A DNA stretch of 64,000 nucleotides, taken from IMG/VR virus record IMGVR_UViG_3300034980_000290. One strand, written 5' to 3'. This stretch comes from a virus. Lineage: Duplodnaviria > Heunggongvirae > Uroviricota > Caudoviricetes. Both the position numbers and the translations under genes were made by a program. Of the stretch, positions 1-64,000 are shown in pieces. The notes under the pieces are model-generated. The model saw nothing but the letters and a program-made list of their open reading frames with translations, was not told the origin of the DNA and made no database searches. Numbering within the stretch: the stretch's first letter is position 1; every line of letters begins with the position of its first letter.

Positions 1-31
1 GAGCAACTCATCAACTGGAGAGCCGCACGGC

Positions 32-589
32 GTGAACCCCGAAAAAGTTCGCTTTATCGGGGAACATGTACTACAGCGAGGCTGCCTCTACATCATCACC
101 CAAACTGAACACGGTTCGGGTGGATCGGCCAAGAGGGTGGGTTACGCCACCTTTGATGATCCTACGGGCGGATCACCCGAAGGGCGTACGGACATTGCAG
201 CGGGCGAAAGCCCCGGGCCAGTCCGTACCCTCCTCGCGTTTTCACGTGAGGAGTTGGCCGAACAGTACCTCCAGGAGGAGCTCAGAAGTGTCGGCGAAGT
301 CGTTCGAATAGTGAACAACGCGCATGATGTGGGCCGAATGGTCCGCACCATGCTGGGTGGGCGGATCCACTGGTTCACATTTGATCGGGTTCCCGGCAGT
401 GCCCTTACACAGGATCGCTACACATGCTGGCAGATCCCTTTGCGACTGTTCGTAGCCATGGTCGGCAAGTACGCCGAGGCCACGGCGGAACACATGAGGC
501 GGATGCCGGGGTGGAACCCCAGCGATGACATGATTGTCGACATCCCGCTGGAGGCGCAACAGATCATCGACGACTCAAGGAACGACTAA
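32..589 (+). CDS. hypothetical protein
   Basis: 185-aa ORF; stop TAA immediately followed by ATG of next ORF (translational coupling). Confidence 0.4.
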   Translation: MNPEKVRFIGEHVLQRGCLYIITQTEHGSGGSAKRVGYATFDDPTGGSPEGRTDIAAGESPGPVRTLLAFSREELAEQYLQEELRSVGEVVRIVNNAHDVGRMVRTMLGGRIHWFTFDRVPGSALTQDRYTCWQIPLRLFVAMVGKYAEATAEHMRRMPGWNPSDDMIVDIPLEAQQIIDDSRND

Positions 590-1069
590 ATGCCTGGACT
601 GCCATGGAATGACAAAGAGCGCCAGCAGGCAGTGGACACTTGCCACGAGATCCAGACGTTGCAGGGGCGCTCACTGAAGGGCAACATGAAGGAGGTCGCA
701 GACCACTTCAATGCAACCTTGGAACGCGGTCGGCCCAGACGTACGTTTCACGGCATCGTGAGGATGTACATGGAGTGCCGAGATGAGATGCAGCCCACCC
801 ACATTGACCTTGGGCCGGTGGAGCCGCGCCGTGAGATCTTCCCAGAGATGGGCCATGACGCCCAGCCTGAGCTTGTCCATGTGTTAGATGAGATGGGGCC
901 GCAGGATGACCCCAAGGCTCTCATCATCGGTGAGATCAACAAACTCCTCCATGGAATGGACTTGGCGCGGTTGCTCCAGGCCCATGCCCGTGTATATGTG
1001 ATTGAGGAAGACCATGCCAGAGAACGCGCAAGGACCGAAGGTCACAATCACACTGGACCCCAAGGATGA
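590..1069 (+). CDS. hypothetical protein
   Basis: 159-aa ORF coupled to upstream gene. Confidence 0.4.
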   Translation: MPGLPWNDKERQQAVDTCHEIQTLQGRSLKGNMKEVADHFNATLERGRPRRTFHGIVRMYMECRDEMQPTHIDLGPVEPRREIFPEMGHDAQPELVHVLDEMGPQDDPKALIIGEINKLLHGMDLARLLQAHARVYVIEEDHARERARTEGHNHTGPQG

Positions 1070-1248
1070 GGATTGCGGTGGGGCGGCCATGTTTCGTTCC
1101 ATCACACGCAACCTTGAGCTGGGTGGAGAGATGTACGAGCTGGGGCAGACCATCCGTGGCTACCTCAAGCACACCGAGGACGACGTACCCGAGTCGGCCA
1201 GGGACTTACTCCACAATGCCCGGTACGCTTTTGAACATCTAACGGGGT

Positions 1249-2271
1249 TTGAAGAGACAGATCTTGGCGTGTAAGCTGAACGATCCCCACGGGGAACTGA
1301 GCCACGACCACGTGAACGTACTGTTCGCCGGGTCAGTAAGGCTGGCAGACATGGAAGGGTGGGACATCACCACCCGTCTTCTATGTTTCGAGGATGGTAA
1401 GCAGACAGAAGACCACCTCCTCAACTACCCCAAGTTCCCGCCCATGTTCGTTCTGCTGGATAGCGGGGCGTTCTCAGCATGGACGAAGGGCAAGGCCATC
1501 AACCTGGATGACTACGTGGATTGCATCATCCGCCATCGGGGCGTTGTCTGCCACGCTGCCAACCTCGACGTTATCCCCGGGCGGCAGGGCCAGAAACAGA
1601 TTTCAGCTTACGAGAACAGGAGAGCAGCCAGCGAGGGCTGGATGAACTACCGATACATCCTGGCCCGGCTGCGCTGGTTGGGACATGAGGACCTGTGCAG
1701 CAGAATCATGCCCATCCACCACCAGGGTGAGAGCATTGACATCCTCAAAACCATGATCGATGAGGGGTGTCAGTACGTCGGCATCAGCCCAAGCAACGAC
1801 GCCAGGACCAAGCAGAGGATGAAGTACCTGGATGAGGTCTTCACCTATCTGTCATCGCAGCCCACCCGCATCCTGACCCACGGCTATGCAGTGACCAGTG
1901 AGACGCTGATGGACAGCTATCCCTGGTTTACGGTTGACTCCATCACCTGGATTTACATCGCCGGGTTCGGGATGGTCAAGACGCCCATGGGAGCGTTTAG
2001 CTTCAGCGAGGATCCTCGTTCCCTCAAGAGCAAGGACAATCTTCGATTAGTAATCGACGAGGGAGGGGAGTGGCGGACGGACAACACGGACTTCCAGGGA
2101 TCACAGGCGGATCTGGAACGGTACATCCGTGAAGAGCTGATGACAGATGTCAACACCTTGGCTCAGGACTACTGGGCCAGAGCACTCGCCAACATCCTCT
2201 ACTTCAAGCACTTCCAGAAGACTGCTACAGGAAAGCAGAGGCAACACCTTGAAGTTCCACTCTTTGGCTGA
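1249..2271 (+). CDS. tRNA-guanine transglycosylase-like protein, possible DpdA-type DNA 7-deazaguanine transglycosylase
   Basis: 340 aa; motif FVLLDSGAFSAW resembles the TGT catalytic Asp motif (LTDSGGYQ); later THGYAV and FTVDSITW resemble TGT second-Asp and LGxG regions; TTG start at 1249, alternative ATG at 1351. Confidence 0.35.
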   Translation: MKRQILACKLNDPHGELSHDHVNVLFAGSVRLADMEGWDITTRLLCFEDGKQTEDHLLNYPKFPPMFVLLDSGAFSAWTKGKAINLDDYVDCIIRHRGVVCHAANLDVIPGRQGQKQISAYENRRAASEGWMNYRYILARLRWLGHEDLCSRIMPIHHQGESIDILKTMIDEGCQYVGISPSNDARTKQRMKYLDEVFTYLSSQPTRILTHGYAVTSETLMDSYPWFTVDSITWIYIAGFGMVKTPMGAFSFSEDPRSLKSKDNLRLVIDEGGEWRTDNTDFQGSQADLERYIREELMTDVNTLAQDYWARALANILYFKHFQKTATGKQRQHLEVPLFG

Positions 2272-2455
2272 CCTACGTTGCTATATAGGCACACCCACAG
2301 GGCCACAAGAAGCGACCAGAAGCGTTTGGTCAAAACTGTGCCGGGTGTATATTACCACGTGAGCTATGCAAACGCCTCCTATGTGGGCGGCGGGCATCAA
2401 GGCAAACACGGGCAGCGCGAGGGCAAACCTTGCAGAGCCCAAAGGAGCAAGCGCA

Positions 2456-2929
2456 ATGGCGAAACGGACGCAGAAGGGTAAGGTCGCCCCCAAGGCACCA
2501 CGCATGGGTCGTGGCAAGGCGACGGCGAGCGGAACGGCGGGCAAGCCCACCGCGAAGAAGGCCACCAAGAACGCCCCGGCGAAGAAGCCCGCCGGTCGCA
2601 AGCCTGCCGCGAAGACGCAGCCCACCGAGGGTGAGGCGTTCGTGTGCAAGATGGGCGAGTCGCAGGTCGGCGTCACCGTCAAGTCCGGTGAGACCCTGTA
2701 CGACATGCTCAAGCGGGCCGTCTTCCCCCGGGGCACCTTCAAGACGAAGGCGGGCACCGACATCACCAACCTCATCGCTGCTGCCGAGCAGGATGTGGCC
2801 CAGGGTCAGGCGACCAGCGTCGCCGCCTGTTTCCAGGACTTGCGGGTGGACGGGATGGGGGCGACCCTCGAAACGCCCATCAAGCCGGGCGTGATCGTCA
2901 CGCTGGTGCCCAAGATCACAGGCGGCTGA
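2456..2929 (+). CDS. ubiquitin-like beta-grasp protein with C-terminal Gly-Gly and histone-H1-like Lys/Ala/Pro-rich N-terminal tail
   Basis: ATG 2456 preceded by aaggag RBS at 2441-2446; protein ends ...IVTLVPKITGG immediately followed by stop, as in ThiS/MoaD/ubiquitin; N-terminal 60 aa are AKK/PAK repeats. Confidence 0.6.
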   Translation: MAKRTQKGKVAPKAPRMGRGKATASGTAGKPTAKKATKNAPAKKPAGRKPAAKTQPTEGEAFVCKMGESQVGVTVKSGETLYDMLKRAVFPRGTFKTKAGTDITNLIAAAEQDVAQGQATSVAACFQDLRVDGMGATLETPIKPGVIVTLVPKITGG

Positions 2930-2956
2930 TTCAACAGGCAGTGCGGCTGGAAGCTC

Positions 2957-2990
2957 AGGGCCGGGGGATAACGACCCCGGCCCCCTTTTT
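2957..2990 (+). terminator. rho-independent terminator
   Basis: gggccgggggataacgaccccggccc stem-loop followed by cctttttgg. Confidence 0.6.
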
Positions 2991-3001
2991 GGAGTGCCCA
3001 A

Positions 3002-4546
3002 ATGAGCGAGATTGCTGAACTACAGCCTGGGACAGCGTTCACCAAGTCCAACTGGCGGGCCTACACCAGTTCGACGCCCGGTGAAGCCGCTGGAGTCCTC
3101 GGCGCGTACCCGGAAGTGCGGCAAGACTTCCTAGATGCGTTGGGTGATCTCGCCGGGCAGATCGAGCGTGACATCTGCGTGTGCGTTGACAACCACTTCC
3201 CGTTGGGTGTTGACGAAAAGGAAGATCGCTACACCGAGAAGCAGTACCGGACCATCTACCTGCACGTGTTCGCTGCTCCCAAGGAAGCTGAGGTCACAGG
3301 GTGCCCGCAGCTCCCCTCAACGGTGTCGGTGAGCGGCGTGGAGTATGACCTCCGTGGTTGCCAGAGGGACTACCTGGAGTACGACCTCGCCCCCCTGAGC
3401 ATGATGGCCGTCAAGACCGACGGTGACGCCCAGGGCTTGGGATACAACCTGTGCCTCTTCCGTGGCCACCACCTTTACCTGAGTGCCGACCTGTTTGACA
3501 ACCGGGGCGACGAGTGGGAGAAGGGCGGTGAGGCTGACTCGGTGTGGAAGGAGCGCACCACCGAGTTCGCCATTGACTCCTGCCAAATGATCCTTGAGCT
3601 CGTCACTGCGGCGGTCGGGTGGCTGGTGCAGAGCGACACCCTCATGAGCTTCGAGGAGTACGAAAAGAAGCGCATTGAGAGGGTGTATGAGGCTTGGAAG
3701 TCCCTGCACGGGATCATGGTCAAGCAGGCATCGGTCGGCTTGACCATGAAGCTACAGAGGGCCGAGCGTGACGAGCGTACCTATCGGCGCCAGCTTGAGG
3801 AAGCTGAAGAGTTCTTACTCAAGGCCATGGCTGACCTCCATGCTGCCAAGATGCAGATGAAGGGTGTCGAGGACGGCATGACCGAGGTGTCCGTGCTGGG
3901 CAACGAGGAAATGTTCAGAAACTTGATGTCCTACTACTACGAGGACATCAAGGTCACGGGAACCGGCGGCAGCCAGACGATCACCGCAACCACGCGGATG
4001 ATTTACATCAAGGAGGAAATCCCGGTCGACATCATGAAGACCAAGGGGATGCACGTTGGCGCCGGGGAGTACAGGAACCGTGATGACATTGAAGTCCGCA
4101 TGGGCATCTTCAAGATTGGCCAGCTGAGGATCACCATTCCCATTGGCCGTGAAGATGGTGTGGGTGGCATGGGCCAGATCGTGGCCAAGAACCTGATACC
4201 CATCAAGGCACAGGATGAGTGGTGCCAGCAGACCGGCGGTGAAATCTATCACCCGCACATCAGGGGTGATGCCGGAACCAGCATCTGCTGGGGCAACATG
4301 GGTGAGCCGGTGCGAAAGCTGAGGGCAGAGAACAACGTCATGGTCTTGCTACAAGTCCTGGCGCAGTTCTTCTTCAGTTACAACCCGGCTGACGCCTACA
4401 ACCGAGTGTGGATGTGGCCAGAGGTGACGCCCGAGGACGGGTTCACCGAAGATGACCTGGTGTACGATTGCAGCAAGAAGGATGTTGGCGCGACCACCGT
4501 GGATGGTGAAGTAGCTCCGCGGCGGCGTGCAAGGAGGACTATCTAA
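3002..4546 (+). CDS. large protein with C-terminal UBC/E2-like domain
   Basis: 514 aa; C-terminal GEIYHPHIRGDAGTSICWGNMGE matches the E2 HPN...C active-site architecture (Cys 9 residues after HPH); central coiled coil; stop overlaps start of JAB gene. Confidence 0.45.
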   Translation: MSEIAELQPGTAFTKSNWRAYTSSTPGEAAGVLGAYPEVRQDFLDALGDLAGQIERDICVCVDNHFPLGVDEKEDRYTEKQYRTIYLHVFAAPKEAEVTGCPQLPSTVSVSGVEYDLRGCQRDYLEYDLAPLSMMAVKTDGDAQGLGYNLCLFRGHHLYLSADLFDNRGDEWEKGGEADSVWKERTTEFAIDSCQMILELVTAAVGWLVQSDTLMSFEEYEKKRIERVYEAWKSLHGIMVKQASVGLTMKLQRAERDERTYRRQLEEAEEFLLKAMADLHAAKMQMKGVEDGMTEVSVLGNEEMFRNLMSYYYEDIKVTGTGGSQTITATTRMIYIKEEIPVDIMKTKGMHVGAGEYRNRDDIEVRMGIFKIGQLRITIPIGREDGVGGMGQIVAKNLIPIKAQDEWCQQTGGEIYHPHIRGDAGTSICWGNMGEPVRKLRAENNVMVLLQVLAQFFFSYNPADAYNRVWMWPEVTPEDGFTEDDLVYDCSKKDVGATTVDGEVAPRRRARRTI

Positions 4547-6291
4547 TGAGCGGCGAGTTCAAGCCACCCCTGCCCCGGATACGGCGGCAAATCGGGGAGC
4601 TGGGAAGCCGACGAGATCCAAAGGAAACCGGACTGCGGGTGTACATCCCGCTCCCGGTGTACCAGAAGATGTCGGCGTTGACCATGAGCGCGGAGAGCGA
4701 AACCAGCGCCATGGGATTCGTGCACCTGGAAAAGGACAGCGACATCACGACGCTGGGCCAGGAGGTGTGGGTAGACGAGCTGGTGTTTGTCAAGAACAAG
4801 TCATCGGCCGCATCCACCGAGCTTGACCAGGACGATCTGGCCCAGGTGATGATGGCCAAGATGAAAGAGGGGCGCGACTTGATGCACATGCGCCTCTGGT
4901 TCCATACGCACTACAACTTCGACGTGTTCTGGAGCCCCACCGACCGCAACGCCAGCAAGAACACGCTGGAGAACAGCCGGTGGACCCTCAGCATTGTGAT
5001 GAACCAGAGGCATGAGCTCCGCGCTTGTGTGGACGTGTACCGCCCTGAGCATCACTGGTACGACGAGGTGCCCATCTACCTTGTGTTGGATTGCCCGACC
5101 CAGAAGTGGGACAGGTGGGCGAAGCAGGCACACAAGCGGATCAACTCCGAACGCATGATCGCCCTTGAGGACTGGCGAAGTGCTGGCGGTGACGAGCAGG
5201 GCCAGGAGTTGAGCCCCGAGTTCATCGAGCGCATTCGCAAGGAAGGCGGGATCGTCACCAGGGAAGACGCAGGCAAGAACAAGGCCGAGGTGGTTGAGGG
5301 TGACCCCGATGACCACAACGTGATTCATCACGTGTGCTCGTGCAACAAGGTGCTGGAGGTTCCGGCATCCTGCAAGAAGTTCAAGTGCCCCGAGTGTGAA
5401 CAACATTGGGACTTGAATTACAAGACCCAGGACGGGAAGGGTTCCAAGGGGCAGGCGGATGATCCAGAGCAGCAACTGACGGCTGACAGGCTGTACGTTG
5501 ATGCCTTGCAGATGCAGACGCACTTGAACGAGGAAACCGACCCCAAGGCGCTGAACGGCTTCCCGTGCAAGGAACTCTTCATGCCTGCTGTTGATGAGGA
5601 GTTTGTCGGTGGCGCTTGCTTCCCGTATGTCGAGGACGTCATCGACAACGTGGAGTACATCACGGCGGACAGGTTCGTGGAGCTGGAACTGGTGTTCCTT
5701 GGCACCCATGGACACATGAGGGTCTACGCCAACGGGACTCAATACTACTGCACCGATGACCACCCCACCCTCTCGACGGTGTTCAGTGCATCATTTGCAT
5801 CGAGCGTGGAAACCGACCAGTGGCCGAACCGATTCATCCCGGTGCGTGACGACAACGCGACCGTGGTGGCGTTTGGCGAACGAGCCACGAGCATCTGGTA
5901 CGACCTTTGGCTCAAGACTTACGTGTCCACCTACCACGATCACTCCAAGGCGGAGGATCCCACCGGGGACATCGAATACTTCGATGACATGAGCGAGCGC
6001 AGGGTCAAGAACGTGATCAGCGCCATGCTCATCGAGCGGCAGGAAGGTGGCTCCCGTGCGAACCAGCCATACCAGCCCAACCTACCCAGCCCGCCCGCGC
6101 CAAGGAGATTGGTGCAGAGTGGGGCCGGGAAGGCCCGTGTCGGGCAACCGTATGGGCAGGGTGCCTTGCGCTGGGAAGAATGGTGTGCCCAACGACAGGA
6201 CAATCCTGTCAAGGTCAGGCGCAGGGATGGCGACGGCAGCCTGAAGAACGTCAGGCTTCGGTTGGATGCGACCAACCTGGATCCGGCATAG
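4546..6291 (+). CDS. JAB/JAMM (MPN+) metalloprotease-domain protein with C-terminal zinc-ribbon region
   Basis: 581 aa; exact JAMM motif HTHYNFDVFWSPTD (HxHx7Sx2D); Cys cluster CSCN...CKKFKCPECEQHW; start overlaps upstream stop (ATGA). Confidence 0.6.
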   Translation: MSGEFKPPLPRIRRQIGELGSRRDPKETGLRVYIPLPVYQKMSALTMSAESETSAMGFVHLEKDSDITTLGQEVWVDELVFVKNKSSAASTELDQDDLAQVMMAKMKEGRDLMHMRLWFHTHYNFDVFWSPTDRNASKNTLENSRWTLSIVMNQRHELRACVDVYRPEHHWYDEVPIYLVLDCPTQKWDRWAKQAHKRINSERMIALEDWRSAGGDEQGQELSPEFIERIRKEGGIVTREDAGKNKAEVVEGDPDDHNVIHHVCSCNKVLEVPASCKKFKCPECEQHWDLNYKTQDGKGSKGQADDPEQQLTADRLYVDALQMQTHLNEETDPKALNGFPCKELFMPAVDEEFVGGACFPYVEDVIDNVEYITADRFVELELVFLGTHGHMRVYANGTQYYCTDDHPTLSTVFSASFASSVETDQWPNRFIPVRDDNATVVAFGERATSIWYDLWLKTYVSTYHDHSKAEDPTGDIEYFDDMSERRVKNVISAMLIERQEGGSRANQPYQPNLPSPPAPRRLVQSGAGKARVGQPYGQGALRWEEWCAQRQDNPVKVRRRDGDGSLKNVRLRLDATNLDPA

Positions 6292-6357
6292 AACATTAGG
6301 TCATGAAGCCCCGTGCGCTACCATGGTGTGCGGGGTAAGGTGCCCAAGGAGCAAGCC

Positions 6358-7107
6358 ATGCAAGACACGGGTGAACAGTTCAAGCGCCAAGCTGAGTTCA
6401 TCCCGCGTAGTACCTGGGAAGGCGTGACTGTTCACGTTGTCGGGTGCGGCGGGATTGGATCAGTGGCGGCGCTGGGACTGGCCAAGATCGGAGCCAGCAG
6501 GATCATCCTGTATGACGATGACACCATCGAGCTCCACAACGTGCCCAACCAGATGCTGACCGCCAACGGGGATGCCATGGGACAGCCCAAGGTGGCAGAC
6601 CTGGGCGGGATCCTGCTCGACTTTGGCGGCGAGCACATCGACGTCATCGCCGAGAACCGGCGCGTGACCACCGAAAACCCGCTGCGGATCGAGGATAGGG
6701 AGGGCCTTCACCTTGTCCTGTGCGGCCCTGACAACATGGAGACCCGCAAGGAGGTCTTCGAGTTCTGCTGCGCCCGCGACGATGTGGTGGGGTTTCTGGA
6801 TGGCCGCATGGCCAGTCGGTTCTTCACGCTGCACGTGGTGGACACGAACGACGAAGCTGAAGCCAAGGAGTACCTGGACGCCTTCTACAGCACTGAGGAG
6901 GCTGAAGAACTGCCGTGCAGCGACCGGGCCGTCTTCCACACCAACATGGTCCTTGCGGCCATGATCTGTGAACAAGCGCGGCGCATCCTCATGCACGCGC
7001 AGGAGGCTTTGGGCACCATTGACCCGGAACAGGTTTTCCGCGAAACGCCAGCGGTGAATACGAAGGTGATGTTCGACCTTACGAACCTCACCCTCATGGT
7101 TGACTGA
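6358..7107 (+). CDS. ThiF/MoeB-family E1-like adenylyltransferase
   Basis: Rossmann motif VVGCGGIGS, YDDDTIELHNVPNQ (D-D-V-SNL-RQ-like), LCGPDNMETR (DCTDNxxTR motif); ATG 6358 with aaggag RBS; ORF track start 6313 is GTG. Confidence 0.65.
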   Translation: MQDTGEQFKRQAEFIPRSTWEGVTVHVVGCGGIGSVAALGLAKIGASRIILYDDDTIELHNVPNQMLTANGDAMGQPKVADLGGILLDFGGEHIDVIAENRRVTTENPLRIEDREGLHLVLCGPDNMETRKEVFEFCCARDDVVGFLDGRMASRFFTLHVVDTNDEAEAKEYLDAFYSTEEAEELPCSDRAVFHTNMVLAAMICEQARRILMHAQEALGTIDPEQVFRETPAVNTKVMFDLTNLTLMVD

Positions 7108-7117
7108 GGAGACTCAC

Positions 7118-7837
7118 ATGCCCCTTTGTATCAAATGCCGTGTGCAGCACTGCGGAGATCACAAGTGTGCGTGCACGCTGAATCACCTGCGCATCCAGGG
7201 GCGGTGCCGTGCTGGGACGTTCTACCAGATCCAGCCCGAGGCTGGTGGAAACAGGACGCAACCGAATGGCATGTGGCGGGACCTGGGCCTGAAGATCAAC
7301 CTCACCCAGCCACTTGAGCGATACATCGCCAAGCCCAGGCGCAGCCGTGGTGAGATTCAGGGCTACCAGATCTGGCACATGATGGATGCCGCTGGGCTCC
7401 AGTGGCCGACTGATCCCACCACAGAAGGTGGGCTGTTGTTGGTTGACCACCAGAAGTTTCACGACTCGGACATCGCGCACATGCCCGATGACTGGAAGCA
7501 GACAGTAAAAGCTGTGGTGGATGACATTCCCGGCCTCTACTTCCGCAGTTTCACTCACCTCAACGCCAACAACTGGTTCGAGCGGGTGGGTGACTTCAAG
7601 GCTGACGAGACCGGGAACTTCCCACTACAGAAGTGGACCAGGTGGCTCGCCACCAACCCTGACAAGCCGCAGGTGGCCCTGGACAACTACATCCTCGTCA
7701 AGCAACGGTCTTGGCGTGAAGAATATCACTTTCAACTTGTGCAGATGGACAACAGACTGGTTCATCACCGAGTATTTGCGCCCCTCCGGCAGAAGCTGCT
7801 GGAACGTATTCAGTCGTTCGTAATGACTGTCGTATAG
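7118..7837 (+). CDS. Cys-rich zinc-finger protein (last gene of Ubl operon)
   Basis: N-terminus CIKCRVQHCGDHKCACTLNHLRIQGRC; ATG 7118 after gaggag; overlaps E1 stop. Confidence 0.45.
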   Translation: MPLCIKCRVQHCGDHKCACTLNHLRIQGRCRAGTFYQIQPEAGGNRTQPNGMWRDLGLKINLTQPLERYIAKPRRSRGEIQGYQIWHMMDAAGLQWPTDPTTEGGLLLVDHQKFHDSDIAHMPDDWKQTVKAVVDDIPGLYFRSFTHLNANNWFERVGDFKADETGNFPLQKWTRWLATNPDKPQVALDNYILVKQRSWREEYHFQLVQMDNRLVHHRVFAPLRQKLLERIQSFVMTVV

Positions 7838-7893
7838 CAACGAGTGAGGCACGTTACGCCTCAAGAAGCCCAAGCTACAAGGAGCAACTGATC

Positions 7894-8292
7894 ATGACTG
7901 ACGAAGCGATCCCCCAGGTGCAGCCGCCGGAGCCGGTGGCCCAGGAAGCCCCTCCCACAGCGCCCGCCATTGGCGATCCGGCGCCGCCCCCGCCTGCCGC
8001 CGAAGCCGCGCCCGTCCCCGAGGTGGCCGTCCCCGAGGCCGCGCCGGTTGCGGAAGCCGCCGCTGCCCCTGCCGCCACCGCCGAGGCTGCCCCGGCGAAG
8101 AAGGGCGGAAAGCCCCGCAGCGAGTTTCCGAACTGGGTCGCGACTCAGTACAAGGACAAGGATGCCCCGTTCACGGACGTGCAGGTGGACTGCGACCCGG
8201 CGAACAACATCGTCACTCTCCGCTGCACCACGGCGGGGGGCAAGACGACCACCAGCAAGATCCGCGTCAACGGCATCAACACCGTCGGTTAG
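7894..8292 (+). CDS. Pro/Ala-rich hypothetical protein
   Basis: aaggag RBS 7879-7884; 75-aa PAPEA low-complexity N-terminus then a roughly 55-aa globular tail. Confidence 0.5.
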   Translation: MTDEAIPQVQPPEPVAQEAPPTAPAIGDPAPPPPAAEAAPVPEVAVPEAAPVAEAAAAPAATAEAAPAKKGGKPRSEFPNWVATQYKDKDAPFTDVQVDCDPANNIVTLRCTTAGGKTTTSKIRVNGINTVG

Positions 8293-8381
8293 GCGAGATC
8301 TTGCGTGCAATCTAATGGCCCATCTCGCCCGCTTGGGTGGGGTGGGCCATTGCATTAGGCGTGCATTGAAGTGGCGTGTCG

Positions 8382-8406
8382 GGCCAGATAGGCCCCCTTT
8401 TTTTGG
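8382..8406 (+). terminator. rho-independent terminator
   Basis: gggcc-agata-ggccc stem then cc + T8. Confidence 0.55.
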
Positions 8407-8475
8407 CCGAATGCGGCCAAACCCAGCAGTCACAGCCCCCCGGGGCTGAATGACCATGAGAAAAGGTGTAGGCCC

Positions 8476-8790
8476 ATGGAAGACGAAACTCTTACCCCAA
8501 GCGCATGGCGTGAGCGGACCATGGCCGAGAACCCGAAGCTCAAGCCCATCAAGATGAGGCTGTGCATGGTCTTCGAGGTTGAGTCCATGCAGGACCTTGA
8601 AGCCAATGGCGGCGAAATCTCTGGCTGCGAAGCCATTGGCCAACTGGCCGACTTGATGGAACGCATCAAGGAAAACTGGAACGAAATGAGGGATATGGGG
8701 GGCTGTGCCCTTGAGCCCCTCAGTATCGTTGACTGCAACTACATGGAACGAAGTGACCGACCCGACCACCCGGAGATTATCGATGAGTGA
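8476..8790 (+). CDS. hypothetical protein
   Basis: 104-aa acidic ORF. Confidence 0.4.
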   Translation: MEDETLTPSAWRERTMAENPKLKPIKMRLCMVFEVESMQDLEANGGEISGCEAIGQLADLMERIKENWNEMRDMGGCALEPLSIVDCNYMERSDRPDHPEIIDE

Positions 8791-9022
8791 CGGAACTCCT
8801 CAAGCACGAGAAGTGGCCCCGAGCCCCCGCGCCCTGGAAGCAACCAACGCCCGGACGTCGAGCATCAATGTGAGCACGACGGCCAAGGGGAAGGTGACCT
8901 GGGATATCAAGGTGTACTTCGACGTGAGCGACAACGCCAGTCGGGAACACGGGCTGGGCGAGATCCAACTCATCGATGAGCGACTGCGCACCATGTTCGG
9001 GGATCGTGCCGCCCATGCCTGA
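8783..9022 (+). CDS. hypothetical protein
   Basis: ATG 8783 overlapping upstream stop; 79 aa. Confidence 0.35.
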   Translation: MSDGTPQAREVAPSPRALEATNARTSSINVSTTAKGKVTWDIKVYFDVSDNASREHGLGEIQLIDERLRTMFGDRAAHA

Positions 9023-9374
9023 CAACAAACCCGGGCAACTGATTGACTGCGAGTATGCGGAGGTGATGTTCAAGCATCAGACCATCGCAAGCGCAGTCAA
9101 CTCTGAGGATGTGGCGATGCTTCGCCAGCACCTTGGGAACTCCACCGTGTTGGAGTTTGATCAAACCGAGACGCCACCGGCCCACTTCAGCATCCGTGGG
9201 TATGCCAGCAAGGGAGCTGGAGACCTGGTCATACAGGTCGATGAGGCGTGGGTTCTGGAGGTGTACGATCGTCTGATGGGGGTGCGCACCTTTCCGGAAA
9301 CCATCGTCATCAGCAAGGAGGCCAACCCCAAGGATTTTGAGACAGGCGTCGGGTTCGACAGCTCTGGTGCGTAG
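9015..9374 (+). CDS. hypothetical protein
   Basis: ATG 9015 overlapping upstream stop (ATGCCTGA); 119 aa. Confidence 0.4.
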   Translation: MPDNKPGQLIDCEYAEVMFKHQTIASAVNSEDVAMLRQHLGNSTVLEFDQTETPPAHFSIRGYASKGAGDLVIQVDEAWVLEVYDRLMGVRTFPETIVISKEANPKDFETGVGFDSSGA

Positions 9375-9434
9375 GCCCAAGCGACGAAAGAACGTACGCA
9401 CCATTTCGTATAGGAGCGTGGAGACACACCACGC

Positions 9435-9629
9435 ATGCCCAGACCTCAGCGCTGGAAGATCATGTACCCCAAACGGTTGAAAGACTGGAAAACCGGCAAA
9501 GAGTCGGTACGGTGGTACCAGATTGGTCTGGCAACTGAAGGCGCTGACGGCGAGATCAAGTGCAACTTCAACAGCATGCCAGTCGGCGATTGGGACGGTA
9601 CGGTACGGCTTGAACCGATAGATGAGTAG
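9435..9629 (+). CDS. hypothetical protein
   Basis: 64-aa ORF coupled to next gene. Confidence 0.35.
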   Translation: MPRPQRWKIMYPKRLKDWKTGKESVRWYQIGLATEGADGEIKCNFNSMPVGDWDGTVRLEPIDE

Positions 9630-10179
9630 ACACCACTACATCTTCATGAAGCTGGACGGTGTGTTGACCACACCAGAGGGCTTGCAGCAGTGCAGACATG
9701 AAGATAGCCGTGACCGTGGACTGCCGACGAAGATAGACCGCCCAAGCCTTGAACGGCTTGCCGCATTCGTTCGCTCGCATGGTGGGACCAGACGCTTTCG
9801 CATCATGCTCACCTCAGCATGGCGCTACATCCCCAAGATAGACCACAGGTTAGGTCACCTGTGGTGCCCGAAGGGACTACCCCGCCCTGAGATCTTACCT
9901 TGGGTGGGGTTCACAGATGAACGAACCACCGGCATGGTGCTCATGGATTGGATGGAATCCAACATGAGCAAGGTGGAGGAGTGGGCCATCCTGGACAACA
10001 ATGAAGAAGATGCCAGCGGATTCCGGCCAGAGCGTACTAAGCTGATCACTGAGGGCTTTCAGGATGAGCACGCTCAATGGCTGGCCAGCCTCTTCGGCAT
10101 CGAGCCCTGGAAGAGTCACATGGAGGTGGTGCCAGCAACCCGGGCACCAACCTTTGGCTCTCTGTACGGGACGGCCTAA
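9622..10179 (+). CDS. HAD-like phosphatase-fold protein (nucleophile Asp replaced by Lys)
   Basis: N-terminal IFMKLDGVLT resembles HAD motif I hhhDxDGVL, but first Asp is Lys. Confidence 0.3.
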   Translation: MSRHHYIFMKLDGVLTTPEGLQQCRHEDSRDRGLPTKIDRPSLERLAAFVRSHGGTRRFRIMLTSAWRYIPKIDHRLGHLWCPKGLPRPEILPWVGFTDERTTGMVLMDWMESNMSKVEEWAILDNNEEDASGFRPERTKLITEGFQDEHAQWLASLFGIEPWKSHMEVVPATRAPTFGSLYGTA

Positions 10180-10322
10180 CGATATGTATGAGAATGCGCC
10201 CGGGGCCGTATAACTGTGGTGCGCGGCGGGGGGCACGGTGCCCGGCACTCCAAGGCCGGTAACATCACGCCCGCCCGCTTACCTTCCCCCCGGCGGCACG
10301 GTGTCGTCGGGGGACCAATCAA

Positions 10323-10514
10323 ATGCCTGTTTACGAGATTGAATGTCAACAGTGCGGCAAGGTACAGCGAGTGGAAGGCCCGCCACCCAAGGGGGTGACC
10401 GACATCCAAGCTGTAGCATTCAAGCTCAACTGGAGAACCAGCGTTGTTGGTGGCCACGTGCTCATCTTGTGCAGCACCGAGTGTGTCATCGCAAAGAAAC
10501 GGGCAAAAGAGTAG
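10323..10514 (+). CDS. small zinc-ribbon protein
   Basis: CQQCGK...CSTEC pairs; 63 aa. Confidence 0.4.
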   Translation: MPVYEIECQQCGKVQRVEGPPPKGVTDIQAVAFKLNWRTSVVGGHVLILCSTECVIAKKRAKE

Positions 10515-10854
10515 GGTATTCGGTGGAGCGTCAGGCAAGTGATCATAGCCGGGCGCGTAGCGGGTGGTGAGCAAGAACGACTGGAAACAGCACGGGTGCT
10601 CATTGACTGACCCAAGCCGTAACGCCCGCAAGATGCGTGACGTTCCCCGTAGTGGGGGCGTGTCTCCGGGGGGGTAGGGTGGCGACCCTGCCCCCCATCC
10701 TTTATGAGCACCATGAGCTGAATCCCTTTATGGTCAAGCTGGTGGAGCAATAGTCCGGTGGACAAAATGCGCGGGCCAACCGCATCGTGGCTCTCCCTCG
10801 GAAGGAGACAAACCCGGCAAGGGGGTGGAAAGCCCCCACCTTTTGGAGTAAACG

Positions 10855-11217
10855 ATGACTGATGGATTACCGCAAGCGAAGCCCGTGGTCCAGCCAGCGG
10901 TGGCGGCAGTGGCCGTGACAGCAGACGGGAATGTTGGCGGGAAGGCCATTCCTCTTGTCGCTGAGAACAGACAGGTCGTATTTACGGATGTGCCCACCGG
11001 GGAGCACTCCGTGCGCTACGGCCGACCGATGCGATTCCAACCGTGCCAGTACCAGACCACGGGCGTTGAGATCTCAATCGTCGTCCCATGTGATGCGAAC
11101 TCTCTTGGGGTCGCCTTTGATCGCGCAAAGGCGTTCGTGGAAGCCAAGCTGCGCGAAGAGGCTCCCAGAGCCCTGGCCCTACATCGCCAGCTCGTACGTG
11201 AGATGGGATTGGGATAG
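10855..11217 (+). CDS. hypothetical protein
   Basis: 120-aa ORF. Confidence 0.4.
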   Translation: MTDGLPQAKPVVQPAVAAVAVTADGNVGGKAIPLVAENRQVVFTDVPTGEHSVRYGRPMRFQPCQYQTTGVEISIVVPCDANSLGVAFDRAKAFVEAKLREEAPRALALHRQLVREMGLG

Positions 11218-11229
11218 CATGAAGATAGC

Positions 11230-12093
11230 ATGAAGATAGCATTTGTGACCTGCTACTACGGCGAAGAACGCCACGTTCAGATGACAGAGCGGTGGTACAC
11301 AGGGCTGATGGAAAGCATCACCTACGCTCAGAACCTCTATCCGGATGTTGAGTGCTCTGTCTACCTGCTCAACAACGGCGCCGTGCGACCAGCAATCGTT
11401 CCCGGCGCACATTGGCACTCCCAGAAAGAGGAGAACATGGGATTCGCCAATGGGATGGCCGAGGGAGTGATCACGGCCAGATCGGATGGACCCCAGGACT
11501 ACTACGCCATCCTGAACAACGACCTCCAGTTTGACAACGTGAACTGGCTGGCGTGGCTCATCTATCATGCCCGCTCTGGTACCACCAAGGACATCCAGAC
11601 CCTGCTCCCGCTCATGCCCAACCACAATCGCTCCGATTTCAAGAGTGATGAGGCCATGATGGATCACGAGCCCAAGAACCTCGGATGGGGGTCATGCCCG
11701 GCTGTCTGTTGGTTCATGCCCGATCATCAGGTGTACTTCCTCGCCACCCACTACCGCACCCCAGGCGTGTTCCACCGTGACTTCAAGATTGGGTGGTACG
11801 AGGACGTGCTGGTGGAAAAGCTGCTCTTTGCTCACTATGAGCATCCCTTCAAGATCATCTACCAGTCGTGGATCAACCATCTTGGATCACAGACCTCGGA
11901 CGACAAAAAGCTCTTTGATGGAGACTTCAGCTACAGGGACATTGCCAAGTCGATCTACCTGCGGCTCATGAAGAAGTACATGCTCCACGAACGGATCAGG
12001 CAACTGGACCGCGACCCGTTCTTTGAGTTCCTAAAGATGCCAGACAGCAAACTGACGAAGGTTGCTCAGCCACCCATAGATCCACCAAGATAG
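11230..12093 (+). CDS. GT-A (family 2-like) glycosyltransferase, putative
   Basis: 287 aa; NMGFANGMAEGV...YYAILNNDLQF resembles GT2 nucleotide-sugar-binding region; preceded by 11-nt tandem duplication creating a 4-codon uORF. Confidence 0.35.
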   Translation: MKIAFVTCYYGEERHVQMTERWYTGLMESITYAQNLYPDVECSVYLLNNGAVRPAIVPGAHWHSQKEENMGFANGMAEGVITARSDGPQDYYAILNNDLQFDNVNWLAWLIYHARSGTTKDIQTLLPLMPNHNRSDFKSDEAMMDHEPKNLGWGSCPAVCWFMPDHQVYFLATHYRTPGVFHRDFKIGWYEDVLVEKLLFAHYEHPFKIIYQSWINHLGSQTSDDKKLFDGDFSYRDIAKSIYLRLMKKYMLHERIRQLDRDPFFEFLKMPDSKLTKVAQPPIDPPR

Positions 12094-12107
12094 GTTACGT
12101 CAAAAAC

Positions 12108-12160
12108 GGCATGCGCCTACAATGGGTGAGCGGGGGCAAGCCCCGCGCAAAGGAGGCAAC
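12108..12160 (+). promoter_or_regulatory. conserved promoter-leader cassette (CTACAAT -10-like, GC hairpin, AAGGAGG RBS)
   Basis: gcgcCTACAATggg ... gcgggggcaagccccgc hairpin ... aaggaggcaacATG. Confidence 0.45.
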
Positions 12161-12688
12161 ATGCCAGAGAAGACCCAACCCCCGGTGGTCATCGCGGTAC
12201 AACCCGCGGACCCCGCAGCCGTCAAGCCCCGCCCGGGCATCCAGCCCGGTGCCATTCCCACCGTCAACAAGGTGGCCGGACTGGGAACCGCATGGTGCTA
12301 TATGCACGCAGCGCCCAACGAGTTCGGGGACGGCGGAACCCGCTACAACCAGCGGAACCTCATCGTCGACGGCGACAACGTCAGGCTGCAAGGACTGGTT
12401 ATCGATGGCAACGGTGGCATTGATCAGCGCCGCAGCCGCGAGTGGCGATGGGACAAGACCCAGCCCGCCACGGCCTGGTCCACCACACCCATGAACGGAC
12501 GTTGGACCGACGCCGCCAACCGGGACAGCCTTGCCCCGCAGACCCTGGACCTGACCGCCTACCCCACGGTCCACGTGTGGCCGGGTGATCAGCAGACCCC
12601 GCCCGCCGTGGCGTTCATCCCCAACGTGGGCACCACCAGGATCTACACGCTGACCAGCGTGTGGGTGGACGGCGACAAGGTGAGCTGA
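12161..12688 (+). CDS. Pro/Ala-rich protein with W-YMHAP-FG-GG-RY motif (paralog of 25367..26044)
   Basis: aaggagg RBS; WCYMHAAPNEFGDGGTRYNQRNLIVDG shared with 25367 gene product. Confidence 0.55.
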   Translation: MPEKTQPPVVIAVQPADPAAVKPRPGIQPGAIPTVNKVAGLGTAWCYMHAAPNEFGDGGTRYNQRNLIVDGDNVRLQGLVIDGNGGIDQRRSREWRWDKTQPATAWSTTPMNGRWTDAANRDSLAPQTLDLTAYPTVHVWPGDQQTPPAVAFIPNVGTTRIYTLTSVWVDGDKVS

Positions 12689-12870
12689 TGAAACACACAG
12701 TCGTCATTGTGCGTACCCTGGTGCAGAAGGCAGAGGTACGGGTGGACGGTAACACCACCAAAGCTGAGGCTGGGGCCGATGCTCTCAGCCCCGAGACGCT
12801 CCAGTATGAGACCCAGTGGAGTGACCCGGTTGAAGAGACCCACCGCATTGAGGACATCAGGGAAGGGTAG
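12688..12870 (+). CDS. hypothetical protein
   Basis: ATG overlapping upstream TGA (TGATG); 60 aa. Confidence 0.35.
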   Translation: MKHTVVIVRTLVQKAEVRVDGNTTKAEAGADALSPETLQYETQWSDPVEETHRIEDIREG

Positions 12871-12878
12871 GATGACTG

Positions 12879-13016
12879 ATGACTGCCACCTACAACGAAG
12901 CTATCAGCAACGTAGCCGCTGAAGTGCGTCGAGAGTGCAAAGTGCTTGGCTTGAGTAGCCCAGTCACCGAGCAGCTCGTCAAGGCCGTCGAGGATCTCAA
13001 GCAGGACGAAGACTGA
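12879..13016 (+). CDS. small hypothetical protein (45 aa)
   Basis: fills gap; stop overlaps next start (TGATG). Confidence 0.25.
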   Translation: MTATYNEAISNVAAEVRRECKVLGLSSPVTEQLVKAVEDLKQDED

Positions 13017-13453
13017 TGGCACTCTGTCTCGTATGCCATGACCAACACAGTGGTACTCATCACTGTGTTGGTCATCCGCCACGGCCCAGGCCAGCAAAGA
13101 ATTTCTACGATGGCCCTCCGGTGCGCACGGTCCAGGTGTGTCGTGATTGTGGTGAAGAGTTCGTTCGCAACTACGAACACACGATCATCTACATGCACCG
13201 CATGAAGATTGGGTTGGTGCTGAACGATGTGTTGGCGGACTGCAATTGGTGTGACCATCCAGACTACAACGGCGATGTCGGCGATGCCTGGATGATGCAT
13301 GAGGCCATTCTTCATTGGTCTTGGCACACGGCAGGGGATTACAATGAAGCGTTGGCAGTGATTCAGATCGAGGAGGAATACGACGTTGACGGACACTACA
13401 CTTGTGACCTTGAAGGTGCCAGAGCGTGGCATCAACGCCTCATGAGCATCTGA
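13016..13453 (+). CDS. Cys/His-rich hypothetical protein
   Basis: 145 aa; CLVCHDQHSGTHHCVGH...CRDCGEE. Confidence 0.45.
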   Translation: MALCLVCHDQHSGTHHCVGHPPRPRPAKNFYDGPPVRTVQVCRDCGEEFVRNYEHTIIYMHRMKIGLVLNDVLADCNWCDHPDYNGDVGDAWMMHEAILHWSWHTAGDYNEALAVIQIEEEYDVDGHYTCDLEGARAWHQRLMSI

Positions 13454-13499
13454 GCGTAATTTGGGCAATCGTGCTCGTTTGTGCTCGTAGCAAGGGAGC

Positions 13500-13811
13500 A
13501 TGAATATGCGTGAAGACACAGCCAGATGGATGGTGTACGCCGGGGCAGCCATCGTGATCTTGTGCACGGGGTATGCTGTTCTCAAGTCCAGCCAGCCCTG
13601 CCACATGGACCACGCGCCACGGCTTCCTCTTACAAAGCCAGAGCCAGCAGTTCATTCTTGGCAGTGGCATCTGGACAACGCCGAGAAGCACCCGCGCATC
13701 ATTGAGCTGCGCAAGAGGCAGGAAGAACAGCGCATCCAGTGGGAGAAGGATGAACAAGAGCGGCGGGATTACATCTTCAAGCTCAATGGCGTGACCAGAA
13801 AGCGTAACTGA
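13500..13811 (+). CDS. membrane protein
   Basis: N-terminal TM helix WMVYAGAAIVILCTGYAVL. Confidence 0.45.
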   Translation: MNMREDTARWMVYAGAAIVILCTGYAVLKSSQPCHMDHAPRLPLTKPEPAVHSWQWHLDNAEKHPRIIELRKRQEEQRIQWEKDEQERRDYIFKLNGVTRKRN

Positions 13812-13827
13812 AAAAGCGGTCGGCGGG

Positions 13828-13889
13828 GGCATGGCGCTACAATATGTGACGCGGGGGCAGGCCAGGCCCAGCGTAGGAGACCATACGCC
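13828..13889 (+). promoter_or_regulatory. conserved promoter-leader cassette
   Basis: gcgCTACAATatg, gcgggggcaggccaggccc hairpin, gtaggagaccatacgccATG. Confidence 0.45.
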
Positions 13890-14165
13890 ATGCCAAGCAA
13901 AAAAACAGAACGCCACTGTCGTCGAACGGCTGACCGCTACCAGCGGGCCGACGAAATAGACCGCGAGACAGACCGCACTTGGTCCAGCCGCCCATGTACC
14001 CGCCCCAAGGGGCTGCGGAAGATGCGCAACATGGTGGAGCGCGGCGAAGCCATTCAGGAACTGCACCTTGCGGTTCGTCGCCTCAAGGCCACTGGGTGCC
14101 CCAAGGACCTGGAGGCAGCGCAAGCCCTGCTCCTCATCCTGCGTGACACCAGGAAAGCGAGGTAG
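13890..14165 (+). CDS. basic hypothetical protein
   Basis: 91 aa directly after conserved leader. Confidence 0.5.
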   Translation: MPSKKTERHCRRTADRYQRADEIDRETDRTWSSRPCTRPKGLRKMRNMVERGEAIQELHLAVRRLKATGCPKDLEAAQALLLILRDTRKAR

Positions 14166-14167
14166 CC

Positions 14168-14548
14168 ATGCGCCAGCGATTCAGCATACCAGAGCACGTG
14201 CAGTGGGATGAACGGGCCACCATGGCCTTCCGCGTGGACGCCTGCCGCACCTTCCTGAACAACCCGGCGCTCCGGGTAAAGTCCGTCATGCACGGCTGGG
14301 CAATTAGTGACGACGTGGTCATGCTCATCGCCTGCGGTGACGACGAACTGTTCACACTCAAGCTGGAGTGGGACAACAACTGGGACAAGCCTGTCACCGA
14401 GCGTGTTCATGAGTTCACGTTCAGGGAGTGTGGGTTGAGCGAATGGTACAACGCTCTGGCGTACCCAGACCCAGTGCTGGGGGTGATCTGGACCGACGCC
14501 TACAGTGACATGGTGGATACCGACTGGCGTGAGCTCAGTCATTGCTAA
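14168..14548 (+). CDS. hypothetical protein
   Basis: 126 aa. Confidence 0.45.
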   Translation: MRQRFSIPEHVQWDERATMAFRVDACRTFLNNPALRVKSVMHGWAISDDVVMLIACGDDELFTLKLEWDNNWDKPVTERVHEFTFRECGLSEWYNALAYPDPVLGVIWTDAYSDMVDTDWRELSHC

Positions 14549-14555
14549 GGGGAGA

Positions 14556-14978
14556 ATGATGGTAGCCAACCCACAAGACACGATCGATCGTCTGCGCTGC
14601 ATGCGCAAAATGATCGCAAGGCAGACCCGCAGGGTGTTGAACGAGGCCAGGGAGGATCCGGGTTTCTTCGCGCTGACGCTGGAGATCAGCGGCCACCTGT
14701 ACTACGACCAGATCCGTGAGGCCGTCGCCAATCGGTGCAAGTACGGGAACTGGCATGACTTGCTGAAGTCTGCCATACGCCCACGTGCGGACGTTCTGTT
14801 CGAGCGGGCAGAGGAGCTGCGGGTCATGTGCGAAGCATTCTGCACCACTGAGCCCGACCCAGAGACGTATCATGCAGAGTACATCCAACAGCAGGCCACC
14901 GCGCTCGCAGACATGGCTGGTGCCTACGAGGATGCAGCACGCCTACTGATGGCGCAGGAAGCAGGAGCGAATGGGTAA
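14556..14978 (+). CDS. hypothetical protein
   Basis: ATG after aaggggagaatg; 140 aa. Confidence 0.45.
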   Translation: MMVANPQDTIDRLRCMRKMIARQTRRVLNEAREDPGFFALTLEISGHLYYDQIREAVANRCKYGNWHDLLKSAIRPRADVLFERAEELRVMCEAFCTTEPDPETYHAEYIQQQATALADMAGAYEDAARLLMAQEAGANG

Positions 14979-15210
14979 GAAACAACCAAGCACCAGGGAC
15001 CAGTTCACAGCAGAGCTACAGAACGTGGCCAAGGCACTCGGTCACATGGAGGGCGTCGAGAAGATGCTTGAAGTGATGGGCGAGCCGAACGAGAACTGGG
15101 GCAGGGAGATGATTCTCAAGCACCAGGAAGCCCTGTCTCGCAAGGAGGAGTACAGGCGCGTCATCCGCAAGACGGTGAAGAATCTGTACCACAGGAGAGA
15201 CGCCATATGA
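14971..15210 (+). CDS. hypothetical protein
   Basis: 79 aa, coupled. Confidence 0.4.
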   Translation: MGKKQPSTRDQFTAELQNVAKALGHMEGVEKMLEVMGEPNENWGREMILKHQEALSRKEEYRRVIRKTVKNLYHRRDAI

Positions 15211-15428
15211 AGCATCACGAAACGAGTGCCAGGGCTCGCGCATGGGTCAGAATGCGTGAGATGATGATGGCACGGCTGGCGCAGATGAATCTCGTTCGCA
15301 AGCGGCACGGTGCCGGTCCGGTAGTCCACAGGCATCCAGAAGACCCAGACGGCGTCTGCGACGGACTGCACTCCACCATCCCTGACCCCAAGAACCCCGG
15401 AGCGTACATCGACATCGGCGGAGGTTGA
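15207..15428 (+). CDS. hypothetical protein
   Basis: 73 aa, ATGA overlap. Confidence 0.4.
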   Translation: MKHHETSARARAWVRMREMMMARLAQMNLVRKRHGAGPVVHRHPEDPDGVCDGLHSTIPDPKNPGAYIDIGGG

Positions 15429-15437
15429 GCCACGGGA

Positions 15438-15616
15438 ATGCGGAAAGAGTATCGCGACATCATCCACGAAGAAGGGATTGACCCCTGGTGCGCAGTGGTC
15501 GTTCTCATCCTGCTGTATGTGGAGTTCGCGTGGCACTGGATCCGCACATGGACTCCCTTTCACAAGCGACGCTGTCGATTTTGTCAGCTTATGTCTGGGC
15601 AGAAGCCAAAGGGATA
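15438..15616 (+). CDS. small membrane protein (59 aa, below ORF-track cutoff)
   Basis: MRKEYRDIIHEEGIDPWCAVVVLILLYVEF... TM helix; more protein-like than overlapping track ORF 15478..15933. Confidence 0.35.
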
Positions 15617-15619
15617 GTG

Positions 15620-15696
15620 GGGGTGCGTGCCTATTGTGCCGTATAGTATGGGGTTGGCGGCACGTGCCGCACACACCACGCACAAGGAGACACGCC
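15620..15696 (+). promoter_or_regulatory. conserved promoter-leader cassette
   Basis: gtgccgTATAGTatgg, gcggcacgtgccgc palindrome, caaggagacacgccATG. Confidence 0.45.
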
Positions 15697-15933
15697 ATGA
15701 AGAACCGCTATGTCATCGCCACCGTGATTGGTGGAAATGCCCGCTACTTGACCAGCGAGCCAGGGCTGACCGACATGGACAACGAGCGGGCGACCGCCCG
15801 TTGGGCACGCCAGCTCAAGAACGCAGACCGGTACACCCGGGAGTGCGCGACTCAACTGGCTGGCATGCTGGCCCAGAACCTGACCGAGTGGGGCAGCCGC
15901 AAGATCTGCGTGGCGGAGATCCAGCCCAAATGA
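15697..15933 (+). CDS. hypothetical protein
   Basis: 78 aa downstream of cassette. Confidence 0.5.
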   Translation: MKNRYVIATVIGGNARYLTSEPGLTDMDNERATARWARQLKNADRYTRECATQLAGMLAQNLTEWGSRKICVAEIQPK

Positions 15934-16154
15934 CCCCCGAAGAAAAGGTGGCCCACTACAGAGCGGGCCGCTACACCTTTGAGGCCAGATACATCATCAC
16001 CAGCGCAGGCTGGAGTGAAGATGACTGGATCAGATACATAGACGCCCACGGCGTTTGGAATCCTCAACCACCCAAGACCAGAGAGCTGCTTGGGCACACA
16101 TGGGATCTTCAACCAAATGGAAACTATCGCAGAAGGGGTGCCAAGGTTGAATAG
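15930..16154 (+). CDS. hypothetical protein
   Basis: ATGA overlap; 74 aa. Confidence 0.4.
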   Translation: MTPEEKVAHYRAGRYTFEARYIITSAGWSEDDWIRYIDAHGVWNPQPPKTRELLGHTWDLQPNGNYRRRGAKVE

Positions 16155-16222
16155 AGTCATCACATCCAAACAGCCATTGATCACTTCGGGTACAAGAGCT
16201 ACCTGGAACTGGGAGTAGTGAA

Positions 16223-16522
16223 GTGAAGATCATCAAGGAGCGCACCTGGAACAGTGACCAGAGCTGGCACTACGAGAAGATCGTGGTGCACCCAGATGGT
16301 TTCCGGTTCCGTGTGCAGATCAAGCGCAACGCCTACGACACGCAGAGCTACGCACGGGTGTCTACGTGGACCACCGAAGAGGGGTGGGAAGTGGTCACCA
16401 CGGATCCCATCGAGGTGTGCGCATGTGCGGGGATCAACTACGTGATGAAGAACGTGCGCAACGCGGACTTCAAGGCTGACGCAGAGCGCCTGCTTGACGT
16501 GGCGCAGGAAGTGGTGGCATGA
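16223..16522 (+). CDS. hypothetical protein
   Basis: GTG start; 99 aa. Confidence 0.4.
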   Translation: MKIIKERTWNSDQSWHYEKIVVHPDGFRFRVQIKRNAYDTQSYARVSTWTTEEGWEVVTTDPIEVCACAGINYVMKNVRNADFKADAERLLDVAQEVVA

Positions 16523-16884
16523 GATTCAAGAGGGATACAGGCCATCACGGTCTGCGCTGCCGATTCGAGGTTGCGCTGTTGATCGACTGCTTGCCGGTCA
16601 ATCTCAGCGTCAGCATGTGGCGCAGCCACGTGGATCATCTGGCGGTGGCCGTGGATGCTGGTGCAGACCAGGTGTCATCCATCAGGCTGATGGCCGGTGG
16701 TCATGAGTTCACAAAGGACGGCATGGATGCCGACACCGCCCCATATGGGATCTGGCACCGCAAGAACGACGAAGCGGACGAGCCGTACGGCCCCAACTTC
16801 TACATCTTCTTCAAGCGCACGCAAGCCCACCTGAGAATCGATCAGGACGCTCAGGGCGTCGTCGTGGTGTTCTGCGACAAGTAG
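16519..16884 (+). CDS. hypothetical protein
   Basis: 121 aa coupled. Confidence 0.4.
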   Translation: MRFKRDTGHHGLRCRFEVALLIDCLPVNLSVSMWRSHVDHLAVAVDAGADQVSSIRLMAGGHEFTKDGMDADTAPYGIWHRKNDEADEPYGPNFYIFFKRTQAHLRIDQDAQGVVVVFCDK

Positions 16885-16905
16885 AGCGTGCCCAGATGCG
16901 CTTGT

Positions 16906-16971
16906 TCTGGGTGGTGTGGTGCTACAATGGTGGCACGGGCGGCCAGGGCGGCCAGCCCCAGGAGACCACGC
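16906..16971 (+). promoter_or_regulatory. conserved promoter-leader cassette
   Basis: ggTGcTACAATgg ... ccaggagaccacgcATG. Confidence 0.45.
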
Positions 16972-17274
16972 ATGAACAACAGAACCATACCCGCGGACAG
17001 CAAGCTGCTGTGCTACCAGCGCAGTGGCAAGAACGGACTGGTAGCAGACCCCTGCAACCGCGACAACGGCGGACACATGTTTGACCACGTGATGGGGCTG
17101 TGCCGCGCAGAGAGCGACCAAGCCACCATGACCCGGGTCAGCTGGGGCCACGACGACGATGGGTTCATTCCCATGGTGCGGATGACCCTTGGGGACACCG
17201 CGTACTACCTGATGCCGGACTGCTACAGCCACGAACAGATCCAGGCAGCCCTGCTTGAGAAGCAAGATGCTTAG
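16972..17274 (+). CDS. hypothetical protein
   Basis: 100 aa downstream of cassette. Confidence 0.5.
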   Translation: MNNRTIPADSKLLCYQRSGKNGLVADPCNRDNGGHMFDHVMGLCRAESDQATMTRVSWGHDDDGFIPMVRMTLGDTAYYLMPDCYSHEQIQAALLEKQDA

Positions 17275-17782
17275 AACGACCAAGCACGGGAAAGCCTACT
17301 ACGCGATGGCGGACTGGGCCGTGGCGGAGTGCCAGAGGGTGCTGGGGCGGGGATTCACCATCAGGATGGTGCTGGACCACGCGGATCTCTTGAACCGCCT
17401 GGGCCAGCGATACCACGACTGGTTGATCAACGATCACGACCGTGCCATGCCGCGTGCCCAACGACTGGCTGACGCACCCCCGGTGGAGATTGGGCCAGAT
17501 CTGAACGGACGGTGGAACAGACTGCGGATGTACCGGGACCGCCTGCGCCGACTCCTCCTGAGCGCCAGCAACGTGGAGGTGGAGGCTGTGATGCAGACGT
17601 ACACGCCCTATCATCGGCATACCAGGGAGCCCTTGGGACCGCCAGAGCAGCGCGTGAAGATCTTCAAGTTCTTCCTGTCCACACCCAAGGAAGGGAACCT
17701 GCCAGGGGATAACGTGCGACCGTACAGGTGGGAGCCGGGATACGTTGACCCGCAACGTAAGAGAATCCAACGGATCGGCTAA
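17267..17782 (+). CDS. hypothetical protein
   Basis: 171 aa; overlaps upstream stop. Confidence 0.45.
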   Translation: MLRTTKHGKAYYAMADWAVAECQRVLGRGFTIRMVLDHADLLNRLGQRYHDWLINDHDRAMPRAQRLADAPPVEIGPDLNGRWNRLRMYRDRLRRLLLSASNVEVEAVMQTYTPYHRHTREPLGPPEQRVKIFKFFLSTPKEGNLPGDNVRPYRWEPGYVDPQRKRIQRIG

Positions 17783-17809
17783 GAAAAGGGAAAATCTGCT
17801 TGTCCTCTG

Positions 17810-17875
17810 CGACCGTCCAGCCGTATAAGGTAGTGACCGAGGTAGATCTTCAACCACAACCTGGGGGGACCACCC
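17810..17875 (+). promoter_or_regulatory. conserved promoter-leader cassette (GCCGTATAAG variant)
   Basis: cagccgTATAAGgtag ... ggggggaccacccATG. Confidence 0.4.
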
Positions 17876-18202
17876 ATGACAAACGCCACGACCGAGACCA
17901 ACCTGTTGCCCGACGTGCTGATGCGCCATGGCACTCGCGCACTCCAAGCCCAGACCGGTTACCAGCACGTCAACGTGTCATGCTACGGCGACATCCTCGT
18001 CGGCCATGGCTGGCGTGCAGCCAGGAATCCCTGGGAAGCCACGATGTGGTGCCCAGGCCCGATGGGACCGCTGTACGGCTACGATGCCTGGGCCAGGATC
18101 CAGATGATCATCAAGAACATTCGGCGCAGGCAGGAAGACGGTTCCCTGCCCGACTTCCTCAAGGACTCGGCGGTCCGGCCCGCCAAGACCTTGGGTGGGT
18201 GA
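17876..18202 (+). CDS. hypothetical protein
   Basis: 108 aa. Confidence 0.5.
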   Translation: MTNATTETNLLPDVLMRHGTRALQAQTGYQHVNVSCYGDILVGHGWRAARNPWEATMWCPGPMGPLYGYDAWARIQMIIKNIRRRQEDGSLPDFLKDSAVRPAKTLGG

Positions 18203-18221
18203 TCTCTCCCACTCGCAGCAT

Positions 18222-18262
18222 GCCCCGCCGCCCCCTGATCAGGGACGGCGGGGCTTTTTTGT
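18222..18262 (+). terminator. rho-independent terminator
   Basis: ccccgccgccc...gggacggcgggg stem followed by cttttttgtg. Confidence 0.6.
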
Positions 18263-18279
18263 GATCACAGGAGGCACTG

Positions 18280-18423
18280 ATGCGTTGCTGGAACGAAAGC
18301 AATGATGATTCTGAACTGCGCGTATGCAGGAAACCGATGAGCCACGGACTGGTCTGGGCAATCGTTCTTGCTGGCGTAGGTGTCATCTTGCTGATCTGCT
18401 CCCTACTGGGCGTGCCGTGGTAG
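18280..18423 (+). CDS. small membrane protein (47 aa, below ORF-track cutoff)
   Basis: aggagg RBS 18269-18274; TM helix GLVWAIVLAGVGVILLICSLLGV. Confidence 0.4.
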   Translation: MRCWNESNDDSELRVCRKPMSHGLVWAIVLAGVGVILLICSLLGVPW

Positions 18424-18493
18424 CCGTACAGGCTGACGTGGCGCACTCCGCCACTATCAGCCACCACTCTGCCGCGTCTGGCGTTGCGGGTGC

Positions 18494-19129
18494 GTGGCGG
18501 GCCATGTGGCAGCAGCCCCACGAGAGGGCGCAGGAGATAGGCCGTTGATTTGTAGCATCTGTTCCAACCAGCACATACCAGGAGAGGTGTGCCAGGATTA
18601 TCTGGAACTGAAGGCCAAGCTGGCCCAGCTTGAGGCTCTCGTTACCTCAACACATGCGATTCCTCCAGAAATCCAGACTGTGCAGGAAGATCTGTCTTAC
18701 CTCCGCAGACAGTTGCACATAGACCGATGGGATCTTATTCGTGACGGCATGGTCATCAGTCTATGCCAACAGTGCGATGCGAACGATGAACTGAGGGAGT
18801 TCTTGCAAACCTGCCTCGGCCCTGACGTCCACATCAATGTTGACTACACAGACCTGCATGATCATGAAGAGCCGATCATCCCTGTGTGTTTCGTTCACCG
18901 CCTACGTAATACCCTTCTGCTGCCTCACTCCACACGTCTACATCACCGCATCGAAGAGGGTCAGCTGGCGATCCATGATGCAGGTGACAGGACTGTCATG
19001 AATGTGATGGGGAAAGAGGTGAGATTCCACCGTCGCGAGCAGACGCCCTACGTGCAGGGACGAGGAACGCCAGTGCCAGGGACTCCATTCATGGAGCCAG
19101 GGACAAGAGCGGGGCCAGACGGTACGTAG
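18494..19129 (+). CDS. hypothetical protein (start uncertain, possible TTG 18546)
   Basis: 211 aa; CSICSNQ...C motif and coiled-coil. Confidence 0.4.
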   Translation: MAGHVAAAPREGAGDRPLICSICSNQHIPGEVCQDYLELKAKLAQLEALVTSTHAIPPEIQTVQEDLSYLRRQLHIDRWDLIRDGMVISLCQQCDANDELREFLQTCLGPDVHINVDYTDLHDHEEPIIPVCFVHRLRNTLLLPHSTRLHHRIEEGQLAIHDAGDRTVMNVMGKEVRFHRREQTPYVQGRGTPVPGTPFMEPGTRAGPDGT

Positions 19130-19147
19130 AAACAGCCTGTCTCGCTG

Positions 19148-19210
19148 GTGTGGTGCTACCATTGTGTACGCAACCACGCGCCCGCGACAGGGCGCACAAG
19201 GAGACACGCA
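19148..19210 (+). promoter_or_regulatory. conserved promoter-leader cassette
   Basis: ggTGcTACCATtg, gcgccc-gcgaca-gggcgc hairpin, caaggagacacgcaATG. Confidence 0.45.
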
Positions 19211-19498
19211 ATGACCGAGAAGAAGTACACGGCCAAGCACGACGTCATCAACCCTGCGGACCCAACCCAGCGCACGACGGTGGAGTGGGCAGACGGCATC
19301 CGCTACTTCAAGATCACGCTCATCTGGGGCGTGGAGATCGAGTGCTGCGCCCAGCGTGTGCACTACAGCGACCCGATTGACGAGGCCGCTGCCAACGCCG
19401 TGCTGAAGGAGCTGGGACAGGACAGCTACACGGACATCATGGATGCCGTGGAAGCTGACGACGCCGAGGACTACGCTCTTGAGGAGTTGGGACGATGA
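19211..19498 (+). CDS. hypothetical protein
   Basis: 95 aa. Confidence 0.5.
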   Translation: MTEKKYTAKHDVINPADPTQRTTVEWADGIRYFKITLIWGVEIECCAQRVHYSDPIDEAAANAVLKELGQDSYTDIMDAVEADDAEDYALEELGR

Positions 19499-19767
19499 TT
19501 CGCTGGTACGCACCGGAAAGCGACGAACACGGTCGCTACACCTCCCTGATCTACGTAGGGAACGACCTGGGGACCGTCAGCAAGGGAGCCATGGGCTTTG
19601 ACCCAGACAGTTCCGTCGAGCAGCAGTACCACATGGAGGTGACCACCCTCTTCGACAGCACGATGATTCTGCTGCGGGATGATGTGCGCCGAATCATGTA
19701 CATGGGAGCGGTGGACAACGCCGACCCCGCACACGAGACCTACCTGGAGGTGCTGAACGCATGCTGA
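19495..19767 (+). CDS. hypothetical protein
   Basis: 90 aa coupled. Confidence 0.4.
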   Translation: MIRWYAPESDEHGRYTSLIYVGNDLGTVSKGAMGFDPDSSVEQQYHMEVTTLFDSTMILLRDDVRRIMYMGAVDNADPAHETYLEVLNAC

Positions 19768-20093
19768 TCTACTACGTGCAGGACATAGAGGGCGTGGTCG
19801 TCGGCGGTCACGTGGAAGCTGCGGACGTGGCAGACGCTGTCAAGATCGTCAGCGCCAGCCTGGAGGCCCGCAGCCCTGACTGTCTGGAGGTGCTGGGGCC
19901 GAACTGGATTGAGTGGTATCCGTTCCGGTGCTGCTCTCAGTTCTGGTTCTACGCCACCAAGCAGGGATGCTACAACTTCTTGGATGGGAAGGGCTGGGAC
20001 TTCGAGGACTGCATCAAGTTCCCGCACGATGACGAACGCAACCGCACCATCGCGACACGTGATCAGGTGTTGAGCGCAGAGTGGAGTGCGTAG
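19761..20093 (+). CDS. hypothetical protein
   Basis: 110 aa. Confidence 0.4.
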   Translation: MLIYYVQDIEGVVVGGHVEAADVADAVKIVSASLEARSPDCLEVLGPNWIEWYPFRCCSQFWFYATKQGCYNFLDGKGWDFEDCIKFPHDDERNRTIATRDQVLSAEWSA

Positions 20094-20100
20094 ACAAGTA

Positions 20101-20197
20101 GGCGTCTTGTACGGAAACGCCGGTCTCACCTTGGTTTGTGCTACAATACGGTACGCAGGGGCCGCATTCCGCGGCCCCACCAACCAAGGAGACCACG
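20101..20197 (+). promoter_or_regulatory. conserved promoter-leader cassette with extended upstream box
   Basis: cttgtacggaaacgccggtctcaccttggtttgTGcTACAATacgg, ggggccgc-attcc-gcggcccc hairpin, ccaaggagaccacgcATG; upstream box also present at 21570. Confidence 0.5.
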
Positions 20198-20516
20198 CAT
20201 GAAGACACAAGCGGGCAACTACCAACCATGGGCCACGATCTGTCTGTACACTGGCACAGGCACCGATCGCCAGCCCGGGCCGATCAGCGTACCGATCAAA
20301 GAGGCGCTGGAAAGCATTGAAGAAATGCTGCCCAGGCCCATGGCAGGCGACGAAGTCGTCGACATCGACGTAGACGTCATCCATGTGGCAGCCCCGGGCT
20401 GGCGAATCTCACTATTCCTCAGCGATGAGATGGGGACGAGGGAGATGGCCGCAGAGTGGGGCGACGAGGCCAACAGACTACACCTGATCGCTTGCAGGGG
20501 GCCGAACAATGACTGA
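20198..20516 (+). CDS. hypothetical protein
   Basis: 106 aa. Confidence 0.5.
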
Positions 20517-20931
20517 TCGCTACAAGGGACCGGCAGACATGGTCCCCACCCACCGGTACTCCTTCACTGGCAACGCCAGCGAGGAGTGGAGCGACCTCTT
20601 CCAATCTGCGTACCGCTACTGCCTGTGGGCCAAGGACTACGCGAAGTCCATGGGCTACCAAGATGACGACTATGTCATCAACTTCGAAGTGGGAGGATTC
20701 ACCAAGCTCAAGCACTGTCACAGCCCGTACGAGGCTGACGGAAGCGAGTGCTGCGACTCCATCACCATTTGGGCACCCAACGGGTTCGACTCCACCATGT
20801 GGGGAGAGTTCGTCGGTCACGTACTCCACAAGGTGCCCTGCGGCTATCCCGACGGCAACCTGACGATCGCAGCGCCGGGCGGTGTGCTGAACGACGAAAA
20901 GGGACTGGTCTTCCACGTGTGGCACGACTAA
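20509..20931 (+). CDS. hypothetical protein
   Basis: 140 aa. Confidence 0.45.
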   Translation: MTDRYKGPADMVPTHRYSFTGNASEEWSDLFQSAYRYCLWAKDYAKSMGYQDDDYVINFEVGGFTKLKHCHSPYEADGSECCDSITIWAPNGFDSTMWGEFVGHVLHKVPCGYPDGNLTIAAPGGVLNDEKGLVFHVWHD

Positions 20932-20941
20932 GGAGCAAGAC

Positions 20942-21154
20942 ATGACCATCAAGAAAGCAGCCTGGGTCATCCTGGGCATCATCGCTGCGCTGTGCGTCTT
21001 TGGCGCGGGCTGGGCGTCGGCACACATCCCCACCACTCCTGACGTGGGCACGTTCGTCATGCACGACGGCATCTTGACTGACAGCAGATCAGGACACTGC
21101 TGGGTGCACGAGCGTGATGGAACGTGGCGGACTCTGGGTAAGCCAGGGAAGTGA
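20942..21154 (+). CDS. small membrane protein
   Basis: TM helix AAWVILGIIAALCVFGAGWASA. Confidence 0.4.
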   Translation: MTIKKAAWVILGIIAALCVFGAGWASAHIPTTPDVGTFVMHDGILTDSRSGHCWVHERDGTWRTLGKPGK

Positions 21155-21351
21155 GAGTGACGCTGGTCATCGTGGTGCGGGGCCAGACGGAAATCGTCAG
21201 CTCCGTGCACCTAAGTCCTCACGAGGCATTGATGACTGCGGACAAGTTGATACAGACCAGCGGTAGATGGATCAAACTACCGTGCGGAGTGGAAGTGTGG
21301 GATGGTCAGGGTGTTGAAGTCAAGACTCGCATCATGAAGGTAAGACGTTGA
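21151..21351 (+). CDS. hypothetical protein
   Basis: GTG start; 66 aa. Confidence 0.3.
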   Translation: MRVTLVIVVRGQTEIVSSVHLSPHEALMTADKLIQTSGRWIKLPCGVEVWDGQGVEVKTRIMKVRR

Positions 21352-21563
21352 CCAATCCAAACTGCGAAGAGTGTGGCGGAACGGGTGTGATGGAAGTAGA
21401 TGGTGGGATGTTTGGAGAGATACCTGAAGAGCATCCGTGCAACTGCACACGGAAAGATCACAAATGGATCACAGTCAGGGAACGGGAAGCGACCAACATC
21501 GTCTGTGCCCACTGCAACGTCAGCCACTCGTCAGAGGACTCGTCTAAGCCCTGCAATCCCTGA
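21348..21563 (+). CDS. zinc-finger-like small protein
   Basis: TTG start; CEECGG...CNC...CAHC. Confidence 0.35.
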   Translation: MTNPNCEECGGTGVMEVDGGMFGEIPEEHPCNCTRKDHKWITVREREATNIVCAHCNVSHSSEDSSKPCNP

Positions 21564-21569
21564 CAAGAG

Positions 21570-21664
21570 CGTTGTACGGAAACGCTGGTCTGCCTTGGCA
21601 TGTGCTACAATACACTTGGCACGGCACGCGCAATCTTGCAGCGGGCCACGCCAGGAGACCACGC
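21570..21664 (+). promoter_or_regulatory. conserved promoter-leader cassette with extended upstream box
   Basis: gttgtacggaaacgctggtctgccttggcatgTGcTACAATacac ... gccaggagaccacgcATG. Confidence 0.5.
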
Positions 21665-21940
21665 ATGTCCACAATCAACACCGCAACCAACCCGGTCAAC
21701 TGGTTGGAAGTCCGCGCTGATTCTGCGCGGGTCATCGCCATGGAGCGCTGCACGGAAGCGTGGCTGTTCCACAGCGCCACCATGCCCTGCGACAATCCGG
21801 TGGCGCGAGACTTCGTCACGGAGCACACCACGTACGAAGGACTCATGGAAGGCGGCACACTCGTCCTTCTGTGGTACGGCGCTGCGCCGGTCAATCACGT
21901 GGTGTCCGTAGGCATCATTCCCCCCGCAGACGCACGCTAA
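21665..21940 (+). CDS. hypothetical protein
   Basis: 91 aa. Confidence 0.5.
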   Translation: MSTINTATNPVNWLEVRADSARVIAMERCTEAWLFHSATMPCDNPVARDFVTEHTTYEGLMEGGTLVLLWYGAAPVNHVVSVGIIPPADAR

Positions 21941-21949
21941 GGAGTCGTT

Positions 21950-22084
21950 ATGTCATCAACATGCAAGTGTGGCGGCAAGCTCCTCCACAAGGACGAAAAC
22001 CGATTCTGGTTCCGTGTCCAGTGCACGGTCTGCAAGGTCATCCGCAAGCAGCGGAAACGTCAATCCAAGGAGATCACGTCATGA
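21950..22084 (+). CDS. small zinc-ribbon protein (44 aa)
   Basis: aaggag RBS 21939-21944; CKCGG...CTVCK. Confidence 0.4.
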   Translation: MSSTCKCGGKLLHKDENRFWFRVQCTVCKVIRKQRKRQSKEITS

Positions 22085-22398
22085 ACAAGTGGAGCGACCA
22101 CTTTGACAACGATCGGGAGGCCGGTGGCGCTCCCGTCAAGACCGCCTACTCCATCATCGGCATGGCCATGCCCACCAACCCTGAGCGCGTGATGCTCATG
22201 GGCGGTCGTCTGCTGCGCGGGGAAGGACCCATGCAGGAAGACATCACGGACACCCTGGAGTGCATGAACGGGAACGCGTTCGTGGAGCGGCTGGGGTACG
22301 GCCTGGACGAGATTGGGTTGACGGAACACGGCGGCACGGCCCCGATCAGGGTCTACATGGCCCCAGGCGATGACGGCGGGTTCATCATCCTGGCATGA
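22081..22398 (+). CDS. hypothetical protein
   Basis: ATGA overlap; 105 aa; more plausible than track ORF 21760..22398 N-terminus. Confidence 0.4.
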   Translation: MNKWSDHFDNDREAGGAPVKTAYSIIGMAMPTNPERVMLMGGRLLRGEGPMQEDITDTLECMNGNAFVERLGYGLDEIGLTEHGGTAPIRVYMAPGDDGGFIILA

Positions 22399-22634
22399 TC
22401 TGCTTCAAGTGTCGTGTGCAAGATCAGTCTGCCACCCATGTGTGCCACAGGTGGGAAGAGGACGACTTAGCTGAGTGGAAGCCGAAAGACGGTGCCAAGT
22501 CTCGTCATGGTGTCATGTCAGGAGCAGTGGTGAGACTTATCACTCAGCAGAAGCACACAGACGGATCAACATGGTGGCAGACTGACCATCATGGAGTCAG
22601 GGTACCGGAGGCTGAACTCCACATCTGGGATTAG
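22395..22634 (+). CDS. Cys/His small protein
   Basis: 79 aa, CFKCRVQDQSATHVCH. Confidence 0.4.
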   Translation: MICFKCRVQDQSATHVCHRWEEDDLAEWKPKDGAKSRHGVMSGAVVRLITQQKHTDGSTWWQTDHHGVRVPEAELHIWD

Positions 22635-22639
22635 GCCAG

Positions 22640-23583
22640 TAGCATTGACACCCTCGATTGACAGTATCGTCAGCTGAACAGTCGCCAACGACACGACCAT
22701 AGGAAGACTTCATCTCTGTTCACAGATTCGTTCCCTACATAGGGGATAGGGGACCGAAAGACAGCTGAAGACTGACCACCACCCCCAGACGAAGAAGTGA
22801 AAGACACTGAGACCGATAGGTGCTCCAAGGGCCTACCTCCCCCTACCCCTGAGCCAGACCACAGAGAGACCAAGAGAGACAAGATAGAGCACCAGAGAGT
22901 ACATACTCCGTCTTGGAGTGAGATACGAGCGAGAGAGATTTTGCCTGTCTCATCTCTCTATTTCAGTCGTCCTTAGACGGATCCCGGCGTAGATCAGTAC
23001 GGATCCGCATATTCTTGGCATCTCGTTAGCCAGAAAAGTTCCTGTCTTATCCGGATCTCCGGAACAGATACAGATCTTGACACGGAAATAGATCTGGATC
23101 TGCATAGACAGAAAGATAACGAGAGATACGGATCCGCATAGATCAAGATCCTTTTGTCTACTTTTGCCTACCCTCGAGACACCCTCTCGACGGATAGACG
23201 GAAGTCACGGACCACAGATGTGCCCAGGAAGGTACTTCCCCTGCCCGTTCCGCACAGACGTGACCAGACTGACGCACTGCTGTGGGTAGGCCCATATATT
23301 CTTGGTGCCTTCTTGTGCGTTCTTAGCCCCTATCCTGCCCAGACGTGTTGCCTGCGGCCACCAGCGCCCACCACCTGGTCTGTGGTGGATCACAAGCCAT
23401 CAAAATCTCGTATCTCCAGAAGACTACAGATAGCGTGGGGTTCTGCAGATGAATCCGGATATCTACTTCTTGGGCTTCTACGGCATCTAACACGGAAGCT
23501 GTGGGGTATGTGGCACGTGTGCCGTATAATAGGGTACACACGCAACCAGTGGCACACGTGCCACATAACCAAGGAGCACACGC
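22640..23583. repeat. non-coding lower-GC region with AG-rich tract, GATC cluster and direct repeats (candidate origin/regulatory region)
   Basis: 10 GATC sites in 22977-23151; acggatccgcata x2; TTAGCCAGAAAAGTTCNTGTCTTATC copy 1 at 23022-23050 (copy 2 at 24483-24511). Confidence 0.5.
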
Positions 23584-23847
23584 ATGTCAATCAACAACAA
23601 CCTTACCCAACACCAACTCTTCCAGCTTGGCTACGCAGCCGCGCCGGAAGGGTGCAAGGAAGTCATCCGTAACGCAGAGCTGCTGAAGGCGCGAGGCAAC
23701 AAGCACACGCTGGCCCTGATGGCAGACGGCCAGCACGCGCTGGCCACACGGATGGGCGCAGAGCGGGACCAGTGCTGGCAGGCTGTGCGGCACATGGTCA
23801 TCACCCAAGACTGGAGCAATCTGGCAGGCAACCGCTACACACGGTAG
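23584..23847 (+). CDS. hypothetical protein
   Basis: 87 aa, directly after cassette ccaaggagcacacgcATG. Confidence 0.5.
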   Translation: MSINNNLTQHQLFQLGYAAAPEGCKEVIRNAELLKARGNKHTLALMADGQHALATRMGAERDQCWQAVRHMVITQDWSNLAGNRYTR

Positions 23848-23906
23848 TCATCCCAAAGGGGTGGGGCAGCCCACCCCTCCTGACCACACAAGGAGTGTTG
23901 CTACTA

Positions 23907-24080
23907 ATGGATCTCCGAAATATCCCTCTGTTAGCTCAGACAGAGGAAGCATGGCAAGCCCACCTTCGAATGATGGATGAGTTGCTTTTAGAGGTTGAAA
24001 GCGCAGTCCGAGCTATAGACCGCGCTGATAAGGTGGTTCATACCCGCCTGGAGCAGCTGAGCAAGGAGGAGTTGACATGA
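23907..24080 (+). CDS. small hypothetical protein (57 aa)
   Basis: caaggag RBS 23889-23895. Confidence 0.4.
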   Translation: MDLRNIPLLAQTEEAWQAHLRMMDELLLEVESAVRAIDRADKVVHTRLEQLSKEELT

Positions 24081-24172
24081 TGCCATTCATCGTGGCAGTG
24101 ATCGTGGGAGTGATCCTGGGTGCGGGATTGTGCGTGATAGACACACGCATCGGATCGGAGTACGACGCATGA
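24077..24172 (+). CDS. tiny membrane protein (31 aa)
   Basis: MMPFIVAVIVGVILGAGLCVI; ATGA overlaps. Confidence 0.25.
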   Translation: MMPFIVAVIVGVILGAGLCVIDTRIGSEYDA

Positions 24173-24375
24173 ACAGCAAGATCTTGAGCGGATGCGTGGT
24201 GGCAGGTCTACTCTTGGCCATGCTGGCCACGGAGTACAGATGGGCAGCGATGGTGGTCACAGGTCTGTGGTGCACGGCTGCGCTGGCCATCCTGATCGCT
24301 GCCGGGCTGTACGTGGCAGACAAGGAACAGGCGGAGAGAGGCATACAGAGCACAGATCAGTACCAGGATCTGTAG
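24169..24375 (+). CDS. small two-TM membrane protein
   Basis: MNSKILSGCVVAGLLLAMLA...LWCTAALAILIAAGLYV. Confidence 0.4.
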   Translation: MNSKILSGCVVAGLLLAMLATEYRWAAMVVTGLWCTAALAILIAAGLYVADKEQAERGIQSTDQYQDL

Positions 24376-24589
24376 CAGACAAACAAAGACAGCGTGTGAC
24401 TCCTACGGAGGTGAGGATTTGCGCCTTGGATGGGCGTACGTTCTCACCTCCATCTTAGCCACCTTTGGTCTAGAGGTGAATTCGTTAGCCAGAAAAGTTC
24501 GTGTCTTATCTAGATATCCAGACTGAGAGACTGAGAGAGACTGAGAGACTCTCGAACAATCCGAAAAACGTCTGTCTTGTCTGGGCTGG

Positions 24590-25365
24590 GAGAGCTGCGG
24601 CATTTTGCCGCAGCAGTGCGGCATTCTGCCGCACCCTACATCTTGTGGTGCGGCATTCTGCCACACCAGTGCGGCATTTTGCCGCGGCACGTATGGCACG
24701 GGATTTGTTTCGGCACGGGATTTGTTTCGGCACGGGATTTGTTTCGGCACGGCACGTGCCATGGCACGGGATTTGTTTCGGCACGGCACGTGCCATGGCA
24801 CGGCATGTGCTACGCGCGGGTGGTGCTAAAGAGAAACGGCATAATCCGGGTGTCCACTTTTGAGGACACGGGTGTCCACTTTTGGGGAATGGCACAAGTG
24901 CCTGCCACGGCGGCACTTATGGCATGGCACGTAGGAATTGAGGGTATTGAGTGTCCTCTTTTGAGGACACCCGGGTTTGTATGCAACGTCCGTGCCACAA
25001 GCGGCACAAAGTATTTTTCTGGCATAAGCGTATGGCATATATAGACTTATGGCATGGCACGTATGGTCCGTCCGTCCGTCCGTCCATCTGGCACGGCCGT
25101 TGCTCTATGATGGGTGTCGGTGGCACAAAGCCAGGGCGCAAGGCCCGTCGACCCCGAATAGGGTTTACAGTTTACGTCCGCACCATATGGCGCGGACATG
25201 CATGCAAGTAGCAGGCACGGATCGCACGCACACGCCATCGCCAACCGGGGAACCGGGACCACTCGCCATGGCATGCCACTCGGGTTCCGGTACTACTTGC
25301 ATGCATGTCCGTGCCGTACGGTGTGGGCATTTCAACGCAACACGCAAACGATAGGAGACACGCAA
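24590..25365. repeat. iteron/palindrome array (candidate replication origin or operator cluster)
   Basis: gcggcattYtgccgc inverted repeat x4 (24597-24685); 17-mer ggcacgggatttgtttc x4 (24695-24779); gtgtccacttttgaggacac palindromes (24848-24972); ttatggcatggcacgta x2; (gtcc)5 microsatellite near 25066-25085; pervasive GGCAC/GTGCC half-sites. Confidence 0.6.
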
Positions 25366-25366
25366 C

Positions 25367-26044
25367 ATGACACGCAAAAAGAACACGGACAAGGCGGCCC
25401 CGGTGGTCGAAGCGGCGGCCCCGGTGGTCGAAGCGGCGGCCCCGGAAGCGGCGGCACCCACGGCACCCACGGCGGCCCCGGTGGCGGCCCCGGTGGACGC
25501 GGCCCCCACGGTCCGCCCCATCACGTGGGACGATGACGCGGCCCCGCCCACCATGGCGGACCTTCGGACGGCGGCCAGTGCCGTCCGCACGGGTTCGGCG
25601 GGCTGGTGGTACATGCACGCGCCGGACGGCAAGTTCGGCAACGGTGGCAAGCGGTACACCCACCGTCTGGCCATCGTGGACGGCATCGGCGATGCCCTTC
25701 CGGACGGTACGCGCCCCATCAACGGCGTGCGCTTCGTCGGGTTGACCTTCGACGCGGACGGCACGGTTGACCCGGCCGGGTGCGCTTCGTGGGTGCCCTC
25801 GACACGCGACCCGGCCCATGCGCCCATGGTCAAGGCGGACGGTCGCACGGTGGCGGGTTTGCCCTCCACGGCGGGCAACGGTGGCCCCGCCCCGCAGTGC
25901 GCGGACACCCGGGGCGCGCGCATCACGCTGCACCCCAACGTGGACGCGGACGGCACCCCGACCATGGTGGTGTCCGGTGCCAAGGGGGGCGCGTACAGTC
26001 TCTCCGGCATCGTGGACGCGGACGGCACCCCGCTGGCACTGTGA
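25367..26044 (+). CDS. Pro/Ala-rich protein with W-YMHAP-FG-GG-RY motif (paralog of 12161..12688)
   Basis: cassette ataggagacacgcaacATG; 21-nt in-frame tandem repeat gcggccccggtggtcgaagcg x2; GWWYMHAPDGKFGNGGKRYTHRLAIVDG. Confidence 0.55.
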   Translation: MTRKKNTDKAAPVVEAAAPVVEAAAPEAAAPTAPTAAPVAAPVDAAPTVRPITWDDDAAPPTMADLRTAASAVRTGSAGWWYMHAPDGKFGNGGKRYTHRLAIVDGIGDALPDGTRPINGVRFVGLTFDADGTVDPAGCASWVPSTRDPAHAPMVKADGRTVAGLPSTAGNGGPAPQCADTRGARITLHPNVDADGTPTMVVSGAKGGAYSLSGIVDADGTPLAL

Positions 26045-26614
26045 AGGCGGTAGCGGCGGCCCTGCTTCTGGCATGGGCCGCCGCCCTCATCGGGGCCGGG
26101 GCCGCCATGGCCCGTGCCATGGTGGCCGTGGCACGTGACCCCGACCCTGACACGGACGGCGCCCCGTAAGGGGTGTGCAATCCTGCCACACCCCCACCTG
26201 TAGGGGGTGTGGCATCCTGCCACGGCACGGCGGCGGCACGGCACACCACAACATATGGTGTGTAAAGTTTGGTTTACCTACGACATTTTGTACCCCCCCC
26301 GGGGGTGCTTGCCGAGAGCGGCCAAGCTCATGACATTGAAGCCTCAAGCATCGAGAACCCGTTCGTGAGAGGTATGGTAGTGAACAAACCCCATCGGTGT
26401 TACTCGAAGAGATGACTGGTTACAGAGGTCATCTCAACCCGCCAGACCGGCAACAGACCAGAACAAACCCGAAAGGGCACATCGGCACCCAAAAACTCGT
26501 ACTTCGTAGCAGCGGCCAGCCACCGCACTCCAATCATGGCACAGGCGGCTTCGCCTCCCTGAACGCTGGTACGTTGGATAGGGGCCGCGTTTCAAAAATC
26601 TCGTAGGGGGTAAG

Positions 26615-27202
26615 ATGGACGCAGTAGAGGTTGAACTGACACCCGAAAATCAGCGAAGGCTGGACGGGGGTTTCACGTATCACGGCATTGACGGGTGGAA
26701 GGCTCCTGACTTCGCAGTGGCGCTGGTTGGTGCGTGGCCCGCTGTGCTGAAGATCGATGCGTATCTTGATGCGCTGAAGGGTGCTTTTGACAAAGGGCGC
26801 CGTGGACTCATTCCCATCACTCAGGGCAGCTCGTGGGAGATGAATTTCAATGACGGGGCAGAGATGGCCGCCAAGGCCGTTGAGCGTCAGGAGGGCGTAG
26901 AGCCCAACACACGTGACGCCTACGCCCGCGTGTGCCGAGGCGTGAAGAAGGGCGCCAAGGCTGGTGAGCAGAGCGTGGGTCGCGTGCCCAGTGGCATGCT
27001 GAAAGCCATCATGGACGTCAAGTACGATGACGGCTTGGAGGCTGCGGCGGTGATTGCGCAGGGAGCTGACTACGAAGACAGCGATGACTGCGCCGAGCAG
27101 ATACGGCGGCTGAAGAAGAACGCCCCCATCCCCAACCACCCTGATCAGCTGGACCTGCCCTTCAGCGATGGGCACGTGGCGGTGCCTGACGATGAGTGTT
27201 GA
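26615..27202 (+). CDS. hypothetical protein
   Basis: 195 aa. Confidence 0.45.
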   Translation: MDAVEVELTPENQRRLDGGFTYHGIDGWKAPDFAVALVGAWPAVLKIDAYLDALKGAFDKGRRGLIPITQGSSWEMNFNDGAEMAAKAVERQEGVEPNTRDAYARVCRGVKKGAKAGEQSVGRVPSGMLKAIMDVKYDDGLEAAAVIAQGADYEDSDDCAEQIRRLKKNAPIPNHPDQLDLPFSDGHVAVPDDEC

Positions 27203-27647
27203 AGAGCAAGTGATGGAATACGAAGGCAGGGACAGACTTGAGCGATTTGCGCTCAAGCACAAGCTGGCGATTGAGCTGGAAGGCGAGGTCGGCTTCGGGC
27301 GTGAGTGCGTTGGGCTGACGCACGGCAACAACTACATCGGCTATCACCCATGGGTGTACAAGCAGAACGGAACGCTGCACCCGGACCTGGTGGAGCACCC
27401 CGATCCCAAGATCATGGACCCGCGCCTGAAACCGCCGAAGGGTTACGCCCCGGATGCCTATCATAAGCACACATGCGTCTGCGTCTTGGGCCGCAGCCCT
27501 GATGCCATCGCTCAACTGGTGGCGTGGGCAGACTACTACGAAGAGCTGGGCGTGGAGGCCGTGGACTACGAGACCGGCGCTACCGGCTTGCAGGCCATGA
27601 TGACCGGCGTGCTGGGCAAAGCCTTCGCCGTACTGGAGCTTGAGTGA
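27192..27647 (+). CDS. hypothetical protein
   Basis: 151 aa; stop overlaps thyA start. Confidence 0.4.
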
Positions 27648-28501
27648 TGAAACAGTATCTTGATGCCCTTGGGCAAATCATGGACGGCGGTCACGACAAA
27701 GGTGATCGCACAGGTACCGGTACACGTAGCGTCTTCGGCATGCAGATGAGGTTCGATTGCAGCGGACCGAATCTGCCGGTGGTGACCACCAAGAAGCTGT
27801 TCCTGCGCGGCGTCATTCACGAGCTGCTGTGGATCATTTCCGGTAGCACGAACATCAAATACCTCGTTGACAACGACGTGCACATCTGGGATGAGTGGGC
27901 TGACAAGAACGGCGATCTTGGCCCGGTGTACGGCAAGCAGTGGCGGAAGTGGGAGGGGCAGATTGATCGAGTAGCAATCAATGAACAGCCTGATCCGGGA
28001 GAGCCACCGATACTGCTTGGCTACAAACAGATTGATCAGCTGAAGGATGTCATTGAGCGCATCAAGACCAACCCCGACTGCCGCCGCCTGATCGTTACGG
28101 CTTGGAACCCACCGGACATCGAATCTGCCACGCTGCCGCCCTGTCACTGCTTCTTCCAGTTCTGGGTGTGCGATGGGCGCATCAGCCTTCAGATCTACCA
28201 GCGGTCGTGCGACATGTTCCTGGGTGTGCCGTTCAACATCTTCAGCTACTCGCTGCTGCTCAGGATGGTGGCGCAGGTGACTGGCTTGCTGCCCGGAGAC
28301 TTCATCTGGACCGGCGGTGACTGTCACATTTACAAGAATCACTTCAAGCAGGTTGAGCTGCAACTGGAGCGAACGCCCATGGGAGGCCCGGCCATCTGCC
28401 TCAACCCCGAGGTGCGCAACATTGACGACTTCACGTTTAGTGACATAGACGTGGTTGGCTACAAGAGCCATCCCGCTATCAAGGCACCTGTGTCCGTGTG
28501 A
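27644..28501 (+). CDS. thyA: thymidylate synthase
   Basis: near full-length match to bacterial ThyA: MKQYLDAL...DRTGTGT...PPCHCFFQF (catalytic Cys)...[14 protein letters not shown]...[10 protein letters not shown] (Asn kept, so dUMP-specific). Confidence 0.9.
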
Positions 28502-28509
28502 GGTGAATC

Positions 28510-28851
28510 ATGAGCGACCCGATAACTGACCCGAAGAAGCTCTTTGCGCAGACGCACGGCCCCGCGAAATGTCGGGGCCGCACTTGTATCATCCACAGCC
28601 CCACTGAACACCACATGCGCGAGTGGCCGGTGCTGCTTCGGGACAGCGGTTTGATCGAACGCACGTGCAAACACGGCGTGAGCCACCCTGACCCTGACAT
28701 CCTCCCTTGGTTGGAGATCCTCGGGATGGAGGGCATGGGCGTACATGGCTGTGATGGCTGTTGTGACCCAGACGAGATCACCGAGGTACTTCCAAAGGAC
28801 TGGCAGCTTGACTTGGATAACGATTCAGCAGCGCCACACAACATTGACTGA
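28510..28851 (+). CDS. Cys/His-rich hypothetical protein
   Basis: 113 aa. Confidence 0.4.
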   Translation: MSDPITDPKKLFAQTHGPAKCRGRTCIIHSPTEHHMREWPVLLRDSGLIERTCKHGVSHPDPDILPWLEILGMEGMGVHGCDGCCDPDEITEVLPKDWQLDLDNDSAAPHNID

Positions 28852-29128
28852 ACTCAAAGGCGAAGTCACCATCACGACACACGATCATGCCAAGGCTCAC
28901 AAGCTGGTGCAGGCGTTGCGGATCCTCGGAGGTGGTGTCGTAACCCGTGCGCTCACAAAACTGGGCGTCCCGGCTGGTTCTCACATCAGCGGATGGAAGA
29001 CTGAGCACGAGCACCAAGATTTCCAGGTGATGGGCCAAGAAGAACCTCAACAAATACCCGGATGCATTCATATCACGGTTGAGTGGCAAAAAAGCCTCGC
29101 CGCACCTGAAAATGCGCGGGTCTGGTAA
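28844..29128 (+). CDS. hypothetical protein (TTG start, uncertain)
   Basis: no in-frame ATG; continuous frame after upstream stop. Confidence 0.2.
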   Translation: MTELKGEVTITTHDHAKAHKLVQALRILGGGVVTRALTKLGVPAGSHISGWKTEHEHQDFQVMGQEEPQQIPGCIHITVEWQKSLAAPENARVW

Positions 29129-29225
29129 AAACGGGCCTGTGTCTCGCCGTTTCTCGCCCTTCAACAACTTTTGTGGGCCATAGCATTACCTGCCGGGGCG
29201 CAGGAGAACGCCCAGCACACGCTAA

Positions 29226-29495
29226 ATGAGCAAAAAACGGGTGAAAATGGCCGAAAACCGGGTAACTCCACGAAGAATTGTCATGTGTACCCGCCATGGC
29301 TGCTGTCGGCGGTTCCTTTTGCCCGTCACACACTACGTAGGCCGTTGCCCCCACTGTTTCACCATTGTGCGCCCGGAAATACTGCCCGACCACGCGCAAA
29401 GAATCCCTTCCCGGTTCGTATGGTTTATGATAGGCGCGTGCTGTCTCATGGCCGTGTTGGTCGCAGGGACATGGCTCGCCAGAACAGTGGGGTAA
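29226..29495 (+). CDS. zinc-finger plus TM small protein
   Basis: CTRHGCC...CPHC then WFMIGACCLMAVLVAGTWLA. Confidence 0.3.
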   Translation: MSKKRVKMAENRVTPRRIVMCTRHGCCRRFLLPVTHYVGRCPHCFTIVRPEILPDHAQRIPSRFVWFMIGACCLMAVLVAGTWLARTVG

Positions 29496-29498
29496 CCC

Positions 29499-29894
29499 AT
29501 GAAACTTTCCTGCAAGCAGGACATGGCCGTGAAGGCATGTGTCCGTCTCGTTGAGTTCTATCCCAAGATGAGCAGCACCGAACAGGTAGCTGAGCTCGAG
29601 GTCTTCTCAGAAGCGCATCTTGGCCGGGTTTTTCGCCGTCTCGCCGTGGCGGGAATCGTGGAACTGGTGAGAGGCCGGAAAGGCGGTGTCAGGCTTGCGA
29701 AAGCGCCCGAAAAGGTGAATCTGGCCGAAATCATCCGCGCAATCGCCGATGACGCCATGATTGAAGCGAATGGGGGCAATCGGGGCCAAAAACGGCTGAA
29801 GGGGCTGTTCGATGTGCTCCAGGGCCGCCTGATGGCCGGGTTGGCGCAGGTGACCCTACAAGAGGTTGCTTCAAAAGATCTAATCCGCGTATAG
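29499..29894 (+). CDS. Rrf2-family transcriptional regulator
   Basis: N-terminal wHTH typical of Rrf2 (IscR/NsrR): MSSTEQVAELEVFSEAHLGRVFRRLAVAGIVELVRGRKGGVRLAKAPEKVNLAEIIRAI. Confidence 0.6.
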   Translation: MKLSCKQDMAVKACVRLVEFYPKMSSTEQVAELEVFSEAHLGRVFRRLAVAGIVELVRGRKGGVRLAKAPEKVNLAEIIRAIADDAMIEANGGNRGQKRLKGLFDVLQGRLMAGLAQVTLQEVASKDLIRV

Positions 29895-30132
29895 GGCGAT
29901 AGGGGGTGCCCGCGGAGGCCCGTACCTTCAACTTCTATTCCCATTCCCTTCTTCTTCGCGTGGTAGCCTCAGCGTTGCCGCGCATCCCGTTGATTCCCTG
30001 CGGGCCGAGATGTGCGGGTGCCCCCGCCTTTTCTCCAGGCCACGAACGCGGCGGGACCGTATAGTGCTATGATGGGGAGGGGCCTCGGCCCTTCTCGCGC
30101 TTCCCTGGCGCAACTTCCTGTAGCCCACGCTT

Positions 30133-30176
30133 CCGCCGCCTGTCGATGCTGGCCCGTCGACAGGCGGTCTTTTTTG
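30133..30176 (+). terminator. rho-independent terminator
   Basis: cctgtcgatgctggcccgtcgacagg stem then cggtcttttttgtg. Confidence 0.6.
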
Positions 30177-30334
30177 TGCCTGTCGTATGTATGGCGTGCG
30201 GTGCAGTACGATTGGCTGAATTTTTTGATTGTGCGGATTGTCTGGGGTGCACGCCCCAGGGAACGCCAACACGACTGCATTGCAAGAATCTTCTCAACCC
30301 TTGTGCGCTGGCGCGTTCAGGGGTTCTTTAGTGA

Positions 30335-30946
30335 GTGACCATGAGAACGCTACTGATCGCCCTTCTGCTGGCCGCCACTGCCACCGCGCAGGCCCCGAAC
30401 ATCATCGAGGAGGACTTGGGCACCGTCTTCCCCCTGACCAACTTCAGCATGACGGGGTACATGAACGCCCCATTCGGTGAGCACGACGCACCCATCTGTC
30501 CCGTCTTTGCGAAGAACGGAAAGGTGGAAGTCCATCTACCGGCACAGTACCCGCCGTACTTCGGAATCCCTGAATTGACGGCTTGTGTGCATTACGTCAG
30601 TGCTTGGCCCATTCCAGACGCCGGACAGCGCGGGATGGAGTTCAAGAAGGATGCTCAGGGCAAGGTGGTTGGCATTCGAGACCCGAATCCGGTCGCATGG
30701 GCACTCCCTCGCACTCACACTCTGTGGGGCTTTTGGGGCGGCCAGATGCCTATTTTTCGAAATGTCTTCGACGCGACCAACATGGAGACGGTTTTGCTGA
30801 TCAACATCAAGCGTTGGAAGCAAATCGTTCCCTATCCGCCTCAGCTGGTTGGAAATTCGTTCGCGATTCAGTGCTTCGTCATTTTCACGGATGCGTCGGG
30901 CACGAAACGGGGTTTCACCACCCTACCGGCCACGGTCCGCTTGTAG
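30335..30946 (+). CDS. secreted protein (signal peptide)
   Basis: MTMRTLLIALLLAATATAQA|P signal peptide. Confidence 0.5.
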   Translation: MTMRTLLIALLLAATATAQAPNIIEEDLGTVFPLTNFSMTGYMNAPFGEHDAPICPVFAKNGKVEVHLPAQYPPYFGIPELTACVHYVSAWPIPDAGQRGMEFKKDAQGKVVGIRDPNPVAWALPRTHTLWGFWGGQMPIFRNVFDATNMETVLLINIKRWKQIVPYPPQLVGNSFAIQCFVIFTDASGTKRGFTTLPATVRL

Positions 30947-31323
30947 GGGCTCGTATACCTGGGGGCCAAAGCACAAAAGCACCTTGAACCAGTTAGCGAC
31001 CGCCCTACGACACATGAATCTCTATTGCATAGCGGTTTTGGTTCAAATCACTCTAAGTACCGCAAATGCGCCTTACATCAAAGAAACCCAGGTATCGACA
31101 GCGGCGTAAGGACTTAGAAGCCCCAGTCTGCATAGCGCATAGCCCTACATCATAAAAAACCAACTCGTCGAGCGAGCGCCTTACCAGACAGAAACCCTGC
31201 GAAACAGCGCGCCAAGATGAACATCAACCTTGCAGACTACAGCGACGCAGAACAGTGGTTTCCGGGCCGTTTTTGGGCGCATAGTGGCATAGGCGGCAAC
31301 TGGGCCGCCAAGGAGAAGCGAAA

Positions 31324-31677
31324 ATGACCGCATCGATACTGACCGTTGCCCAGGACGTGGAGGCCACTTTCGGTGCTCTTGCTGTGGGTCAATACGGTTT
31401 CTACTACTTGCCGAACGGCAAGGACAGCCTCTTGGCCAACAACAGCGTGCATGACTTCAAGTGCATGCTGAGCGGTGATGAGGCCGACTTCATCGAGAGC
31501 AACATCCACCGCCGCCGCGAGTGTCGCGGCATTTGCCTGAGTGGCCTGGAGTCCGGTCTGTCATGGCACTACTGCTATGAGCCCGGCAAGCGACTGAAGA
31601 TCGGCTGTCTGGTCATGCTCGGCGCCGTGGTGCGTGAGTTTGAGCGGTACATCACCGACAACTACAACGCCCCGTAG
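31324..31677 (+). CDS. hypothetical protein
   Basis: 117 aa. Confidence 0.45.
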   Translation: MTASILTVAQDVEATFGALAVGQYGFYYLPNGKDSLLANNSVHDFKCMLSGDEADFIESNIHRRRECRGICLSGLESGLSWHYCYEPGKRLKIGCLVMLGAVVREFERYITDNYNAP

Positions 31678-31741
31678 AGGATTCTCAACCGTATGGTAGG
31701 ATAGGCCGTGCTGCGCCGCACACGCCGCACGGCCTTCAACT

Positions 31742-32305
31742 ATGATCGAGTCAGCATTCGCATGGATCACAGACTTTGTGATGTGGCTGGCGAGCTTAGT
31801 CCCTCGCTGGCGATTCACTCGATCTACGCATGAGGGGGTGGCGTATCTGCTCGGCAAGTACGTGCGCCACTGGAAGGCAGGGGCACATTTCTACTGGCCG
31901 CCCATTACTGACTTTGACGAGATTCCCGTGGTCCGGCAGACCATGGACTTGCCAGAGCAGACCATCACCACGAAAGACCTCAAAACGGTTTTGGCCAGTG
32001 CGGTCATCACATACCGCATCTCGGATGTCGTTGTCGCGTTATCTCAGCAATGGGACTATGAAGACACCATCAGAGACCTTTCACAAGCCGCTCTCCGTGA
32101 CTACGTGTGTGAGCGTGAGTTCGAAGCCATCGCAACCCAGAGACGCCACTCTGGCAAACAGATGGCCACAATGGCCAATGATGAACTCAAAGAGTGGGGT
32201 GTTGAGGTAATCAACATGAGACTCCAAGAGTTCGCGATTACCAAAGCCGTCAGCCTCCACGGACAAGGTGGAGGCTACGTGCCTGATGATGAGGAAGAAG
32301 AATGA
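31742..32305 (+). CDS. SPFH (band 7/stomatin/prohibitin) domain protein
   Basis: N-terminal TM, then VVRQTMDLPEQTITTKDLKTV...VITYRISD...LSQAALRDYVCEREFEAIATQR typical of SPFH. Confidence 0.45.
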   Translation: MIESAFAWITDFVMWLASLVPRWRFTRSTHEGVAYLLGKYVRHWKAGAHFYWPPITDFDEIPVVRQTMDLPEQTITTKDLKTVLASAVITYRISDVVVALSQQWDYEDTIRDLSQAALRDYVCEREFEAIATQRRHSGKQMATMANDELKEWGVEVINMRLQEFAITKAVSLHGQGGGYVPDDEEEE

Positions 32306-33198
32306 TTCGTACGCTTTGTGTCATGCTGTCTCTCATGTGTGGGCTTGGTGCGGGCCAAACCCCGCCTCCGGCGCCCCTGCCCAATCTGAGCGGCCTCACA
32401 GTGCCCACTAACCCACCAGCGGCCACACCGGCCGACATGGCCCACCTGGTCCTTCCGACGCCGACCAGCACGTCCCACACCTTCCAGGCTTTCAATGCGA
32501 CGTATGCCGCTCTGGCAGACATCCCGCTCGGCAGTCTGGCAGGCCCCACCAAGTGGACCAACACCGGATACCCGCCTCAACTGCATGCGCCAGGTCACCC
32601 GAACGCCGGACAGCCGGTCTATGCCGTTCCTGCGAAATGGATGCCTTCCATCGGCCGAGGGTACTTCGGAAGGGCGTGGACGGGTAACATCCGTGATCTT
32701 TCAACCGGGTTGCTGGTTTCTGCCAGCCTTCCGCGCCGAATCGGCTTCACAATCTCAAACTCGATGGGACAGAACATTCTCTTCGGGTTGCCGTCAAAGT
32801 GGTCAGACTTCGATCAGGTTCACATGTACTACGCCCCGATTGACATGAACACGCTGCCGTCGCGTAATGTGACGATAACGGAGCTCATGAATCCATTCAG
32901 GGGTGATCAGCGCCTTGAGATGCTGACATACAACCCGACCACCTTCGGATGGTGGGCGAAGACATGGCCCATGATGAAGTTCGAGACCACCAGGGCTCAA
33001 TGGTCCCGCGTCCCTGACTTCATGGGCCGTCAGACCAAACACATGGACATGTGGGTTGAACTGAGCGATGCGGGTTACAACGCTCTCAAGGGCAAGTCCA
33101 TGGCATTTCAGCCGTTTGTGGTGTATGGCACCAACGCAACATGGCTCGGGGCTGCTCTGGGTGTCCCATTTTCGATCTACGTACCAGAAGGGCAGTGA
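32302..33198 (+). CDS. secreted/lipoprotein-like protein
   Basis: signal peptide MIRTLCVMLSLMCGLGAGQ; Pro-rich after cleavage region. Confidence 0.45.
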   Translation: MIRTLCVMLSLMCGLGAGQTPPPAPLPNLSGLTVPTNPPAATPADMAHLVLPTPTSTSHTFQAFNATYAALADIPLGSLAGPTKWTNTGYPPQLHAPGHPNAGQPVYAVPAKWMPSIGRGYFGRAWTGNIRDLSTGLLVSASLPRRIGFTISNSMGQNILFGLPSKWSDFDQVHMYYAPIDMNTLPSRNVTITELMNPFRGDQRLEMLTYNPTTFGWWAKTWPMMKFETTRAQWSRVPDFMGRQTKHMDMWVELSDAGYNALKGKSMAFQPFVVYGTNATWLGAALGVPFSIYVPEGQ

Positions 33199-33497
33199 TG
33201 ATCAGCTTGGATCAACTTAGCTTCAGTATCATGGCGGTTTGTTCGGTCAGGTACGCCCTGGGCAAAGAAACCGTTGAAGTGAAGGATATCGCCGAAATCG
33301 TACTGGCCAACCTCCAATACCTGGAGGCAGACGATCTCGAGGGTATGATCCACGACATCTGCAACTCACCGCGCAGCCATGGCGCTGGTGAGATGACCTG
33401 GAAGGCTTTCTGCAAGCGGCTGTCGGAGCAGCTTGCCAGCCTTGACACGAACGGTTTTCGGCGGTGTGTCTCGAAACTGGCGGAGAGATGGGTCTGA
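33198..33497 (+). CDS. hypothetical protein upstream of sigma factor
   Basis: 99 aa; ATG overlaps upstream TGA. Confidence 0.4.
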   Translation: MISLDQLSFSIMAVCSVRYALGKETVEVKDIAEIVLANLQYLEADDLEGMIHDICNSPRSHGAGEMTWKAFCKRLSEQLASLDTNGFRRCVSKLAERWV

Positions 33498-33537
33498 AAA
33501 GCGTATAACTCCTTGTCAGGAAAAGGCCCGCCACCTG

Positions 33538-34527
33538 ATGGCCAAGAAAAGCACCAAGAAATCTGCAGAGCCAGAGGCAGTGCAACAAGCGTGGAAACGC
33601 TACAAGTCCAGAGGTGCAAAGGGGGGACGGCAAGAGGATAGGGACATCATTGTTGGCCAGTACATGCAGCTCGTTCGCTACGCTGCGAACCATGCCTGGA
33701 AGACGCTGCCGAACAACATTGATGTTGAAGACCTGGTATCCACTGGGTTTTTTGGTCTTTTGGACGCGATTGAGGGTTTTGACCTCTCGCGCAAGATCAA
33801 GTTCAAGACCTACTGCATGATGCGCATTCGTGGCGCCATGCTTGACGGCCTTCGCCGAGAGGATTGGATACCCCGCCTCGTTCGCTTGAAGGCCAGCCAG
33901 CACCGCAAAGCCGCCAAGAACGTGATGGCCCGCACTGGCTTACCGCCAACCCAAGAAGAAATGGCTGACGAGCTCGGTCTCACCGAGATTGAGTATGCCA
34001 AGTTCAAAAAGGCGATGGGGGTCATTCATGTCTACCCCCTGTCAGACAAGTTTGAGGCTGGCACCAGCGGCGAAGGCGTTGATAAGATTGATGTCATCGC
34101 CGATCCCAAGTCTGCTGAACCCATTGTTGAGCTTGAATCTGCTGATGCTGTAGTGCACATCATGCGGTGCTTGACAGCGCGTGAGAAGCGCATTGTGATG
34201 ATGTACTACTACATGGGCTTCACGATGAAGCAGATCTCGGAAGCCTTGGATCTCACTGAATCTCGCGTTTGCCAGATACACTCAGCCTTCATTGAGCGGT
34301 TGAGGTGCATGATTGAAAGAGACGGGCTTGACAATGCCGAAATACCGCAAGGGCGAAATGATGACGCGGTGGGGGTCTGTCGGGCTGTTTTGCGTGACCT
34401 CAAATGGCGTGGTGAAGAACGACGGCGATCTGGTAATGGGAAGAGGAATGGCCGCTTTACTGAAAAAGAAGTGGCCGCAATCCGCAACCCTGGCGGGAGA
34501 GAAGGCGACGGCGTGGTACAAGGCTGA
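33538..34527 (+). CDS. sigma-70 family RNA polymerase sigma factor (FliA/sigma-28-like group)
   Basis: region 2 DLVSTGFFGLLDAIEGFD...YCMMRIRGAMLDGLRR; region 4 HTH LTAREKRIVMMYYYMGFTMKQISEALDLTESRVCQIHSAFIERLR; C-terminal 70 aa low-complexity and overlapping next gene. Confidence 0.7.
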   Translation: MAKKSTKKSAEPEAVQQAWKRYKSRGAKGGRQEDRDIIVGQYMQLVRYAANHAWKTLPNNIDVEDLVSTGFFGLLDAIEGFDLSRKIKFKTYCMMRIRGAMLDGLRREDWIPRLVRLKASQHRKAAKNVMARTGLPPTQEEMADELGLTEIEYAKFKKAMGVIHVYPLSDKFEAGTSGEGVDKIDVIADPKSAEPIVELESADAVVHIMRCLTAREKRIVMMYYYMGFTMKQISEALDLTESRVCQIHSAFIERLRCMIERDGLDNAEIPQGRNDDAVGVCRAVLRDLKWRGEERRRSGNGKRNGRFTEKEVAAIRNPGGREGDGVVQG

Positions 34528-34828
34528 GAACAACAAAGCCTACAACCTCATCTACCTTCAGCACCCAGATCAGCTTGTCGGTCTGTTTCAGACCAAACTC
34601 CACTTCTCACACCGCGCCCGCTTCGATCTCATCTACTGGGGCCTGCACTACCTCAAGAAGTGGGCCACCGCTTACCCTGACAGCATTGCGTGCATCAACT
34701 TCCCTGGAGTTGGCCTCGGGGGCCTTTACCCCGATGAAGTGGCCCTTTTGCTCAGGGTGCTGCCCAAGAACGTGGAAGTCTGGTCTCGGGGTGAAAAAAG
34801 CGTAGAGAGCGTTATTCTGGGCGAGTAG
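34313..34828 (+). CDS. macro-domain (ADP-ribose binding/processing) protein
   Basis: VTSNGVVKNDGDLVMGRGMAALLKK (macro VNAAN..GGGV.GAI-like) and CINFPGVGLGGLYPDEVA (IAFPaIStGvyGyP-like); true start probably M at 34358; overlaps sigma ORF in different frame. Confidence 0.5.
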   Translation: MKETGLTMPKYRKGEMMTRWGSVGLFCVTSNGVVKNDGDLVMGRGMAALLKKKWPQSATLAGEKATAWYKAENNKAYNLIYLQHPDQLVGLFQTKLHFSHRARFDLIYWGLHYLKKWATAYPDSIACINFPGVGLGGLYPDEVALLLRVLPKNVEVWSRGEKSVESVILGE

Positions 34829-34844
34829 CGCAGATGGGCGTGTC

Positions 34845-34895
34845 TGGTGGCACGTGTGCCGTATAAGGGTGCAGGCACAAAACCAAAGGCACAAC
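34845..34895 (+). promoter_or_regulatory. conserved promoter-leader cassette (GCCGTATAAG variant)
   Basis: gtggcacgtgtGCCGTATAAGggtg. Confidence 0.4.
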
Positions 34896-35423
34896 ATGCA
34901 AAACCCTCGCGCAAAGTACAAGGAACTGGCCGATTTGGCCGAGATCCCCACCACAGGCGGCGTCATGCTCAAGATGGGCGTTGACGTTTGTCTCTCGCCC
35001 ACCTGCCCGAACGCGCCGAAAGAGCAGCCGGAAGCCGTCGAAGAGGAGTCCAAGTGGCGTCCCGAGCGCCGTGGGCTCTGTCGTGCTTGCTACGCGGCCA
35101 TGATTCGAGACAAGCCTGAAACCGGCCCTGAGAGCTTCATCCCCTTCGAGAACGAAGGCCGGTGCCTTCCTCGCAACTTCGGCGGCAACAAGCCCCCAAT
35201 CCGCAAGGCACGCACGCCTGTCACGCCAGCATGGATGCAGGTGGCCTTGGGCACTGCCGCAGCCGTCCCGGCCGAGATGGCGGCTCCGGCGCCCGCTCCG
35301 GCGCCCGCTCCGGCGCCCGCTCCGGCGCCCACGGTCCCGATCGACTTCAGCGGCGACGCGGCCGAGTCCACAGCGGGCGGGGATGACCTGGACCGGCTGT
35401 TGAACACCGAAGTGGGCGAGTAG
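34896..35423 (+). CDS. zinc-ribbon protein with (AP)7 linker
   Basis: CLSPTCPN...CRACY; 12-nt tandem repeat gctccggcgccc x4 at 35283-35330 encoding APAPAPAPAPAPAP. Confidence 0.5.
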   Translation: MQNPRAKYKELADLAEIPTTGGVMLKMGVDVCLSPTCPNAPKEQPEAVEEESKWRPERRGLCRACYAAMIRDKPETGPESFIPFENEGRCLPRNFGGNKPPIRKARTPVTPAWMQVALGTAAAVPAEMAAPAPAPAPAPAPAPAPTVPIDFSGDAAESTAGGDDLDRLLNTEVGE

Positions 35424-35426
35424 TAC

Positions 35427-36392
35427 ATGCCGACAAAGACAACCAAGAAAACCGCCAAGAAGGCGCGAAAGAAGCGTACGCCCAAGGTCAAGCACGACCC
35501 GGTGTACGATCGCAATCTCCTCAAGCAGCTCGTGAGAACGTGCTATGACCTTCAGGAGAAGAGGATGGCCCATGGGCAGCGCCAGAAGGCCCTTGCCCAC
35601 CGTGGAATGCCAGAGCTCAACGAAAGCGACACAGGCGCCTTCGCCGAAATCTTCGGCGGCTTCAAAGACGTTGAAAGGCTCATCGAGAAGCAGATCCATA
35701 AGGTGCTGAAGAGGTTCCCAATCTGGACCAAGTGGTTGGACGAAGTCACAGGTGTTGGCCCAATGATGGGCGGCATCATCGTGAGCAAGTTCGACCCCTA
35801 CGACGCACCAGCCCCTGAAGGCTACGGGGTTGAACACGCTGGTGCCTATGAAGGCAAGTACCTGTTCCGTGAGTGCATTGACAAGGAGAAGGACACCTGG
35901 AATGTTGAGGAGCGCGAGTGCATCATGCGCCAGCGCACCGTCAGCCAGTTTTGGGCGTACTCCGGACTCCACACCATCGAGGTCGATGACAAGGAGGGTG
36001 GCAGGAAGCGTGTGGCGGCGCGGCAGGTAGCTGGGAAGCAGGGCAACTACGAGACATGGCTCAGGGCCAAGCTGTTGGGTGTCCTGGGTGACATCATGAT
36101 CAAGGGAGGCAGCCCGTACAAGAGGTACTACGACGAATGCAAGAAGCGTCGTATAGCCATGGGCTGGGGCACGACCGACATGCACCGGCACAAGGACGCC
36201 AAGCGGCACATGATGAAGTGTTTCATCATGGACCTCTACGTGCAGTGGCGTACGGTGCTTGACCTTCCGGTCAGGGCACCGTACGCCCTTGCAAAGATGG
36301 GGTTGTCCCCGGCGCAAGCGTTCCATGTAGAGGAACACCCAGGGTGGAACAGAAAGGACGCCGCTGAGGCGGCAGCAGCAGCAAATGGATGA
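35427..36392 (+). CDS. basic protein with helix-hairpin-helix region resembling IS110-transposase C-terminal (Transposase_20-like) domain; no DEDD nuclease domain seen
   Basis: Lys-rich N-term; VTGVGPMMGGIIVSKFDPYD and QFWAYSGLHTIEVDDKEGGRK...GNYETWLRAKLLGVLGDIM...YKRYYDECKKRR pattern. Confidence 0.35.
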   Translation: MPTKTTKKTAKKARKKRTPKVKHDPVYDRNLLKQLVRTCYDLQEKRMAHGQRQKALAHRGMPELNESDTGAFAEIFGGFKDVERLIEKQIHKVLKRFPIWTKWLDEVTGVGPMMGGIIVSKFDPYDAPAPEGYGVEHAGAYEGKYLFRECIDKEKDTWNVEERECIMRQRTVSQFWAYSGLHTIEVDDKEGGRKRVAARQVAGKQGNYETWLRAKLLGVLGDIMIKGGSPYKRYYDECKKRRIAMGWGTTDMHRHKDAKRHMMKCFIMDLYVQWRTVLDLPVRAPYALAKMGLSPAQAFHVEEHPGWNRKDAAEAAAAANG

Positions 36393-36603
36393 ACCACAAG
36401 TCACTGGCCCGAAGAATGCCGTCGAGGCCAAGAACCTTGTCGCCAACCTGCTCATCTTCAAGCTGGACGGCGTCGAGCAGGAACTGAACACCGACATCTG
36501 GACACCTGGGCAGCTCAACCGCCTGCGCCGCGCCCGCGATGATGTCAAGGCACGGCTCGAGAAGCTGATCAAGCCGCATCCCGGCGCGGCCCCCGGAGAA
36601 TAG
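36385..36603 (+). CDS. hypothetical protein
   Basis: 72 aa coupled (ATGGATGA). Confidence 0.4.
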   Translation: MDEPQVTGPKNAVEAKNLVANLLIFKLDGVEQELNTDIWTPGQLNRLRRARDDVKARLEKLIKPHPGAAPGE

Positions 36604-36641
36604 CGCAATATCCCCCGCGCAAGTCCGCGTAAGTTGCGGGT

Positions 36642-37100
36642 TTGTGCTGGGAAGCGTTTAGTACCATGGAAGGCGTCTCACAAGAGATCCTACCCTTCGA
36701 AGGCTACACAGGCTATCGGCACTGGTCCAAGGATCTTGCCTCTGGCACCAGTGAGCTGGAGAGGATTTACGCAGCAGGCATTGCTGACTTGGCTTCCGTC
36801 AACGTCTTTGTGGACTTGGTAGGGGCCAGAGGGCTTTGGATCTATCTTATGTTCCCCCCGTCGAGGCTTAGGGACGACCAACAAGCCCAACTGATTGAAC
36901 ACGAGTACACCTCATGCACTATCAATGATGCAACGCAGGTGGCTTTGAACGCACTTGCAGGGGCCTACACGGCTGTGATTGGCAAAGCAACGCCTGCCGA
37001 CCTCCAAACACTGGAGCAACGGCAGGATGGCAACGCCCAAGAAACTGACGTGGCAGGATGCGGTGAGGTGGCTGAAGGCAGCCACGGAACATCTCCGTAG
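36642..37100 (+). CDS. hypothetical protein
   Basis: 152 aa; start uncertain. Confidence 0.3.
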   Translation: MCWEAFSTMEGVSQEILPFEGYTGYRHWSKDLASGTSELERIYAAGIADLASVNVFVDLVGARGLWIYLMFPPSRLRDDQQAQLIEHEYTSCTINDATQVALNALAGAYTAVIGKATPADLQTLEQRQDGNAQETDVAGCGEVAEGSHGTSP

Positions 37101-38163
37101 GGTCGGCCTCCACCCAACCCTGACCAACTACCGCATCGCACTCACGTATCTCAAGTCCCCGTTCAAATCGGAGGACTGCCTCGAAGACTTTGGAGTTTCG
37201 TTCGAGGCTGTGCGCCACGCCCTACAGACGGGTAGTAGACTCCCAACCCCACGCAAAAAGACGGCTGCGATTGCGCCCCGCATTTCGCATGAGAGCGGAA
37301 TGGAAGTAATCACCAAACCCCCGGGATTTGAGGATGAAAAGGACTGGGCCATGATGGCCAAGGGTGCGCAGCGGTACAAAGAGCAGCACGAGCAGAGCAT
37401 GTCTCGTAGCGTGCGGCTGCCGGGCAAGGGGCCAGTGGGCATGATCCTAATCGGGGATGCCCACATCGGCGGCAAGGGCGTAGACTATGATCGGCTGATG
37501 AAAGTCGCCGACATGGCCAACAGCAACCCAAACGTGTTCTGTCTGCAAATCGGTGACCTCATCGACAGCATGATCTGGAACAAAGTCAAGGTCGAGCGGT
37601 GGAAGACCCCACTTGACATCCCCGGCGAGCTGCGCATGGGCGCTCACTGGCTGGCCAAAGTGGTTCCCAAGTGCGTCGGCATCGTGGGCGGCAACCATGA
37701 CACCGTGAGCTACAAGATGACCGGGTATGCTCACATCGACGCCGTGCTACAAATGGTGGGGAACAAGATTCCCTACAACCCGCACCAGTTGAATCTTACA
37801 CTGTTTGTGGGTGAACAGCCGTACGTAGTGGTACTACGGCACAAGGTCCCCGGCAAGTCCCAGTTCAGGGCAACGCACGGGGCGGCCAAGTGGTTCCGAT
37901 GGGCGCCTCTTGATGCAGACATGATGATTGCCGGGCACATCCATGTGTCAGGCATTCAGCCGGTAGACCTCGCAGGTAAAAGGAGATGGGCGGTCCAGCT
38001 CGGTGCGTACAAAATCGTTGATGAGTACGCAGATGAGCATGGGTTCCTGCACGACTGCCAAACCCCAGATGCTTTCGCCATATTCCACCCTGACCGCAAG
38101 CACATCCAGTGCTTCGAGGATATCGATGAAGGACTCAGACACCTCGGAACCTATTACCAATGA
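36979..38163 (+). CDS. calcineurin-like metallophosphoesterase
   Basis: motifs GDAHIG, GDLIDSM, GGNHD, GHIHV; start uncertain (ATG 37027 or 37300); overlaps upstream ORF. Confidence 0.55.
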   Translation: MAKQRLPTSKHWSNGRMATPKKLTWQDAVRWLKAATEHLRRVGLHPTLTNYRIALTYLKSPFKSEDCLEDFGVSFEAVRHALQTGSRLPTPRKKTAAIAPRISHESGMEVITKPPGFEDEKDWAMMAKGAQRYKEQHEQSMSRSVRLPGKGPVGMILIGDAHIGGKGVDYDRLMKVADMANSNPNVFCLQIGDLIDSMIWNKVKVERWKTPLDIPGELRMGAHWLAKVVPKCVGIVGGNHDTVSYKMTGYAHIDAVLQMVGNKIPYNPHQLNLTLFVGEQPYVVVLRHKVPGKSQFRATHGAAKWFRWAPLDADMMIAGHIHVSGIQPVDLAGKRRWAVQLGAYKIVDEYADEHGFLHDCQTPDAFAIFHPDRKHIQCFEDIDEGLRHLGTYYQ

Positions 38164-38497
38164 GGTAGAGGAGGGCATTCCGTACGAACTCATCGAGTCA
38201 GTGTGCGATAGGTACCAGGAGCTCGACGAGTGGGAGAACTTCAGTCTTTGGACCATCAGATACATGAACGGCGACTGTGAGATCATTGCAGCACGCACCA
38301 AGCCGTCGTTCAACGAACACTACGAATGCGACAATCACGGCGATATCATACCGAAAATGGTAGAAGTTGGACAACCGCCATTTGAAGCGGACGTTCGTAT
38401 AGATCTCGTCGTATCTGTAAAGCGGTTGTTCCTGCGTCGCAGTAGGAGCAAGATCATCCTGGAGGACCGACGCGATGGCAACCAAGAAGAAGACTGA
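38126..38497 (+). CDS. acidic hypothetical protein
   Basis: 123 aa. Confidence 0.35.
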   Translation: MKDSDTSEPITNEVEEGIPYELIESVCDRYQELDEWENFSLWTIRYMNGDCEIIAARTKPSFNEHYECDNHGDIIPKMVEVGQPPFEADVRIDLVVSVKRLFLRRSRSKIILEDRRDGNQEED

Positions 38498-38801
38498 CCC
38501 TTGCGGGGCTTGCAAGCGCGAGATGACAGTTGACCCTGGCCGTGAAGCCTGCACGCATGCTTGCATGTGTAGCAAGGATCTGATCAGGGAGTACGCGGAG
38601 AAGGAAGGCACCGTCACCAACAAGGTCACAGCCTGCCCCATCTGCTACGAACGGTTCAGCTCTGTGGTGGTGCCAAGCTCCAACCCCATGCCACAGAGGC
38701 AAAAGAGACCAGCGGCCCGGGCTGTCGACGCCACCAAGGAAGGCAAGCCGACCGTGAATGATGCTGGGATTGTAACAGTTCCCAGCCCCAGGATTCGGTA
38801 G
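38475..38801 (+). CDS. zinc-binding small protein
   Basis: CGACK...CTHACMC...CPICY. Confidence 0.4.
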   Translation: MATKKKTDPCGACKREMTVDPGREACTHACMCSKDLIREYAEKEGTVTNKVTACPICYERFSSVVVPSSNPMPQRQKRPAARAVDATKEGKPTVNDAGIVTVPSPRIR

Positions 38802-39509
38802 GTGGCATCACGCCCAGGAGCTGAGGGTGCGAGCCCCCCGCCAGAGGTTCTCCCGGTCAGTCCGGTTGTAGAACCAGCGGTCAAACCGCGGAGCCAAATG
38901 GAGCAGGTTGTCAAGATCTGCTCCGAAGACTGCACCTTCATCAAGCACGCCGGGCGGGGCAAGCCCAAGGGCTGCGAGTGGTTCCAGCGCAAGCAGGTCA
39001 AATACAAAGACCCTTGCAAGCACGACCTTGAGATGATCAATGGCTTCGTGCAGGCCCACAAAGACGGCAACCTTGACCACGTGAAGGAAACGGTCGGCGG
39101 AGTGGTGGGCTCCATGATGCTCAAGCTGTACGAGATGCTTGCCATCATCGGTGACCAGGGAATGATCCACAAGGAGCCTATCCTTGATGGCAAGGGCATG
39201 GTCATCATGCTTGATGGCGAGGTGGCCTTCAGGTTGGTAGAGCACCCGCTCCTGACCAAAGTGGTCACTATGGCCCGTGCTATCGGCTTCGATCTCAGCA
39301 AGTTCAAGCTGACCCCCGGGGCCTCCGGGGATGCTCCAAAGGCGGCAGGCAACATCCTGTTGCATACTGAGGGGCCAGTGACCCTCCAACAGATTGTTGA
39401 CCAGAACGCGGCTAAGATCGCCGAGTTTGAGGTTCAGGCAGCTACGGCCAGGAAGAACCTCGAGGAAGACCCGGTGTACCAGGAAATGAAGGGCGACCAA
39501 GTAATATGA
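38802..39509 (+). CDS. hypothetical protein
   Basis: 235 aa. Confidence 0.45.
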   Translation: MASRPGAEGASPPPEVLPVSPVVEPAVKPRSQMEQVVKICSEDCTFIKHAGRGKPKGCEWFQRKQVKYKDPCKHDLEMINGFVQAHKDGNLDHVKETVGGVVGSMMLKLYEMLAIIGDQGMIHKEPILDGKGMVIMLDGEVAFRLVEHPLLTKVVTMARAIGFDLSKFKLTPGASGDAPKAAGNILLHTEGPVTLQQIVDQNAAKIAEFEVQAATARKNLEEDPVYQEMKGDQVI

Positions 39510-39997
39510 GGCTGAGGGGAGTCAGCAACCGGGTTGCCCGTCGGATCAAAGCACACGAGACAACCGTGGCGATGATCGCGAAAGAGGTGTTTGCCGAGAT
39601 CGTTGCCGTCCTGGAGTCAGAAGAGCCGGTGGCTATTGAAGGCTTCGGGGAGTTCTACTTTCAGTATCGAGACTACGATCCCAAGATCGCTTGCCGCCCT
39701 GAAGTTGACCCGAAAGAGATGGGGCACATCAAGTACCGACGGGTAGCTTTCAGGCCGATCGGTTATGTGCGGGAGCTGTTGAATCGGAAGTGTCACAGTA
39801 TCGGGGTAAGGAGCAGCAAGGCTTCCGACTTACGGGCCGGTGGGCTGGCTGCGGCAGAAATCCCAAAGCTTCGAGAAGAGGTCAACAAGGCCCAGCTCGA
39901 CATGCGGTTGAAGCTCAGGCGTATGCGGGGTGACACGACCATGGCTGAAGTGGCCACCAATCTTAGCTTCGCAATCGATGAAATGACCGAGGAGTGA
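39506..39997 (+). CDS. HU/IHF-like DNA-binding protein, putative
   Basis: IAKEVFAEIVAVLESEEPVAIEGFGEFYF...RVAFRPIGYVRELL resembles HU fold (GFG.F arm). Confidence 0.35.
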   Translation: MRLRGVSNRVARRIKAHETTVAMIAKEVFAEIVAVLESEEPVAIEGFGEFYFQYRDYDPKIACRPEVDPKEMGHIKYRRVAFRPIGYVRELLNRKCHSIGVRSSKASDLRAGGLAAAEIPKLREEVNKAQLDMRLKLRRMRGDTTMAEVATNLSFAIDEMTEE

Positions 39998-40000
39998 TCT

Positions 40001-40378
40001 ATGGGTTTGACAGTCATTGAAAACGAACCGCGTACCATCATCAAGCATCTTGAGCTTGAGGGTGACGGGGCTACGCCTATTGAGGATTCGACTACGATCC
40101 CTGCCGGGTACAACTTCGTTCAGTTCACCAACCTCGGTACGACTCGTGCCCTGGCGCATATCACAGAAGCTGGTACGCCCACCGGTGATCCCACCGATTT
40201 TGATGTCGCCCAGGTAGGTGTTCTCATCCCGGCGTCGACTGTCAATGGCGGGCTCCGCTTCCACCGTTTCAAGGCCGACAAGACTACTGCGAATGAGCTT
40301 CGTTTGCAGTGTGCGGCATCTGGTGTTGACATCGTCGTTGAGTATTCCAAGGTCGGTTCCGTACTCACTTCAAGGTAG
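40001..40378 (+). CDS. hypothetical protein
   Basis: 125 aa. Confidence 0.45.
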   Translation: MGLTVIENEPRTIIKHLELEGDGATPIEDSTTIPAGYNFVQFTNLGTTRALAHITEAGTPTGDPTDFDVAQVGVLIPASTVNGGLRFHRFKADKTTANELRLQCAASGVDIVVEYSKVGSVLTSR

Positions 40379-40384
40379 AACCGA

Positions 40385-41068
40385 ATGCCCACACTCATCA
40401 TCAGCGCTAACAGTGGAGCTGACGTAGCGTCTGCAGACGACACCTTCATCAGCGGTGCTGCCGCAGAACAGAGTACCAACTTCGGTACTGCGACCATCTT
40501 GCGTATCCGCGGTGGTGCTGATGAGACTACCCGCCGGACGTTGCTGAGATTTGAGCTGTCTGGCATCTTGGCTTTGCTTCCTGCCGGAGCGATTATCAAC
40601 GCTTGTAGGATCAAACTATGGACACATGGAAACACGGGGGCTGGCATTCCGGACATGCACGTCCATAGATCAAATAAGGCTTGGGTTGAGGCCCAAGCAA
40701 CTTGGCTCATTTACGCCACAGCTACCAACTGGGGAACGTCTGGGTCATCTGGGGCTGGGGTTGACTTGGTCGGTACCATTGAATCCTCAACGGGCGCCAT
40801 GGCGTCTTTGGTTGGTGGCTCTGCCCAGCCAGATCACACCATCAATACCTTTGAGGGCAATGCTACGATGGTTGCCTACATTGACGATGTGGTCAATGGC
40901 GATGAAGATGAAACGCACGTCAAGTTCATATTGAGTTCCAGCACCAACACCACCAACAGATTCTGTTCGTCAGACAATGCCGATGACGGTTTCCGGCCAC
41001 AGCTTGAAATCGACTACTATGTGCCCGGCGGCATTTATTTGATGCTCGAACAGAACCTTGGCATGTAA
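40385..41068 (+). CDS. DNRLRE-domain-like protein
   Basis: LLRFELSGILALLPAGAIINACRIKLW and AQATW motifs typical of DNRLRE domain. Confidence 0.35.
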   Translation: MPTLIISANSGADVASADDTFISGAAAEQSTNFGTATILRIRGGADETTRRTLLRFELSGILALLPAGAIINACRIKLWTHGNTGAGIPDMHVHRSNKAWVEAQATWLIYATATNWGTSGSSGAGVDLVGTIESSTGAMASLVGGSAQPDHTINTFEGNATMVAYIDDVVNGDEDETHVKFILSSSTNTTNRFCSSDNADDGFRPQLEIDYYVPGGIYLMLEQNLGM

Positions 41069-41095
41069 ACTGACCATTGAGTCGTATCTTACAGT

Positions 41096-42787
41096 GTGAG
41101 TAGACTTAAACTTGGTCGCCAGATCTCCGATACGTCGCGACAAGCGATCAATGAGGAGATCATGCGCTATGCCGGAGACGAGTATCTCTGGCATCGACAC
41201 GTAACGGGTGTCGACCTTTACCCTCACCAGCAGGTCTACTGCAAGCATCTGAGGGAATTTCACACCAACTTGATGATCGCCAGTCGGCGTATCGGCAAGT
41301 CATTCAGTGTAGCCAGCTTCCTCCTGAAGGAGGCTGTGACCAAGCCCCGCTCCGAGATCAACATCCATGCCCCCGCGCTGGAGCAGAGCAAGCGCAACCT
41401 GCGGTACATGATTGACATGTGCCTCAACAGTGACATCTTGATGGCTTTCATTGAGAAGAAGCTGGGCGAAGGCATTGGCAAGGAGTCGATCGAATTCTGC
41501 AACGGTAGTGTCATCCAAGCCAAGGGGCAGGCATCGTCGGTTGACGGCCTTGGCGCGACCCACCAGTGGTGGGAAGAGGTAGATGACATGATGCTCGACA
41601 CCCTGTACGAGCGCATTTATCCGACAGGCTCCATGATCAAGCCCAGCTATGACTACGGTCAATGGGGCCAGTGCTGCCGTATCGCCACGGGCACCATCAA
41701 GGGCAAGGGCAACACGTACACCTTTGAGCACCCCCCAGAAGGCGCTGGGGTTACCTTCCACGTACTTCCTAAGTACACCGGGTGGCATGGGGTTGAGTGG
41801 GGCATTATCCCGCGCAATGACCTCATCCTTGCCCGCGACGTTCTGATGACCCCAGAACAGTTCGCGCGCACCTACCTCGTCCTGTACACTGAGTCGGCCA
41901 ACTTCTTCCCCACCCGCAAGGTGGACCAGTGCCAGCACCCGAACCTGAAGTGCATCGACATCGTCGAGTACAAGAAGGAAACTGGCAGCCCGCACTACAT
42001 CGCTGAAGGCAATGTCACGGTGGGCATCGACTGCGGCGGCCAGGGCACAGGGGACCACCCATCTGAGTGGGCCATTGACTTCTGCGAGGACCTGGGCTGG
42101 GGCCATATGAAGTGGATCTACGGTGAGCGATTCTCCGCCACCGCCGACCCTGAAGAGGTGCGCCAGCAGATGGGCGCCCTGTGTGAGTTCTTCCGCCCAG
42201 GCCGTGGGTACGGTGATGCTTTCGATACCACCTTCTTGTATGGTCTGAACAAGTACCTGCGCGAGCATGGTGTTACCAAGCGTGACCCGGCTGACTGGGA
42301 GAACCGTCAGGGAGCGGGTGGTTGGGCTGAGTGGCACATCGTACCCATCCGGTTCATCGGTATCACCAAGCACCAGTTGTTCAAGAACTTGCGCATGCAG
42401 TTCTTCCAGCAGCGCCTGAAAATCCCGTACTACGTTGATGACCTGCCCGAGTACAAGGAACTGAAAAAGCTCCGTGACCAGCTTGAAAACATCAAGAAGG
42501 CTGACATGGCAGCGACGCAGGGATACGACAAGTACGAGATGGTCAGAGCCGCTGTCGGGGATGACCACGTAGATGCGACGGCCTTGGCCGTATATGCACA
42601 GGGTGAGCTGACTCAAAATGTCAGGCCACTTGGGATGGCGGTTGAGGGTGGCGGCTTCCGGGACTTCTCGCAGCCGAACATCGTTAGCGACCAAGTGTTC
42701 GTTCAGAGGCCTTCGGGGATCTTTACCCCGATCGGTGACTCTGCTCCGCCAACGAACGTCGGAGACTTTCTCAAGGACCGAGATTGA
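41096..42787 (+). CDS. terminase large subunit
   Basis: 563 aa, GTG start; Walker A-like ASRRIGKS; position immediately upstream of portal. Confidence 0.7.
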   Translation: MSRLKLGRQISDTSRQAINEEIMRYAGDEYLWHRHVTGVDLYPHQQVYCKHLREFHTNLMIASRRIGKSFSVASFLLKEAVTKPRSEINIHAPALEQSKRNLRYMIDMCLNSDILMAFIEKKLGEGIGKESIEFCNGSVIQAKGQASSVDGLGATHQWWEEVDDMMLDTLYERIYPTGSMIKPSYDYGQWGQCCRIATGTIKGKGNTYTFEHPPEGAGVTFHVLPKYTGWHGVEWGIIPRNDLILARDVLMTPEQFARTYLVLYTESANFFPTRKVDQCQHPNLKCIDIVEYKKETGSPHYIAEGNVTVGIDCGGQGTGDHPSEWAIDFCEDLGWGHMKWIYGERFSATADPEEVRQQMGALCEFFRPGRGYGDAFDTTFLYGLNKYLREHGVTKRDPADWENRQGAGGWAEWHIVPIRFIGITKHQLFKNLRMQFFQQRLKIPYYVDDLPEYKELKKLRDQLENIKKADMAATQGYDKYEMVRAAVGDDHVDATALAVYAQGELTQNVRPLGMAVEGGGFRDFSQPNIVSDQVFVQRPSGIFTPIGDSAPPTNVGDFLKDRD

Positions 42788-42812
42788 CCCTAGATTCGTT
42801 TAGGTTGTTGTC

Positions 42813-44441
42813 ATGCAATCAGATACCTTCTACATGGGCGACGGCGGGAAGCTTTTCATCAAAGGCCCGTACGGCCAGACTCCTGGCCTCGCCGAGAAGG
42901 GCGACCGGGAGTTTGTGGGTGGCGGCTACAAGCTGAAGCCTGTCACTCGTCAGACCGATGGCGGCAGTCTTGAAGTAGTCACTGAGATCGTCAACGCGGC
43001 CAGTGGCAGCACCTTCTTTGATGACCGCGCTGGCTTCTTCGGTTTCAGCCAGGATGCCTTCCGCAGCGCCCCCACCGCCCGGCGTGAGTTTCTGGATGAG
43101 GGATACCGGCTCTGGAAGTACGACCCCCTTGGCGGGGTCATCGTCAACCTGACGACCTTCTTTACCATGGGCCGTGGCCTCACCATCAACTACAATGACC
43201 CCACGGTCAATCAGGTGCTTGCCAAGTTCTGGAAGAAGAACAAGATGCCATGCAGAGTGAAGCAGCTTTGCGATGAAGGCACGGCATTTGGTGACAACTT
43301 CATTGGGCTGCGGGTGCACCGCCAGCTCATGATGAACGGTCGCAAGGTGCTCTGGCGCCCGGGTGATGTTGAGGTTGTGATTTACGACCCCAAGATCGTC
43401 GACGGCATTGAGCACGCAGCTGACAACGTACAGAACGTGTTCAGTTATCGCCTCAGCTACACAGGTGAGGGCGGTGAAGAGATCAACCGTGGTGTGGTCG
43501 ACATCAGCAAGTTCGACCCGGACATCCACGATGAGTGCATCCTGCACGTGAAGTTCAACGCGGCCACCAACGACGCTTACGGCCTGTCGGATCTGGTGCG
43601 CATCAAGGAGTGGCTGGACAATTACCAGGACTTCTTGCGCGACTCGGTCATTATCAACAAGTTGTACCGTTCCCCCTGCTACGACATCACCATCAAGGAC
43701 GGCGACGAGACGGACATCGCCAACGCGGTGAGCAGGTACGGTGGCTGGAAGATTGGTGCCAACGCAGTTCACAACGACAAGGAAGAGTGGGCGGTACTCG
43801 AGTTCACCGGAGCCAACATGAGCTCCGAGGACAGCCGCCGCGCCCTGCTTCTGATCGTGTGCGCTGGCGTGGGCATGCCAGAATACATGCTGGGCGATGG
43901 ATCGAATGGCAACATGGCGTCGACGCGGAGCCAACAGCTCCCCGCGATCAAGAAGTTCGAGGATCGCCAGCATACCTACCAACAGTCGTTCGTGATTCTG
44001 TTCGACTTCGTGCTTGACATGAAGATGCTGTTCGCGCAAGGCACGTCCCGGCCCATCCCCGAGGTGGACTTTGAGGGCGACCGCACGTGGCGCGGCGAGA
44101 TCAACTTCCCCGAGATTGCGCGGGAAGAGGATAGCGTGGTGGCCAGCAGCACGGCATCGCTGGTCGAGGCTGGGCTCATGGCCCGCAGCACGGCGGCCAT
44201 CAAAAATGGCATGGACTACGAAGAGCAGCTCCGGCGCATGCAGGCCGATGCTATCTTGACTGCACAGCTCATCAAGGAAACGCAGGCGATGCTTTCCTCG
44301 CTGGGGGTGGACCCCAATGAAGCTGCTGAGATTATCAACAAGGCGTTCATCAGCGTCATGACCCCACCCGATGAAAAACCAGATCCCGCTGAGGGAGGCG
44401 GCCCGCCGCCTGCACGAAAGGAATCGAAGCAAGCAGCCTAA
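42813..44441 (+). CDS. portal protein
   Basis: 542 aa following terminase; size and order typical. Confidence 0.6.
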   Translation: MQSDTFYMGDGGKLFIKGPYGQTPGLAEKGDREFVGGGYKLKPVTRQTDGGSLEVVTEIVNAASGSTFFDDRAGFFGFSQDAFRSAPTARREFLDEGYRLWKYDPLGGVIVNLTTFFTMGRGLTINYNDPTVNQVLAKFWKKNKMPCRVKQLCDEGTAFGDNFIGLRVHRQLMMNGRKVLWRPGDVEVVIYDPKIVDGIEHAADNVQNVFSYRLSYTGEGGEEINRGVVDISKFDPDIHDECILHVKFNAATNDAYGLSDLVRIKEWLDNYQDFLRDSVIINKLYRSPCYDITIKDGDETDIANAVSRYGGWKIGANAVHNDKEEWAVLEFTGANMSSEDSRRALLLIVCAGVGMPEYMLGDGSNGNMASTRSQQLPAIKKFEDRQHTYQQSFVILFDFVLDMKMLFAQGTSRPIPEVDFEGDRTWRGEINFPEIAREEDSVVASSTASLVEAGLMARSTAAIKNGMDYEEQLRRMQADAILTAQLIKETQAMLSSLGVDPNEAAEIINKAFISVMTPPDEKPDPAEGGGPPPARKESKQAA

Positions 44442-44838
44442 GAACAACCGGCTGCGTGACTTCGATGACAAGACTCAGATCTACGGCGTTCTCCTGATTG
44501 ATGAGAACTATCAAGGCGGCGAGAGGATGGTGGGGTTCGTTATCGCTGGATCTTTCGATGACCAACTCAAGTACACCATTGGAGCACTTCCTTCACGCCG
44601 TGGGTGGAAGGTTCAGATGGCTGGCCTGTGTGATAGCATCATCGCAGCTGGTGGTTTGCAGAGCTCACATCCACTCGCATTCGTGTTCACAACCGCCCAG
44701 CATGACCAGGGTAAGAACACGAGTTGGACGATCCCTTTCACTGCGTTCACGGTTGGGTTGAAATACATCTACGACTTGACCATGCGCAGGTGCCTCATCG
44801 ACAGTACAGTGCCAGGAACGTTCTTTTTCGCCCAGTAG
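44371..44838 (+). CDS. hypothetical protein (start likely internal, about 44527)
   Basis: overlaps portal end. Confidence 0.3.
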   Translation: MKNQIPLREAARRLHERNRSKQPKNNRLRDFDDKTQIYGVLLIDENYQGGERMVGFVIAGSFDDQLKYTIGALPSRRGWKVQMAGLCDSIIAAGGLQSSHPLAFVFTTAQHDQGKNTSWTIPFTAFTVGLKYIYDLTMRRCLIDSTVPGTFFFAQ

Positions 44839-44872
44839 GTAGTAGAGAATACAACCCTCGCCACAGGAGGTA

Positions 44873-46252
44873 TTGATACCCATGCGCACACGTGGAAAGC
44901 ATCAAATCGGTCTTGTCCTTGGGTCAGTCCAAGAAGCCAAGATCCCGATGGTGGACGGCAAGCCCGACCTGAGCGGGTATGACAATGTCGATCAGGCTTG
45001 GTTTGACGGCCAGTTCGGCAACGTGCAGGAATCGGCGCAGTTTGTCACCATGATCCCGGTCTACGAGACCACCAGCCGGAATGAGTTCCGGTACGACGAA
45101 GCCAGCATCAAGGCGTTCAACCAGAAGATCATGGGCCGCATGGGTTACCTGGGGCACCAGGACCAAAAGACCGCCGACGCTGGCACTGGCTACCGCACGC
45201 CGGTCGCGCGTTATGTTGCCAGCCGGGTGACCGAGATGGTACACCCCACCACTGGCAAGAAGGTCAAGGCCAGCGAAATCCTGACCTACGTCAGCCAGAG
45301 CGACGTGGCGCAGCAGCACTTCGTGAATGTCCGGGAAGGCACCGCCGGTAGCGTGAGCATCGACGGTGACGCTTGGATGGTCAGGGAGGGCGACACCAAA
45401 GTCATCCTGGATTGGCAGGAAGTCCGCTCCATCGATTTCGTGAACAACTACCACGAGTCGGTGTCGGGAGCCGGAGTCACCGCCATCGTTCGGGAATCGT
45501 TTGTCCCAAGTGAAGCCGGTGCTGAAACGAGCAACCCCGGCACCCCTTCAACGAAAGAGACCAAGGAACCTGACATGGCTGACGAAATCACGCTCACCAA
45601 GATCCAGGAGTCGGCGGCTGGCCGTGAGGTCAAGCTGCACATCGAGAACGCGGTCACCAAGACCCTCAGCGATGCGCACGCAGCCGAGCTCACCACCATC
45701 AACGAAGCCGCCAAGAAGACCACCGACGAGCTGACCGAGACCAAGGCCAAGCTCGAGAAGGCGGAAGGCGAGCTCAAGACCGTCAAGGAGCAGGCCGCCA
45801 ACGCGACCAAGGCCCTCGGCACTGCCACCCTGGTCGGAGCCCGCGCAGCCCGCTTCGACGAGCTGACCGAGGCGGAGGCCACCAAGGCCAAGGCCGAGAA
45901 CCGCGACCCGGACAACCGCGTGCTCGAGATGGCCAAGAAGAGCTTCAGCGCCGACAACCTGGACCGCTTCCTGGTCGCCGATGACGACGACAAGTTCAGC
46001 AAGGGCTCTGCCGCCCTGAACGCTGGCCTCGACGCGTCCATCACCACCATCACCGAGATGGTCAAGAACTTCGGTGCCTTCAAGGGCGCCAACGAAGAGT
46101 CCGACGTGGTCACCACGGTCGTCACCGAGGCCGCCAAGCCCGGCAGTAAGGAGACGGTCAAGGTGGTCGAGGGTGCGGCCTTCAACACCCCGCTCGAGAC
46201 CGCGATCTTCGGCGGCGTTGCCGATGCTCGCAAGGCTGAGCTGACTGTGTAG
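44873..46252 (+). CDS. prohead protease / scaffold fusion protein, putative
   Basis: N-terminal globular 230 aa then Lys/Glu/Ala-rich coiled-coil C-terminus typical of scaffolds; between portal and capsid. Confidence 0.4.
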   Translation: MIPMRTRGKHQIGLVLGSVQEAKIPMVDGKPDLSGYDNVDQAWFDGQFGNVQESAQFVTMIPVYETTSRNEFRYDEASIKAFNQKIMGRMGYLGHQDQKTADAGTGYRTPVARYVASRVTEMVHPTTGKKVKASEILTYVSQSDVAQQHFVNVREGTAGSVSIDGDAWMVREGDTKVILDWQEVRSIDFVNNYHESVSGAGVTAIVRESFVPSEAGAETSNPGTPSTKETKEPDMADEITLTKIQESAAGREVKLHIENAVTKTLSDAHAAELTTINEAAKKTTDELTETKAKLEKAEGELKTVKEQAANATKALGTATLVGARAARFDELTEAEATKAKAENRDPDNRVLEMAKKSFSADNLDRFLVADDDDKFSKGSAALNAGLDASITTITEMVKNFGAFKGANEESDVVTTVVTEAAKPGSKETVKVVEGAAFNTPLETAIFGGVADARKAELTV

Positions 46253-46314
46253 GTCGGCCCACCCAACGAACGGACACGAAAACAAACACCAGCTGAGATC
46301 ACGGAGAACTAACG

Positions 46315-46890
46315 ATGGCACTGAATCATGTCGGACCGGGACAGACCATTCCCCTTGGTCCTCTCACCACCGGTCTCACGGCTGGTGCACTGTACAACGT
46401 CGGTTCCGACAGCGATGGCCCGGGCTACGGCTACTGGGGCATCGTCGAGGACGACGTCATCGGCACCACCGAAGGACTCACCACTGTTGACGGACGCCCG
46501 ATCCTCGACAGCACCAACGACACCGGCGATGGCCTCGGCGACCTGGTCGTCGACGGCGTGCACGAGCTGGTCGTCGGCTCCGGACTGGCCCAGGCCGGTA
46601 CGCTCACCAAGGGCGCCCCGGTGTATGCCTCCGGTGTCAATACGGTTGCCGGTGTCGACACGGTCAACGCGGGTGCCGCAACCCCGGCCACGTACGGTCA
46701 CGTCAAGCCGCAGAGCGAGCTGACTGCAAACGCACGGCGCTCCGGACTGTCCCTGGTGGGCCACGTCTGGCGCAACCCGTTCCTTGACCTCCGCAGCGTG
46801 TCCAACACCAAGGGTGCCTGGGTCGTCGAGACCAAGCTCCTGGGTCGCCCGGAAGCCGGTGGCGTCGCCGTCATCGCTAACATGCTGTAG
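46315..46890 (+). CDS. head decoration/accessory protein, putative
   Basis: Gly/Thr/Val-rich 191 aa between scaffold and capsid genes; hairpin terminator-like structure after (46899-46925). Confidence 0.3.
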   Translation: MALNHVGPGQTIPLGPLTTGLTAGALYNVGSDSDGPGYGYWGIVEDDVIGTTEGLTTVDGRPILDSTNDTGDGLGDLVVDGVHELVVGSGLAQAGTLTKGAPVYASGVNTVAGVDTVNAGAATPATYGHVKPQSELTANARRSGLSLVGHVWRNPFLDLRSVSNTKGAWVVETKLLGRPEAGGVAVIANML

Positions 46891-46966
46891 GATTTGTAAG
46901 GGGGCGGGAAACCACCCCCGCCCCTTTACCCCGAAACAAGACAAGAGACAACGGAGAGAAAGTTCC

Positions 46967-47980
46967 ATGGCACACGAGCAACTGTTCGCCGATGGAGTCC
47001 GCATGCAGGGCGGGCGGTTCATCGTTCCCCAGCGGACCCGGGTTCAGGAATCCGGCCGCACCGTCGAGCGCGTCCAGGAGAGCATGGTGTCCACCTCGGA
47101 TACCAAGCAGTTCTTCACCAACGGACTCCAGATGTTCTTCATGAACGATCCGGAGATCATGGACGTCGGGTGGCAGGAACTGTTCTCTGTCGTCGGCTCC
47201 ACCTCGCACGGCGAGCTCTTCCCCTTCCGCGCACCTGATGCGGCGGGCCAGGGCGTCCACGGCATCGTGTTCGAAGCCGTCGGAGAGCTGGGCGAGATCA
47301 AGTATAACAAGGTCACGTCGGACGAGAAGTACGTCAAGAACGTGAAGTACGCTGGTGCACTGGGCTACTCGAACGAGTGGTTCAGCGATGGCTCGCTCGG
47401 CATGATCGAGATGGCCACCCGCGACTTCCGTCAGAGCGCTTCCGACCGCATGGCGGCCATCCACTACGCGGCCATCGTAGCAGCGGCCACCTCGGGTGTC
47501 AGCCTGTCGGCGGCCATGGGTGGCACCGAGGTCAACGACTGGGTCAACGCCCTGGACGCGGCCAACGTGATCATGCGCCGCAACCGGCGCCTCCCCTCCG
47601 TCGTGCTCGGCCCGCCCGAAGTCGAGAACTTCCTCGGCGTGGCCCAGTTCGGCCACTACGGGTTCCAGAACATCGGCGGCACCCAGAGCAACAGCCTCAA
47701 CGAGAACGCGACCGGCGGTCGCGCTCCCGTGGCTGGCCGCTTCAAGGTCATCACCACCGACCACCTCGCTGCGGGTGCCACTACCTCCAGCGTGTACGTC
47801 ATCGAGCCCAAGCGTCGGCTCATCTCCACGGACCGTGAACAGCTGAGCCTGGGCAACTTCCAGGATCTCTTGCACGACGCCGAAACCCTGGTCGGCAAGT
47901 TCCGCCGGGGCGTCCTGGTCGGCGAAGGCCAGGTCATCCGGCGCATCACCGCCGTGCCGCACGCCCTCCCGGTCGCGTAG
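46967..47980 (+). CDS. major capsid protein
   Basis: 338 aa from ATG 46967 (ggagag RBS); position after scaffold; strong terminator follows. Confidence 0.55.
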   Translation: MAHEQLFADGVRMQGGRFIVPQRTRVQESGRTVERVQESMVSTSDTKQFFTNGLQMFFMNDPEIMDVGWQELFSVVGSTSHGELFPFRAPDAAGQGVHGIVFEAVGELGEIKYNKVTSDEKYVKNVKYAGALGYSNEWFSDGSLGMIEMATRDFRQSASDRMAAIHYAAIVAAATSGVSLSAAMGGTEVNDWVNALDAANVIMRRNRRLPSVVLGPPEVENFLGVAQFGHYGFQNIGGTQSNSLNENATGGRAPVAGRFKVITTDHLAAGATTSSVYVIEPKRRLISTDREQLSLGNFQDLLHDAETLVGKFRRGVLVGEGQVIRRITAVPHALPVA

Positions 47981-48002
47981 TACGAGTGACCGCGTAGGAG
48001 AA

Positions 48003-48040
48003 GGCAGGCGGGCCTGTTTGGCCGCCTGCCTTTTTCTATG
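48003..48040 (+). terminator. rho-independent terminator after capsid gene
   Basis: ggcaggcgggcctgtttggccgcctgcc stem then tttttct. Confidence 0.7.
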
Positions 48041-49438
48041 ATCTCAGCATTAGAGTCGTATATCTCGGGCATGGCTAACAACGGGAAGAAGACGATTCTG
48101 TTCATGACCGACCTCGCAGATACGGGGTTTGGTCGTGTGGGCCAAGAGATCGTCAAACGCTTTGCCCTCAGCGGCATGTACAACGTCGTCTACCTCGGTT
48201 GGGTGGCCCGCAACCCTGCCGTGGTGGAAAAGTGGAAAGAGCTGGGCGTAGTGGTTCAGATGTGCGACGGCAGCATCGAGGACCAGTTCGCACAGAAGAC
48301 CCTGCCACGGGCTATCGAGCACTACCAGCCCGACCTCATCTGGACACTGGGTGACCCATGGATGGTCGACCACGTCAGCAAGATGCCCGGCTACGGTCAG
48401 GACTGGCGCTGGATCAGCTACGTGCCCATCGATCGTGATGAGCTGAACAAGAGCTGGCTGCCCGCCCTCAAGGCCCCTGATGCCCTGGTGCTGTACAGCC
48501 ACTTCGGAGCAGAGGTGGTCAAGCGCCACCTGCCCCGCGTGCAGACCGAAGTGATCTACCACGGGGTGGATACTGACGTGTTCCGGCCCATGGACAAGGC
48601 GGCGTGCAAGCAGGCCCTCGGCATCGACCCCAGCACGTTCATCTTTGGCTTCGTGGGGCGCAACCAGATCCGCAAGCGCATCCCCAGGTTCATGCGGGCC
48701 TTCCACTTCTGGAACTGCCAGCGGTACCAGGAGAACGCCGAGATCAAGGTGCGCAACGATGGCCATGATGAGCTGTGGAACGCTCGGGACTACGCCCGGC
48801 AGGTCTGCCACATGCGCCCCGAGCACTACATGAGGGGAGGCCACTTCCGCCAGCTCCCTGACCGTGCCAACAGCGCCGTCTACCTCCACACCACGAAGGG
48901 CTACACCGACCAGAACGATGGTCTGTGGGTAGGTTGGAACCTCAATGAGTACAGCACGCGCTTCAACCTGGACGACAACGTGATGGGCAAGCCCAGCCGT
49001 ACCATGTTGCCCAGTGAGAAGTCCATGGCGAACATCGAGCATTACCTGCCCGATGAGCATCTCGCCAAGCTGTACAACATCATCGACGTGCACGTGATGC
49101 CAAGCTGCCGTGAGGGCTTTGGCCTGCCCATTATCGAGGCTGCGTCAAGCGGGCTTCCCAGTATCGTGACGGGGTACAGCAGCATGCCGGAGCTGGTTGC
49201 AGATGGCCGTGGCATGTCAGTACCCCCAAGCGACTTCGACGACGAGCCTTTCTTCGACGCCCCCTCAGCCCTGGTTGACATCGCTGGGCTGGTGGAGGCG
49301 ATGAATCAGGCCGTGGCCGAACACGCATCCGGCGCCTGGGCTGAGCGGCAGAAGACTTGCCGCGCCTGGGCTGTCGAGCACACGTGGGACAAGAAGTTTG
49401 GTGAGTTCCACAAGCTGGTGAAAGAGGTCATGATCTAA
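48038..49438 (+). CDS. GT-B glycosyltransferase (group 1 / GT4-like)
   Basis: C-terminal EGFGLPIIEAASSGLPSIVTGYSSMPELV (E-x7-E region of GT4 family). Confidence 0.7.
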   Translation: MISALESYISGMANNGKKTILFMTDLADTGFGRVGQEIVKRFALSGMYNVVYLGWVARNPAVVEKWKELGVVVQMCDGSIEDQFAQKTLPRAIEHYQPDLIWTLGDPWMVDHVSKMPGYGQDWRWISYVPIDRDELNKSWLPALKAPDALVLYSHFGAEVVKRHLPRVQTEVIYHGVDTDVFRPMDKAACKQALGIDPSTFIFGFVGRNQIRKRIPRFMRAFHFWNCQRYQENAEIKVRNDGHDELWNARDYARQVCHMRPEHYMRGGHFRQLPDRANSAVYLHTTKGYTDQNDGLWVGWNLNEYSTRFNLDDNVMGKPSRTMLPSEKSMANIEHYLPDEHLAKLYNIIDVHVMPSCREGFGLPIIEAASSGLPSIVTGYSSMPELVADGRGMSVPPSDFDDEPFFDAPSALVDIAGLVEAMNQAVAEHASGAWAERQKTCRAWAVEHTWDKKFGEFHKLVKEVMI

Positions 49439-49821
49439 TGCCAACACGCGGATTCGTTCTTTCGTGCACCCACCCGAGTACCGGGGTAGTTCAAGAGAGC
49501 GCATTCCACACGATGCGCACCATCTTCATCGACCTGAAGAAATTGCGTGCGTTCATCTGGGTCGACATCTACGCCAGTGAAGCTGACCACGACAACGGCA
49601 AGACGCCGTTCCATTCATTCCCCATCGCATTCACCCAGCACGGAAATCAACTGGTCGGCGAGCTGGGAGGAATCATGAGTGAAAGCCTCAGCTTTGGCGG
49701 TGCTTTCACCAATCTGGCTGGTTCCGGGCAGACCCCAATGGACAGTTTGCTTGACAAGCTGTTTACGTATCTGGGGAACAACCAGTACGCAGGCGTTGCC
49801 CAGGTTAATCCCAACGAGTAG
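49438..49821 (+). CDS. hypothetical structural-module protein
   Basis: 127 aa, ATGA-coupled to glycosyltransferase gene. Confidence 0.45.
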   Translation: MPTRGFVLSCTHPSTGVVQESAFHTMRTIFIDLKKLRAFIWVDIYASEADHDNGKTPFHSFPIAFTQHGNQLVGELGGIMSESLSFGGAFTNLAGSGQTPMDSLLDKLFTYLGNNQYAGVAQVNPNE

Positions 49822-49891
49822 AGCTGTTGCTCGAGTGACCCTGCTCGAATAGCCCTTGGGCGTTTCGATAGGTACACACCAAGGGGGTCTA

Positions 49892-50260
49892 ATGGCAACC
49901 AGTTTTCTCAGGATCGCGCACGGCGTCAGGGAGATGAGTCCTGGGGCCGTTGTGCCGCTACAGCTTGTGATGAGGGATACAAGCGGTCTCCTGGTAGCCA
50001 GCGGCCTCCTGACCAGTCAGGATACCGCTTCCGCAGTGACAGCGCACGTCTACGCCCCGAACGGAGTCATTGTGGGCTCTGGTATTGCCCTTGTCGACAT
50101 GGGAGAGAACGGCGTACACGCAGAGAACTGGGATAGCCCCCTGGATGCGCTTGAGGGCTGGTATACCGTGCATGCCTTCTGGGACGAAGACCCCACAGCG
50201 GTCGCCCTGAAGCACCAAGTGGTGACGCAACTTTTCTACTTCCAGGGTGCATTGACATGA
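49892..50260 (+). CDS. hypothetical structural protein
   Basis: aaggggg RBS; 122 aa. Confidence 0.45.
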   Translation: MATSFLRIAHGVREMSPGAVVPLQLVMRDTSGLLVASGLLTSQDTASAVTAHVYAPNGVIVGSGIALVDMGENGVHAENWDSPLDALEGWYTVHAFWDEDPTAVALKHQVVTQLFYFQGALT

Positions 50261-50751
50261 GCACGAGTAGCACAGCCCTCATTCAGCAAGTACGTCAGCT
50301 CATCAATGACACTGCGGCTGACCCTGCAAACCAGAATTGGGAAGACAGCGAGATTGACGCTGCCCTGGTTGATGGCTATGGCTTTGTCACGTACGGAGAG
50401 CGCACCGAGACGACTGCCAACGGGCAGGACACCGCACTGGCCAAGCTATGGGCCGGGGCCACTCTCTGCGCGACTATGGCCCGCTCCGATGCCCGTCTCT
50501 CCGATTGGAAGGCAGCCAGCGGTGAGGAGTACAAATCGGGTCAGATCGCTGCCAACCTCAACAAGCTCTCGGCTCTGTGGTACAAGCAGGTCGAAGATGC
50601 CATGAAGAGAGACATCCTTCGGAACGCTGAAGGGCAAAGTAAATCCGCCCAAGCCGAAGGTGCACAGATGGACTGGAACGCCCAGCACGGCGCCCACGCT
50701 GCTCGTAAGCAGCCCCGGCTCGCCAAGCACAACAACCCGTCTGACCGATGA
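50257..50751 (+). CDS. head-tail connector/adaptor protein, putative
   Basis: 164 aa, position and N-terminal pattern of gp6-like adaptors. Confidence 0.35.
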   Translation: MSTSSTALIQQVRQLINDTAADPANQNWEDSEIDAALVDGYGFVTYGERTETTANGQDTALAKLWAGATLCATMARSDARLSDWKAASGEEYKSGQIAANLNKLSALWYKQVEDAMKRDILRNAEGQSKSAQAEGAQMDWNAQHGAHAARKQPRLAKHNNPSDR

Positions 50752-51137
50752 CATTCAACGATGAGATCCTGCAACAGATCCGCGCCCAGTCAAAAGAGAT
50801 CAGGGCTGGGCGGAAGGTGCCGATCCTCGTTCTCAGTGGTGTCACAGGAGGCACCGCCCACTCACTGACGGAAGAGGTAACCGGAGGCACCTCTGTATGG
50901 ATCACGGCAAGCGGCACAGTGTCACTTATGAAGCAGCCGCACGAGTTCCAGATAGTTGGAGGGAGAAGCATGCCCTCCAACTGGTACATCTCATTCGACG
51001 CCGAAGAGATTCGCGGGTACGAACATGCCATGAAGTTCCAGTACGGGGGCAGGGACTTCAATCTTGTCGAAAGACGTGACGACCAGTGGGGGCCGCACAT
51101 CACCCATGTTGACTTCATTGTCATGGAGGGTGACTGA
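50748..51137 (+). CDS. head closure/head-tail joining protein, putative
   Basis: 129 aa coupled. Confidence 0.35.
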   Translation: MTFNDEILQQIRAQSKEIRAGRKVPILVLSGVTGGTAHSLTEEVTGGTSVWITASGTVSLMKQPHEFQIVGGRSMPSNWYISFDAEEIRGYEHAMKFQYGGRDFNLVERRDDQWGPHITHVDFIVMEGD

Positions 51138-51517
51138 TGGCGGACTTTATTTTCAAAGGCGTGAATGAGATCCGCAACGTCTTTGGGCGCATGGCTTTGA
51201 AGAATCGCCGTAAGAAGACCATGCGCGATGTGATGATTCATTCAGTACAGGTTGGGTTGCGCGCAGCCAAAGCCGCAGCCCCAGTCCTGACCGGCCACCT
51301 GAGATCAAACATCCAAGGCAAAGTTGAAGGACATGATGAAGAAGTCAGAGGTTGGCTCGAGGTTGATCTTTCAGTAGTGCCGTATGCACGTCGACAGAAC
51401 TTTGAACACGGGGCGCACGCTCGGTTCATGGAGATTGGTTCACTCGCTATCCAGCGTGAAGCTATCAAGTTCTGGGAAGATAGCAACAACGTCGAAGATT
51501 TTGTGTTCAACGAATAG
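51137..51517 (+). CDS. tail completion/neck protein, putative
   Basis: 126 aa coupled. Confidence 0.35.
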   Translation: MADFIFKGVNEIRNVFGRMALKNRRKKTMRDVMIHSVQVGLRAAKAAAPVLTGHLRSNIQGKVEGHDEEVRGWLEVDLSVVPYARRQNFEHGAHARFMEIGSLAIQREAIKFWEDSNNVEDFVFNE

Positions 51518-51519
51518 CC

Positions 51520-51699
51520 ATGGCTGAACGAAAGCAATTAACTGGGTACCCCGGGTATACCGTTGATGACGAAGGCGTCGTCTATGGGCAATCAGGGAAG
51601 CCTGGCGGTGTAACGCAACGTCATCTTGGTGATAGGTATGGTGTAGGGCAGAGTGTGATTTCACGTATTGTCAATGGCAGGAGTTGGTTGAGTGGCTGA
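51520..51699 (+). CDS. small NUMOD4-like/HTH protein (59 aa, below ORF-track cutoff)
   Basis: GYPGYTVDDEGVVYG resembles NUMOD4 motif of HNH homing endonucleases; ...GVGQSVISRIVNGRSW HTH-like; no nuclease domain. Confidence 0.3.
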   Translation: MAERKQLTGYPGYTVDDEGVVYGQSGKPGGVTQRHLGDRYGVGQSVISRIVNGRSWLSG

Positions 51700-52216
51700 G
51701 CGCCTCCTCAAAGCATCAGAGTACAGCCTCGCTACGCGGGTGGGCACAGTCCTTACCTCGTACATCTCCCACCCAGACTTCGACTGGGATAAGAACCCCA
51801 ACGGGGCCGAGCGCACGCTGCCATTTGCAGCCGTTTCGTTCGTACAGGACCAGACCAACCCTGCTTTCATGGATGAGCAGGAAACAACCAATCCCGAGAT
51901 GCTCTTTGCTGTTGTTATTTGTGGCTCAAGCCATGACAACCTGATGGACCAGATTGGTACCGTGCAGGGAAATCTCAGGGCATCTACGGCTACGGCCAGC
52001 GGGATCAACTTCCATGTAGAAGGGTACCCCGGCCTGCCATTGCTGGATCAAGAAGATAGCGACCGCGAGGTCGGTGTTCTGGAGATGGATTTCGGTGCCG
52101 GGATGACACCGAACATTCCCGCCGACGAAACCCAGTGGAACAACCTGAAGCACTCTGTGACAATGCTGATATCCCTCATTCCGATCTACAAGCAAGTGTC
52201 GAAGGACCTTTTGTAG
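51692..52216 (+). CDS. tail component, putative
   Basis: GTG start after aggag; 174 aa. Confidence 0.4.
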   Translation: MAERLLKASEYSLATRVGTVLTSYISHPDFDWDKNPNGAERTLPFAAVSFVQDQTNPAFMDEQETTNPEMLFAVVICGSSHDNLMDQIGTVQGNLRASTATASGINFHVEGYPGLPLLDQEDSDREVGVLEMDFGAGMTPNIPADETQWNNLKHSVTMLISLIPIYKQVSKDLL

Positions 52217-52272
52217 CCGGACTGGCAGTCTTGTCGCTTTGGGTGTTTAGAAACGAGTAGGGCAACAAGAAC

Positions 52273-52818
52273 ATGGCACTTACCTCACTATCTGACAACG
52301 CCTGGAAGGCTCTTTTCCAGAACTTTGGCCGCCTCACCATGATGCGCAACATCATTGGTGGGGACCAGCCCACGTTCCAGTCGGGCGTTGTTATCGCCGC
52401 CCAGAAGCTGGCAGAGGAAGACTTCATCCTCACGAGCGGGATGCTGCCGACCTTCCTCAACAACATGTCAACGCTGAGTGCCAACCTCACCAGCGGGCAG
52501 ACCAACATCACTACGGCGATGACTTCCCTCATCACCGGGCAGATCAAGCCAGACATCAACTCCGACGCCACAACCGCATCAGGCATTCTGAACGACATGT
52601 TCAGCCTCATGCGTACGGACAGCATCGCGATCAGCGGAGTGACGGGGCTGTTCAACACGATGTTCCAGGAGGTGTTCGGCTTCCTGCCGCACTTCTACCC
52701 CAAGTTCAGCGGCGCACAGGCCAGCGCAGGCCACGTACTCCCCGACACCGGCACCCCTGACATTCCCATTTTCGAGGGCTACGCCGTCTTCGACTGGAAC
52801 GACTGGGACACCCCGTAG
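52273..52818 (+). CDS. hypothetical structural protein
   Basis: 181 aa. Confidence 0.4.
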   Translation: MALTSLSDNAWKALFQNFGRLTMMRNIIGGDQPTFQSGVVIAAQKLAEEDFILTSGMLPTFLNNMSTLSANLTSGQTNITTAMTSLITGQIKPDINSDATTASGILNDMFSLMRTDSIAISGVTGLFNTMFQEVFGFLPHFYPKFSGAQASAGHVLPDTGTPDIPIFEGYAVFDWNDWDTP

Positions 52819-52892
52819 AGAACGAACCGCCTCACGTGCCTGCGGGTATATGAGGTTGACAAGCGAAACAAACCTCCACCTGGAAGAAACAC

Positions 52893-53582
52893 ATGGCAGG
52901 CTTTCACGGAAAAAACGCAACTTTGCTCCTCGCCAACAGCCTTTCGGTTGTGGCGTCGGGCATCATGACGAACCTGTCTGGTGATATCTATCAGGCGGGT
53001 AGTACAGAGCGCGACTGGCTCTTCGATGCTGACAACGATGCCTTCGAGATCGTCTACAAGAAGGCCGACCAGAGCTGGCACAAGATCGACAAGAACTCGG
53101 CTGGTATCAACTACGCTGGTGGTGCCGTCCAAATCGTCGGCGTCGAAGATATCGAGATGGGACCGGACTTCAAGAACGTGCTGCGTTCCGACTTGGTCGA
53201 AGTTACCCACAAGATAAACCAGAACCGGAGCTGGGAAGTCAGCTTCGAGCAGGACACCATCGACGCCTCGGTCATGGGTGAGTTCTGGGGCACCAGCCTT
53301 CCGGGCATTCCGCGGTTCACAGGCACCGTTGACGGCCTCTGGTTGGACAGCGACAAGTACGAGAAGGCTGTCGTCAACGCTTCCGGCATCCAGATTCGCC
53401 GCATCCTGCGGTTCCGTCCCACGGCGGAAAAGAACACGTACTACCAGGGGGCGGTGCGGTTCTCGAACTGGAGCTTGAACGCGAGCTTCGACGGACCCAT
53501 CGAGGAGAGCCTGGACTTCCAGGGTGAAGGCCCCTTGGACCTCATCAAGGCGGGCGTGCCGTTCTTCGGCCCCCTGTTCTAA
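52893..53582 (+). CDS. major tail protein, putative
   Basis: 229 aa just upstream of chaperone/TMP genes. Confidence 0.45.
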   Translation: MAGFHGKNATLLLANSLSVVASGIMTNLSGDIYQAGSTERDWLFDADNDAFEIVYKKADQSWHKIDKNSAGINYAGGAVQIVGVEDIEMGPDFKNVLRSDLVEVTHKINQNRSWEVSFEQDTIDASVMGEFWGTSLPGIPRFTGTVDGLWLDSDKYEKAVVNASGIQIRRILRFRPTAEKNTYYQGAVRFSNWSLNASFDGPIEESLDFQGEGPLDLIKAGVPFFGPLF

Positions 53583-53689
53583 GCCGCTCAACTCCTTGCG
53601 CTTGCTTACCAGCCTCCAGTCGAAATCCATAATCGACTGGGGGCTGGTCCCTTATCGGCGTATGGTGGTGTACAGGAGTGCCATCAACC

Positions 53690-53869
53690 ATGACCGACAA
53701 GATGTTCAGCAAGAGTGACGTTGAGCAGATCGCCAAGCAGGCGGCTCAGCAGGCGACTGCCGACGTCAACATCAGCAACGCGCAGGTCGTGGCCCTCAAG
53801 GTGGCCGAGTCTATCGCGCCCATCTTCGCCCGTGCCGTCGTCGACGCCATGGCTGAGACCGCCGAGTAG
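53690..53869 (+). CDS. small hypothetical protein
   Basis: 59 aa; caggag RBS. Confidence 0.3.
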   Translation: MTDKMFSKSDVEQIAKQAAQQATADVNISNAQVVALKVAESIAPIFARAVVDAMAETAE

Positions 53870-53946
53870 GTTCCCTTGGGAACCTCGACGAATCTGTCGT
53901 ATAACCCCGGGCCAGCATAACCACTGACCCGGGGTTACTACAAATC

Positions 53947-54390
53947 ATGAGCGAAGCAACGAAAACACCAGCACCAACGACGCCTGCGGTTGAGCCGCAC
54001 GCCAAGAAGGTGCCACCCCAGTTCCTGACCAAGGATGCGTTTCGAAAGCGTTACGCACTCCGGCAACGAATCATCACTACGAAGGACGGTTCGAACTTCC
54101 GCATCACGCAGATCCCGTTGTCCAACAAGCGGACCATTCGGGAGAACAACATGACGCTGACGTTCGGGGCCGGACGAGGTGAGGACCGAGAAAGCTCGGC
54201 AGCACTTGACGTCGAAGGGATGATGCTCGACACGATCATCGCGTGCACACTGGAGCCCAACTTCTCCGAAGACGACAAGGTTTGGATGGAAGAGCAGACC
54301 GATGCCGCCATCTGGCAAGATCTGTACGAGCAGATCGAAACCCCCGCGAAGCTGGTCGACACTGACGACCCGACCGTCGCGGGAAACTGA
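53947..54390 (+). CDS. tail assembly chaperone (G-like)
   Basis: 147 aa immediately upstream of TMP; ends with slippery heptamer GGGAAAC. Confidence 0.6.
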   Translation: MSEATKTPAPTTPAVEPHAKKVPPQFLTKDAFRKRYALRQRIITTKDGSNFRITQIPLSNKRTIRENNMTLTFGAGRGEDRESSAALDVEGMMLDTIIACTLEPNFSEDDKVWMEEQTDAAIWQDLYEQIETPAKLVDTDDPTVAGN

Positions 54391-54575
54391 AGAAGCGTCT
54401 GAGGGAAGATGGGGAGCTACTGCTCCTCATGCGGGTGTGCGAGGCTCGCAACTGGAGTCTCGAACAGGCGCAGGCGCTGAGCGAGGAAGAGCTGGTCTTG
54501 ATCGTGATTCATTCACAGGTCGAGGCGGACATCCGCAAAGAGACGGAAAGAAAGAACAAGCGGCGGAACAAATAG
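53947..54575 (+). CDS. tail assembly chaperone -1 frameshift product (GT-like)
   Basis: G GGA AAC at 54382-54388 (canonical XXXYYYZ) then -1 frame stays open 62 codons (KLKKRLREDGELLLLMRVCEARNWSLEQAQALSEE...) to TAG 54573-54575. Confidence 0.6.
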
Positions 54576-54634
54576 CACCGCCCCGCTTGGACTGCTGACC
54601 CGGGCATCCCAAGGTGTCCGGGTTTTGTAGTATA

Positions 54635-57600
54635 ATGGCCAAGCTGATCGATATCGTGCTTCGGATGGTAGACCGGGTAAGCCCGTCTACTAATCAGATC
54701 GCACGTAACGCCAGCAAGGCCGGTAAAGAGCTGGAAACCTTCGCGGCGGCAGGCAAGATTGCCGCCTCCGCCATGGGTGCCCTGGCTGCCACCAAGGCCC
54801 TGGACTTCGCCACCGACTCGGTGCGCGAGTTCGCCGCCGCAGAAGACTCCCTGCGCCGCCTGGAAACCGTTGCCAAGAGCGCCAGTGGTGTGCTCGGCGG
54901 TGAGCTGACCAACGCCTTCCGCAGCGCCCAGAAGTTCGCGCTCCAGCACCGCCAGTCAGTACAGGAAGTAATTGACACCTACTTCCAGTTCGGCACGGCG
55001 GGCTTCAATCTTGCCCAATCGATCGAGTTGGGCAAGCAAGCTCTGTTTCTGGCCAACGCGGTCATGCTGGACACTACCACTTCTGCCCAGCTTCTCGCGA
55101 CCGTTATGAACTCTCTGGGTCAGACCACATCTCTGGCCTTCGACACTGTCCAGAAATCTGGAGAGAGAGCCGCATCGGCCCTTGCCACCAGTATTCAGCT
55201 GTTTGCTGTCACTGGTCCACAGTTGGCAGCGGGCCTCAAGTTCGCCATCGGTAGTGCATCTCTGCTCGGAGTGGAAATCGAGGATCTCGTTACCACCCTG
55301 GGTACTTTGAACACCGCAGGTCTGAAGGGATCTGTTGCAGGTACCGCCCTCAACCAAGCCTTCATTCAGATGGACAAGGCCGTGGTCAAGCTGGGTCTTG
55401 ACATGACCAAGTTTGTCAATGAGGCTGGTGAGTTCAGCAACGTGGCTGACCTGCTGGCCGAGGTCCAGCGCACGGTAGGCAAGACAGGACCCTTTGAGCG
55501 GTTCAACAAGATCATCAAGGGCTTCGGCATTCGTGGTGCGCGAGCTATCTCAGCTTTGCTGCCCTTCGCCCCACTCCTGAAGGCCACCCAGCAGCGCATG
55601 AAGGAGAATGGAGGTCAGGCAGAGCGCCTGTCCAACATCTACGAGAATAGCCTCGGCACGGCGTTCAAGCGAACAGAGAATGCCGTCAAGGTCGCGCAGC
55701 AAGCCCTCGGAAAGAACCTTGCCGGAGCCGCCAAGGGTCTTCTTGTAGTCGTCAACCGTCTGGCCAAGGGCCTCAGCGTCTTGGTTGGGGGTCTGGGTAG
55801 CTGGGGCACCGTAGCCCTGTTGACTGTCGTGGGCCTGGTGGGGCTGACGGCTGCCTTCTATGCGCTGGTCCAGGCCATCTTGGTGGCCACCGGGGCCACC
55901 GTCGCATTCGGTACCGTGTTGGCTGCCGTAGCGTGGCCGCTGGCCATACTCTTCGGTCTTATCGCGGGCTTCGTTATCCTTATTAGTGTCCTGGGCGGAG
56001 TGGAGAACCAAGCCGAGGCGGCCCGCGACAAGCTGGCTGACATGGACAAGGTCCAGTTCAAGGGAATCAGCGACCAGATCAAGGTTGCCACCAACGCCCT
56101 GAAGACACTTGAGAAGAGTGCTGACGACCTCGAGCGCAAGGCAGCCAAGGGCCAACTGGGTGATCTATCTTCCACTGCTTTCGGTGGTTCAGTCAAGGCT
56201 GCTGCTGAGGCAGGCCGACGCCTGGGCGTAGATGCCAAGAAGGTTCAGGACAGCTTCAATCGCGCCCTGGACACCACCCTTCAAGCGGATATCTTGAAGG
56301 GCTTTGGCCTTGACAACATTGACACTGCCGGTCTTGACCAAGTCCTAAACTTCATCGCCACCACCAAGGCGGCTGGTGAACTTGAGGCCAAGGTTGTCGC
56401 TATCGCCGATGGCTTCTTGGGTATAGGCGGCAATGTTTCCGTGGTGGTTGGCGATGTTGAAGAGTTCCGTGCCGTCATCACCAAGCTCAACGATGAGTTT
56501 GGCGAGGGCATCCTTGACAACAACAAGGCCATCGTTGACTTCGCCAAGCTGTTGGGTGTGAGTGGTGAAGAGGCCCGCAAGGTGGCTGAGTCCATCGACA
56601 AACTGGCCGACTTCTCTATCGATGATGATTTCCTTGACTTTGAGTCCACAAGTTTCATTGAAACCGTTGAGGCGTTCAAGAAGCTGCCGCTGCTGGCTCG
56701 CGCGCTGGACCTGGAAAGGGCACTTGGGCCTGCTGATCGGTTCCAGGCCGCTTTGGGTACTGCACTCGTTGAGTTGACAGCTATCGCTGGCCTTGATCAA
56801 AGGCTCAGCACGCTGGGCGGCCACCTTGAGACCATTCAGAAGGCTGGTCTTGAAGGCGAAGACGTCAACATCGGCGAGAACATGGCCCAGCAGATCGAAA
56901 TCCTGGGCAACTCAGTCAAGCTGCTTGACACCCAGAAGGAGATCATCGAGCAGAGCATCAAGGACCTTGCTGCTGTCCAGGTTGATGAGCTGTTCGAGAA
57001 GCTGCCCAAGGCGGCGCAAGAAGGCATCCGGACACTGTTGGCCAACGCCAAAGATGCCCTCCAAACGAACATCCTGGGTGCCCAGGAGCTTAGGAAGACG
57101 GAAGAGTCTCTGGCGAGTGCACTCAAGAAGGGGCTTGCCCCGATCGGTGGTACCTTCCTCAAGGATATCGTAGCCAACGGCATGGCAGCAGGGCTGGTAG
57201 ATGGTACCAACGCCGGGCTCCAGGCTACCGCTGAAGCTCTGCGTAGCGAGATCCACGAGGCAATCATCCGCGGTGCCACTTCTGGGTTCACCACTATCGG
57301 ATCGGCACAACTCCAGCCCTTTCTGAATCAGGTGCAGAAGGCCAGCGGCGAGTTCTTCCAGGCCATTCAGTCAGGCGACCCGCTCCAGGGTGCCGCAGCC
57401 CAGTTCCGTGAGGCTATCGGCCAAGGCCCCAACCTGGGCAACTTGACCAAGCTGATCGAGGGCAGCCAAGTCCTGGAAGGCATCGTCAACCAGTCGCTTC
57501 AGCTTGGCCCGGCACTCAGTGGTGCCTTCCAGGAGATGCTCAACCCCATCAATGAAGCCGCCGAGAAGGTGGCAGGGTTGCGGGCATCCCTCCTGGGCGT

Positions 57601-58246
57601 CAAGGCTGGCCCAGACCAAGCGGTTATCAACCAGTTGATCAACCTCCAGCGCGGCCAGGGCGCGTTCGGTGGCCTGGATCTTGGTACGGCTACGCTGGAC
57701 CAGAAGATCTCAGAGTTGGAAGGCATCTTCCGCTCGGTGCAGGGCAGGGGAGGCGACTTCGCAGTCAGCAGCAACACGCTGTCTGCCCTGCGCACGGCTT
57801 ACCAAGCACTCATTAAAGAACAGGAGGAGTCGCGTAAGCGAGCTGACCTCACTGACCCGCTGTCCAAGAGCCGTGAAGCTATCAGCCAGACCCAAGAGGG
57901 CCTGGGCGGTATGGGCACACACCTCAAGGAGCTCAAAGCGGATGCCAACCTGCTCAAGCAGACCTTTGAGGAGATGCCCGGTGCCTTGGAAGATGCCACG
58001 GCGGCCATCACCAAGTTCAAGGCAGAGGTCCTGTCCATTCAGGGTGGCACGGGGATTGGCGTCGACCAGAATGGTTCAACCCTCAACATCCAGATTGGTG
58101 ACTTCAACATCTCCGTCGACGCCAGCGGTGAAGGCGGCTTGAGTGAGGAAGATGTCGAGGCGGCAATCCAGGCCGTGCGGACCAAGCTCGAAGAGGCTGA
58201 TGCGGCCATCCTTGAGAAGCTGGCCCAGATCCTGAGCAACAAGTAA
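54635..58246 (+). CDS. tape measure protein
   Basis: about 1204 aa; N-terminal phage TMP domain, central multi-TM region, long Ala/Gly/Leu-rich coiled segments. Confidence 0.8.
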   Translation: MAKLIDIVLRMVDRVSPSTNQIARNASKAGKELETFAAAGKIAASAMGALAATKALDFATDSVREFAAAEDSLRRLETVAKSASGVLGGELTNAFRSAQKFALQHRQSVQEVIDTYFQFGTAGFNLAQSIELGKQALFLANAVMLDTTTSAQLLATVMNSLGQTTSLAFDTVQKSGERAASALATSIQLFAVTGPQLAAGLKFAIGSASLLGVEIEDLVTTLGTLNTAGLKGSVAGTALNQAFIQMDKAVVKLGLDMTKFVNEAGEFSNVADLLAEVQRTVGKTGPFERFNKIIKGFGIRGARAISALLPFAPLLKATQQRMKENGGQAERLSNIYENSLGTAFKRTENAVKVAQQALGKNLAGAAKGLLVVVNRLAKGLSVLVGGLGSWGTVALLTVVGLVGLTAAFYALVQAILVATGATVAFGTVLAAVAWPLAILFGLIAGFVILISVLGGVENQAEAARDKLADMDKVQFKGISDQIKVATNALKTLEKSADDLERKAAKGQLGDLSSTAFGGSVKAAAEAGRRLGVDAKKVQDSFNRALDTTLQADILKGFGLDNIDTAGLDQVLNFIATTKAAGELEAKVVAIADGFLGIGGNVSVVVGDVEEFRAVITKLNDEFGEGILDNNKAIVDFAKLLGVSGEEARKVAESIDKLADFSIDDDFLDFESTSFIETVEAFKKLPLLARALDLERALGPADRFQAALGTALVELTAIAGLDQRLSTLGGHLETIQKAGLEGEDVNIGENMAQQIEILGNSVKLLDTQKEIIEQSIKDLAAVQVDELFEKLPKAAQEGIRTLLANAKDALQTNILGAQELRKTEESLASALKKGLAPIGGTFLKDIVANGMAAGLVDGTNAGLQATAEALRSEIHEAIIRGATSGFTTIGSAQLQPFLNQVQKASGEFFQAIQSGDPLQGAAAQFREAIGQGPNLGNLTKLIEGSQVLEGIVNQSLQLGPALSGAFQEMLNPINEAAEKVAGLRASLLGVKAGPDQAVINQLINLQRGQGAFGGLDLGTATLDQKISELEGIFRSVQGRGGDFAVSSNTLSALRTAYQALIKEQEESRKRADLTDPLSKSREAISQTQEGLGGMGTHLKELKADANLLKQTFEEMPGALEDATAAITKFKAEVLSIQGGTGIGVDQNGSTLNIQIGDFNISVDASGEGGLSEEDVEAAIQAVRTKLEEADAAILEKLAQILSNK

Positions 58247-60348
58247 TGGGATTCACAGCAGTATTCGGTAGCACCACACTCCCCAACGTGCGCTCTGTCG
58301 CGCGTGGGGCAGAGGTGTCCCTGGAGGCTTGGGTCAATACGACTGACTCACCCGGGCTCAAGAAGCGTGAGTTCACCGTACAGGGCATCATCTTCAACGT
58401 CAACCGCATACCGATCAGGGGGCCGGAGGCCCAGGAGGCTGTCCTCACCACGTACGGCACCCTCGAGGCTGCGCTGATTGCCGAGGGCAGCGCCACCCTC
58501 ACTCTGAACAGCGGCATCACTATCAGCGGTTGCCGAGTGCAAGCTGTCAACATCGATGAGCTGTCCAACAACCCTGCGCTGTTCTACACCGTCACCTTCG
58601 TCGCTGACAATGTGAACCCGTTCGCAGAGACGGTCACGCTTACTGACGATGATGGCACCACCACATTTGATCCTATCCCCCAGGTTACCGATGAATGGAT
58701 TCGCCAGGATGGCACCATTGATTGGACCACCCAGGTCATCACCAGCGCCAAGAAGATCACCATCAGTGGTGTGTTCCAGGGGACCGTGGCTCAGCTTTCG
58801 GACATTGAGGATGAGATCAAGGAACGGTGCACGACGTACGCCACCCAGACCTTGGTCATCCCCAGTGGCAGTTACACGGTTCTGTGCGCAGAGTTCTCGT
58901 TCGAGACCCCAGCTGAGACCGATTCGGAAACTGTCAAGAAGTACACCCTGGAGTTCATCACCGAGAAGAACTACAGCATCGAGAGTGAGAACCTGCCGCA
59001 CACCCTCGCAACGTGGGGCGGCATCAGCCTTGACATCACCAACGGGTACAACTCGACCATCCAGCGCATCAATGATGCTGGTACGTACCGCATCGAGAGC
59101 GAGACCCTCAGCATCAGCGGTGAGAAGCACTACTCCAGCTTCGCCGCCGCCGAGGCCGGGCGAGTTACAATCGCAACCACAGCGAACATAACACCCAACA
59201 CGCATTCCAGTTTCAGCGGCAAGGCCCTGGTAGTGACTGGCGCGACTGTCTCAGAGGTGCAGCGTGAGGGTCGCAGTACCGCCGGGGCGCAGAAGTACAT
59301 CATTCAGGTCAGCCTCAACATGGCGTGGGTGCCACCAGAGGGTGACGCCTGTGTTGGCACCGACGAGAACATCTTCGGTGTCAACTTCCTGTGTGTGTCG
59401 TCAAAGAACTACGGGGGCACCTTGGATCCCTGCGGCCTGAAAACCCAGGACACCCTGTCTGTCAGTGGTATCACCGTCAGCTTGCCCGGCATTGAGATCG
59501 GTAGCCAGCACACGGTGTCCGGGAAGACCTACTGGGTCACCAGCCTCAACATCGGCAGCAAAGATCCGAACGGGCGATACCAGGTCAGCGCCAGCGGGCG
59601 CACCATTGATACCGTTGATCAAGCCCGTGAGTTCATCCAGGTGTTCCTGCCAAGCGGCGGGTTCTTCGATGAGATGACCAGCCGTAGTAAGTCGGCATCA
59701 TACAAGTACAGCATCAACGACGCTGGCTACAAGGTCACGTCGGTGACGATGAATATCGCTGGCAACAAGTTCGTCGGTAGCGGTACCGCCGATAGCTTCC
59801 TGGATCTGCTGGACCACCTCACCCAACAGAAGGGCATTGATAAGCTGGAGCTGCGCGTCACCAGCGTCAACATCGGCAAGAAGGAGCCGTTCGTCGACCA
59901 CGTCGGTTGCACCCTGGGCTTCAAGCAGAGCGTGAGCATTGCCTACACCATGAACTTTGAGGTGGGTGGCTCGTCTGGGTCGCAGCAGGGCGGCGAAGAC
60001 ACACAGATCATCGAGGATGAGTCGGTCGAGATCAAGCAGATCACGAACAAGTACACACAGATCCAAATCCCCGGCGGCTCCCTGAACTTCAAGAAGACAG
60101 GATTGAACCCCGGCTCTGTAAAGATCACCACCACCCGGCGTCGTGTAGGCGGTAATGCAACGATCTTCTTTGGCTACCCAGACCCGCACGGTGCACCGAT
60201 AGCTGAGGAATTCTTCAGCACAAACGACATGCTGTCTGCAACGTCAACGACTCGCAAGCGCGTGCAAGAGTGGACCGTCATCAAGGGTACCATCGGTAGT
60301 ATCACGCCGGGTACCGGAACCATCATCCTAACCATCCCAGCATCATAA
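58246..60348 (+). CDS. distal tail protein (Dit-like) / minor tail protein
   Basis: 700 aa directly after TMP (ATG overlaps stop); N-terminal siphovirus tail component-like region. Confidence 0.45.
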   Translation: MGFTAVFGSTTLPNVRSVARGAEVSLEAWVNTTDSPGLKKREFTVQGIIFNVNRIPIRGPEAQEAVLTTYGTLEAALIAEGSATLTLNSGITISGCRVQAVNIDELSNNPALFYTVTFVADNVNPFAETVTLTDDDGTTTFDPIPQVTDEWIRQDGTIDWTTQVITSAKKITISGVFQGTVAQLSDIEDEIKERCTTYATQTLVIPSGSYTVLCAEFSFETPAETDSETVKKYTLEFITEKNYSIESENLPHTLATWGGISLDITNGYNSTIQRINDAGTYRIESETLSISGEKHYSSFAAAEAGRVTIATTANITPNTHSSFSGKALVVTGATVSEVQREGRSTAGAQKYIIQVSLNMAWVPPEGDACVGTDENIFGVNFLCVSSKNYGGTLDPCGLKTQDTLSVSGITVSLPGIEIGSQHTVSGKTYWVTSLNIGSKDPNGRYQVSASGRTIDTVDQAREFIQVFLPSGGFFDEMTSRSKSASYKYSINDAGYKVTSVTMNIAGNKFVGSGTADSFLDLLDHLTQQKGIDKLELRVTSVNIGKKEPFVDHVGCTLGFKQSVSIAYTMNFEVGGSSGSQQGGEDTQIIEDESVEIKQITNKYTQIQIPGGSLNFKKTGLNPGSVKITTTRRRVGGNATIFFGYPDPHGAPIAEEFFSTNDMLSATSTTRKRVQEWTVIKGTIGSITPGTGTIILTIPAS

Positions 60349-61190
60349 TGGCAAGCAGTGGTGATAGAGAAGTCATCCGGGGAGACTCGACTGACTTCGA
60401 TGAACTCCCGAAGCTGTACAAGCTGTTCGGGGCGACCGACTTCGACACGTTCAAGGCCAACGTCTTGGCATGGCGGGCTGATGCTCTGCAACGTGGTGCC
60501 ATTGAAGATGATGACCCAGAGCCAATCTTCCGTCAGGCAAACTCTCGTACGCTCTTCGGGCATGATTACGAGAAACAGGACTGGCAGATCGACCTTACGC
60601 TGTCGGATGGCCGCACTGAAAGCATCATTGTCAGGGCCAAGAGTCCTGCCCAGGCCGTCAGCAAGATCAAGCGGGCCAATGTGAACGACCGTGGCCGCCG
60701 CAAGAGGTGGAACAACAACGTTGACACAGCCACAGCCACGCCCCTGAACAGTCCCGAGGATGTCCAAGAGCTGGATGTGTACCAGTTCGATCGGAAGGTT
60801 GATAGGGGGCGGCGCAGCTTGCAGATGCGCAACCACATCTTCCCGCACAGGCATGACCCGTACGAGGAGCGAGACGAAGGCAGGTACTTGAGTCGCAAGG
60901 AGCAAGACTTGCTCTTCGATTCTGTTACTGAAGCTCCGATTCCGACGCAAGAAAACGTATACGGGAACACGGAGCCGGGTACAAAGACCACGCCCGACAG
61001 ACTTGCAGCTCCAGATCGTGTGGCGTTCGCACCGAGTAGCGACATCACCACATCATTCAAAAGAATCGCCAACGAGGCGAGGGGGTACAGAGCAGATGAG
61101 CAGGGAACGATTGAACGGGACGACGCGGGGGGCTTCCTCTCCCCGGCGACAGCTGACCAGCCTGCTGAGCCAGCTGACTCCGATGCTTGA
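60348..61190 (+). CDS. hypothetical tail-module protein
   Basis: 280 aa coupled. Confidence 0.4.
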   Translation: MASSGDREVIRGDSTDFDELPKLYKLFGATDFDTFKANVLAWRADALQRGAIEDDDPEPIFRQANSRTLFGHDYEKQDWQIDLTLSDGRTESIIVRAKSPAQAVSKIKRANVNDRGRRKRWNNNVDTATATPLNSPEDVQELDVYQFDRKVDRGRRSLQMRNHIFPHRHDPYEERDEGRYLSRKEQDLLFDSVTEAPIPTQENVYGNTEPGTKTTPDRLAAPDRVAFAPSSDITTSFKRIANEARGYRADEQGTIERDDAGGFLSPATADQPAEPADSDA

Positions 61191-61395
61191 GGGTCAAGAT
61201 GACCCCAACGCCAAGATGGTTTTGCTCATGGCTCAGGTGCTTGGCACGCTTGAAAACTTGACCGATGCCATCGCGAAGCTGGAAAAGCAGAACGAAGAAA
61301 TCGTCAAGACCACCAGCCGTTTGGCTGGTGCGCTATCTGGCCTGGGCGACACCGCCGAACTCACCAAGAAGCTGGACAAGCTGGGTGTCAGCTGA
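61183..61395 (+). CDS. small coiled-coil protein
   Basis: 70 aa, overlaps upstream stop. Confidence 0.35.
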   Translation: MLEGQDDPNAKMVLLMAQVLGTLENLTDAIAKLEKQNEEIVKTTSRLAGALSGLGDTAELTKKLDKLGVS

Positions 61396-61401
61396 TAAGA
61401 C

Positions 61402-64000
61402 ATGGCAGACCCGACTATCCCACCGATTGTCGTTGATCATCAAATCGATGATGAAGGCGGCGAAAACCTTGAGCTGATTCAGAATCTGGGGAGCACCCCC
61501 TCAACTGTCAGCAAGAGGGTTGTTGGCGACGAAGATCCTTCGACGCTCGTGTTGGGAGATCCGGACGATCTGCTGGATGGTGTGAAGATTGACATCACCC
61601 CAATCGGTGAGGTGATCTCAAGGACATCTTACTGCCGTAGGCATGCCGCGTCTTGCGTCAATGTCAGCCTGAGCTTCAACGCACCCGACAGTGACAAGTA
61701 CATGTCCATCAGGGATGACACCCTGTATGTCGAGGGCACGTGGCAGAACAAGACCTACAAGCAGATTCTTGACTATCTGGTTGGTGAAACCCAGGTTGCC
61801 GGTGAGCCAACTTCGCTGATTTTGAACGCCTCGCCGATTGATGATAAGCTGAACGCTTACGCTGGCGAGTTCAAGTTCGACAACGTCGACGTCGTATCTG
61901 CGATCACTCAAGTGTTGGAGCGGGCGGGTAACTTCTCGTGGTTCCTGCCCTGGAATGGCACCGACTTTTCCAATGCCATCACACTTGTAGACCTCGGGGA
62001 CCCAGTTCTGGCCCCAGGGGCACCGTTGGCCACGCTTGGTGGCAACGTGATGACCTCGAACTATTCGGGCAGCGGCAACTGCGCGGTGTCAGCTATCGTC
62101 ACCGACAAAGAGGGCCGTGGCTCCAAGATGCAGTTCGGCGTCCCGGAGGATGCTGGGCAAGCTGCACGACCGTCATCTGGGCTGCATAGCACACACGCAC
62201 CGCTGATTGCCGGGCCTCTTTCGCCAGCCAACATCGGTGGCTTCACCAACTTCAGTGACTATGACATCCTGCGACAAGATGCGGGCCTGGGTGATTGGGG
62301 CAACTGGAAGATTCAGCGTGAGGCAGACGGCAGCGCCAAGGTCGATGAGATCACGTTGTCGTTCAACCTTGGCATTGGTGCCGATGGCGCAGCCGTGCCG
62401 CTCTTTGGGGTGCCGACCGTTGGCAACTGGCCGAACGCCGAACCCCCGCTGGCTGGTGGGTTGGCCGTTCCGAACAACCAGCAGGGTTACGTCGACGACT
62501 ATGTGAAGATCGCCCGCAAGCTCCTCACCCACCCCAACGTGGACATGGTGATTGAGACCTTGTACTCGCCGCCGCCTACGGTGCACTGGCTCAAGATCTT
62601 CCATGAGGAGAAAAAGGACGACCCGAACAACCCCGGCCAGACGCTCATTGTTTCGCCGGAGGATCAACTGGCTGACTGGGCAGCAACCACTGAAGTAGCT
62701 GGGTTGAAGTCAGCCATCGATGGCGGCAGTCACGCCAAATACGATCAGTGGACCGACACACAGATCAGCTTCAACAACACCAAGGGCCGCCCGGCGATCA
62801 AGTACGCCTTCATCGCCCGCCAGCGAGCCCTATGGACCAGCATCCCTGAGATGAAGGTGGACTTCGACCGTGGCTATGTCACGATCGGTAACCGCTACTT
62901 CCACCTCCTGGCCAACTGGCAAGACACCACCACCTGGGAGTGGAAGGACGACCCGGCCATCGCTACGGGTGCCAGCGCCACGAATCCGAAGCTGGTGTAC
63001 TACGCCAACTTCGTTGATTCACTTGCCAACAGCATGGTGCGGTTCATCGGAACACTCGAGCGTCCGCACAAGGTGGCCAAGTCTGGTTCGGCACCGTACT
63101 CAATCGTACGGCGTGATGAGTTCCAAAGCACGAACGTCGAGTACAACGCCAGCAACACGCCGGGCTTCAAGACGTTCTCGGGTGCGTTCAACGACCTACC
63201 CAAGATGCAGCTCATCGCCGACAAACTGGTCAGCCAGAACTTGGCGAAAACTGGTGGCCGTGGCCGCATCAGGTTGTTCCCGGGCAATCTGGCCATCACA
63301 CCCGGCATGGGCACCAATGGCTCTGTCGTCACCAGAGTGCGCCACCAGTTCACCCCCTACTTCAGCACCGAAATCGGGCTGGCGGGTGATGATGAATACT
63401 ACAACCTCCAGGATCTGAACTTCCGCCGCGAGCTGCAAGACGCAAAGAATGCCATCGAGATCACCGATGCCAGCTTGCGCCGCGCCCGCGCATCTCAGGG
63501 CGGGGTGGCATCGAGCAGCAACGCTGGAGGCCTCGTCCCTGAGCACACTCACGGTGACAAGTTCACTGGTGGGCAAGCCCTGGGCCACATCACCGTCAAG
63601 TCGATCGTCATCGAGGACGAGTCCAAGCGTGGTGGTGCTGATGGCGGCAAGGGTCCGGCCATTGAGTTCTCTGCCTTTGGTGACCACGGCACCCTGGATG
63701 TGGTGTTTGATGGTGACAAGGGAAAGTTCGTTACCAACACCAGCATCTTCATTGACAAGGCACCAGATGAGGAGCGTGTAACCGGCCAGACCCCTGCGAA
63801 TGAGAGCTCCAAGTTCTCAGATGTCAACTTGGCCAACCAGACGCAGGGCCAGGGGCAGGGTGGCCCGCAGAACCAACGAGCGACTGGTGGGTACTCACAC
63901 CAGTTGTGGGACTTCGTCAAGGTCGGACCTAACACGGCTGGCGCTGGCGAGCGTATTGCGCTCAACATCGCGCCCCACAAGTTCGAGCCGTTCTGGAATG
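61402..64000 (+). CDS. large tail protein (tail fiber/baseplate/host-specificity candidate), 3'-partial
   Basis: ATG 61402; my reading finds the frame open for 866 codons to the window edge; absent from ORF track because no stop codon lies inside window. Confidence 0.6.
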   Translation, partial: MADPTIPPIVVDHQIDDEGGENLELIQNLGSTPSTVSKRVVGDEDPSTLVLGDPDDLLDGVKIDITPIGEVISRTSYCRRHAASCVNVSLSFNAPDSDKYMSIRDDTLYVEGTWQNKTYKQILDYLVGETQVAGEPTSLILNASPIDDKLNAYAGEFKFDNVDVVSAITQVLERAGNFSWFLPWNGTDFSNAITLVDLGDPVLAPGAPLATLGGNVMTSNYSGSGNCAVSAIVTDKEGRGSKMQFGVPEDAGQAARPSSGLHSTHAPLIAGPLSPANIGGFTNFSDYDILRQDAGLGDWGNWKIQREADGSAKVDEITLSFNLGIGADGAAVPLFGVPTVGNWPNAEPPLAGGLAVPNNQQGYVDDYVKIARKLLTHPNVDMVIETLYSPPPTVHWLKIFHEEKKDDPNNPGQTLIVSPEDQLADWAATTEVAGLKSAIDGGSHAKYDQWTDTQISFNNTKGRPAIKYAFIARQRALWTSIPEMKVDFDRGYVTIGNRYFHLLANWQDTTTWEWKDDPAIATGASATNPKLVYYANFVDSLANSMVRFIGTLERPHKVAKSGSAPYSIVRRDEFQSTNVEYNASNTPGFKTFSGAFNDLPKMQLIADKLVSQNLAKTGGRGRIRLFPGNLAITPGMGTNGSVVTRVRHQFTPYFSTEIGLAGDDEYYNLQDLNFRRELQDAKNAIEITDASLRRARASQGGVASSSNAGGLVPEHTHGDKFTGGQALGHITVKSIVIEDESKRGGADGGKGPAIEFSAFGDHGTLDVVFDGDKGKFVTNTSIFIDKAPDEERVTGQTPANESSKFSDVNLANQTQGQGQGGPQNQRATGGYSHQLWDFVKVGPNTAGAGERIALNIAPHKFEPFWN

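Follow-up and report, generated by a model that had tools for sequence, protein, structure and literature searches.

Ubiquitin-like (Ubl) conjugation in bacteria has so far been described as a host weapon against phages (Bil, CBASS Cap2) or as a stress system (Bub). Bil systems, which encode BilA (Ubl), BilB (E2), BilC (JAMM), and BilD (E1) and carry out antiphage Ubl conjugation (PMC10557695; 10.1101/2023.09.04.556158), have a Ubl with a conserved C-terminal Gly that is sometimes followed by a few residues removed by the JAMM enzyme, and single-β-grasp Ubls with variable N-terminal extensions exist in type II Bil. Bub (6E/DUF6527) operons (PMC11601596, PMC11601603) share the E1/E2/Ubl/peptidase chemistry. 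The archaeal SAMP1/SAMP2 proteins with UbaA and the ThiS/MoaD sulfur carriers have no E2; their Ubls are about 70–90 aa without a tail, and they act in sulfur transfer, with SAMPs acting also in E2-independent conjugation. In phages lambda and T1, the TAPI-TAPK pair combines a β-grasp protein bearing a conserved Gly with a JAB peptidase (PMC1779556).

Here, we analyzed a 64,000-nucleotide window (the whole stretch of DNA examined) of an uncultured marine phage of about 110 kb, in which a small Ubl with a terminal Gly-Gly and a highly positively charged, disordered N-terminal tail is encoded beside a putative E2-like protein, a JAMM peptidase, and an E1, right beside DNA-base-modification genes. 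All features of the window given below with coordinates lie on the plus strand. Compared with Bil, the same gene order (Ubl, E2-like, JAMM, and E1) is found, but (i) the cassette is carried by a phage and not by a bacterial chromosomal defense island; (ii) no PADLOC or Pfam Bil model matches the Ubl, E2-like, or JAMM proteins, and no Prok-E2 or Prok-JAB Pfam hit was obtained, whereas the BilD model matches only the adenylation domain of the E1 (1.2e-4), more weakly than many CBASS E1-E2 models; (iii) the E1 is a single adenylation domain, whereas BilD has an inactive plus an active adenylation domain and an inserted Cys domain (PMC10557695); (iv) the E2-like and JAMM proteins are 514 and 581 aa, with large extra domains; and (v) the Ubl tail is polybasic. 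Compared with Bub, the genes are separate, with no Ubl-E2, JAB-E1, or E2-E1 fusion and no DUF6527 hit, no Bub model matches apart from weak hits to the adenylation domain of the E1, and the setting is a phage. Compared with TAPI-TAPK, which has no E1 or E2, sits in the tail module, and carries its Ubl as the N-terminal part of a larger protein, the cassette lies in the early/DNA-metabolism part of the genome. We could not find this combination of a tailed Ubl, its enzymes, and adjacent DNA-base-modification genes described for any virus of bacteria.

The Ubl and its polybasic tail

The Ubl gene (2456..2929) starts with an ATG at 2456, ends with a TGA at 2927–2929, and encodes 157 residues ending in LVPKITGG. 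A ribosome-binding site (AAGGAG, 2442..2447) lies 8 nt before the ATG, and the homologs in two related contigs (L001 and L002) also start with MAK behind a Shine-Dalgarno-like sequence. An upstream in-frame ATG at 2366 would add 30 residues, but it was rejected because this stretch has no ribosome-binding site and is absent from the gene calls of the relatives. JGI called the gene from Met17 (entry P0001), which would still keep 40 residues of the tail. The third-position GC of the gene is about 0.88, the highest in the window, where the median is 0.74.

The N-terminal tail (2456..2626; residues 1–57) contains 13 Lys, 4 Arg, 13 Ala, and 7 Pro and no Asp or Glu, giving a net charge of +17, and is predicted to be disordered (pLDDT below 50). 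The remaining 100 residues are acidic (pI 5.3). A search of 1.84 billion cluster representatives found only 13 relatives, all from metagenomes, of which 12 have basic tails. The basic tail is more than chance: four lineages whose tails differ in sequence and length (45–57 aa) all keep a net charge of +15 to +18 with no acidic residue. A short motif, A-P-[KR]-[MLI]-G (residues 14–18), is kept in 8 of 13. One relative, P0014, has a non-basic tail, so charge is not strictly required by the family. The third-position GC of the tail is 0.84 in the called frame versus 0.60 and 0.67 in the other 2 frames, and the tail is the most Lys-rich polybasic stretch among credible genes of the window. The tail resembles the Lys/Ala/Pro-rich DNA-binding tails of the histone H1 C-terminal domain, chlamydial Hc2, and mycobacterial HupB in composition, lack of acidic and hydrophobic residues, and predicted disorder, although it is shorter and is fused to a Ubl. 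The similarity is compositional only, because the Pfam HC2 model (PF07382) gave E 0.1 and 13.1 bits against a gathering score of 40; membership in the H1/Hc2 family was therefore rejected.

Residues 58–157 (2627..2926) form a predicted β-grasp domain with a conserved helical insert (NLIxAAExxVxxG) and a C-terminal Gly156-Gly157. The best structural neighbors are SAMP1, MoaD, ThiS, TtuB, and CysO, and a BFVD viral fold search gave only weak ubiquitin-like hits. The Gly-Gly is invariant in 13 of 13 members; it is terminal in 10 and followed by LS, SN, or SVN in 3.

The observation in the original prediction, a Ubl with an exposed C-terminal Gly-Gly fused to a Lys/Ala/Pro-rich tail, is confirmed, and the tail sequence that it gave corresponds exactly to residues 2–53. 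Its two refuting conditions, a start downstream of the tail or a fold other than β-grasp, were examined, and the evidence above goes against both. Its interpretation is supported only in part. The exposed Gly-Gly holds, the tail is very probably translated, the E1 to which it pointed exists with ATG 6358 as the likely start, and E2-like and JAMM genes lie in between, so that a conjugation cascade is the natural reading. However, an exposed Gly-Gly is not unusual in itself, as ThiS, MoaD, SAMPs, and many BilA proteins end that way. N-terminal extensions on bacterial Ubls, namely N/G-rich tails (some of them disordered and of low complexity), coiled coils, and DUF1508, preceding a single C-terminal β-grasp domain, are already described (PMC11601603), but none is described as Lys/Ala/Pro-rich and polybasic; what is new is this kind of tail and the phage setting. 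The proposed DNA tethering and poly-Lys chain acceptance remain inferences. The original prediction missed that the cassette is in a phage and invariably adjacent to the DpdA/7-deazaguanine module.

The E2-like, JAMM, and E1 genes

The Ubl gene is followed by an intrinsic-terminator-like hairpin (2958..2993) of 9 G-C pairs followed by CCTTTTTGG. A strong hairpin plus T-run sits at the same place in 5 of 5 loci with no sequence conservation (−27 to −41 kcal/mol).

The next gene (3002..4546) encodes a 514-aa protein comprising an N-terminal domain of no recognized family with invariant polar residues, a predicted long helical, possibly coiled-coil, middle segment (low-confidence model), and a C-terminal E2(UBC)-like core with HPH at residues 417–419 (4250–4258) and Cys429 (4286–4288). 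The HPH...CxG motif is invariant in 5 lineages. In a profile search of PDB, about 45 of 56 weak hits (E of 0.1 or more) were E2 enzymes aligned at HPN-Cys, and hhalign against four E2s gave a probability of 63% and E 7e-5, covering HPN-Cys and helix 2. No Pfam or PADLOC hit was obtained, and an AF2 model built from two sequences had a mean pLDDT of 37, too poor to assess the fold. The E2 assignment thus rests on a motif plus sub-threshold profile matches.

The start of the JAMM gene (4546..6291) overlaps the stop of the E2-like gene (TAATG). It encodes a 581-aa JAMM/MPN+ peptidase in which the HxHx7Sx2D motif (residues 120–133, 4903–4944) and an upstream Glu are invariant, followed by a zinc ribbon (residues 264–284) and a C-terminal part without a recognized family. 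A profile search against PDB returned Rpn11-like JAMM proteins (E 1e-3 to 1e-2) aligned on the motif, and the Pfam JAB model gave E 0.0097 for the homolog in related contig L007.

The E1 gene (6358..7107) encodes a single ThiF/MoeB-type adenylation domain of 249 aa from ATG 6358, with a GxGxxG motif and an invariant Cys (6916–6918) in LPCSDR. AAGGAG sits 7 nt before ATG 6358, and the homologs begin at the position of Met16. The Pfam ThiF hit has an E value of 6.9e-20; in PDB, the best match is MoeB (1.5e-9), then ThiF, UBA5, and BubCD, the adenylation domain hitting Citrobacter BubCD at 1e-6. The E1 proteins are 249–264 aa and align with MoeB/ThiF over one adenylation domain, leaving no room for a second. 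The Arg of the NLxRQ ATP-binding motif is Asn here. The E1 gene is three genes downstream of the Ubl gene in every locus long enough to show it.

Genomic setting and distribution

The window and its relatives are phage contigs with terminase, portal, capsid, and tail genes (tail tube and tape measure), and one relative, L006, is an IMG/VR viral contig. The same five-gene order was found in independent lineages (the window, L001, L002–L004, L006, and L007), and the order Ubl-E2-JAMM-E1 in 5 lineages. A DpdA-type (TGT-family) 7-deazaguanine DNA transglycosylase gene (1249..2271; phrog_887, 8e-36) lies immediately upstream of the Ubl gene, and is directly upstream in 7 of 7 lineages at 55–73% identity. 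QueD, QueE, QueC, FolE, and QueF lie upstream in L002, and QueC, FolE, and QueF in L006. Contig look-ups for P0001 and a second entry, P0005, to view the region upstream of the window found no record, so this upstream gene content is documented for relatives only.

Searches by tblastn with the Ubl and the JAMM protein, and by megablast with 20 kb, against 50,697 GenBank phages gave no match, although 180 phage records carry annotated queuine tRNA-ribosyltransferase/DpdA homologs; no cultured relative was found. Pattern scans with the first Ubl alignment found nothing in IMG/VR, JGI metagenomes, or GTDB genomes, and the E2-like protein found nothing in IMG/VR. A wider Ubl alignment found one IMG/VR contig (L006). 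The JAMM alignment found no hit in 185,579 GTDB species genomes, but in IMG/VR it found L006 plus a distant compact E2-JAMM-E1 triad whose upstream part is cut off. Pfam, PHROGs, NCBIfam, and PADLOC gave no hit for the Ubl, the E2-like protein, or the JAMM C-terminal part. An Rfam search of 2200–3100 at E up to 1 gave nothing, so no known preQ1 riboswitch precedes the Ubl gene, and a tRNA scan of the window found none. A conserved structured 5′ UTR was also considered and set aside, because conserved blocks exist only among the three closest loci and vanish with seven.

Proposed function of the cassette

We consider it more likely than not that the Ubl is the modifier of a phage-encoded conjugation cassette whose modifier carries a nucleic acid-binding tail. 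The sequence itself shows the 100-residue β-grasp domain with a free Gly-Gly end, the preceding 57-residue tail, and a gene with its own ribosome-binding site, the strongest codon bias in the window, and a conserved terminator before the enzyme genes, which fits a modifier made in large excess over its enzymes. The catalytic steps are inferred from homology: the E1, probably a homodimer, would adenylate Gly157 and may hold the Ubl as a thioester on the Cys of LPCSDR; the Ubl would pass to Cys429 of the E2-like domain and then be joined by an amide bond to an amine on an as yet unidentified target; and the Rpn11-like JAMM enzyme would reverse this and, in relatives with 2–3 extra residues, trim the precursor. 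Such cassettes conjugate Ubls to protein lysines in bacteria (PMC10557695; 10.1101/2023.09.04.556158), and the gene overlaps within the cassette suggest translational coupling. That the tail binds nucleic acid, most likely DNA, is inferred from composition only, and nothing shows that it would bind DNA rather than RNA or another polyanion. The modifier would then be concentrated on DNA and mark DNA-associated proteins, or would give its targets DNA affinity, and its many lysines may also accept further Ubl copies.

The tail may have no nucleic acid role, which we regard as possible but doubtful: it could be a lysine-rich acceptor for Ubl chains, a flexible spacer or solubility tag, a docking segment for the enzymes or a target through the A-P-[KR]-[MLI]-G motif, or a signal that takes the protein into the capsid as a packaged polycation. 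Its 13 lysines lie in a disordered segment, the motif survives in an otherwise drifting tail and even in P0014, and other bacterial Ubls carry N-terminal extensions thought to drive self-association (PMC11601603). By contrast, a net charge of +6 to +17 is kept in 12 of 13 members and acidic residues are absent from the tails of the window's own subclade, which is the signature of polyanion-binding tails; Arg replaces Lys freely (for example, 7 Lys and 7 Arg in P0007), which fits charge but not an acceptor function; and the gene is not in the structural module. A ThiS/MoaD/SAMP-like sulfur carrier, with the E1 forming a thiocarboxylate for synthesis of a thio-modified base or cofactor and the JAMM enzyme only processing the Ubl, is improbable. 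The nearest structural neighbors (SAMP1, MoaD, and ThiS) are, or double as, sulfur carriers, the E1 is closest to MoeB and ThiF, JAMM peptidases accompany sulfur carriers in known operons (PMC1779556), and a base-modification pathway is adjacent. However, an E2-like protein with HPH...C is present in every lineage, no rhodanese, cysteine desulfurase, or sulfur-inserting enzyme or synthase was detected in the block, a 57-residue polybasic tail has no place in a sulfur carrier, and no thio-deazaguanine is known in phage DNA (PMC10516641). Least likely of all is that the tail is absent in vivo, through a start at Met17 or Met66 or removal after synthesis. Apart from the JGI call, this reading is favored by the two occurrences of K-M-G (APKMG and CKMGE), in which both Mets are widely conserved. 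It is opposed by the Shine-Dalgarno sequence and MAK start in 3 lineages, the frame-specific codon bias, the conservation of A-P-K before Met17 at the protein level, and a reading frame that stays open over 28–59 codons in all 13 relatives despite indels.

A further reading, which we consider unlikely, is that the cassette is the last step of the adjacent 7-deazaguanine DNA-modification pathway and that its target is DNA. In this view, the tail docks the Ubl on DNA, and either E1/E2 join Gly157 to the 7-aminomethyl amine of dPreQ1, or the N-terminal amine of the tail is linked to a 7-deazaguanine base by an NDG-type (N-terminal deazaguanylation) reaction and DpdA inserts that base into DNA; the result would be reversible, enzyme-written protein-DNA conjugates, that is, ubiquitin-like modification of DNA, removed by the JAMM enzyme before packaging. 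Besides the DpdA adjacency, preQ1 is the expected base from the genes of the relatives, phages are known to methylate or formylate that same amine in DNA (PMC10516641), a QueC-like and a TGT-like enzyme (Cap9 and Cap10) conjugate a deazaguanine to a protein N-terminus in type IV CBASS (10.1101/2025.04.06.647259), and all 13 Ubls have a small second residue, so a free N-terminal amine after Met removal is expected. However, the seven lineages are one syntenic phage clade, so the adjacency may be inherited gene order and not seven independent observations, and the 180 phages with DpdA homologs lack this cassette. A gap of 96–187 nt (88–93 nt in the short contigs L009 and L011) separates DpdA from the Ubl gene, with a possible promoter in the three closest relatives. 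DNA carrying 16-kDa adducts could not pass a portal, so removal before packaging would be needed. The N-termini are MAK, MAS, MSP, and similar, and not the M(G/S)G(G/S)GG of NDG substrates; the DpdA and QueC genes look like ordinary DNA-modification enzymes; and no E1/E2 system is known to acylate a nucleobase.

If the conjugation reading is correct, a complete cassette carried by the phage itself would show that viruses of bacteria also write Ubl marks, as many eukaryotic viruses manipulate ubiquitin. Its histone-tail-like polycation would make the modifier one that brings DNA affinity with it or works on DNA-bound targets. The fixed position beside the DpdA/preQ1 genes raises a testable link between Ubl chemistry and DNA hypermodification, at a time when a nucleobase-protein conjugation (NDG) has just been found in type IV CBASS. 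The proteins are small and should be easy to express. The E2-like (HPH...C) and JAMM (Rpn11-like) proteins are closer in motif to the archaeal/eukaryotic kind than many prokaryotic E2-like families are, which bears on how such modules spread.

A conserved gene downstream of the E1 gene

The E1 gene is followed by a gene (7100..7837) for a 245-aa protein, which had no family hit in Pfam, PHROGs, NCBIfam, or PADLOC and whose start overlaps the E1 stop by 8 nt. The protein carries an N-terminal CxxCxxQx4HxC motif. It is present after the E1 gene in 5 lineages with the motif invariant, and is a possible fifth member of the cassette, perhaps an adaptor.

Polybasic N-terminal tail of the ubiquitin-like protein

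The plus strand carries an ORF that extends from ATG 2456 to the stop codon at 2927–2929 and encodes a protein of 157 residues ending in LVPKITGG, with the sequence AAGGAG located 8 nt before the ATG. Residues 1–57 contain 13 Lys, 4 Arg, 13 Ala, 7 Pro, 7 Thr, and 6 Gly and no Asp or Glu, giving a net charge of +17, whereas the remaining 100 residues are acidic (pI 5.3). The original prediction, namely, a ubiquitin-like protein (Ubl) with an exposed C-terminal di-glycine fused to a histone H1-like tail, was thus confirmed as an observation, and the tail sequence reported therein is exact. The resemblance to histone H1, however, is a compositional echo and not family membership, because the only match in the family libraries was Pfam HC2 (histone H1-like nucleoprotein) with an E-value of 0.1 and 13 bits against a threshold of 40. 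A second protein with a polybasic N-terminus (PTKTTKKTAKKARKKRTPKVKH..., net +12 in 45 residues) is encoded at 35427–36392.

To examine whether the tail belongs to the protein, which had been set beforehand as a condition that could overturn the prediction, we compared the family members. A word-indexed search of 5.8 billion proteins found 4 relatives, and an HMMER scan of 1.84 billion cluster representatives with a profile of the β-grasp domain alone found 8 clusters below 1e-10; in total, 13 family members are known. The comparison revealed that (i) all 13 members had an N-terminal low-complexity extension of 28–59 residues in frame with the domain, despite many indels; (ii) the 3 lineages for which DNA was compared started with MAK behind a Shine-Dalgarno-like sequence; (iii) the sequence of the tail drifted but its charge did not, with +14 to +17 in the subclade of the window and +6 to +11 in the more distant members, and only 1 member (P0014) was neutral; (iv) the third-position GC of the tail codons was 0.84 in frame, compared with 0.60 and 0.67 out of frame; and (v) a short motif, A-P-[KR]-[MLI]-G, survived in 8 of the 13 tails. 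The JGI gene call, which starts from Met17 (protein P0001), would still leave 40 tail residues. We therefore conclude that the tail is very probably translated and that its charge is under selection.

Predicted fold and C-terminus

An AlphaFold2 prediction based on a five-sequence alignment gave a disordered tail (pLDDT below 50), followed by a domain of β-β-α-α-β-β topology formed by residues 58–152 with pLDDT values of 70–84. The Gly-Gly pair is invariant in the family. Ten of the 13 members stop immediately after it, and the other 3 add LS, SN, or SVN, which implies a processing peptidase in those lineages.

Neighboring genes

The gene at 3002–4546 encodes a 514-residue protein that had no hit in the family libraries. 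Five lineages share an invariant HPH...CxG motif, and in a profile search of PDB sequences about 45 of 56 weak hits were E2 enzymes aligned exactly on HPN...Cys. An hhalign comparison with 4 E2 sequences gave a probability of 63% and an E-value of 7e-5, spanning HPN-Cys and helix 2 with its NPxDP-like turn, although structure prediction yielded no usable model. Therefore, we designate this protein E2-like with moderate confidence. Its N-terminal domain (residues 1–175; 3002–3530) carries residues invariant in 5 lineages (H65, P67, H88, Q121-R122-D123, H157, Y159, D163, D166, and W172) and had no match in any library, and it may be a second catalytic or substrate-binding site fused to the E2-like core.

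The gene at 4546–6291, the start of which overlaps the preceding stop codon (TAATG), encodes a 581-residue protein with a perfect JAMM motif, HTHYNFDVFWSPTD. Its profile hit Rpn11-type deubiquitinases with E-values of 1e-3 to 1e-2, and the motif region is followed by a zinc ribbon and about 300 unassigned residues. The gene at 6358–7107 encodes a single ThiF/MoeB adenylation domain (Pfam 7e-20; MoeB 1.5e-9; also UBA5 and BubCD) with an invariant Cys in LPCSDR. Alignment with homologs and an AAGGAG sequence place its start at ATG 6358, as the original prediction had assumed for this E1.

The next gene (7100–7837) encodes a 245-residue protein whose start overlaps the E1 stop by 8 nt and which is syntenic in 5 lineages; its N-terminal CxxCxxQx4HxC motif is invariant in these lineages, whereas the rest is poorly conserved, and the protein could be an adaptor or E3-like partner. 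Two genes after the cassette (7894–8292) lies a gene for a small protein with a long acidic Pro/Ala/Glu-rich N-terminal region, the charge opposite of the Ubl tail, and a conserved C-terminal domain, which is syntenic in a distant relative (contig L006, 15170–15520). A distant, compact version of the enzyme set (L013, 20–1373; L014, 8–1533), comprising an E2-like protein with HPH...C, a 242-residue JAMM protein without the long C-terminal part, and a 243-residue E1, was found on a JGI metagenome contig that is cut off where a Ubl gene would sit.

Expression features

A hairpin of 9 base pairs, all of them G-C, with a T-run is located at 2958–2993, between the Ubl and E2-like genes. All 5 loci examined have a strong hairpin plus T-run at this place with unrelated sequences, that is to say, the structure is conserved. 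The Ubl gene also has the highest GC3 in the window, and together these features suggest a modifier made in large excess over its enzymes. The 184-nt spacer before the Ubl gene (2272–2455) contains an extended -10-like TGTATATT and blocks (GTGAGCT, GGCAGCGC, and GCAGAGC) shared with the related contigs L001 and L002; these are not shared with more distant loci, and the spacer had no Rfam match.

Genomic setting

The window is phage DNA and encodes terminase, portal, capsid, tail tube, and tape measure proteins; no tRNA was found in it. Pfam hits among the other genes (7900–61190) include thymidylate synthase (ThyA, probably at 27644–28501), a sigma-70 factor, an Rrf2 regulator, an SPFH/Band 7 protein, an HU-like DNA-binding protein, a HAD_SAK_2 domain protein, and a group-1 glycosyltransferase next to the capsid genes.

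The gene immediately upstream of the Ubl gene (1249–2271) encodes a DpdA-type DNA transglycosylase (phrog_887, 8e-36) with 180 phage homologs. A DpdA ortholog (55%–73% identity) lies directly upstream of the Ubl gene in all 7 lineages for which DNA was available. In the 2 lineages where more upstream DNA is visible (L002, 4031–7684; L006, 6044–8261), it is preceded by QueC, FolE, and QueF and, in L002, also by QueD and QueE; the corresponding Que genes of the present phage would lie just upstream of the window. By analogy with PMC10516641, such phages are expected to carry 7-deazaguanine, probably dPreQ1, in their DNA. All these contigs, which are from ocean (Tara) and other metagenomes, form one syntenic clade, and the repeated adjacency is therefore suggestive but not independent evidence. 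The family was not found in 50,697 GenBank phages or 185,579 GTDB genomes and appeared on a single IMG/VR contig.

Putative mechanism

We consider it somewhat more likely than not that the genes form a phage-encoded Ubl conjugation cascade working like Bil, in which the E1 would adenylate Gly157, the Ubl would pass by thioester to Cys429 of the E2-like protein and then be joined to an amine, and the JAMM enzyme would trim the Ubl and reverse its attachment. In this view, the tail is a disordered polyanion-binding, most likely DNA-binding, region, which would concentrate the modifier on nucleic acid or give DNA affinity to whatever is modified. What the analysis establishes are the sequence features themselves, whereas all of the chemistry is inferred from homology and DNA binding is inferred from composition only. 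The interpretation in the original prediction is thus supported in part: the fold (as predicted), the Gly-Gly end, and the translated tail hold, whereas the proposed tethering to DNA or chain formation remains an inference.

Among the alternatives, a tail without a nucleic-acid role, serving instead as a chain acceptor, docking motif, or packaging signal, is possible but doubtful. It is unlikely that the target is DNA itself, through a deazaguanine base. The as yet unexplained linkage to the deazaguanine module makes an unusual hypothesis directly testable. A sulfur-carrier function of the Ubl is less likely still, and the absence of the tail in vivo is only a remote possibility.

Comparison with known systems

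Although the cassette would work like Bil, it does not qualify as a member of the Bil systems: no Bil HMM matched apart from the generic adenylation domain, the E1 lacks the two-domain architecture with a Cys insertion described for BilD (PMC10557695), and the setting is a phage. The cassette is not a Bub system, because it has no fusions and no DUF6527, and it is not a plain ThiS/MoaD system, because an E2-like protein is present. N-terminal extensions on bacterial Ubls, including N/G-rich tails, coiled coils, and DUF1508, have been described (PMC11601603), but a polybasic tail is not among them. The only phage Ubl/JAB pair that we found in the literature is the lambda TAPI/TAPK tail-assembly pair, which has no E1 or E2 (PMC1779556). 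The family is rare, with 13 sequences in about 15 billion. The next-nearest relatives of the Ubl domain (proteins P0015, P0017, P0019, P0020, and P0021) consist of 2 or 3 tandem short β-grasp repeats, most of which end in ...VPK[VI]KGG, with variants such as IKGN, resembling polyubiquitin-like precursors.

Follow-up and report, generated by a model that had tools for sequence, protein, structure and literature searches.

The 64,000-nt stretch analysed here (the window) belongs to an uncultivated orphan phage, probably infecting a planctomycete, in which similar elements recur ahead of genes; what these elements do, and which sigma factor reads them, is the question raised by this locus. The initial annotation described about 11 cassettes at 12.1-34.9 kb, each with a -10-like box, a hairpin and a translation start. 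This repeated architecture is real, but neither the copy number nor the interval holds: about 25 promoter-like boxes lie on the same strand ahead of genes and span 6.3 to 54 kb (Table 1), those at 6315, 7831, 9407, 10207, 29417, 29888, 30058, 31690, 33502, 53659 and 53898 being absent from the earlier list. A start codon follows 18 boxes by 20-55 nt (the one given as 20198 is at 20199), and the boxes at 29888 and 30058 precede highly structured RNAs without an ORF that end in U-tract terminators. The genes had been called early by inference; CGTATRR boxes also occur within the tail module (53659, 53898). The cassette gene products are orphans in every case tested, and genes after similar cassettes are unrelated apart from one paralogue pair (12161/25367).

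Strict strand bias, intergenic placement, a fixed distance to the start codon and the two terminator-ended RNAs make it very probable that the cassettes are promoters, each at the head of a block of small orphan genes. We lean towards reading them as transcription-translation start modules, composed of a -35-less sigma-70-family promoter, then a stem-loop in the 5' leader, then a strong SD block rich in A and C.

Table 1. Boxes, stems and terminators of the cassette family in the window
Feature	Position	Strand	Elements
Terminator with T-run	2958-2990		
Class A cassette	6315..6360	+	box GCGCTACCAT 6315-6324; AAGGAGCAAGCC; ATG 6358
Class B cassette	7831..7896	+	CGTATAG 7831-7837, overlapping upstream stop codon; AAGGAG; ATG 7894
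Hairpin of 7831 cassette	7845-7863	+	TGAGGC/GCCTCA
Class B cassette, short leader	9407..9437	+	CGTATAG; GGAGACACACCACGC; ATG 9435
Inverted repeat around SD of 9407 cassette	9416-9434		GCGTGG/CCACGC
Class B box with GC-rich structure	10207..10283	+	CGTATAA; without adjacent start codon
Palindrome in 10207 structure	10231-10244		GGGCAC-G-GTGCCC
Class A cassette	12114..12163	+	CGCCTACAAT; hairpin; AAAGGAGG; ATG 12161
Hairpin of 12161 cassette	12130-12146		GCGGGG-GCAAG-CCCCGC; -13.6 kcal/mol
Class A cassette	13834..13892	+	GCGCTACAAT; weak imperfect GC structure; GGAGACCATACGCC; ATG 13890
Class B cassette	15636..15699	+	GTGCCGTATAGT; palindrome; AAGGAGACACGCC; ATG 15697
Palindrome of 15697 cassette	15657-15670		GCGGCAC/GTGCCGC
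Class A cassette	16919..16974	+	GTGCTACAAT; stem-loop; AGGAGACCACGC; ATG 16972
Stem-loop of 16972 cassette	16936-16958		imperfect, GC-rich
Class B cassette without hairpin	17820..17878	+	GCCGTATAAG; degenerate block GGGGGGACCACCC; ATG 17876
Terminator with T-run	18222-18261		canonical; after gene 17876
Class A cassette	19153..19213	+	GTGCTACCAT; hairpin; AAGGAGACACGCA; ATG 19211
Hairpin of 19211 cassette	19178-19195		GCGCCC-GCGACA-GGGCGC
Class A cassette	20106..20201	+	shared upstream box 20106-20137; GTGCTACAAT 20138-20147; AAGGAGACCACGC; ATG 20199
Hairpin of 20199 cassette	20158-20178		8 bp; -19.7 kcal/mol
Class A cassette	21571..21667	+	shared upstream box; GTGCTACAAT 21602-21611; AGGAGACCACGC; ATG 21665
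Branched stem of 21665 cassette	21615-21655		
Class B cassette	23504..23586	+	box GTGCCGTATAAT 23519-23530; AAGGAGCACACGC; ATG 23584
Inverted repeat bracketing 23584 box	23504-23523 + 23551-23570		20 nt; 95% complementary; GTGGCAC-NN-GTGCC in each arm
Doubtful copy without hairpin	25311..25369	+	GTGCCGTACGGT; TAGGAGACACGCAAC; ATG 25367
Box upstream of Rrf2-family regulator gene	29417..29501	+	CGTATGG-TT-TATGAT; ATG 29499
Box and ORF-less RNA of ~130 nt	29888..30036	+	CGTATAG; z = -4.4; terminator-like GCGGGTGCCCCCGC+CTTTTCT
Box and ORF-less RNA of ~100 nt	30058..30176	+	CGTATAG-TGC-TATGAT; z = -4.2
Terminator with T-run, ending 30058 RNA	30135-30175		14 bp; T6 run
Box of SPFH/Band 7 gene	31690..31744	+	CGTATGG/TAGGAT; ATG 31742
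Long hairpin of 31690 cassette	31703-31735		GGCCGTGC...GCACGGCC; z = -4.0
Box without hairpin	33502..33540	+	CGTATAA, 28 nt before sigma-gene ATG
Class B cassette	34849..34898	+	box GTGCCGTATAAG; weak SD; without downstream hairpin; ATG 34896
Palindrome of 34896 cassette	upstream of and overlapping box		GGCACGTGTGCC
Terminator with T-run	46901-46924		
Box in tail module	53659..53692	+	CGTATGG, 23 nt before ATG 53690
Box of gene weakly matching tail assembly chaperone	53898..53949	+	CGTATAA; ATG 53947
Hairpin of 53898 cassette	53906-53933		CCCGGG...CCCGGG, beginning 1 nt past box

Two box classes and the sigma factor

The two -10-like flavours proposed initially were both borne out, each being enriched over shuffled sequence with a strict strand bias. 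For class A, shuffled sequence would yield 0.30 matches to GYGCTACMAT; six were found, all on the + strand, and CGCCTACAAT at 12114 is a seventh box. CTACAAT is found six times on the + strand and never on the other, and 7/8 CTACMAT boxes lie in intergenic gaps. The consensus is G(T/C)GC-TAC(A/C)AT, in which A-11 and T-7 are invariant and a TGn precedes the hexamer in 4/7 copies. Primary sigma factors also use extended -10 (TGn / TRTG) promoters that lack a -35 element, and class A resembles these promoters in its (T)GTGC-TACAAT, its invariant A-11 and T-7 and its lack of a -35, differing by CG in place of TG in 3/7 boxes. Judged by its sequence, the TGCTACAAT class would be a textbook extended -10 element for a primary sigma factor. 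The copy at 25367 is doubtful; its box (GTGCCGTACGG) sits within a 34-nt inverted repeat (25178-25211/25293-25326), on the right arm.

Class B has the consensus (Y)CG-TAT(A/G)(A/G). Its core CGTATAR is found 13 times against 2.4 expected, 13/13 on the + strand, and GTGCCGTATAR has three exact matches against 0.7 expected; CGTAT[AG][AG] has 20 copies on the + strand, of which 18 are intergenic, and three on the other. Both classes recur among the most gap-enriched k-mers, which include CGTATA, CGTATAA, CTACAAT, AGGAGAC and ACCACGC. Class B departs from extended -10 promoters in lacking an in-register TG. A conserved CG sits just upstream, and T at -7 is found in 3/10 copies; the lack of a conserved T-7 is unusual for a primary sigma factor and counts against the start-module reading. 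No -35 element was detectable in either class.

The protein encoded at 33538-34527 matches TIGR02479 with 211 bits (cutoff 190), and its best solved relatives are WhiG and FliA, so that by sequence it is a FliA/WhiG-family sigma factor. Promoters of this family follow TAAA-N15-GCCGATAA, and neither box class fits this consensus; the sigma gene itself stands 28 nt after a CGTATAA box. The suggestion that the phage sigma reads the cassettes is not supported; the boxes are still very probably promoters, and phage-specific as a sequence family. A narrower version, which we consider unlikely, would make the CGTATRR boxes a phage-specific promoter class for this sigma in a self-reinforcing middle/late programme and leave the TGCTACAAT class to the host primary sigma. 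It would account for a class without the T-7 that primary sigmas require, and class B boxes stand in the tail module and ahead of the sigma gene itself, where autoregulation would be possible. The sigma-28 -10 element is (G)CCGATAA, and class B, often GCCG-T-ATAA, is one inserted T apart; moreover, a search of the gaps turned up no canonical sigma-28 promoter, leaving the sigma's targets otherwise unaccounted for. Against it, the CGA core, invariant in sigma-28 promoters, is missing from class B, as is a TAAA or other common -35, yet the protein retains region 4; A and B boxes alternate in one co-directional gene array with the same SD block; and 48 kb of the 112.6-kb contig lie outside the window and could hold the true targets.

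The start block and the leader stems

The motif GGAGAC-N0-4-ACGC-N0-2-ATG has six matches against 0.07 expected. With relaxed copies at 9420, 23573 and 25354, the block GGAG(A)C..ACGC..ATG is common to nine starts and is found only at cassette starts. Its near-invariance stands for 8/11 of the cassettes first listed, while 12161, 17876 and 34896 deviate. The final 20 nt before cassette ATGs are 69% A+C, versus 51% in other genes (p = 1.5e-7); by prediction, the ribosome-binding site is not more accessible than in other genes (0.53 vs 0.49, p = 0.23), which counts against the start-module reading.

A position-conserved hairpin, claimed for every cassette, is present in 7/11 of them: it is clear at 12161, 15697, 16972, 19211, 20199, 21665 and 23584, weak at 13890 and absent at 17876, 25367 and 34896. 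Across the family, about half of the units have no hairpin, which counts against the start-module reading. Compared with equal-length coding controls, 9/19 leaders fall below the 10th percentile, that is, are more structured (binomial p = 4e-5, Fisher p = 1e-5), and about 5-6/19 are individually significant against dinucleotide shuffles; individual stems reach -9 to -20 kcal/mol (z = -2.1 to -4.0).

The stem starts 7-11 nt past the hexamer in about seven units, much as in the 5'-terminal stem-loops that stabilise mRNAs, for example in the E. coli ompA leader and in Bacillus and its phage SP82. As in these, a short stable stem at or near the predicted 5' end is followed by an unstructured ribosome-binding region, whereas several cassette stems are separated from the predicted start by more than 10 nt, the 5' ends here being predicted only. 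Box-to-hairpin offsets range from 1 to 19 nt, so a transcript from its own box could not include the whole of the stem at 9416 or 53906. An antitermination or RNase III role is unlikely because the stems are only 5-8 bp and differ in sequence; stems of this length are too short for RNase III. The cassette stems also lack the T-runs of the phage's genuine terminators.

We see little likelihood that the stems act instead on read-through polycistronic RNA, as intercistronic processing sites, 3'-end stabilisers or attenuators setting the amounts of neighbouring blocks. Read-through is expected, given a single terminator within 12-24 kb; a promoter-less hairpin of the cassette type lies between genes at 23857-23878, which also weighs against the start-module reading, and the 5' arms at 9416 and 53906 are too near the box for transcription from it. 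The short stems ill suited to RNase III, the missing U tracts and the position of most stems, 7-11 nt past the hexamer as expected of a 5'-terminal hairpin, speak against this role.

It is possible, though doubtful, that the inverted repeats are DNA operators of a dimeric phage or host regulator, such as the Rrf2-family protein 29499 or some repressor, the 'hairpin' being a by-product of symmetry. This would apply above all to GGCAC-N0-2-GTGCC in the CGTATAA subclass (candidate operator GTGGCACGTGTGCC), where several 'hairpins' are GGCAC..GTGCC palindromes. Two of these, at 23512 and 34849, lie upstream of the box; untranscribed from that box, they cannot act in RNA. Apart from one intragenic copy, the nine such palindromes are confined to class B boxes and the 24.6-25.1 kb repeat region, and two 20-nt copies bracket the 23584 -10 element with their centres about 41 bp apart. 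GGCACG is the top gap-enriched hexamer (26 observed vs 2.8 expected), and 78/255 GGCAC/GTGCC words fall in the intergenic 17% of the window. Within the CGTATAA subclass the palindromes are more likely operators, and the DNA-level function they suggest counts against a start-module reading of class B. As a general account, the operator reading is weakened by the inconstant half-site spacing (0, 1 or 2 nt), by a site not tied to any regulator, and by sigma-54-like TGGCAC elements, which account for part of the GGCAC excess; the class A stems, having no common sequence, cannot bind one sequence-specific protein.

Modularity and comparison with known systems

The upstream box reported as common to the copies at 20101 and 21570 was confirmed (38/45 identical), and the 19211 cassette matches it at 34/45. 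Such extended identity (38/45, 34/45, 27/37, 26/33) links cassettes in pairs or triplets that stand before unrelated genes, and the 23584 module sits between the two copies (23023 and 24482, 88% identical) of a 41-nt direct repeat. The cassette region is an orphan in this phage, other assemblies being 99.9-100% identical, and no cassette-carrying relatives of the phage were found. The related phages L081 and L082 also have TATAAT-type boxes directly upstream of ATGs, and gene 34896 with its box is missing from L081 between conserved neighbours, with a TATAAT box at the junction; thus at least one box-plus-gene unit was inserted relative to related phages. Conservation could stem mainly from recombination, with portable homology patches shuffling orphan gene blocks as in the PeSLs described below; the fixed SD spacer and upstream boxes would then owe their persistence to inheritance and not to functional selection. 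The extended identities, the indel and the direct repeat fit this rather doubtful account, yet the cassette ends are conserved and the middle (the stem) is not, the reverse of what recent copying would leave, and a single indel was examinable.

The closest analogues are the PeSLs of T4-type phages and the SAS/ESAS of Cluster K; the cassettes would work in a similar way but belong to neither. PeSL (promoter-early stem-loop) cassettes (Arbiol 2010, PMC2839356; Comeau 2014, PMC4122927) likewise recur between genes as composite elements of ~60-100 nt that combine a sigma-70-like promoter and a stem-loop with a 3' SD plus start codon; they too are dense in small-orphan-gene regions, with variable stems and indels between relatives. 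Their stem-loop lies upstream of the promoter, is taken to terminate the preceding unit, and accompanies a -35 box (PMC2839356, PMC4122927), whereas the cassette stem lies downstream of the -10 box without a U tract or detectable -35, and recombination evidence in this phage amounts to one indel. SAS/ESAS, whose function was still unproven in 2025, share with the cassettes an asymmetric, one-orientation block of AGGAG plus positions without 16S rRNA pairing potential, located a few nt before ATGs of non-structural genes of unrelated families, about half of the copies being directly preceded by an inverted repeat. The sequences differ (GGGATAGGAGCCC versus AAGGAGAC(C)ACGC for the cassettes), ESAS arms have a 17-bp consensus whereas class A stems have none, and a -10 box precedes every copy in this phage, unlike SAS/ESAS.

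A putative model for cassette function

From these features we propose how a start module may work. A -35-less, sigma-70-family -10 element would open each cassette, with initiation by RNA polymerase about 6-9 nt further on; the simplest candidate is the host holoenzyme carrying its primary sigma. A short GC-rich stem-loop, different in sequence in each copy, would then stand at or soon after the transcript start in about half of the units, followed by an A/C-rich, G-poor stretch with AAGGAG and a fixed spacer AC(C)ACGC before the ATG. The stem-loop may protect the mRNA 5' end from 5'-end-dependent decay and keep leader structure off the ribosome-binding site, and the block would provide strong, uniform translation initiation at the first gene of each orphan-gene block. 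The units are modular, with the same box and block ahead of unrelated genes. In summary, the cassette architecture would represent an ordinary kind of phage gene control.

Two box types and a conserved translation start

Between 6.3 and 54 kb, genes are preceded by a family of promoter-like start cassettes with two types of box, which is real, statistically solid and wider than reported at first. Each cassette, named here by the position of its ATG, consists of a -10-like box, often a GC-rich stem, and a Shine-Dalgarno (SD) block leading into the start codon. The class A box, GYGCTACMAT, occurs in 6 copies against 0.30 expected, with a seventh, slightly divergent copy (see the table), and the class B core, CGTATAR, in 13 copies against 2.4 expected, all of them on the + strand. 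The wider form CGTAT(A/G)(A/G) has 20 copies on the + strand versus 3 on the - strand, and intergenic gaps, which make up 17% of the window, hold 18 of the 20. Furthermore, an unbiased comparison of gap and coding k-mers placed CGTATA, CGTATAA, CTACAAT, AGGAGAC, GGAGACA and ACCACGC near the top. Thus the repeated boxes in two flavours described in the initial annotation are real and enriched over expectation, the second flavour reducing to the core CGTATAR, but its count of 11 within 12.1-34.9 kb was too narrow, as we found about 25 boxes.

The conserved translation start was likewise borne out. The pattern GGAGAC-N0-4-ACGC-N0-2-ATG occurs in 6 copies against 0.07 expected, in addition to three relaxed copies, and every copy stands 3' of a box. 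The block AAGGAGAC(C)ACGC abuts the ATG or lies within 3 nt of it, and A+C account for 69% of the last 20 nt before cassette ATGs versus 51% for other genes (p = 1.5e-7). Cassettes showed no significant gain over other genes in how accessible the ribosome-binding site is predicted to be. A search for a small RNA antisense to the conserved block yielded 32 matches versus 23.5 expected, the sole non-coding + strand match having 3 mismatches.

The boxes are probably promoters, given their absolute strand bias, their intergenic position, their fixed distance to start codons (20-55 nt for 18 boxes) and their TATAAT-like core, together with two boxes that head ORF-less, terminator-ended RNAs and a TATAAT pattern in two related IMG/VR contigs, L081 and L082. 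The class A hexamer is TAC(A/C)AT in seven of seven copies, with A-11 and T-7 invariant, as in the -10 element of the primary sigma. The extended -10 consensus of the primary sigma includes TGn, which is present in 4 of the 7 class A boxes (often as TGTG) and in register in 0 class B boxes. In sequence terms, class A looks like the extended -10 type of promoter read by a primary sigma. Class B reads TATA(A/G) after CG, and just 3 of its 10 CGTATAR boxes have a T at -7. A consensus scan for -35 elements revealed no TTGACA-type sites on the + strand, and a k-mer scan of positions -42 to -12 gave nothing above the null for either class.

Judged by their box, structured RNA and terminal stem with T-run, the two ORF-less units are complete small transcription units, and their predicted RNAs, encoded in tandem shortly after the Rrf2 regulator gene (ATG 29499), are candidates for small RNAs of the phage. 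Rfam searches gave no family at the gathering threshold in the whole window, and only one chance lncRNA match at E <= 1 within 29.7-31.4 kb. In L081 and L082, a TATAAT box stands shortly before the ATG at the L081 junction homologous to 34829-35426 and in other gaps, which suggests leaderless or very-short-leader mRNAs in these AT-richer relatives of the same phage lineage.

Positions of additional boxes, relaxed start blocks, ORF-less units and terminators in the window, and of TATAAT-type boxes in two relatives
Feature	Record	Position	Strand	Detail
Class A box, seventh copy	window	12114	+	CGCCTACAAT
Box not in initial annotation	window	6315	+	
Box not in initial annotation	window	7831	+	
Box not in initial annotation	window	9407	+	
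Box not in initial annotation	window	10207	+	
Box not in initial annotation	window	29888	+	
Box not in initial annotation	window	30058	+	
Box not in initial annotation	window	31690	+	
Box not in initial annotation	window	29417	+	before Rrf2 regulator gene
Box not in initial annotation	window	33502	+	class B, before sigma gene
Box not in initial annotation	window	53659	+	within tail module
Box not in initial annotation	window	53898	+	within tail module
Relaxed block	window	9420	+	
Relaxed block	window	23573	+	
Relaxed block	window	25354	+	
ORF-less unit	window	29888-30036	+	CGTATAG box; structured RNA 100-130 nt (z = -4.4); stem + T-run
ORF-less unit	window	30058-30176	+	CGTATAG box; structured RNA 100-130 nt (z = -4.2); stem + T-run
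Terminator with T-run	window	18222-18261		
Terminator with T-run	window	30135-30175		
Terminator with T-run	window	2958-2990		
Terminator with T-run	window	46901-46924		
TATAAT-type box in gap	L081	1-80		0-10 nt from ATG
TATAAT-type box in gap	L081	6098-6136		0-10 nt from ATG
TATAAT-type box in gap	L081	16602-16701		0-10 nt from ATG
TATAAT-type box in gap	L082	16563-16661		0-10 nt from ATG

Leader stems and class B palindromes

Each leader, the stretch between box and ATG, was folded and compared with dinucleotide shuffles and with coding segments of equal length from the same genome. Against the shuffles about one third of the leaders are individually significant, and 9 of 19 are under the 10th percentile of the coding segments (binomial p = 4e-5, Fisher p = 1e-5). 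The density of perfect stems of at least 6 bp in leaders is 2.5 times that of other sequence, and selected cassette stems reach -9 to -20 kcal/mol. The hairpin that the initial annotation assigned to all 11 of its cassettes is clear in seven, weak in one (13890) and absent from three (17876, 25367 and 34896). In class A, the stems are wholly different in sequence and start 7-11 nt (up to 16) past the hexamer, which places them at, or close to, the 5' end that is predicted. The RNA of class A copies probably has a stem, which would act as a 5'-terminal stabiliser followed by an A/C-rich, unstructured ribosome-binding platform.

Two other roles were weighed for the cassette stems. An intrinsic terminator was rejected, since no cassette stem appeared in the terminator scan and none has a T-run, unlike the real terminators of the window. 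T7-like RNase III sites are extended duplexes of about 20 bp, and the stems of 5-8 bp are too short for the RNase-processing role once suggested for them. Elsewhere, at 23857-23878, two genes are separated by a GC-rich stem of 9 bp, AGGGGTGGG-GCAG-CCCACCCCT, that has neither box nor T-run, so that stems of the cassette type also exist without a promoter.

In the CGTATAA subclass of class B, the apparent hairpins all represent a single palindrome, GGCAC-N0-2-GTGCC. The -10 box at 23584 is flanked by two 20-nt copies, inverted relative to each other, and at both 23584 and 34896 one copy stands upstream of the box and hence outside its RNA. Moreover, GGCACG is the most gap-enriched hexamer. The class B palindromes are therefore more likely to be operators for a DNA-binding protein than RNA hairpins, and such DNA operators are probably a feature of class B copies. 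The Rrf2 protein (29499-29894) or other small phage proteins may be candidates for binding GTGGCACGTGTGCC.

The phage sigma factor, the host and the relatives

The protein encoded at 33538-34527 scores 211.1 bits against TIGR02479 (cutoff 189.6), matches Pfam regions r2 and r4 with a weak r3, and has WhiG/FliA-family sigma structures as its top PDB matches (6PFV; E. coli FliA 6PMI). By these profile and structure matches it is a member of the FliA/WhiG sigma family. Sigmas of this family read TAAA-N15-GCCGATAA, with a CGA core. No cassette matches this sigma-28 promoter (TAAA, 15 nt, GCCGATAA), a relaxed scan of the window gaps gave nothing convincing, and the sigma gene itself lies behind a class B box. 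As a result, the proposal that this sigma reads the boxes is unsupported. The host FliA locus L086, considered as a source of host sigma-28 or primary-sigma promoters, yielded no motif, and the 10 kb around it are free of flagellar genes.

The only full sigma-28 match in the window, at 41107, was rejected as it lies inside the terminase ORF. The string is coding sequence, because the N-terminal SRLKLGR of the terminase is conserved in L081, and GTG 41096, rather than ATG 41162, is the most likely start codon of the large subunit.

The class B boxes might alternatively embody a new specificity of the phage sigma. Here CGTATRR would be a one-nucleotide-shifted GCCGATAA, the GGCAC operators would gate it and the fixed, start-associated AC(C)ACGC spacer would be the site of a phage factor, together forming a self-contained transcription-translation programme in a virus of a planctomycete. 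A single insertion separates the class B sequence GCCG-T-ATAA from the -10 element of sigma-28 promoters. The missing -35, the missing T-7 and the conserved CG just upstream also point this way; we nevertheless consider this reading improbable.

The best homologues of the 33538 sigma are Planctomycetota FliA/WhiG proteins (~47% identity), and this sole clue indicates that the host is probably a member of the Planctomycetota. The window has a GC content of 59%, with practically all genes on the + strand, and no nucleotide match was found among 50,697 phage records. The window encodes a terminase with only 30% identity to its counterpart in Microcystis phage yong1. L081 and L082 share a syntenic structural module with the window and have 61-67% identical terminases, at a GC content of 39-46%, and contain none of the cassette motifs. 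Two other assemblies of the same phage (L083 and L084) are 99.9-100% identical to the window and thus offer no usable population variation. The exact 33538 sigma protein is encoded on a 112,629-nt contig.

The genes at 12-24 kb encode small orphans with no Pfam match, and the product of the 12161 gene matches only itself among 5.8 billion proteins. Searching viral contigs with the ribosome-binding-site 15-mer gave single chance matches only, and the class B 18-mer gave zero matches. The box-plus-block pattern was absent from metagenomes, with one chance match in a Coriobacteriaceae MAG. A 581-aa anchor protein has no relatives in the metagenome and viral contigs, and exact-protein look-ups of four early-region proteins gave no result. 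Accordingly, none of the collections searched contained a relative with the cassette region. Separately, 1351-2271 (+) encodes a DpdA-like queuine tRNA-ribosyltransferase homologue (phrog_887, E = 9e-36), which suggests 7-deazaguanine modification of the phage DNA.

Modularity and likeness to known start-site elements

Alignment of the cassettes revealed a conserved box and SD block with a variable middle. Upstream identity is shared by 20199/19211 (34/45), 16972/19211 (27/37), 23584/34896 (26/33) and 20199/21665, whose 45-nt upstream box, already noticed in the initial annotation, is identical at 38 of 45 positions. The genes behind the cassettes are unrelated, 12161/25367 being the only paralogue pair. 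The 34896 gene and its box are both missing from the syntenic L081 junction, the only indel case found against L081, so this unit behaves, on sequence comparison, like a moron-type insertion.

Several local features accompany these units. The paralogues, 12161-12688 and 25367-26044, are 37% identical over 73 aa, and each is the first gene behind its cassette. The latter has GC-rich coding repeats of 21, 12 and 9 nt near its 5' end, close to 25416, where another assembly of this phage begins. A 41-nt direct repeat (23023-23063 and 24482-24522, 88% identical) stands on both sides of the module of four genes that begins with the 23584 cassette; non-coding DNA of lower GC content, about 0.9 kb per side, surrounds this module. 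The repeat-laden non-coding stretch 24560-25330 contains four GCGGCATTYTGCCGC palindromes and tandem units of 17 nt (GGCACGGGATTTGTTTC and GGCACGGCACGTGCCAT), together with GTGTCC..GGACAC repeats in inverted orientation and an inverted repeat of 34 nt. It also has two divergent perfect sigma-54-type matches, TGGCACGGCCGTTGCT (25089, +) and TGGCACGGACGTTGCA (24982-24997, -), with three more copies nearby of one mismatch each. An enhancer-dependent promoter region is one possible role of this stretch, a replication origin another. Directly after the last cassette gene, 35427-36392 (+) encodes a 321-aa protein matching NF052498, 'TIGR-Tas system RNA-guided endonuclease', over the whole profile (113.5 bits, cutoff 100). 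Its only PDB match is 9MTY, PHROGs labels it 'transposase', and it has homologues in L081 and L082. No tandem interspaced guide (TIGR) array was found near this gene; such arrays can be scattered or devoid of sequence conservation, according to a preprint.

T4-type PeSLs are composites of a stem-loop, a promoter and an SD sequence in orphan-rich regions, with the stem upstream of the promoter and a -35 element present (PMC2839356; PMC4122927). The cassettes likewise end in an SD sequence and a start codon and lie among orphan genes in plastic regions, but their stems stand downstream of the -10 box. The SAS/ESAS elements of Cluster K, whose function is unproven, combine a conserved SD-bearing block that has rRNA-unpairable positions with an upstream inverted repeat in half of the copies. 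The 13-nt SAS motif, GGGATAGGAGCCC, located 3-7 nt before the start codon, differs from the cassette block. Whereas the 17-bp imperfect inverted repeat of ESAS has a genome-wide consensus, the class A stems share no sequence, and such sharing is limited to the class B palindromes (GGCAC/GTGCC). By analogy, the cassettes would work like PeSLs and SAS/ESAS while being members of neither.

In function, the cassettes are an ordinary, normal feature of phage accessory regions and leave current understanding unchanged. If the boxes are active, they would provide a ready set of promoter, leader and ribosome-binding site for a probable Planctomycetota host, a phylum with essentially no characterised promoters and no cultured phages. 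The cassettes would also be a second, independent example of a conserved 'start-associated' block, and whether the non-rRNA-pairing part of such a block is functional, the question raised by SAS, would become testable in another system.

Follow-up and report, generated by a model that had tools for sequence, protein, structure and literature searches.

Positions 22640-23583 of the window (the whole 64,000-nt stretch of phage DNA analysed here) hold what is most likely a composite cis-acting control region, and not a gene. Codon usage gave a negative coding score for every internal ORF of at least 30 aa on either strand, the island has no frame-specific GC3 signal, and an independent gene caller left 22398-23583 empty on the Logan contig. 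The first-pass annotation had called the region non-coding, and these results agree with it. At the left edge lies a doubtful 79-aa ORF (22395-22634, plus strand), whose ATG overlaps the upstream stop codon (ATGA). It scores -2.5 on codon usage, where the neighbouring small genes score +4 to +46; it is uncalled in the Logan contig and has no Pfam or PHROG match. Since this ORF is doubtful, the gap could measure 1186 nt rather than 944. The description of the island as the only long gene-free stretch does not hold, as five further gaps follow directly (24376-25366, of 991 nt, 26045-26614, 28852-29498, 29895-30340 and 30947-31323). Together they make a series of six long intergenic regions (22.4-31.3 kb) that starts with the island.

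The left part of the island (22635-22930, unstranded) is a purine-rich, unstructured spacer with an RNA fold z-score of about 0. It contains two copies of ATAGGGG at 22739-22753 and the purine-rich tract noticed earlier (AGAGAGAC, 22862-22899), which has a 10-bp period. Five of the seven copies of GAGAGAC in the window fall within the GATC island and the next island (p = 9e-7). A weak hairpin follows at 22931-22959 on the plus strand (AGAGAGAT / ATCTCTCT; -11.9 kcal/mol, z = -1.1) and is not convincing as a terminator. To the right of the GATC cluster, a pyrimidine-rich spacer (23151-23500, unstranded) starts with two copies of CTTTTGYCTA and is otherwise featureless, without coding-score ORF or repeat. 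Much of the island (22635-22930 and 23172-23500) carries no feature.

We also searched for RNA genes and signals. No Rfam 15 covariance model matches anywhere in the window at its gathering score, and none matches the GATC-box core at E values up to 1. At that E value, the only matches in the island are two sub-threshold ones to miRNA models, located on the promoter inverted repeat (23505-23569). The tRNA search found nothing, and scans for sigma-70-type promoters and intrinsic terminators gave nothing above shuffles. The two strands give symmetric fold z-scores, a sign of DNA palindromes. Being non-coding, without an Rfam family and without a conserved fold of its repeated element, the island is expected to act at the DNA level.

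The GATC boxes and the 41-nt element

Ten GATC sites are found within 171 bp (22980-23150), at positions 22980, 22992, 23002, 23054, 23073, 23091, 23097, 23131, 23141 and 23147. The whole window contains 362 of them (5.7 per kb), so that a segment of this length is expected to hold 0.62 according to base composition or 0.94 according to the observed density. The earlier figures, 10 sites within about 190 bp where fewer than one was expected, are close to ours. The Poisson probability of the cluster is 6.6e-8, or about 0.004 when corrected for scanning 64 kb, and the runner-up 200-bp window has six sites. As the ten sites are located in repeated boxes, they are not independent; the statistic is weaker if repeated boxes are counted once, and the excess partly reflects box duplication. 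There is no global selection for GATC, the genome-wide observed/expected ratio being 0.85 under a Markov model.

GATC is the invariant core of degenerate 12-18-bp boxes whose flanks vary. Eight of the ten sites have the form RGATCY (p = 4.7e-4), and the information content of the boxes is 14.5 bits, versus 11.7 +/- 0.6 in random GATC sets. The hexamers are mixed (GGATCC, AGATCT, AGATCA, GGATCT and AGATCC), the boxes are spaced irregularly, and helical phasing of the GATC spacing is not significant. Three GATC belong to the left boxes (22975-23011, unstranded; ACGGATCC..GCGTAGATCA..TACGGATCCGCATA) and six to the right boxes (23064-23150, unstranded), which are built of degenerate units of about 17 nt (ACAGATACAGATCTTGA, ACGGAAATAGATCTGGA, AGAGATACGGATCCGCA). 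TACGGATCCGCATA occurs at 22998 and again at 23127, the two copies that the first-pass annotation had reported. DNA folding of 22930-23200 gives z = -4.15, a high palindrome or hairpin potential.

The lower GC content of the region turned out to be more marked than originally claimed. GC falls to 39% in 23066-23165 and to 45.5% in 22959-23158, versus about 58% overall, and at the 100-, 200- and 300-bp scales no other part of the 64-kb window has a GC content as low as the GATC core. In absolute terms its AT-richness is modest, at most 61% AT, and the low-GC core (39-46% GC) has no 13-mer-type AT repeats.

Between the left and right boxes lies a 41-nt element (23023-23063, plus strand; TCGTTAGCCAGAAAAGTTCCTGTCTTATCCGGATCTCCGGA), which includes one GATC and two TCCGGA palindromes. 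Its second copy (24482-24522, plus strand) heads the next non-coding island and is followed by (GAGAGACT)3. The two copies are co-oriented, 1459 bp apart and 88% identical, including a perfect 19-mer. The exact core TTAGCCAGAAAAGTTCnTGTCTTATC, at 23026 and 24485, has 0 expected occurrences by chance; the recurrence 1.46 kb away had been recognised before, with a length of 29 bp, while the core as written has 26 nt. No third copy of TTAGCCAGAAAAGTTCnTGTCTTATC exists in the window with up to 3 mismatches, and an exact-pattern scan of viral, metagenome and genome contigs gave no match to the element. GATC boxes are absent around the second copy. A shared RNA fold of the two copies is predicted to have only 3 pairs (-1.2 kcal/mol).

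Palindromic hexamers flank both copies, GGATCC and TCCGGA at copy 1 and two TCTAGA at copy 2. CTAG is nearly purged from the genome (4 sites versus 75 expected), and copy 2 is flanked by two of the window's four, a pair within 40 bp having a chance probability of p = 0.008. Short tandem repeats come after both elements: (ACAGAT)2 and AGATCTGGATCT in one case, (GAGAGACT)3 in the other. Neither phage promoter type (TGCTACAAT or GCCGTATAA) nor a sigma-70-like pair is present in the element or the boxes. The element was also compared by eye, on either strand, with ECF-type and sigma-28-type promoters, and this was rejected since the spacing misfits and a variable base breaks GGAAC.

The right-end promoter and the adjacent island

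The island ends in a phage promoter (23510-23564, plus strand) with a -10-like GCCGTATAA(T) at 23521-23530. Inverted operators with the motif GGCACGTGTGCC flank it, GTGGCACGTGTGCC at 23510-23523 and GGCACACGTGCCAC at 23551-23564, and the promoter inverted repeat has z = -4.4. GCCGTATAA is found four times, always intergenic and on the plus strand, versus 0.05 expected, and a 20-mer of this promoter, GTGGCACGTGTGCCGTATAA, recurs at 34847. Together with TGCTACAAT, it is one of two promoter types of the phage. Promoters of sigma-28 (FliA/WhiG) have the -10 consensus GCCGATAA. The GCCGTATAA of the island resembles this consensus but has one inserted base; the TAAA -35 of sigma-28 promoters, about 15 nt upstream of the -10, is absent here, and none is common to the five aligned upstream regions. 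The phage itself encodes a FliA-family sigma factor (ORF 33538-34527) with Sigma70 regions 2 and 4, which matches WhiG/FliA structures (E = 6e-46) and is 45-50% identical to proteins of the FliA/WhiG family, the closest ones being from Planctomycetota. We infer that this sigma factor is paired with the GCCGTATAA promoter class. Where operators can be assigned to promoters, they are palindromes of GGCAC rather than GATC boxes, and 460 nt separate the GATC core from the nearest promoter downstream.

Immediately downstream, an AAGGAG ribosome-binding site and the ATG of an 87-aa gene (23571-23586, plus strand) open a small operon of four genes (23584-24375), two of which encode small membrane proteins. 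A search of 5.8 billion proteins gave no homologue of the 87-aa protein, whose predicted structure is helical, of low confidence (pLDDT 54) and unusable.

The adjacent island contains 17-nt tandem iterons and four GCGGCAYTYTGCC palindromes. It has three motif types in common with the GATC island: the 41-nt element, 10-bp GAGAGAC repeats and TGTCT. A 34-nt-periodic array is also seen there, at 24693-24813. Further downstream, the phage has a gene for a TIGR-Tas protein (35427-36392), the Tas being nuclease-less; a ParB-like identity for the gene upstream of tas was unsupported. Guide arrays of TIGR-Tas proteins are placed flexibly around the gene (bioRxiv 10.64898/2026.09.09.750476). We re-implemented the TIGR array rules from PMC12045711 and bioRxiv 10.64898/2026.09.09.750476. 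Canonical arrays were not found by the published motif rules, and the GATC island has no TIGR chain or stem-loop unit under them. The array at 24693-24813 matches the TIGR 8+9+8+9 geometry only loosely, and the GATC boxes misfit the arrangement of box C, 9-nt spacer and box D.

Possible functions of the island

According to these features, the island is most likely a protein-binding origin or control site. Our leading reading, held tentatively, is that the core is an origin-type module made of iterons and easily melted DNA, which would bind protein, melt and initiate replication. The core (22975-23150) could be a platform for DNA-binding proteins, where seven or eight degenerate 12-18-bp boxes, with GATC (mostly RGATCY) as their sole invariant part, flank the 41-bp element. 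An initiator would bind the boxes, and the adjoining low-GC DNA, the most easily melted point of the 64-kb window, would open. After the core, the operator-flanked promoter (23510-23564) would drive the four-gene mini-operon, and the second 41-bp copy then heads a 1-kb island packed with iterons and palindromes. Adenine methylation may play a role but would not be needed. Besides the GC minimum, we count for this reading the scan-corrected GATC cluster, the invariant box cores, the DNA palindromes, the motifs shared with the adjacent island together with its iterons, and the operator-flanked promoter between the two islands. Against it we count the lack of DnaA boxes in the island, a cumulative GC skew that does not turn there, replication genes that were not recognised nearby, the modest AT-richness, the unphased GATC spacing and the share of box duplication in the GATC excess.

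Known origins offer partial parallels. The P1 plasmid replicon is composed of an oriR with five GATC-bearing 7-mers, incC iterons, repA and incA iterons. As in this replicon and in E. coli oriC, the GATC cluster of the island lies in short repeats at an easily melted non-coding end, an autoregulated promoter and its gene come next, and a second repeat array lies downstream. Unlike them, the island has no DnaA boxes or recognisable Rep, the gene encodes only 87 aa, and the phage host is probably a planctomycete without SeqA. The operator-matching repeats (GGCAC) are also distinct from the GATC boxes. The origin of Vibrio cholerae chromosome 2 has RctB 11- and 12-mers, each with a GATC that requires methylation. 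It resembles the island in that GATC is invariant within a degenerate box repeat, but our phage has no RctB-like gene and its boxes are less regular.

The first-pass annotation had interpreted the GATC cluster as a Dam/SeqA-controlled origin or a phage regulatory or partition site. A regulatory, partition or origin site agrees with a region that is AT-rich, repeat-dense and non-coding and that has a promoter and operators at its right end. The Dam/SeqA origin, by contrast, finds no support: DnaA boxes, a skew inflection and GATC phasing are absent, and genes for an initiator or methyltransferase were not recognised in the stretch covered. No DnaA box (TTATCCACA-like, up to 1 mismatch) occurs in the island, and the window has 6 versus 7.7 expected. 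The GC-skew analysis that had been suggested was run, and the cumulative skew does not turn at the island; as all genes lie on the same strand, this is weak evidence. Up to 32 kb upstream and 18 kb downstream, no gene was recognisable as encoding a helicase, primase, polymerase or initiator, and between a point 9.4 kb before the window and the window end the same was true of replication initiators and DNA methyltransferases. To our knowledge, SeqA is confined to some Gammaproteobacteria. As the sigma factor is closest to Planctomycetota, the involvement of SeqA in the island is implausible. A literature search on GATC methylation in Planctomycetes gave anecdotal data only.

Nearly as likely as the origin-type module is a regulator-binding or looping array, in which the GATC boxes and the two 41-bp elements would be operators for a phage regulator and methylation-sensitive binding an optional extra. 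Candidates for this regulator are the 87-aa protein, an Rrf2 protein (29499-29894) and an HU-like protein (39506-39997). By looping, the two elements (1.46 kb apart) could keep the intervening mini-operon repressed. This recalls lambda OL/OR, where looping operator sets lie 2.4 kb apart; here two copies of a conserved site likewise bracket a small operon, but there is no repressor homologue, there are no divergent promoters, and each side has one element instead of three operators. The setting argues for transcriptional control: operons that run in the same direction lie on either side of the island, a promoter/operator can be demonstrated at its end, and it is the first of six clustered intergenic regions that adjoin genes for Rrf2 and the FliA-type sigma. 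The co-oriented elements bracket the promoter, the four genes and a strong hairpin, and palindromic hexamers stand beside both copies. Against it, the element and boxes contain no promoter of the TGCTACAAT, GCCGTATAA or sigma-70-like kind, the assigned operators are GGCAC palindromes, the core is 460 nt away from the nearest promoter downstream, and no binding protein is assigned, the 87-aa protein having no homologue and a poor model.

A dedicated function may also be missing, so that the island would consist of decayed coding DNA and slippage sequence with the promoter at 23510-23564 as its only functional part. The lack of a homologue, structure family or recognisable protein partner, the two featureless spacers, and the weaker GATC statistic with repeated boxes counted once would fit this. 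We consider it unlikely, as two places, and no others, have retained the 41-nt element (88% identity, including a perfect 19-mer), RGATCY and GAGAGAC are enriched, CTAG sites persist in a genome that has nearly lost them, and the core is the GC minimum of the window.

Slightly less likely still is a mobile regulatory cassette, where the 41-bp elements would be recombination repeats of the promoter/stem-loop (PeSL) type around an inserted moron (promoter, four small genes and terminator) and the GATC boxes would be functionless products of low-complexity slippage. The direct repeats, 1459 bp apart, do bracket a self-contained unit that has a promoter of its own and a strong hairpin at its end, two of its four genes encode small membrane proteins, which are frequent in morons, and short tandem repeats come after both elements. 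Similarly to the PeSL of T4-type phages, an element repeated in intergenic DNA, with a stem-loop nearby, flanks small ORFs. However, PeSL-type cassettes are multi-copy and only two copies exist here, the element has no recognisable promoter, and the hairpin before copy 1 is weak. The invariant GATC core within variable flanks argues for selection on the sites.

It is also conceivable, with rather low probability, that both islands form one control hub in which DNA sites cooperate with guide RNAs made by the phage. The array at 24693-24813 would then be a degenerate TIGR-type guide array for the phage Tas. Its variable 9-10-mers match the operator palindromes of GCCGTATAA promoters, including the one at the right end of the GATC island and one before the tas operon, and one variable segment matches an early promoter in its -10 region. 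The module of GATC boxes and 41-bp element would be a DNA-level switch (an origin or a methylation-sensitive site) timed by this circuit. If true, the hub would be a natural case of a phage regulating its own promoters by TIGR-Tas.

A packaging site of the P1 type, with two GATC-repeat groups around a terminase cut and methylation gating the cleavage, is very unlikely. P1 pac has seven TGATCA/G hexamers in two groups and Dam-gated cleavage; the island shares the bipartite layout (three GATC left and six right of a conserved central element, the groups lying around a segment of about 40-90 bp), and the large genome and three assemblies breaking at the same place leave the packaging mode open. 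Nevertheless, the large terminase gene (41096) is 18 kb downstream, the common assembly ends are near window -44.5 kb and +67.7 kb, the hexamers are heterogeneous, and no GATC boxes accompany the central element at its other copy.

A non-coding RNA locus (an sRNA, a nut/put-kind antitermination RNA or TIGR-Tas guide RNAs) has equally slim chances: two co-oriented copies do lie downstream of operons, like lambda nutL/nutR and HK022 putL/putR, and the phage encodes a Tas whose guide arrays could be flexibly placed (bioRxiv 10.64898/2026.09.09.750476), but there is no Rfam match at threshold, fold z-scores are alike on both strands, the copies have no common structure, and the GATC boxes do not fit the TIGR geometry.

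The phage genome and its relatives

The island belongs to a new phage genome of about 112 kb, contig k141_471403 of ENA ERZ27248688 (112,310 bp), where window position x corresponds to 67766 - x and the island falls at about 44.2-45.1 kb. Hardly any phages of Planctomycetota are known, and this probable one had no relatives in the collections searched. Neither megablast nor blastn of the islands gave a match in GenBank phages or PLSDB plasmids, and locus searches anchored on four flanking proteins turned up no relatives; the best homologues of the thymidylate synthase are 59-62% identical and belong to unrelated, non-syntenic phages. Identifying its origin or master control region would open a first way into the replication and gene timing of such phages, and might provide a replicon for a phylum with few genetic tools.

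Taken alone, the island is nothing out of the ordinary: an intergenic control region rich in repeats. Its value comes mostly from the unusual genome around it, with a FliA-type sigma and its own promoter class, a complete 7-deazaguanine DNA-modification pathway, and TIGR-Tas near candidate guide-like repeats. Assembly breaks at 24724 and 25416 were considered as genome ends and rejected, being explained by a 17-bp tandem repeat and a 21-bp coding tandem repeat. Other assemblies of the phage show 99.9% identity, and only one substitution (22842) falls within the island.

The GATC-rich island

The island at 22640-23583 is a composite cis-acting control region; a promoter/operator accounts for its right end. 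In agreement with its first-pass annotation as non-coding, codon-usage scores are negative for every internal ORF on both strands and positive for the neighbouring small genes, and a separate gene call on another assembly left 22398-23583 without genes. It is not the only gene-free stretch, as had been stated: gaps of 991, 570, 647, 446 and 377 nt lie further on, between 24.4 and 31.3 kb. Except for that claim, the earlier observation is real and statistically sound. The first of these gaps (24376-25366) is called island 2 here; the others (26045-26614, 28852-29498, 29895-30340 and 30947-31323) have no repeats in common with the two islands. The segment 26040-26280 is strongly palindromic on either strand (z about -3.5).

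Reading the island from left to right, first come a 79-aa ORF of doubtful status and some 300 nt of unstructured, purine-rich DNA that holds the AGAGAGAC repeats. A weak hairpin and three GATC boxes precede the first copy of a 41-nt direct repeat (23023-23063). Six further GATC sites, set in degenerate units about 17 nt long, follow this copy, and after them a featureless stretch of about 330 nt and the promoter. The purine tract described earlier lies at 22862-22899 and has a 10-bp period. The lower GC content also holds, since the core at 23066-23165 (39% GC) is the minimum of the whole window at three scales.

As first noticed, GATC is clustered: ten sites fall at 22980-23150, while 0.94 would be expected in 171 bp from the window density. 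The window contains 362 sites and its runner-up 200-bp segment only six. The Poisson probability is 6.6e-8, or about 0.004 once the 64,000 possible positions are allowed for. Across the window GATC is at 0.85 of expectation, with no global selection. The ten sites are not independent events, GATC being the core of a repeated box. Their flanks carry 14.5 bits of information versus 11.7 +/- 0.6 in random GATC sets, position -1 is a purine in all ten and eight read RGATCY (p = 4.7e-4), which makes GATC the invariant core of that box. The duplicated TACGGATCCGCATA is found at 22998 and 23127, as reported. No helical phasing was detected among the clustered sites. Fold z-scores are equally low for both strands, and as DNA the GATC segment gives a good fold (z = -4.15), with GGATCC present three times and AGATCT and TCCGGA twice each. 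This indicates DNA palindromes rather than RNA.

Shared repeats, promoters and the island 2 array

The recurring element of the first reading is confirmed at exact positions 23026 and 24485. It extends to 41 nt with 88% identity between copies, the second of which (24482-24522) lies in island 2. No further copies with up to 3 mismatches occur in the window, and none are expected by chance. Both islands also contain TGTCT motifs and 10-bp GAGAGAC repeats, with five of the seven window copies of the latter located there (p = 9e-7). CTAG is nearly purged from the window (4 sites versus 75 expected), and the second copy of the 41-nt element has two of the four at its flanks (p = 0.008 for a pair within 40 bp). 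Between the element copies lie a promoter, a strong hairpin and four small genes (23584-24375), whose products measure 87, 57, 31 and 68 aa; those of 31 and 68 aa are membrane-like.

The island promoter (23510-23564) has inverted GGCACGTGTGCC sites on both sides (z = -4.4), and its 20-mer GTGGCACGTGTGCCGTATAA recurs at 34847, where a GTGGCACGTGTGCCGTATAAG promoter heads the operon containing tas. The motif GCCGTATAA has four copies in the window, all intergenic and on the + strand, against 0.05 expected, and a fifth copy at 15638 has G as its final base. The promoter-like -10 motif GCCGTATA(A/G) is found at 10205, 15638, 17820, 23521 and 34858, with one more GCCGTATA upstream of the window (position 4583 of the upstream sequence L087); every copy is intergenic and on the + strand. 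GGCAC palindromes often accompany it. The sigma-28 -10 consensus is GCCGATAA, and GCCGTATAA is one inserted base apart from it; no TAAA -35 element is common to these promoters. We infer that they are read by the phage FliA/WhiG-family sigma factor (33538-34527, + strand). A second promoter class combines an extended -10 TGCTACAAT with a conserved hairpin upstream and is present at 13836, 16921, 20140 and 21604. The copies at 20140 and 21604 have about 60 nt of upstream sequence in common, including an GCGTTGTACGGAAACGC hairpin. Neither class was found in the GATC core or the 41-nt element.

Island 2 contains the window's densest array of repeats (24596-24813), formed by four GCGGCAYTYTGCC palindromes followed by seven GGCACGG at 17-nt spacing; 22-mers and a long hairpin are also present in this island. 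The array has the strongest 34-nt periodicity of the window (identity 0.74 at lag 34). Its 10-nt inserts are GATTTGTTTC (four times), CACGTGCCAT (twice) and CATGTGCTAC (once); on the minus strand, the array can be divided into repeats of 8 nt (CGTGCCGA and CGTGCCAT) and inserts of 9 nt. Insert types are only three, and their alternation is imperfect. Insert CACGTGCCA has exact counterparts in the operators at 23511, 23555 and 34848, as has CATGTGCTAC in the early promoter's -10 region (21599). For the partner insert, GATTTGTTT, no second target exists within the window.

The ORF at 35427-36392 (+ strand, 321 aa) passes the NCBIfam cut-off for TIGR-Tas RNA-guided effectors (E = 1.3e-32; 113.5 bits, cut-off 100) and aligns with the Nop-domain portion of PDB 9mty. 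Only about 65 residues precede the Nop domain, which leaves no room for a nuclease, and so the protein resembles TasA. Repression guided by RNA has been reported for TasA (bioRxiv 10.64898/2026.09.09.750476). A search by the published rules (PMC12045711; bioRxiv 10.64898/2026.09.09.750476) gave no canonical TIGR array in the entire window, where the island 2 array is the sole periodic non-coding one. This array could represent iterons for a protein or, in degenerate form, a guide array of TIGR-like type. The latter is a low-probability lead, since protein-binding iterons account for the same facts.

Possible roles of the GATC-box core

The first reading had pointed to Dam/SeqA-controlled origins and to some phage regulatory or partition sites. 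Repeat boxes and promoter/operator bear out a cis-acting control region; the Dam/SeqA mechanism is unsupported, and to our knowledge SeqA is not expected in planctomycetes. An origin-type platform is, tentatively, the likeliest reading of the core. The GC minimum, the box array and the DNA-level palindromes favour it, and the region resembles the P1 replicon in its GATC-rich end, operator-flanked promoter and gene, and second repeat array. However, the island contains no DnaA boxes, the AT content of the core is only modest, the suggested GC-skew check gave no turn at the island, and no replication protein or methyltransferase is recognisable from -9.4 kb to +64 kb.

Nearly as likely, though itself doubtful, is an array for regulator binding or looping. 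Regulator genes and promoters surround the island, and the two 41-nt elements, in the same orientation, bracket the small operon as lambda OL/OR bracket the immunity genes. Candidates for binding the repeat arrays are the Rrf2-family regulator (29499-29894, + strand; best PDB match E = 1e-9) and the HU/IHF-like DNA-binding protein (39506-39997, + strand). The bracket arrangement also agrees with a cassette remnant, with PeSL-like repeats around a moron, but the copy number does not. A pac site is unlikely, with the terminase gene 18 kb away and the assembly ends located elsewhere. An RNA locus is disfavoured by the Rfam search, the strand-symmetric folds and the lack of a common fold between the 41-nt copies.

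The phage and its probable host

The island is an ordinary kind of element; the phage around it is unusual and otherwise unknown, and no relatives were found by any search route. All recognisable genes in the window are on the + strand. Among them are genes for a capsid protein, a tape-measure-like protein, a large terminase (30% identity to a Microcystis siphovirus), thymidylate synthase, the Rrf2 regulator, a Band-7 protein and the sigma factor. Among the best matches listed for the latter (40-50% identity), all named homologues are from Planctomycetota, which points to this phylum as the probable host.

A complete 7-deazaguanine pathway is present: a DpdA-like transglycosylase at 1249-2271, and QueD, QueE(-like), QueC, FolE (GTP cyclohydrolase I) and QueF directly upstream of the window (L087 4867-9310). 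The guanines of the phage DNA are probably modified, and this could alter the reading of GATC sites. Besides CTAG, several palindromes are strongly avoided in the window (observed/expected: GCCGGC 0/25, GGGCCC 0/24, AGTACT 0/10, TTAA 4/16); GATC is not among them.

The same phage was recovered in three assemblies (JGI, 112,629 bp; ENA, 112,310 bp; two Logan contigs) with at least 99.9% identity, all terminating near window positions -44.5 kb and +67.7 kb. Physical genome ends are ruled out for the two internal Logan breaks, since a 17-bp tandem repeat lies at 24724 and a coding tandem repeat of 21 bp at 25416. The latter (25393-25445) encodes the Ala/Pro-rich N-terminus of a high-GC gene (25367-26044, + strand; 75-83% GC versus 58% in the genome). 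Just upstream of this gene is a long hairpin (25193-25310), with perfect 18-bp arms GGACATGCATGCAAGTAG / CTACTTGCATGCATGTCC and nested palindromes inside. The 12-bp unit GCTCCGGCGCCC stands four times in tandem in coding sequence at 35283-35330; two samples of this phage have copy numbers that differ by one.
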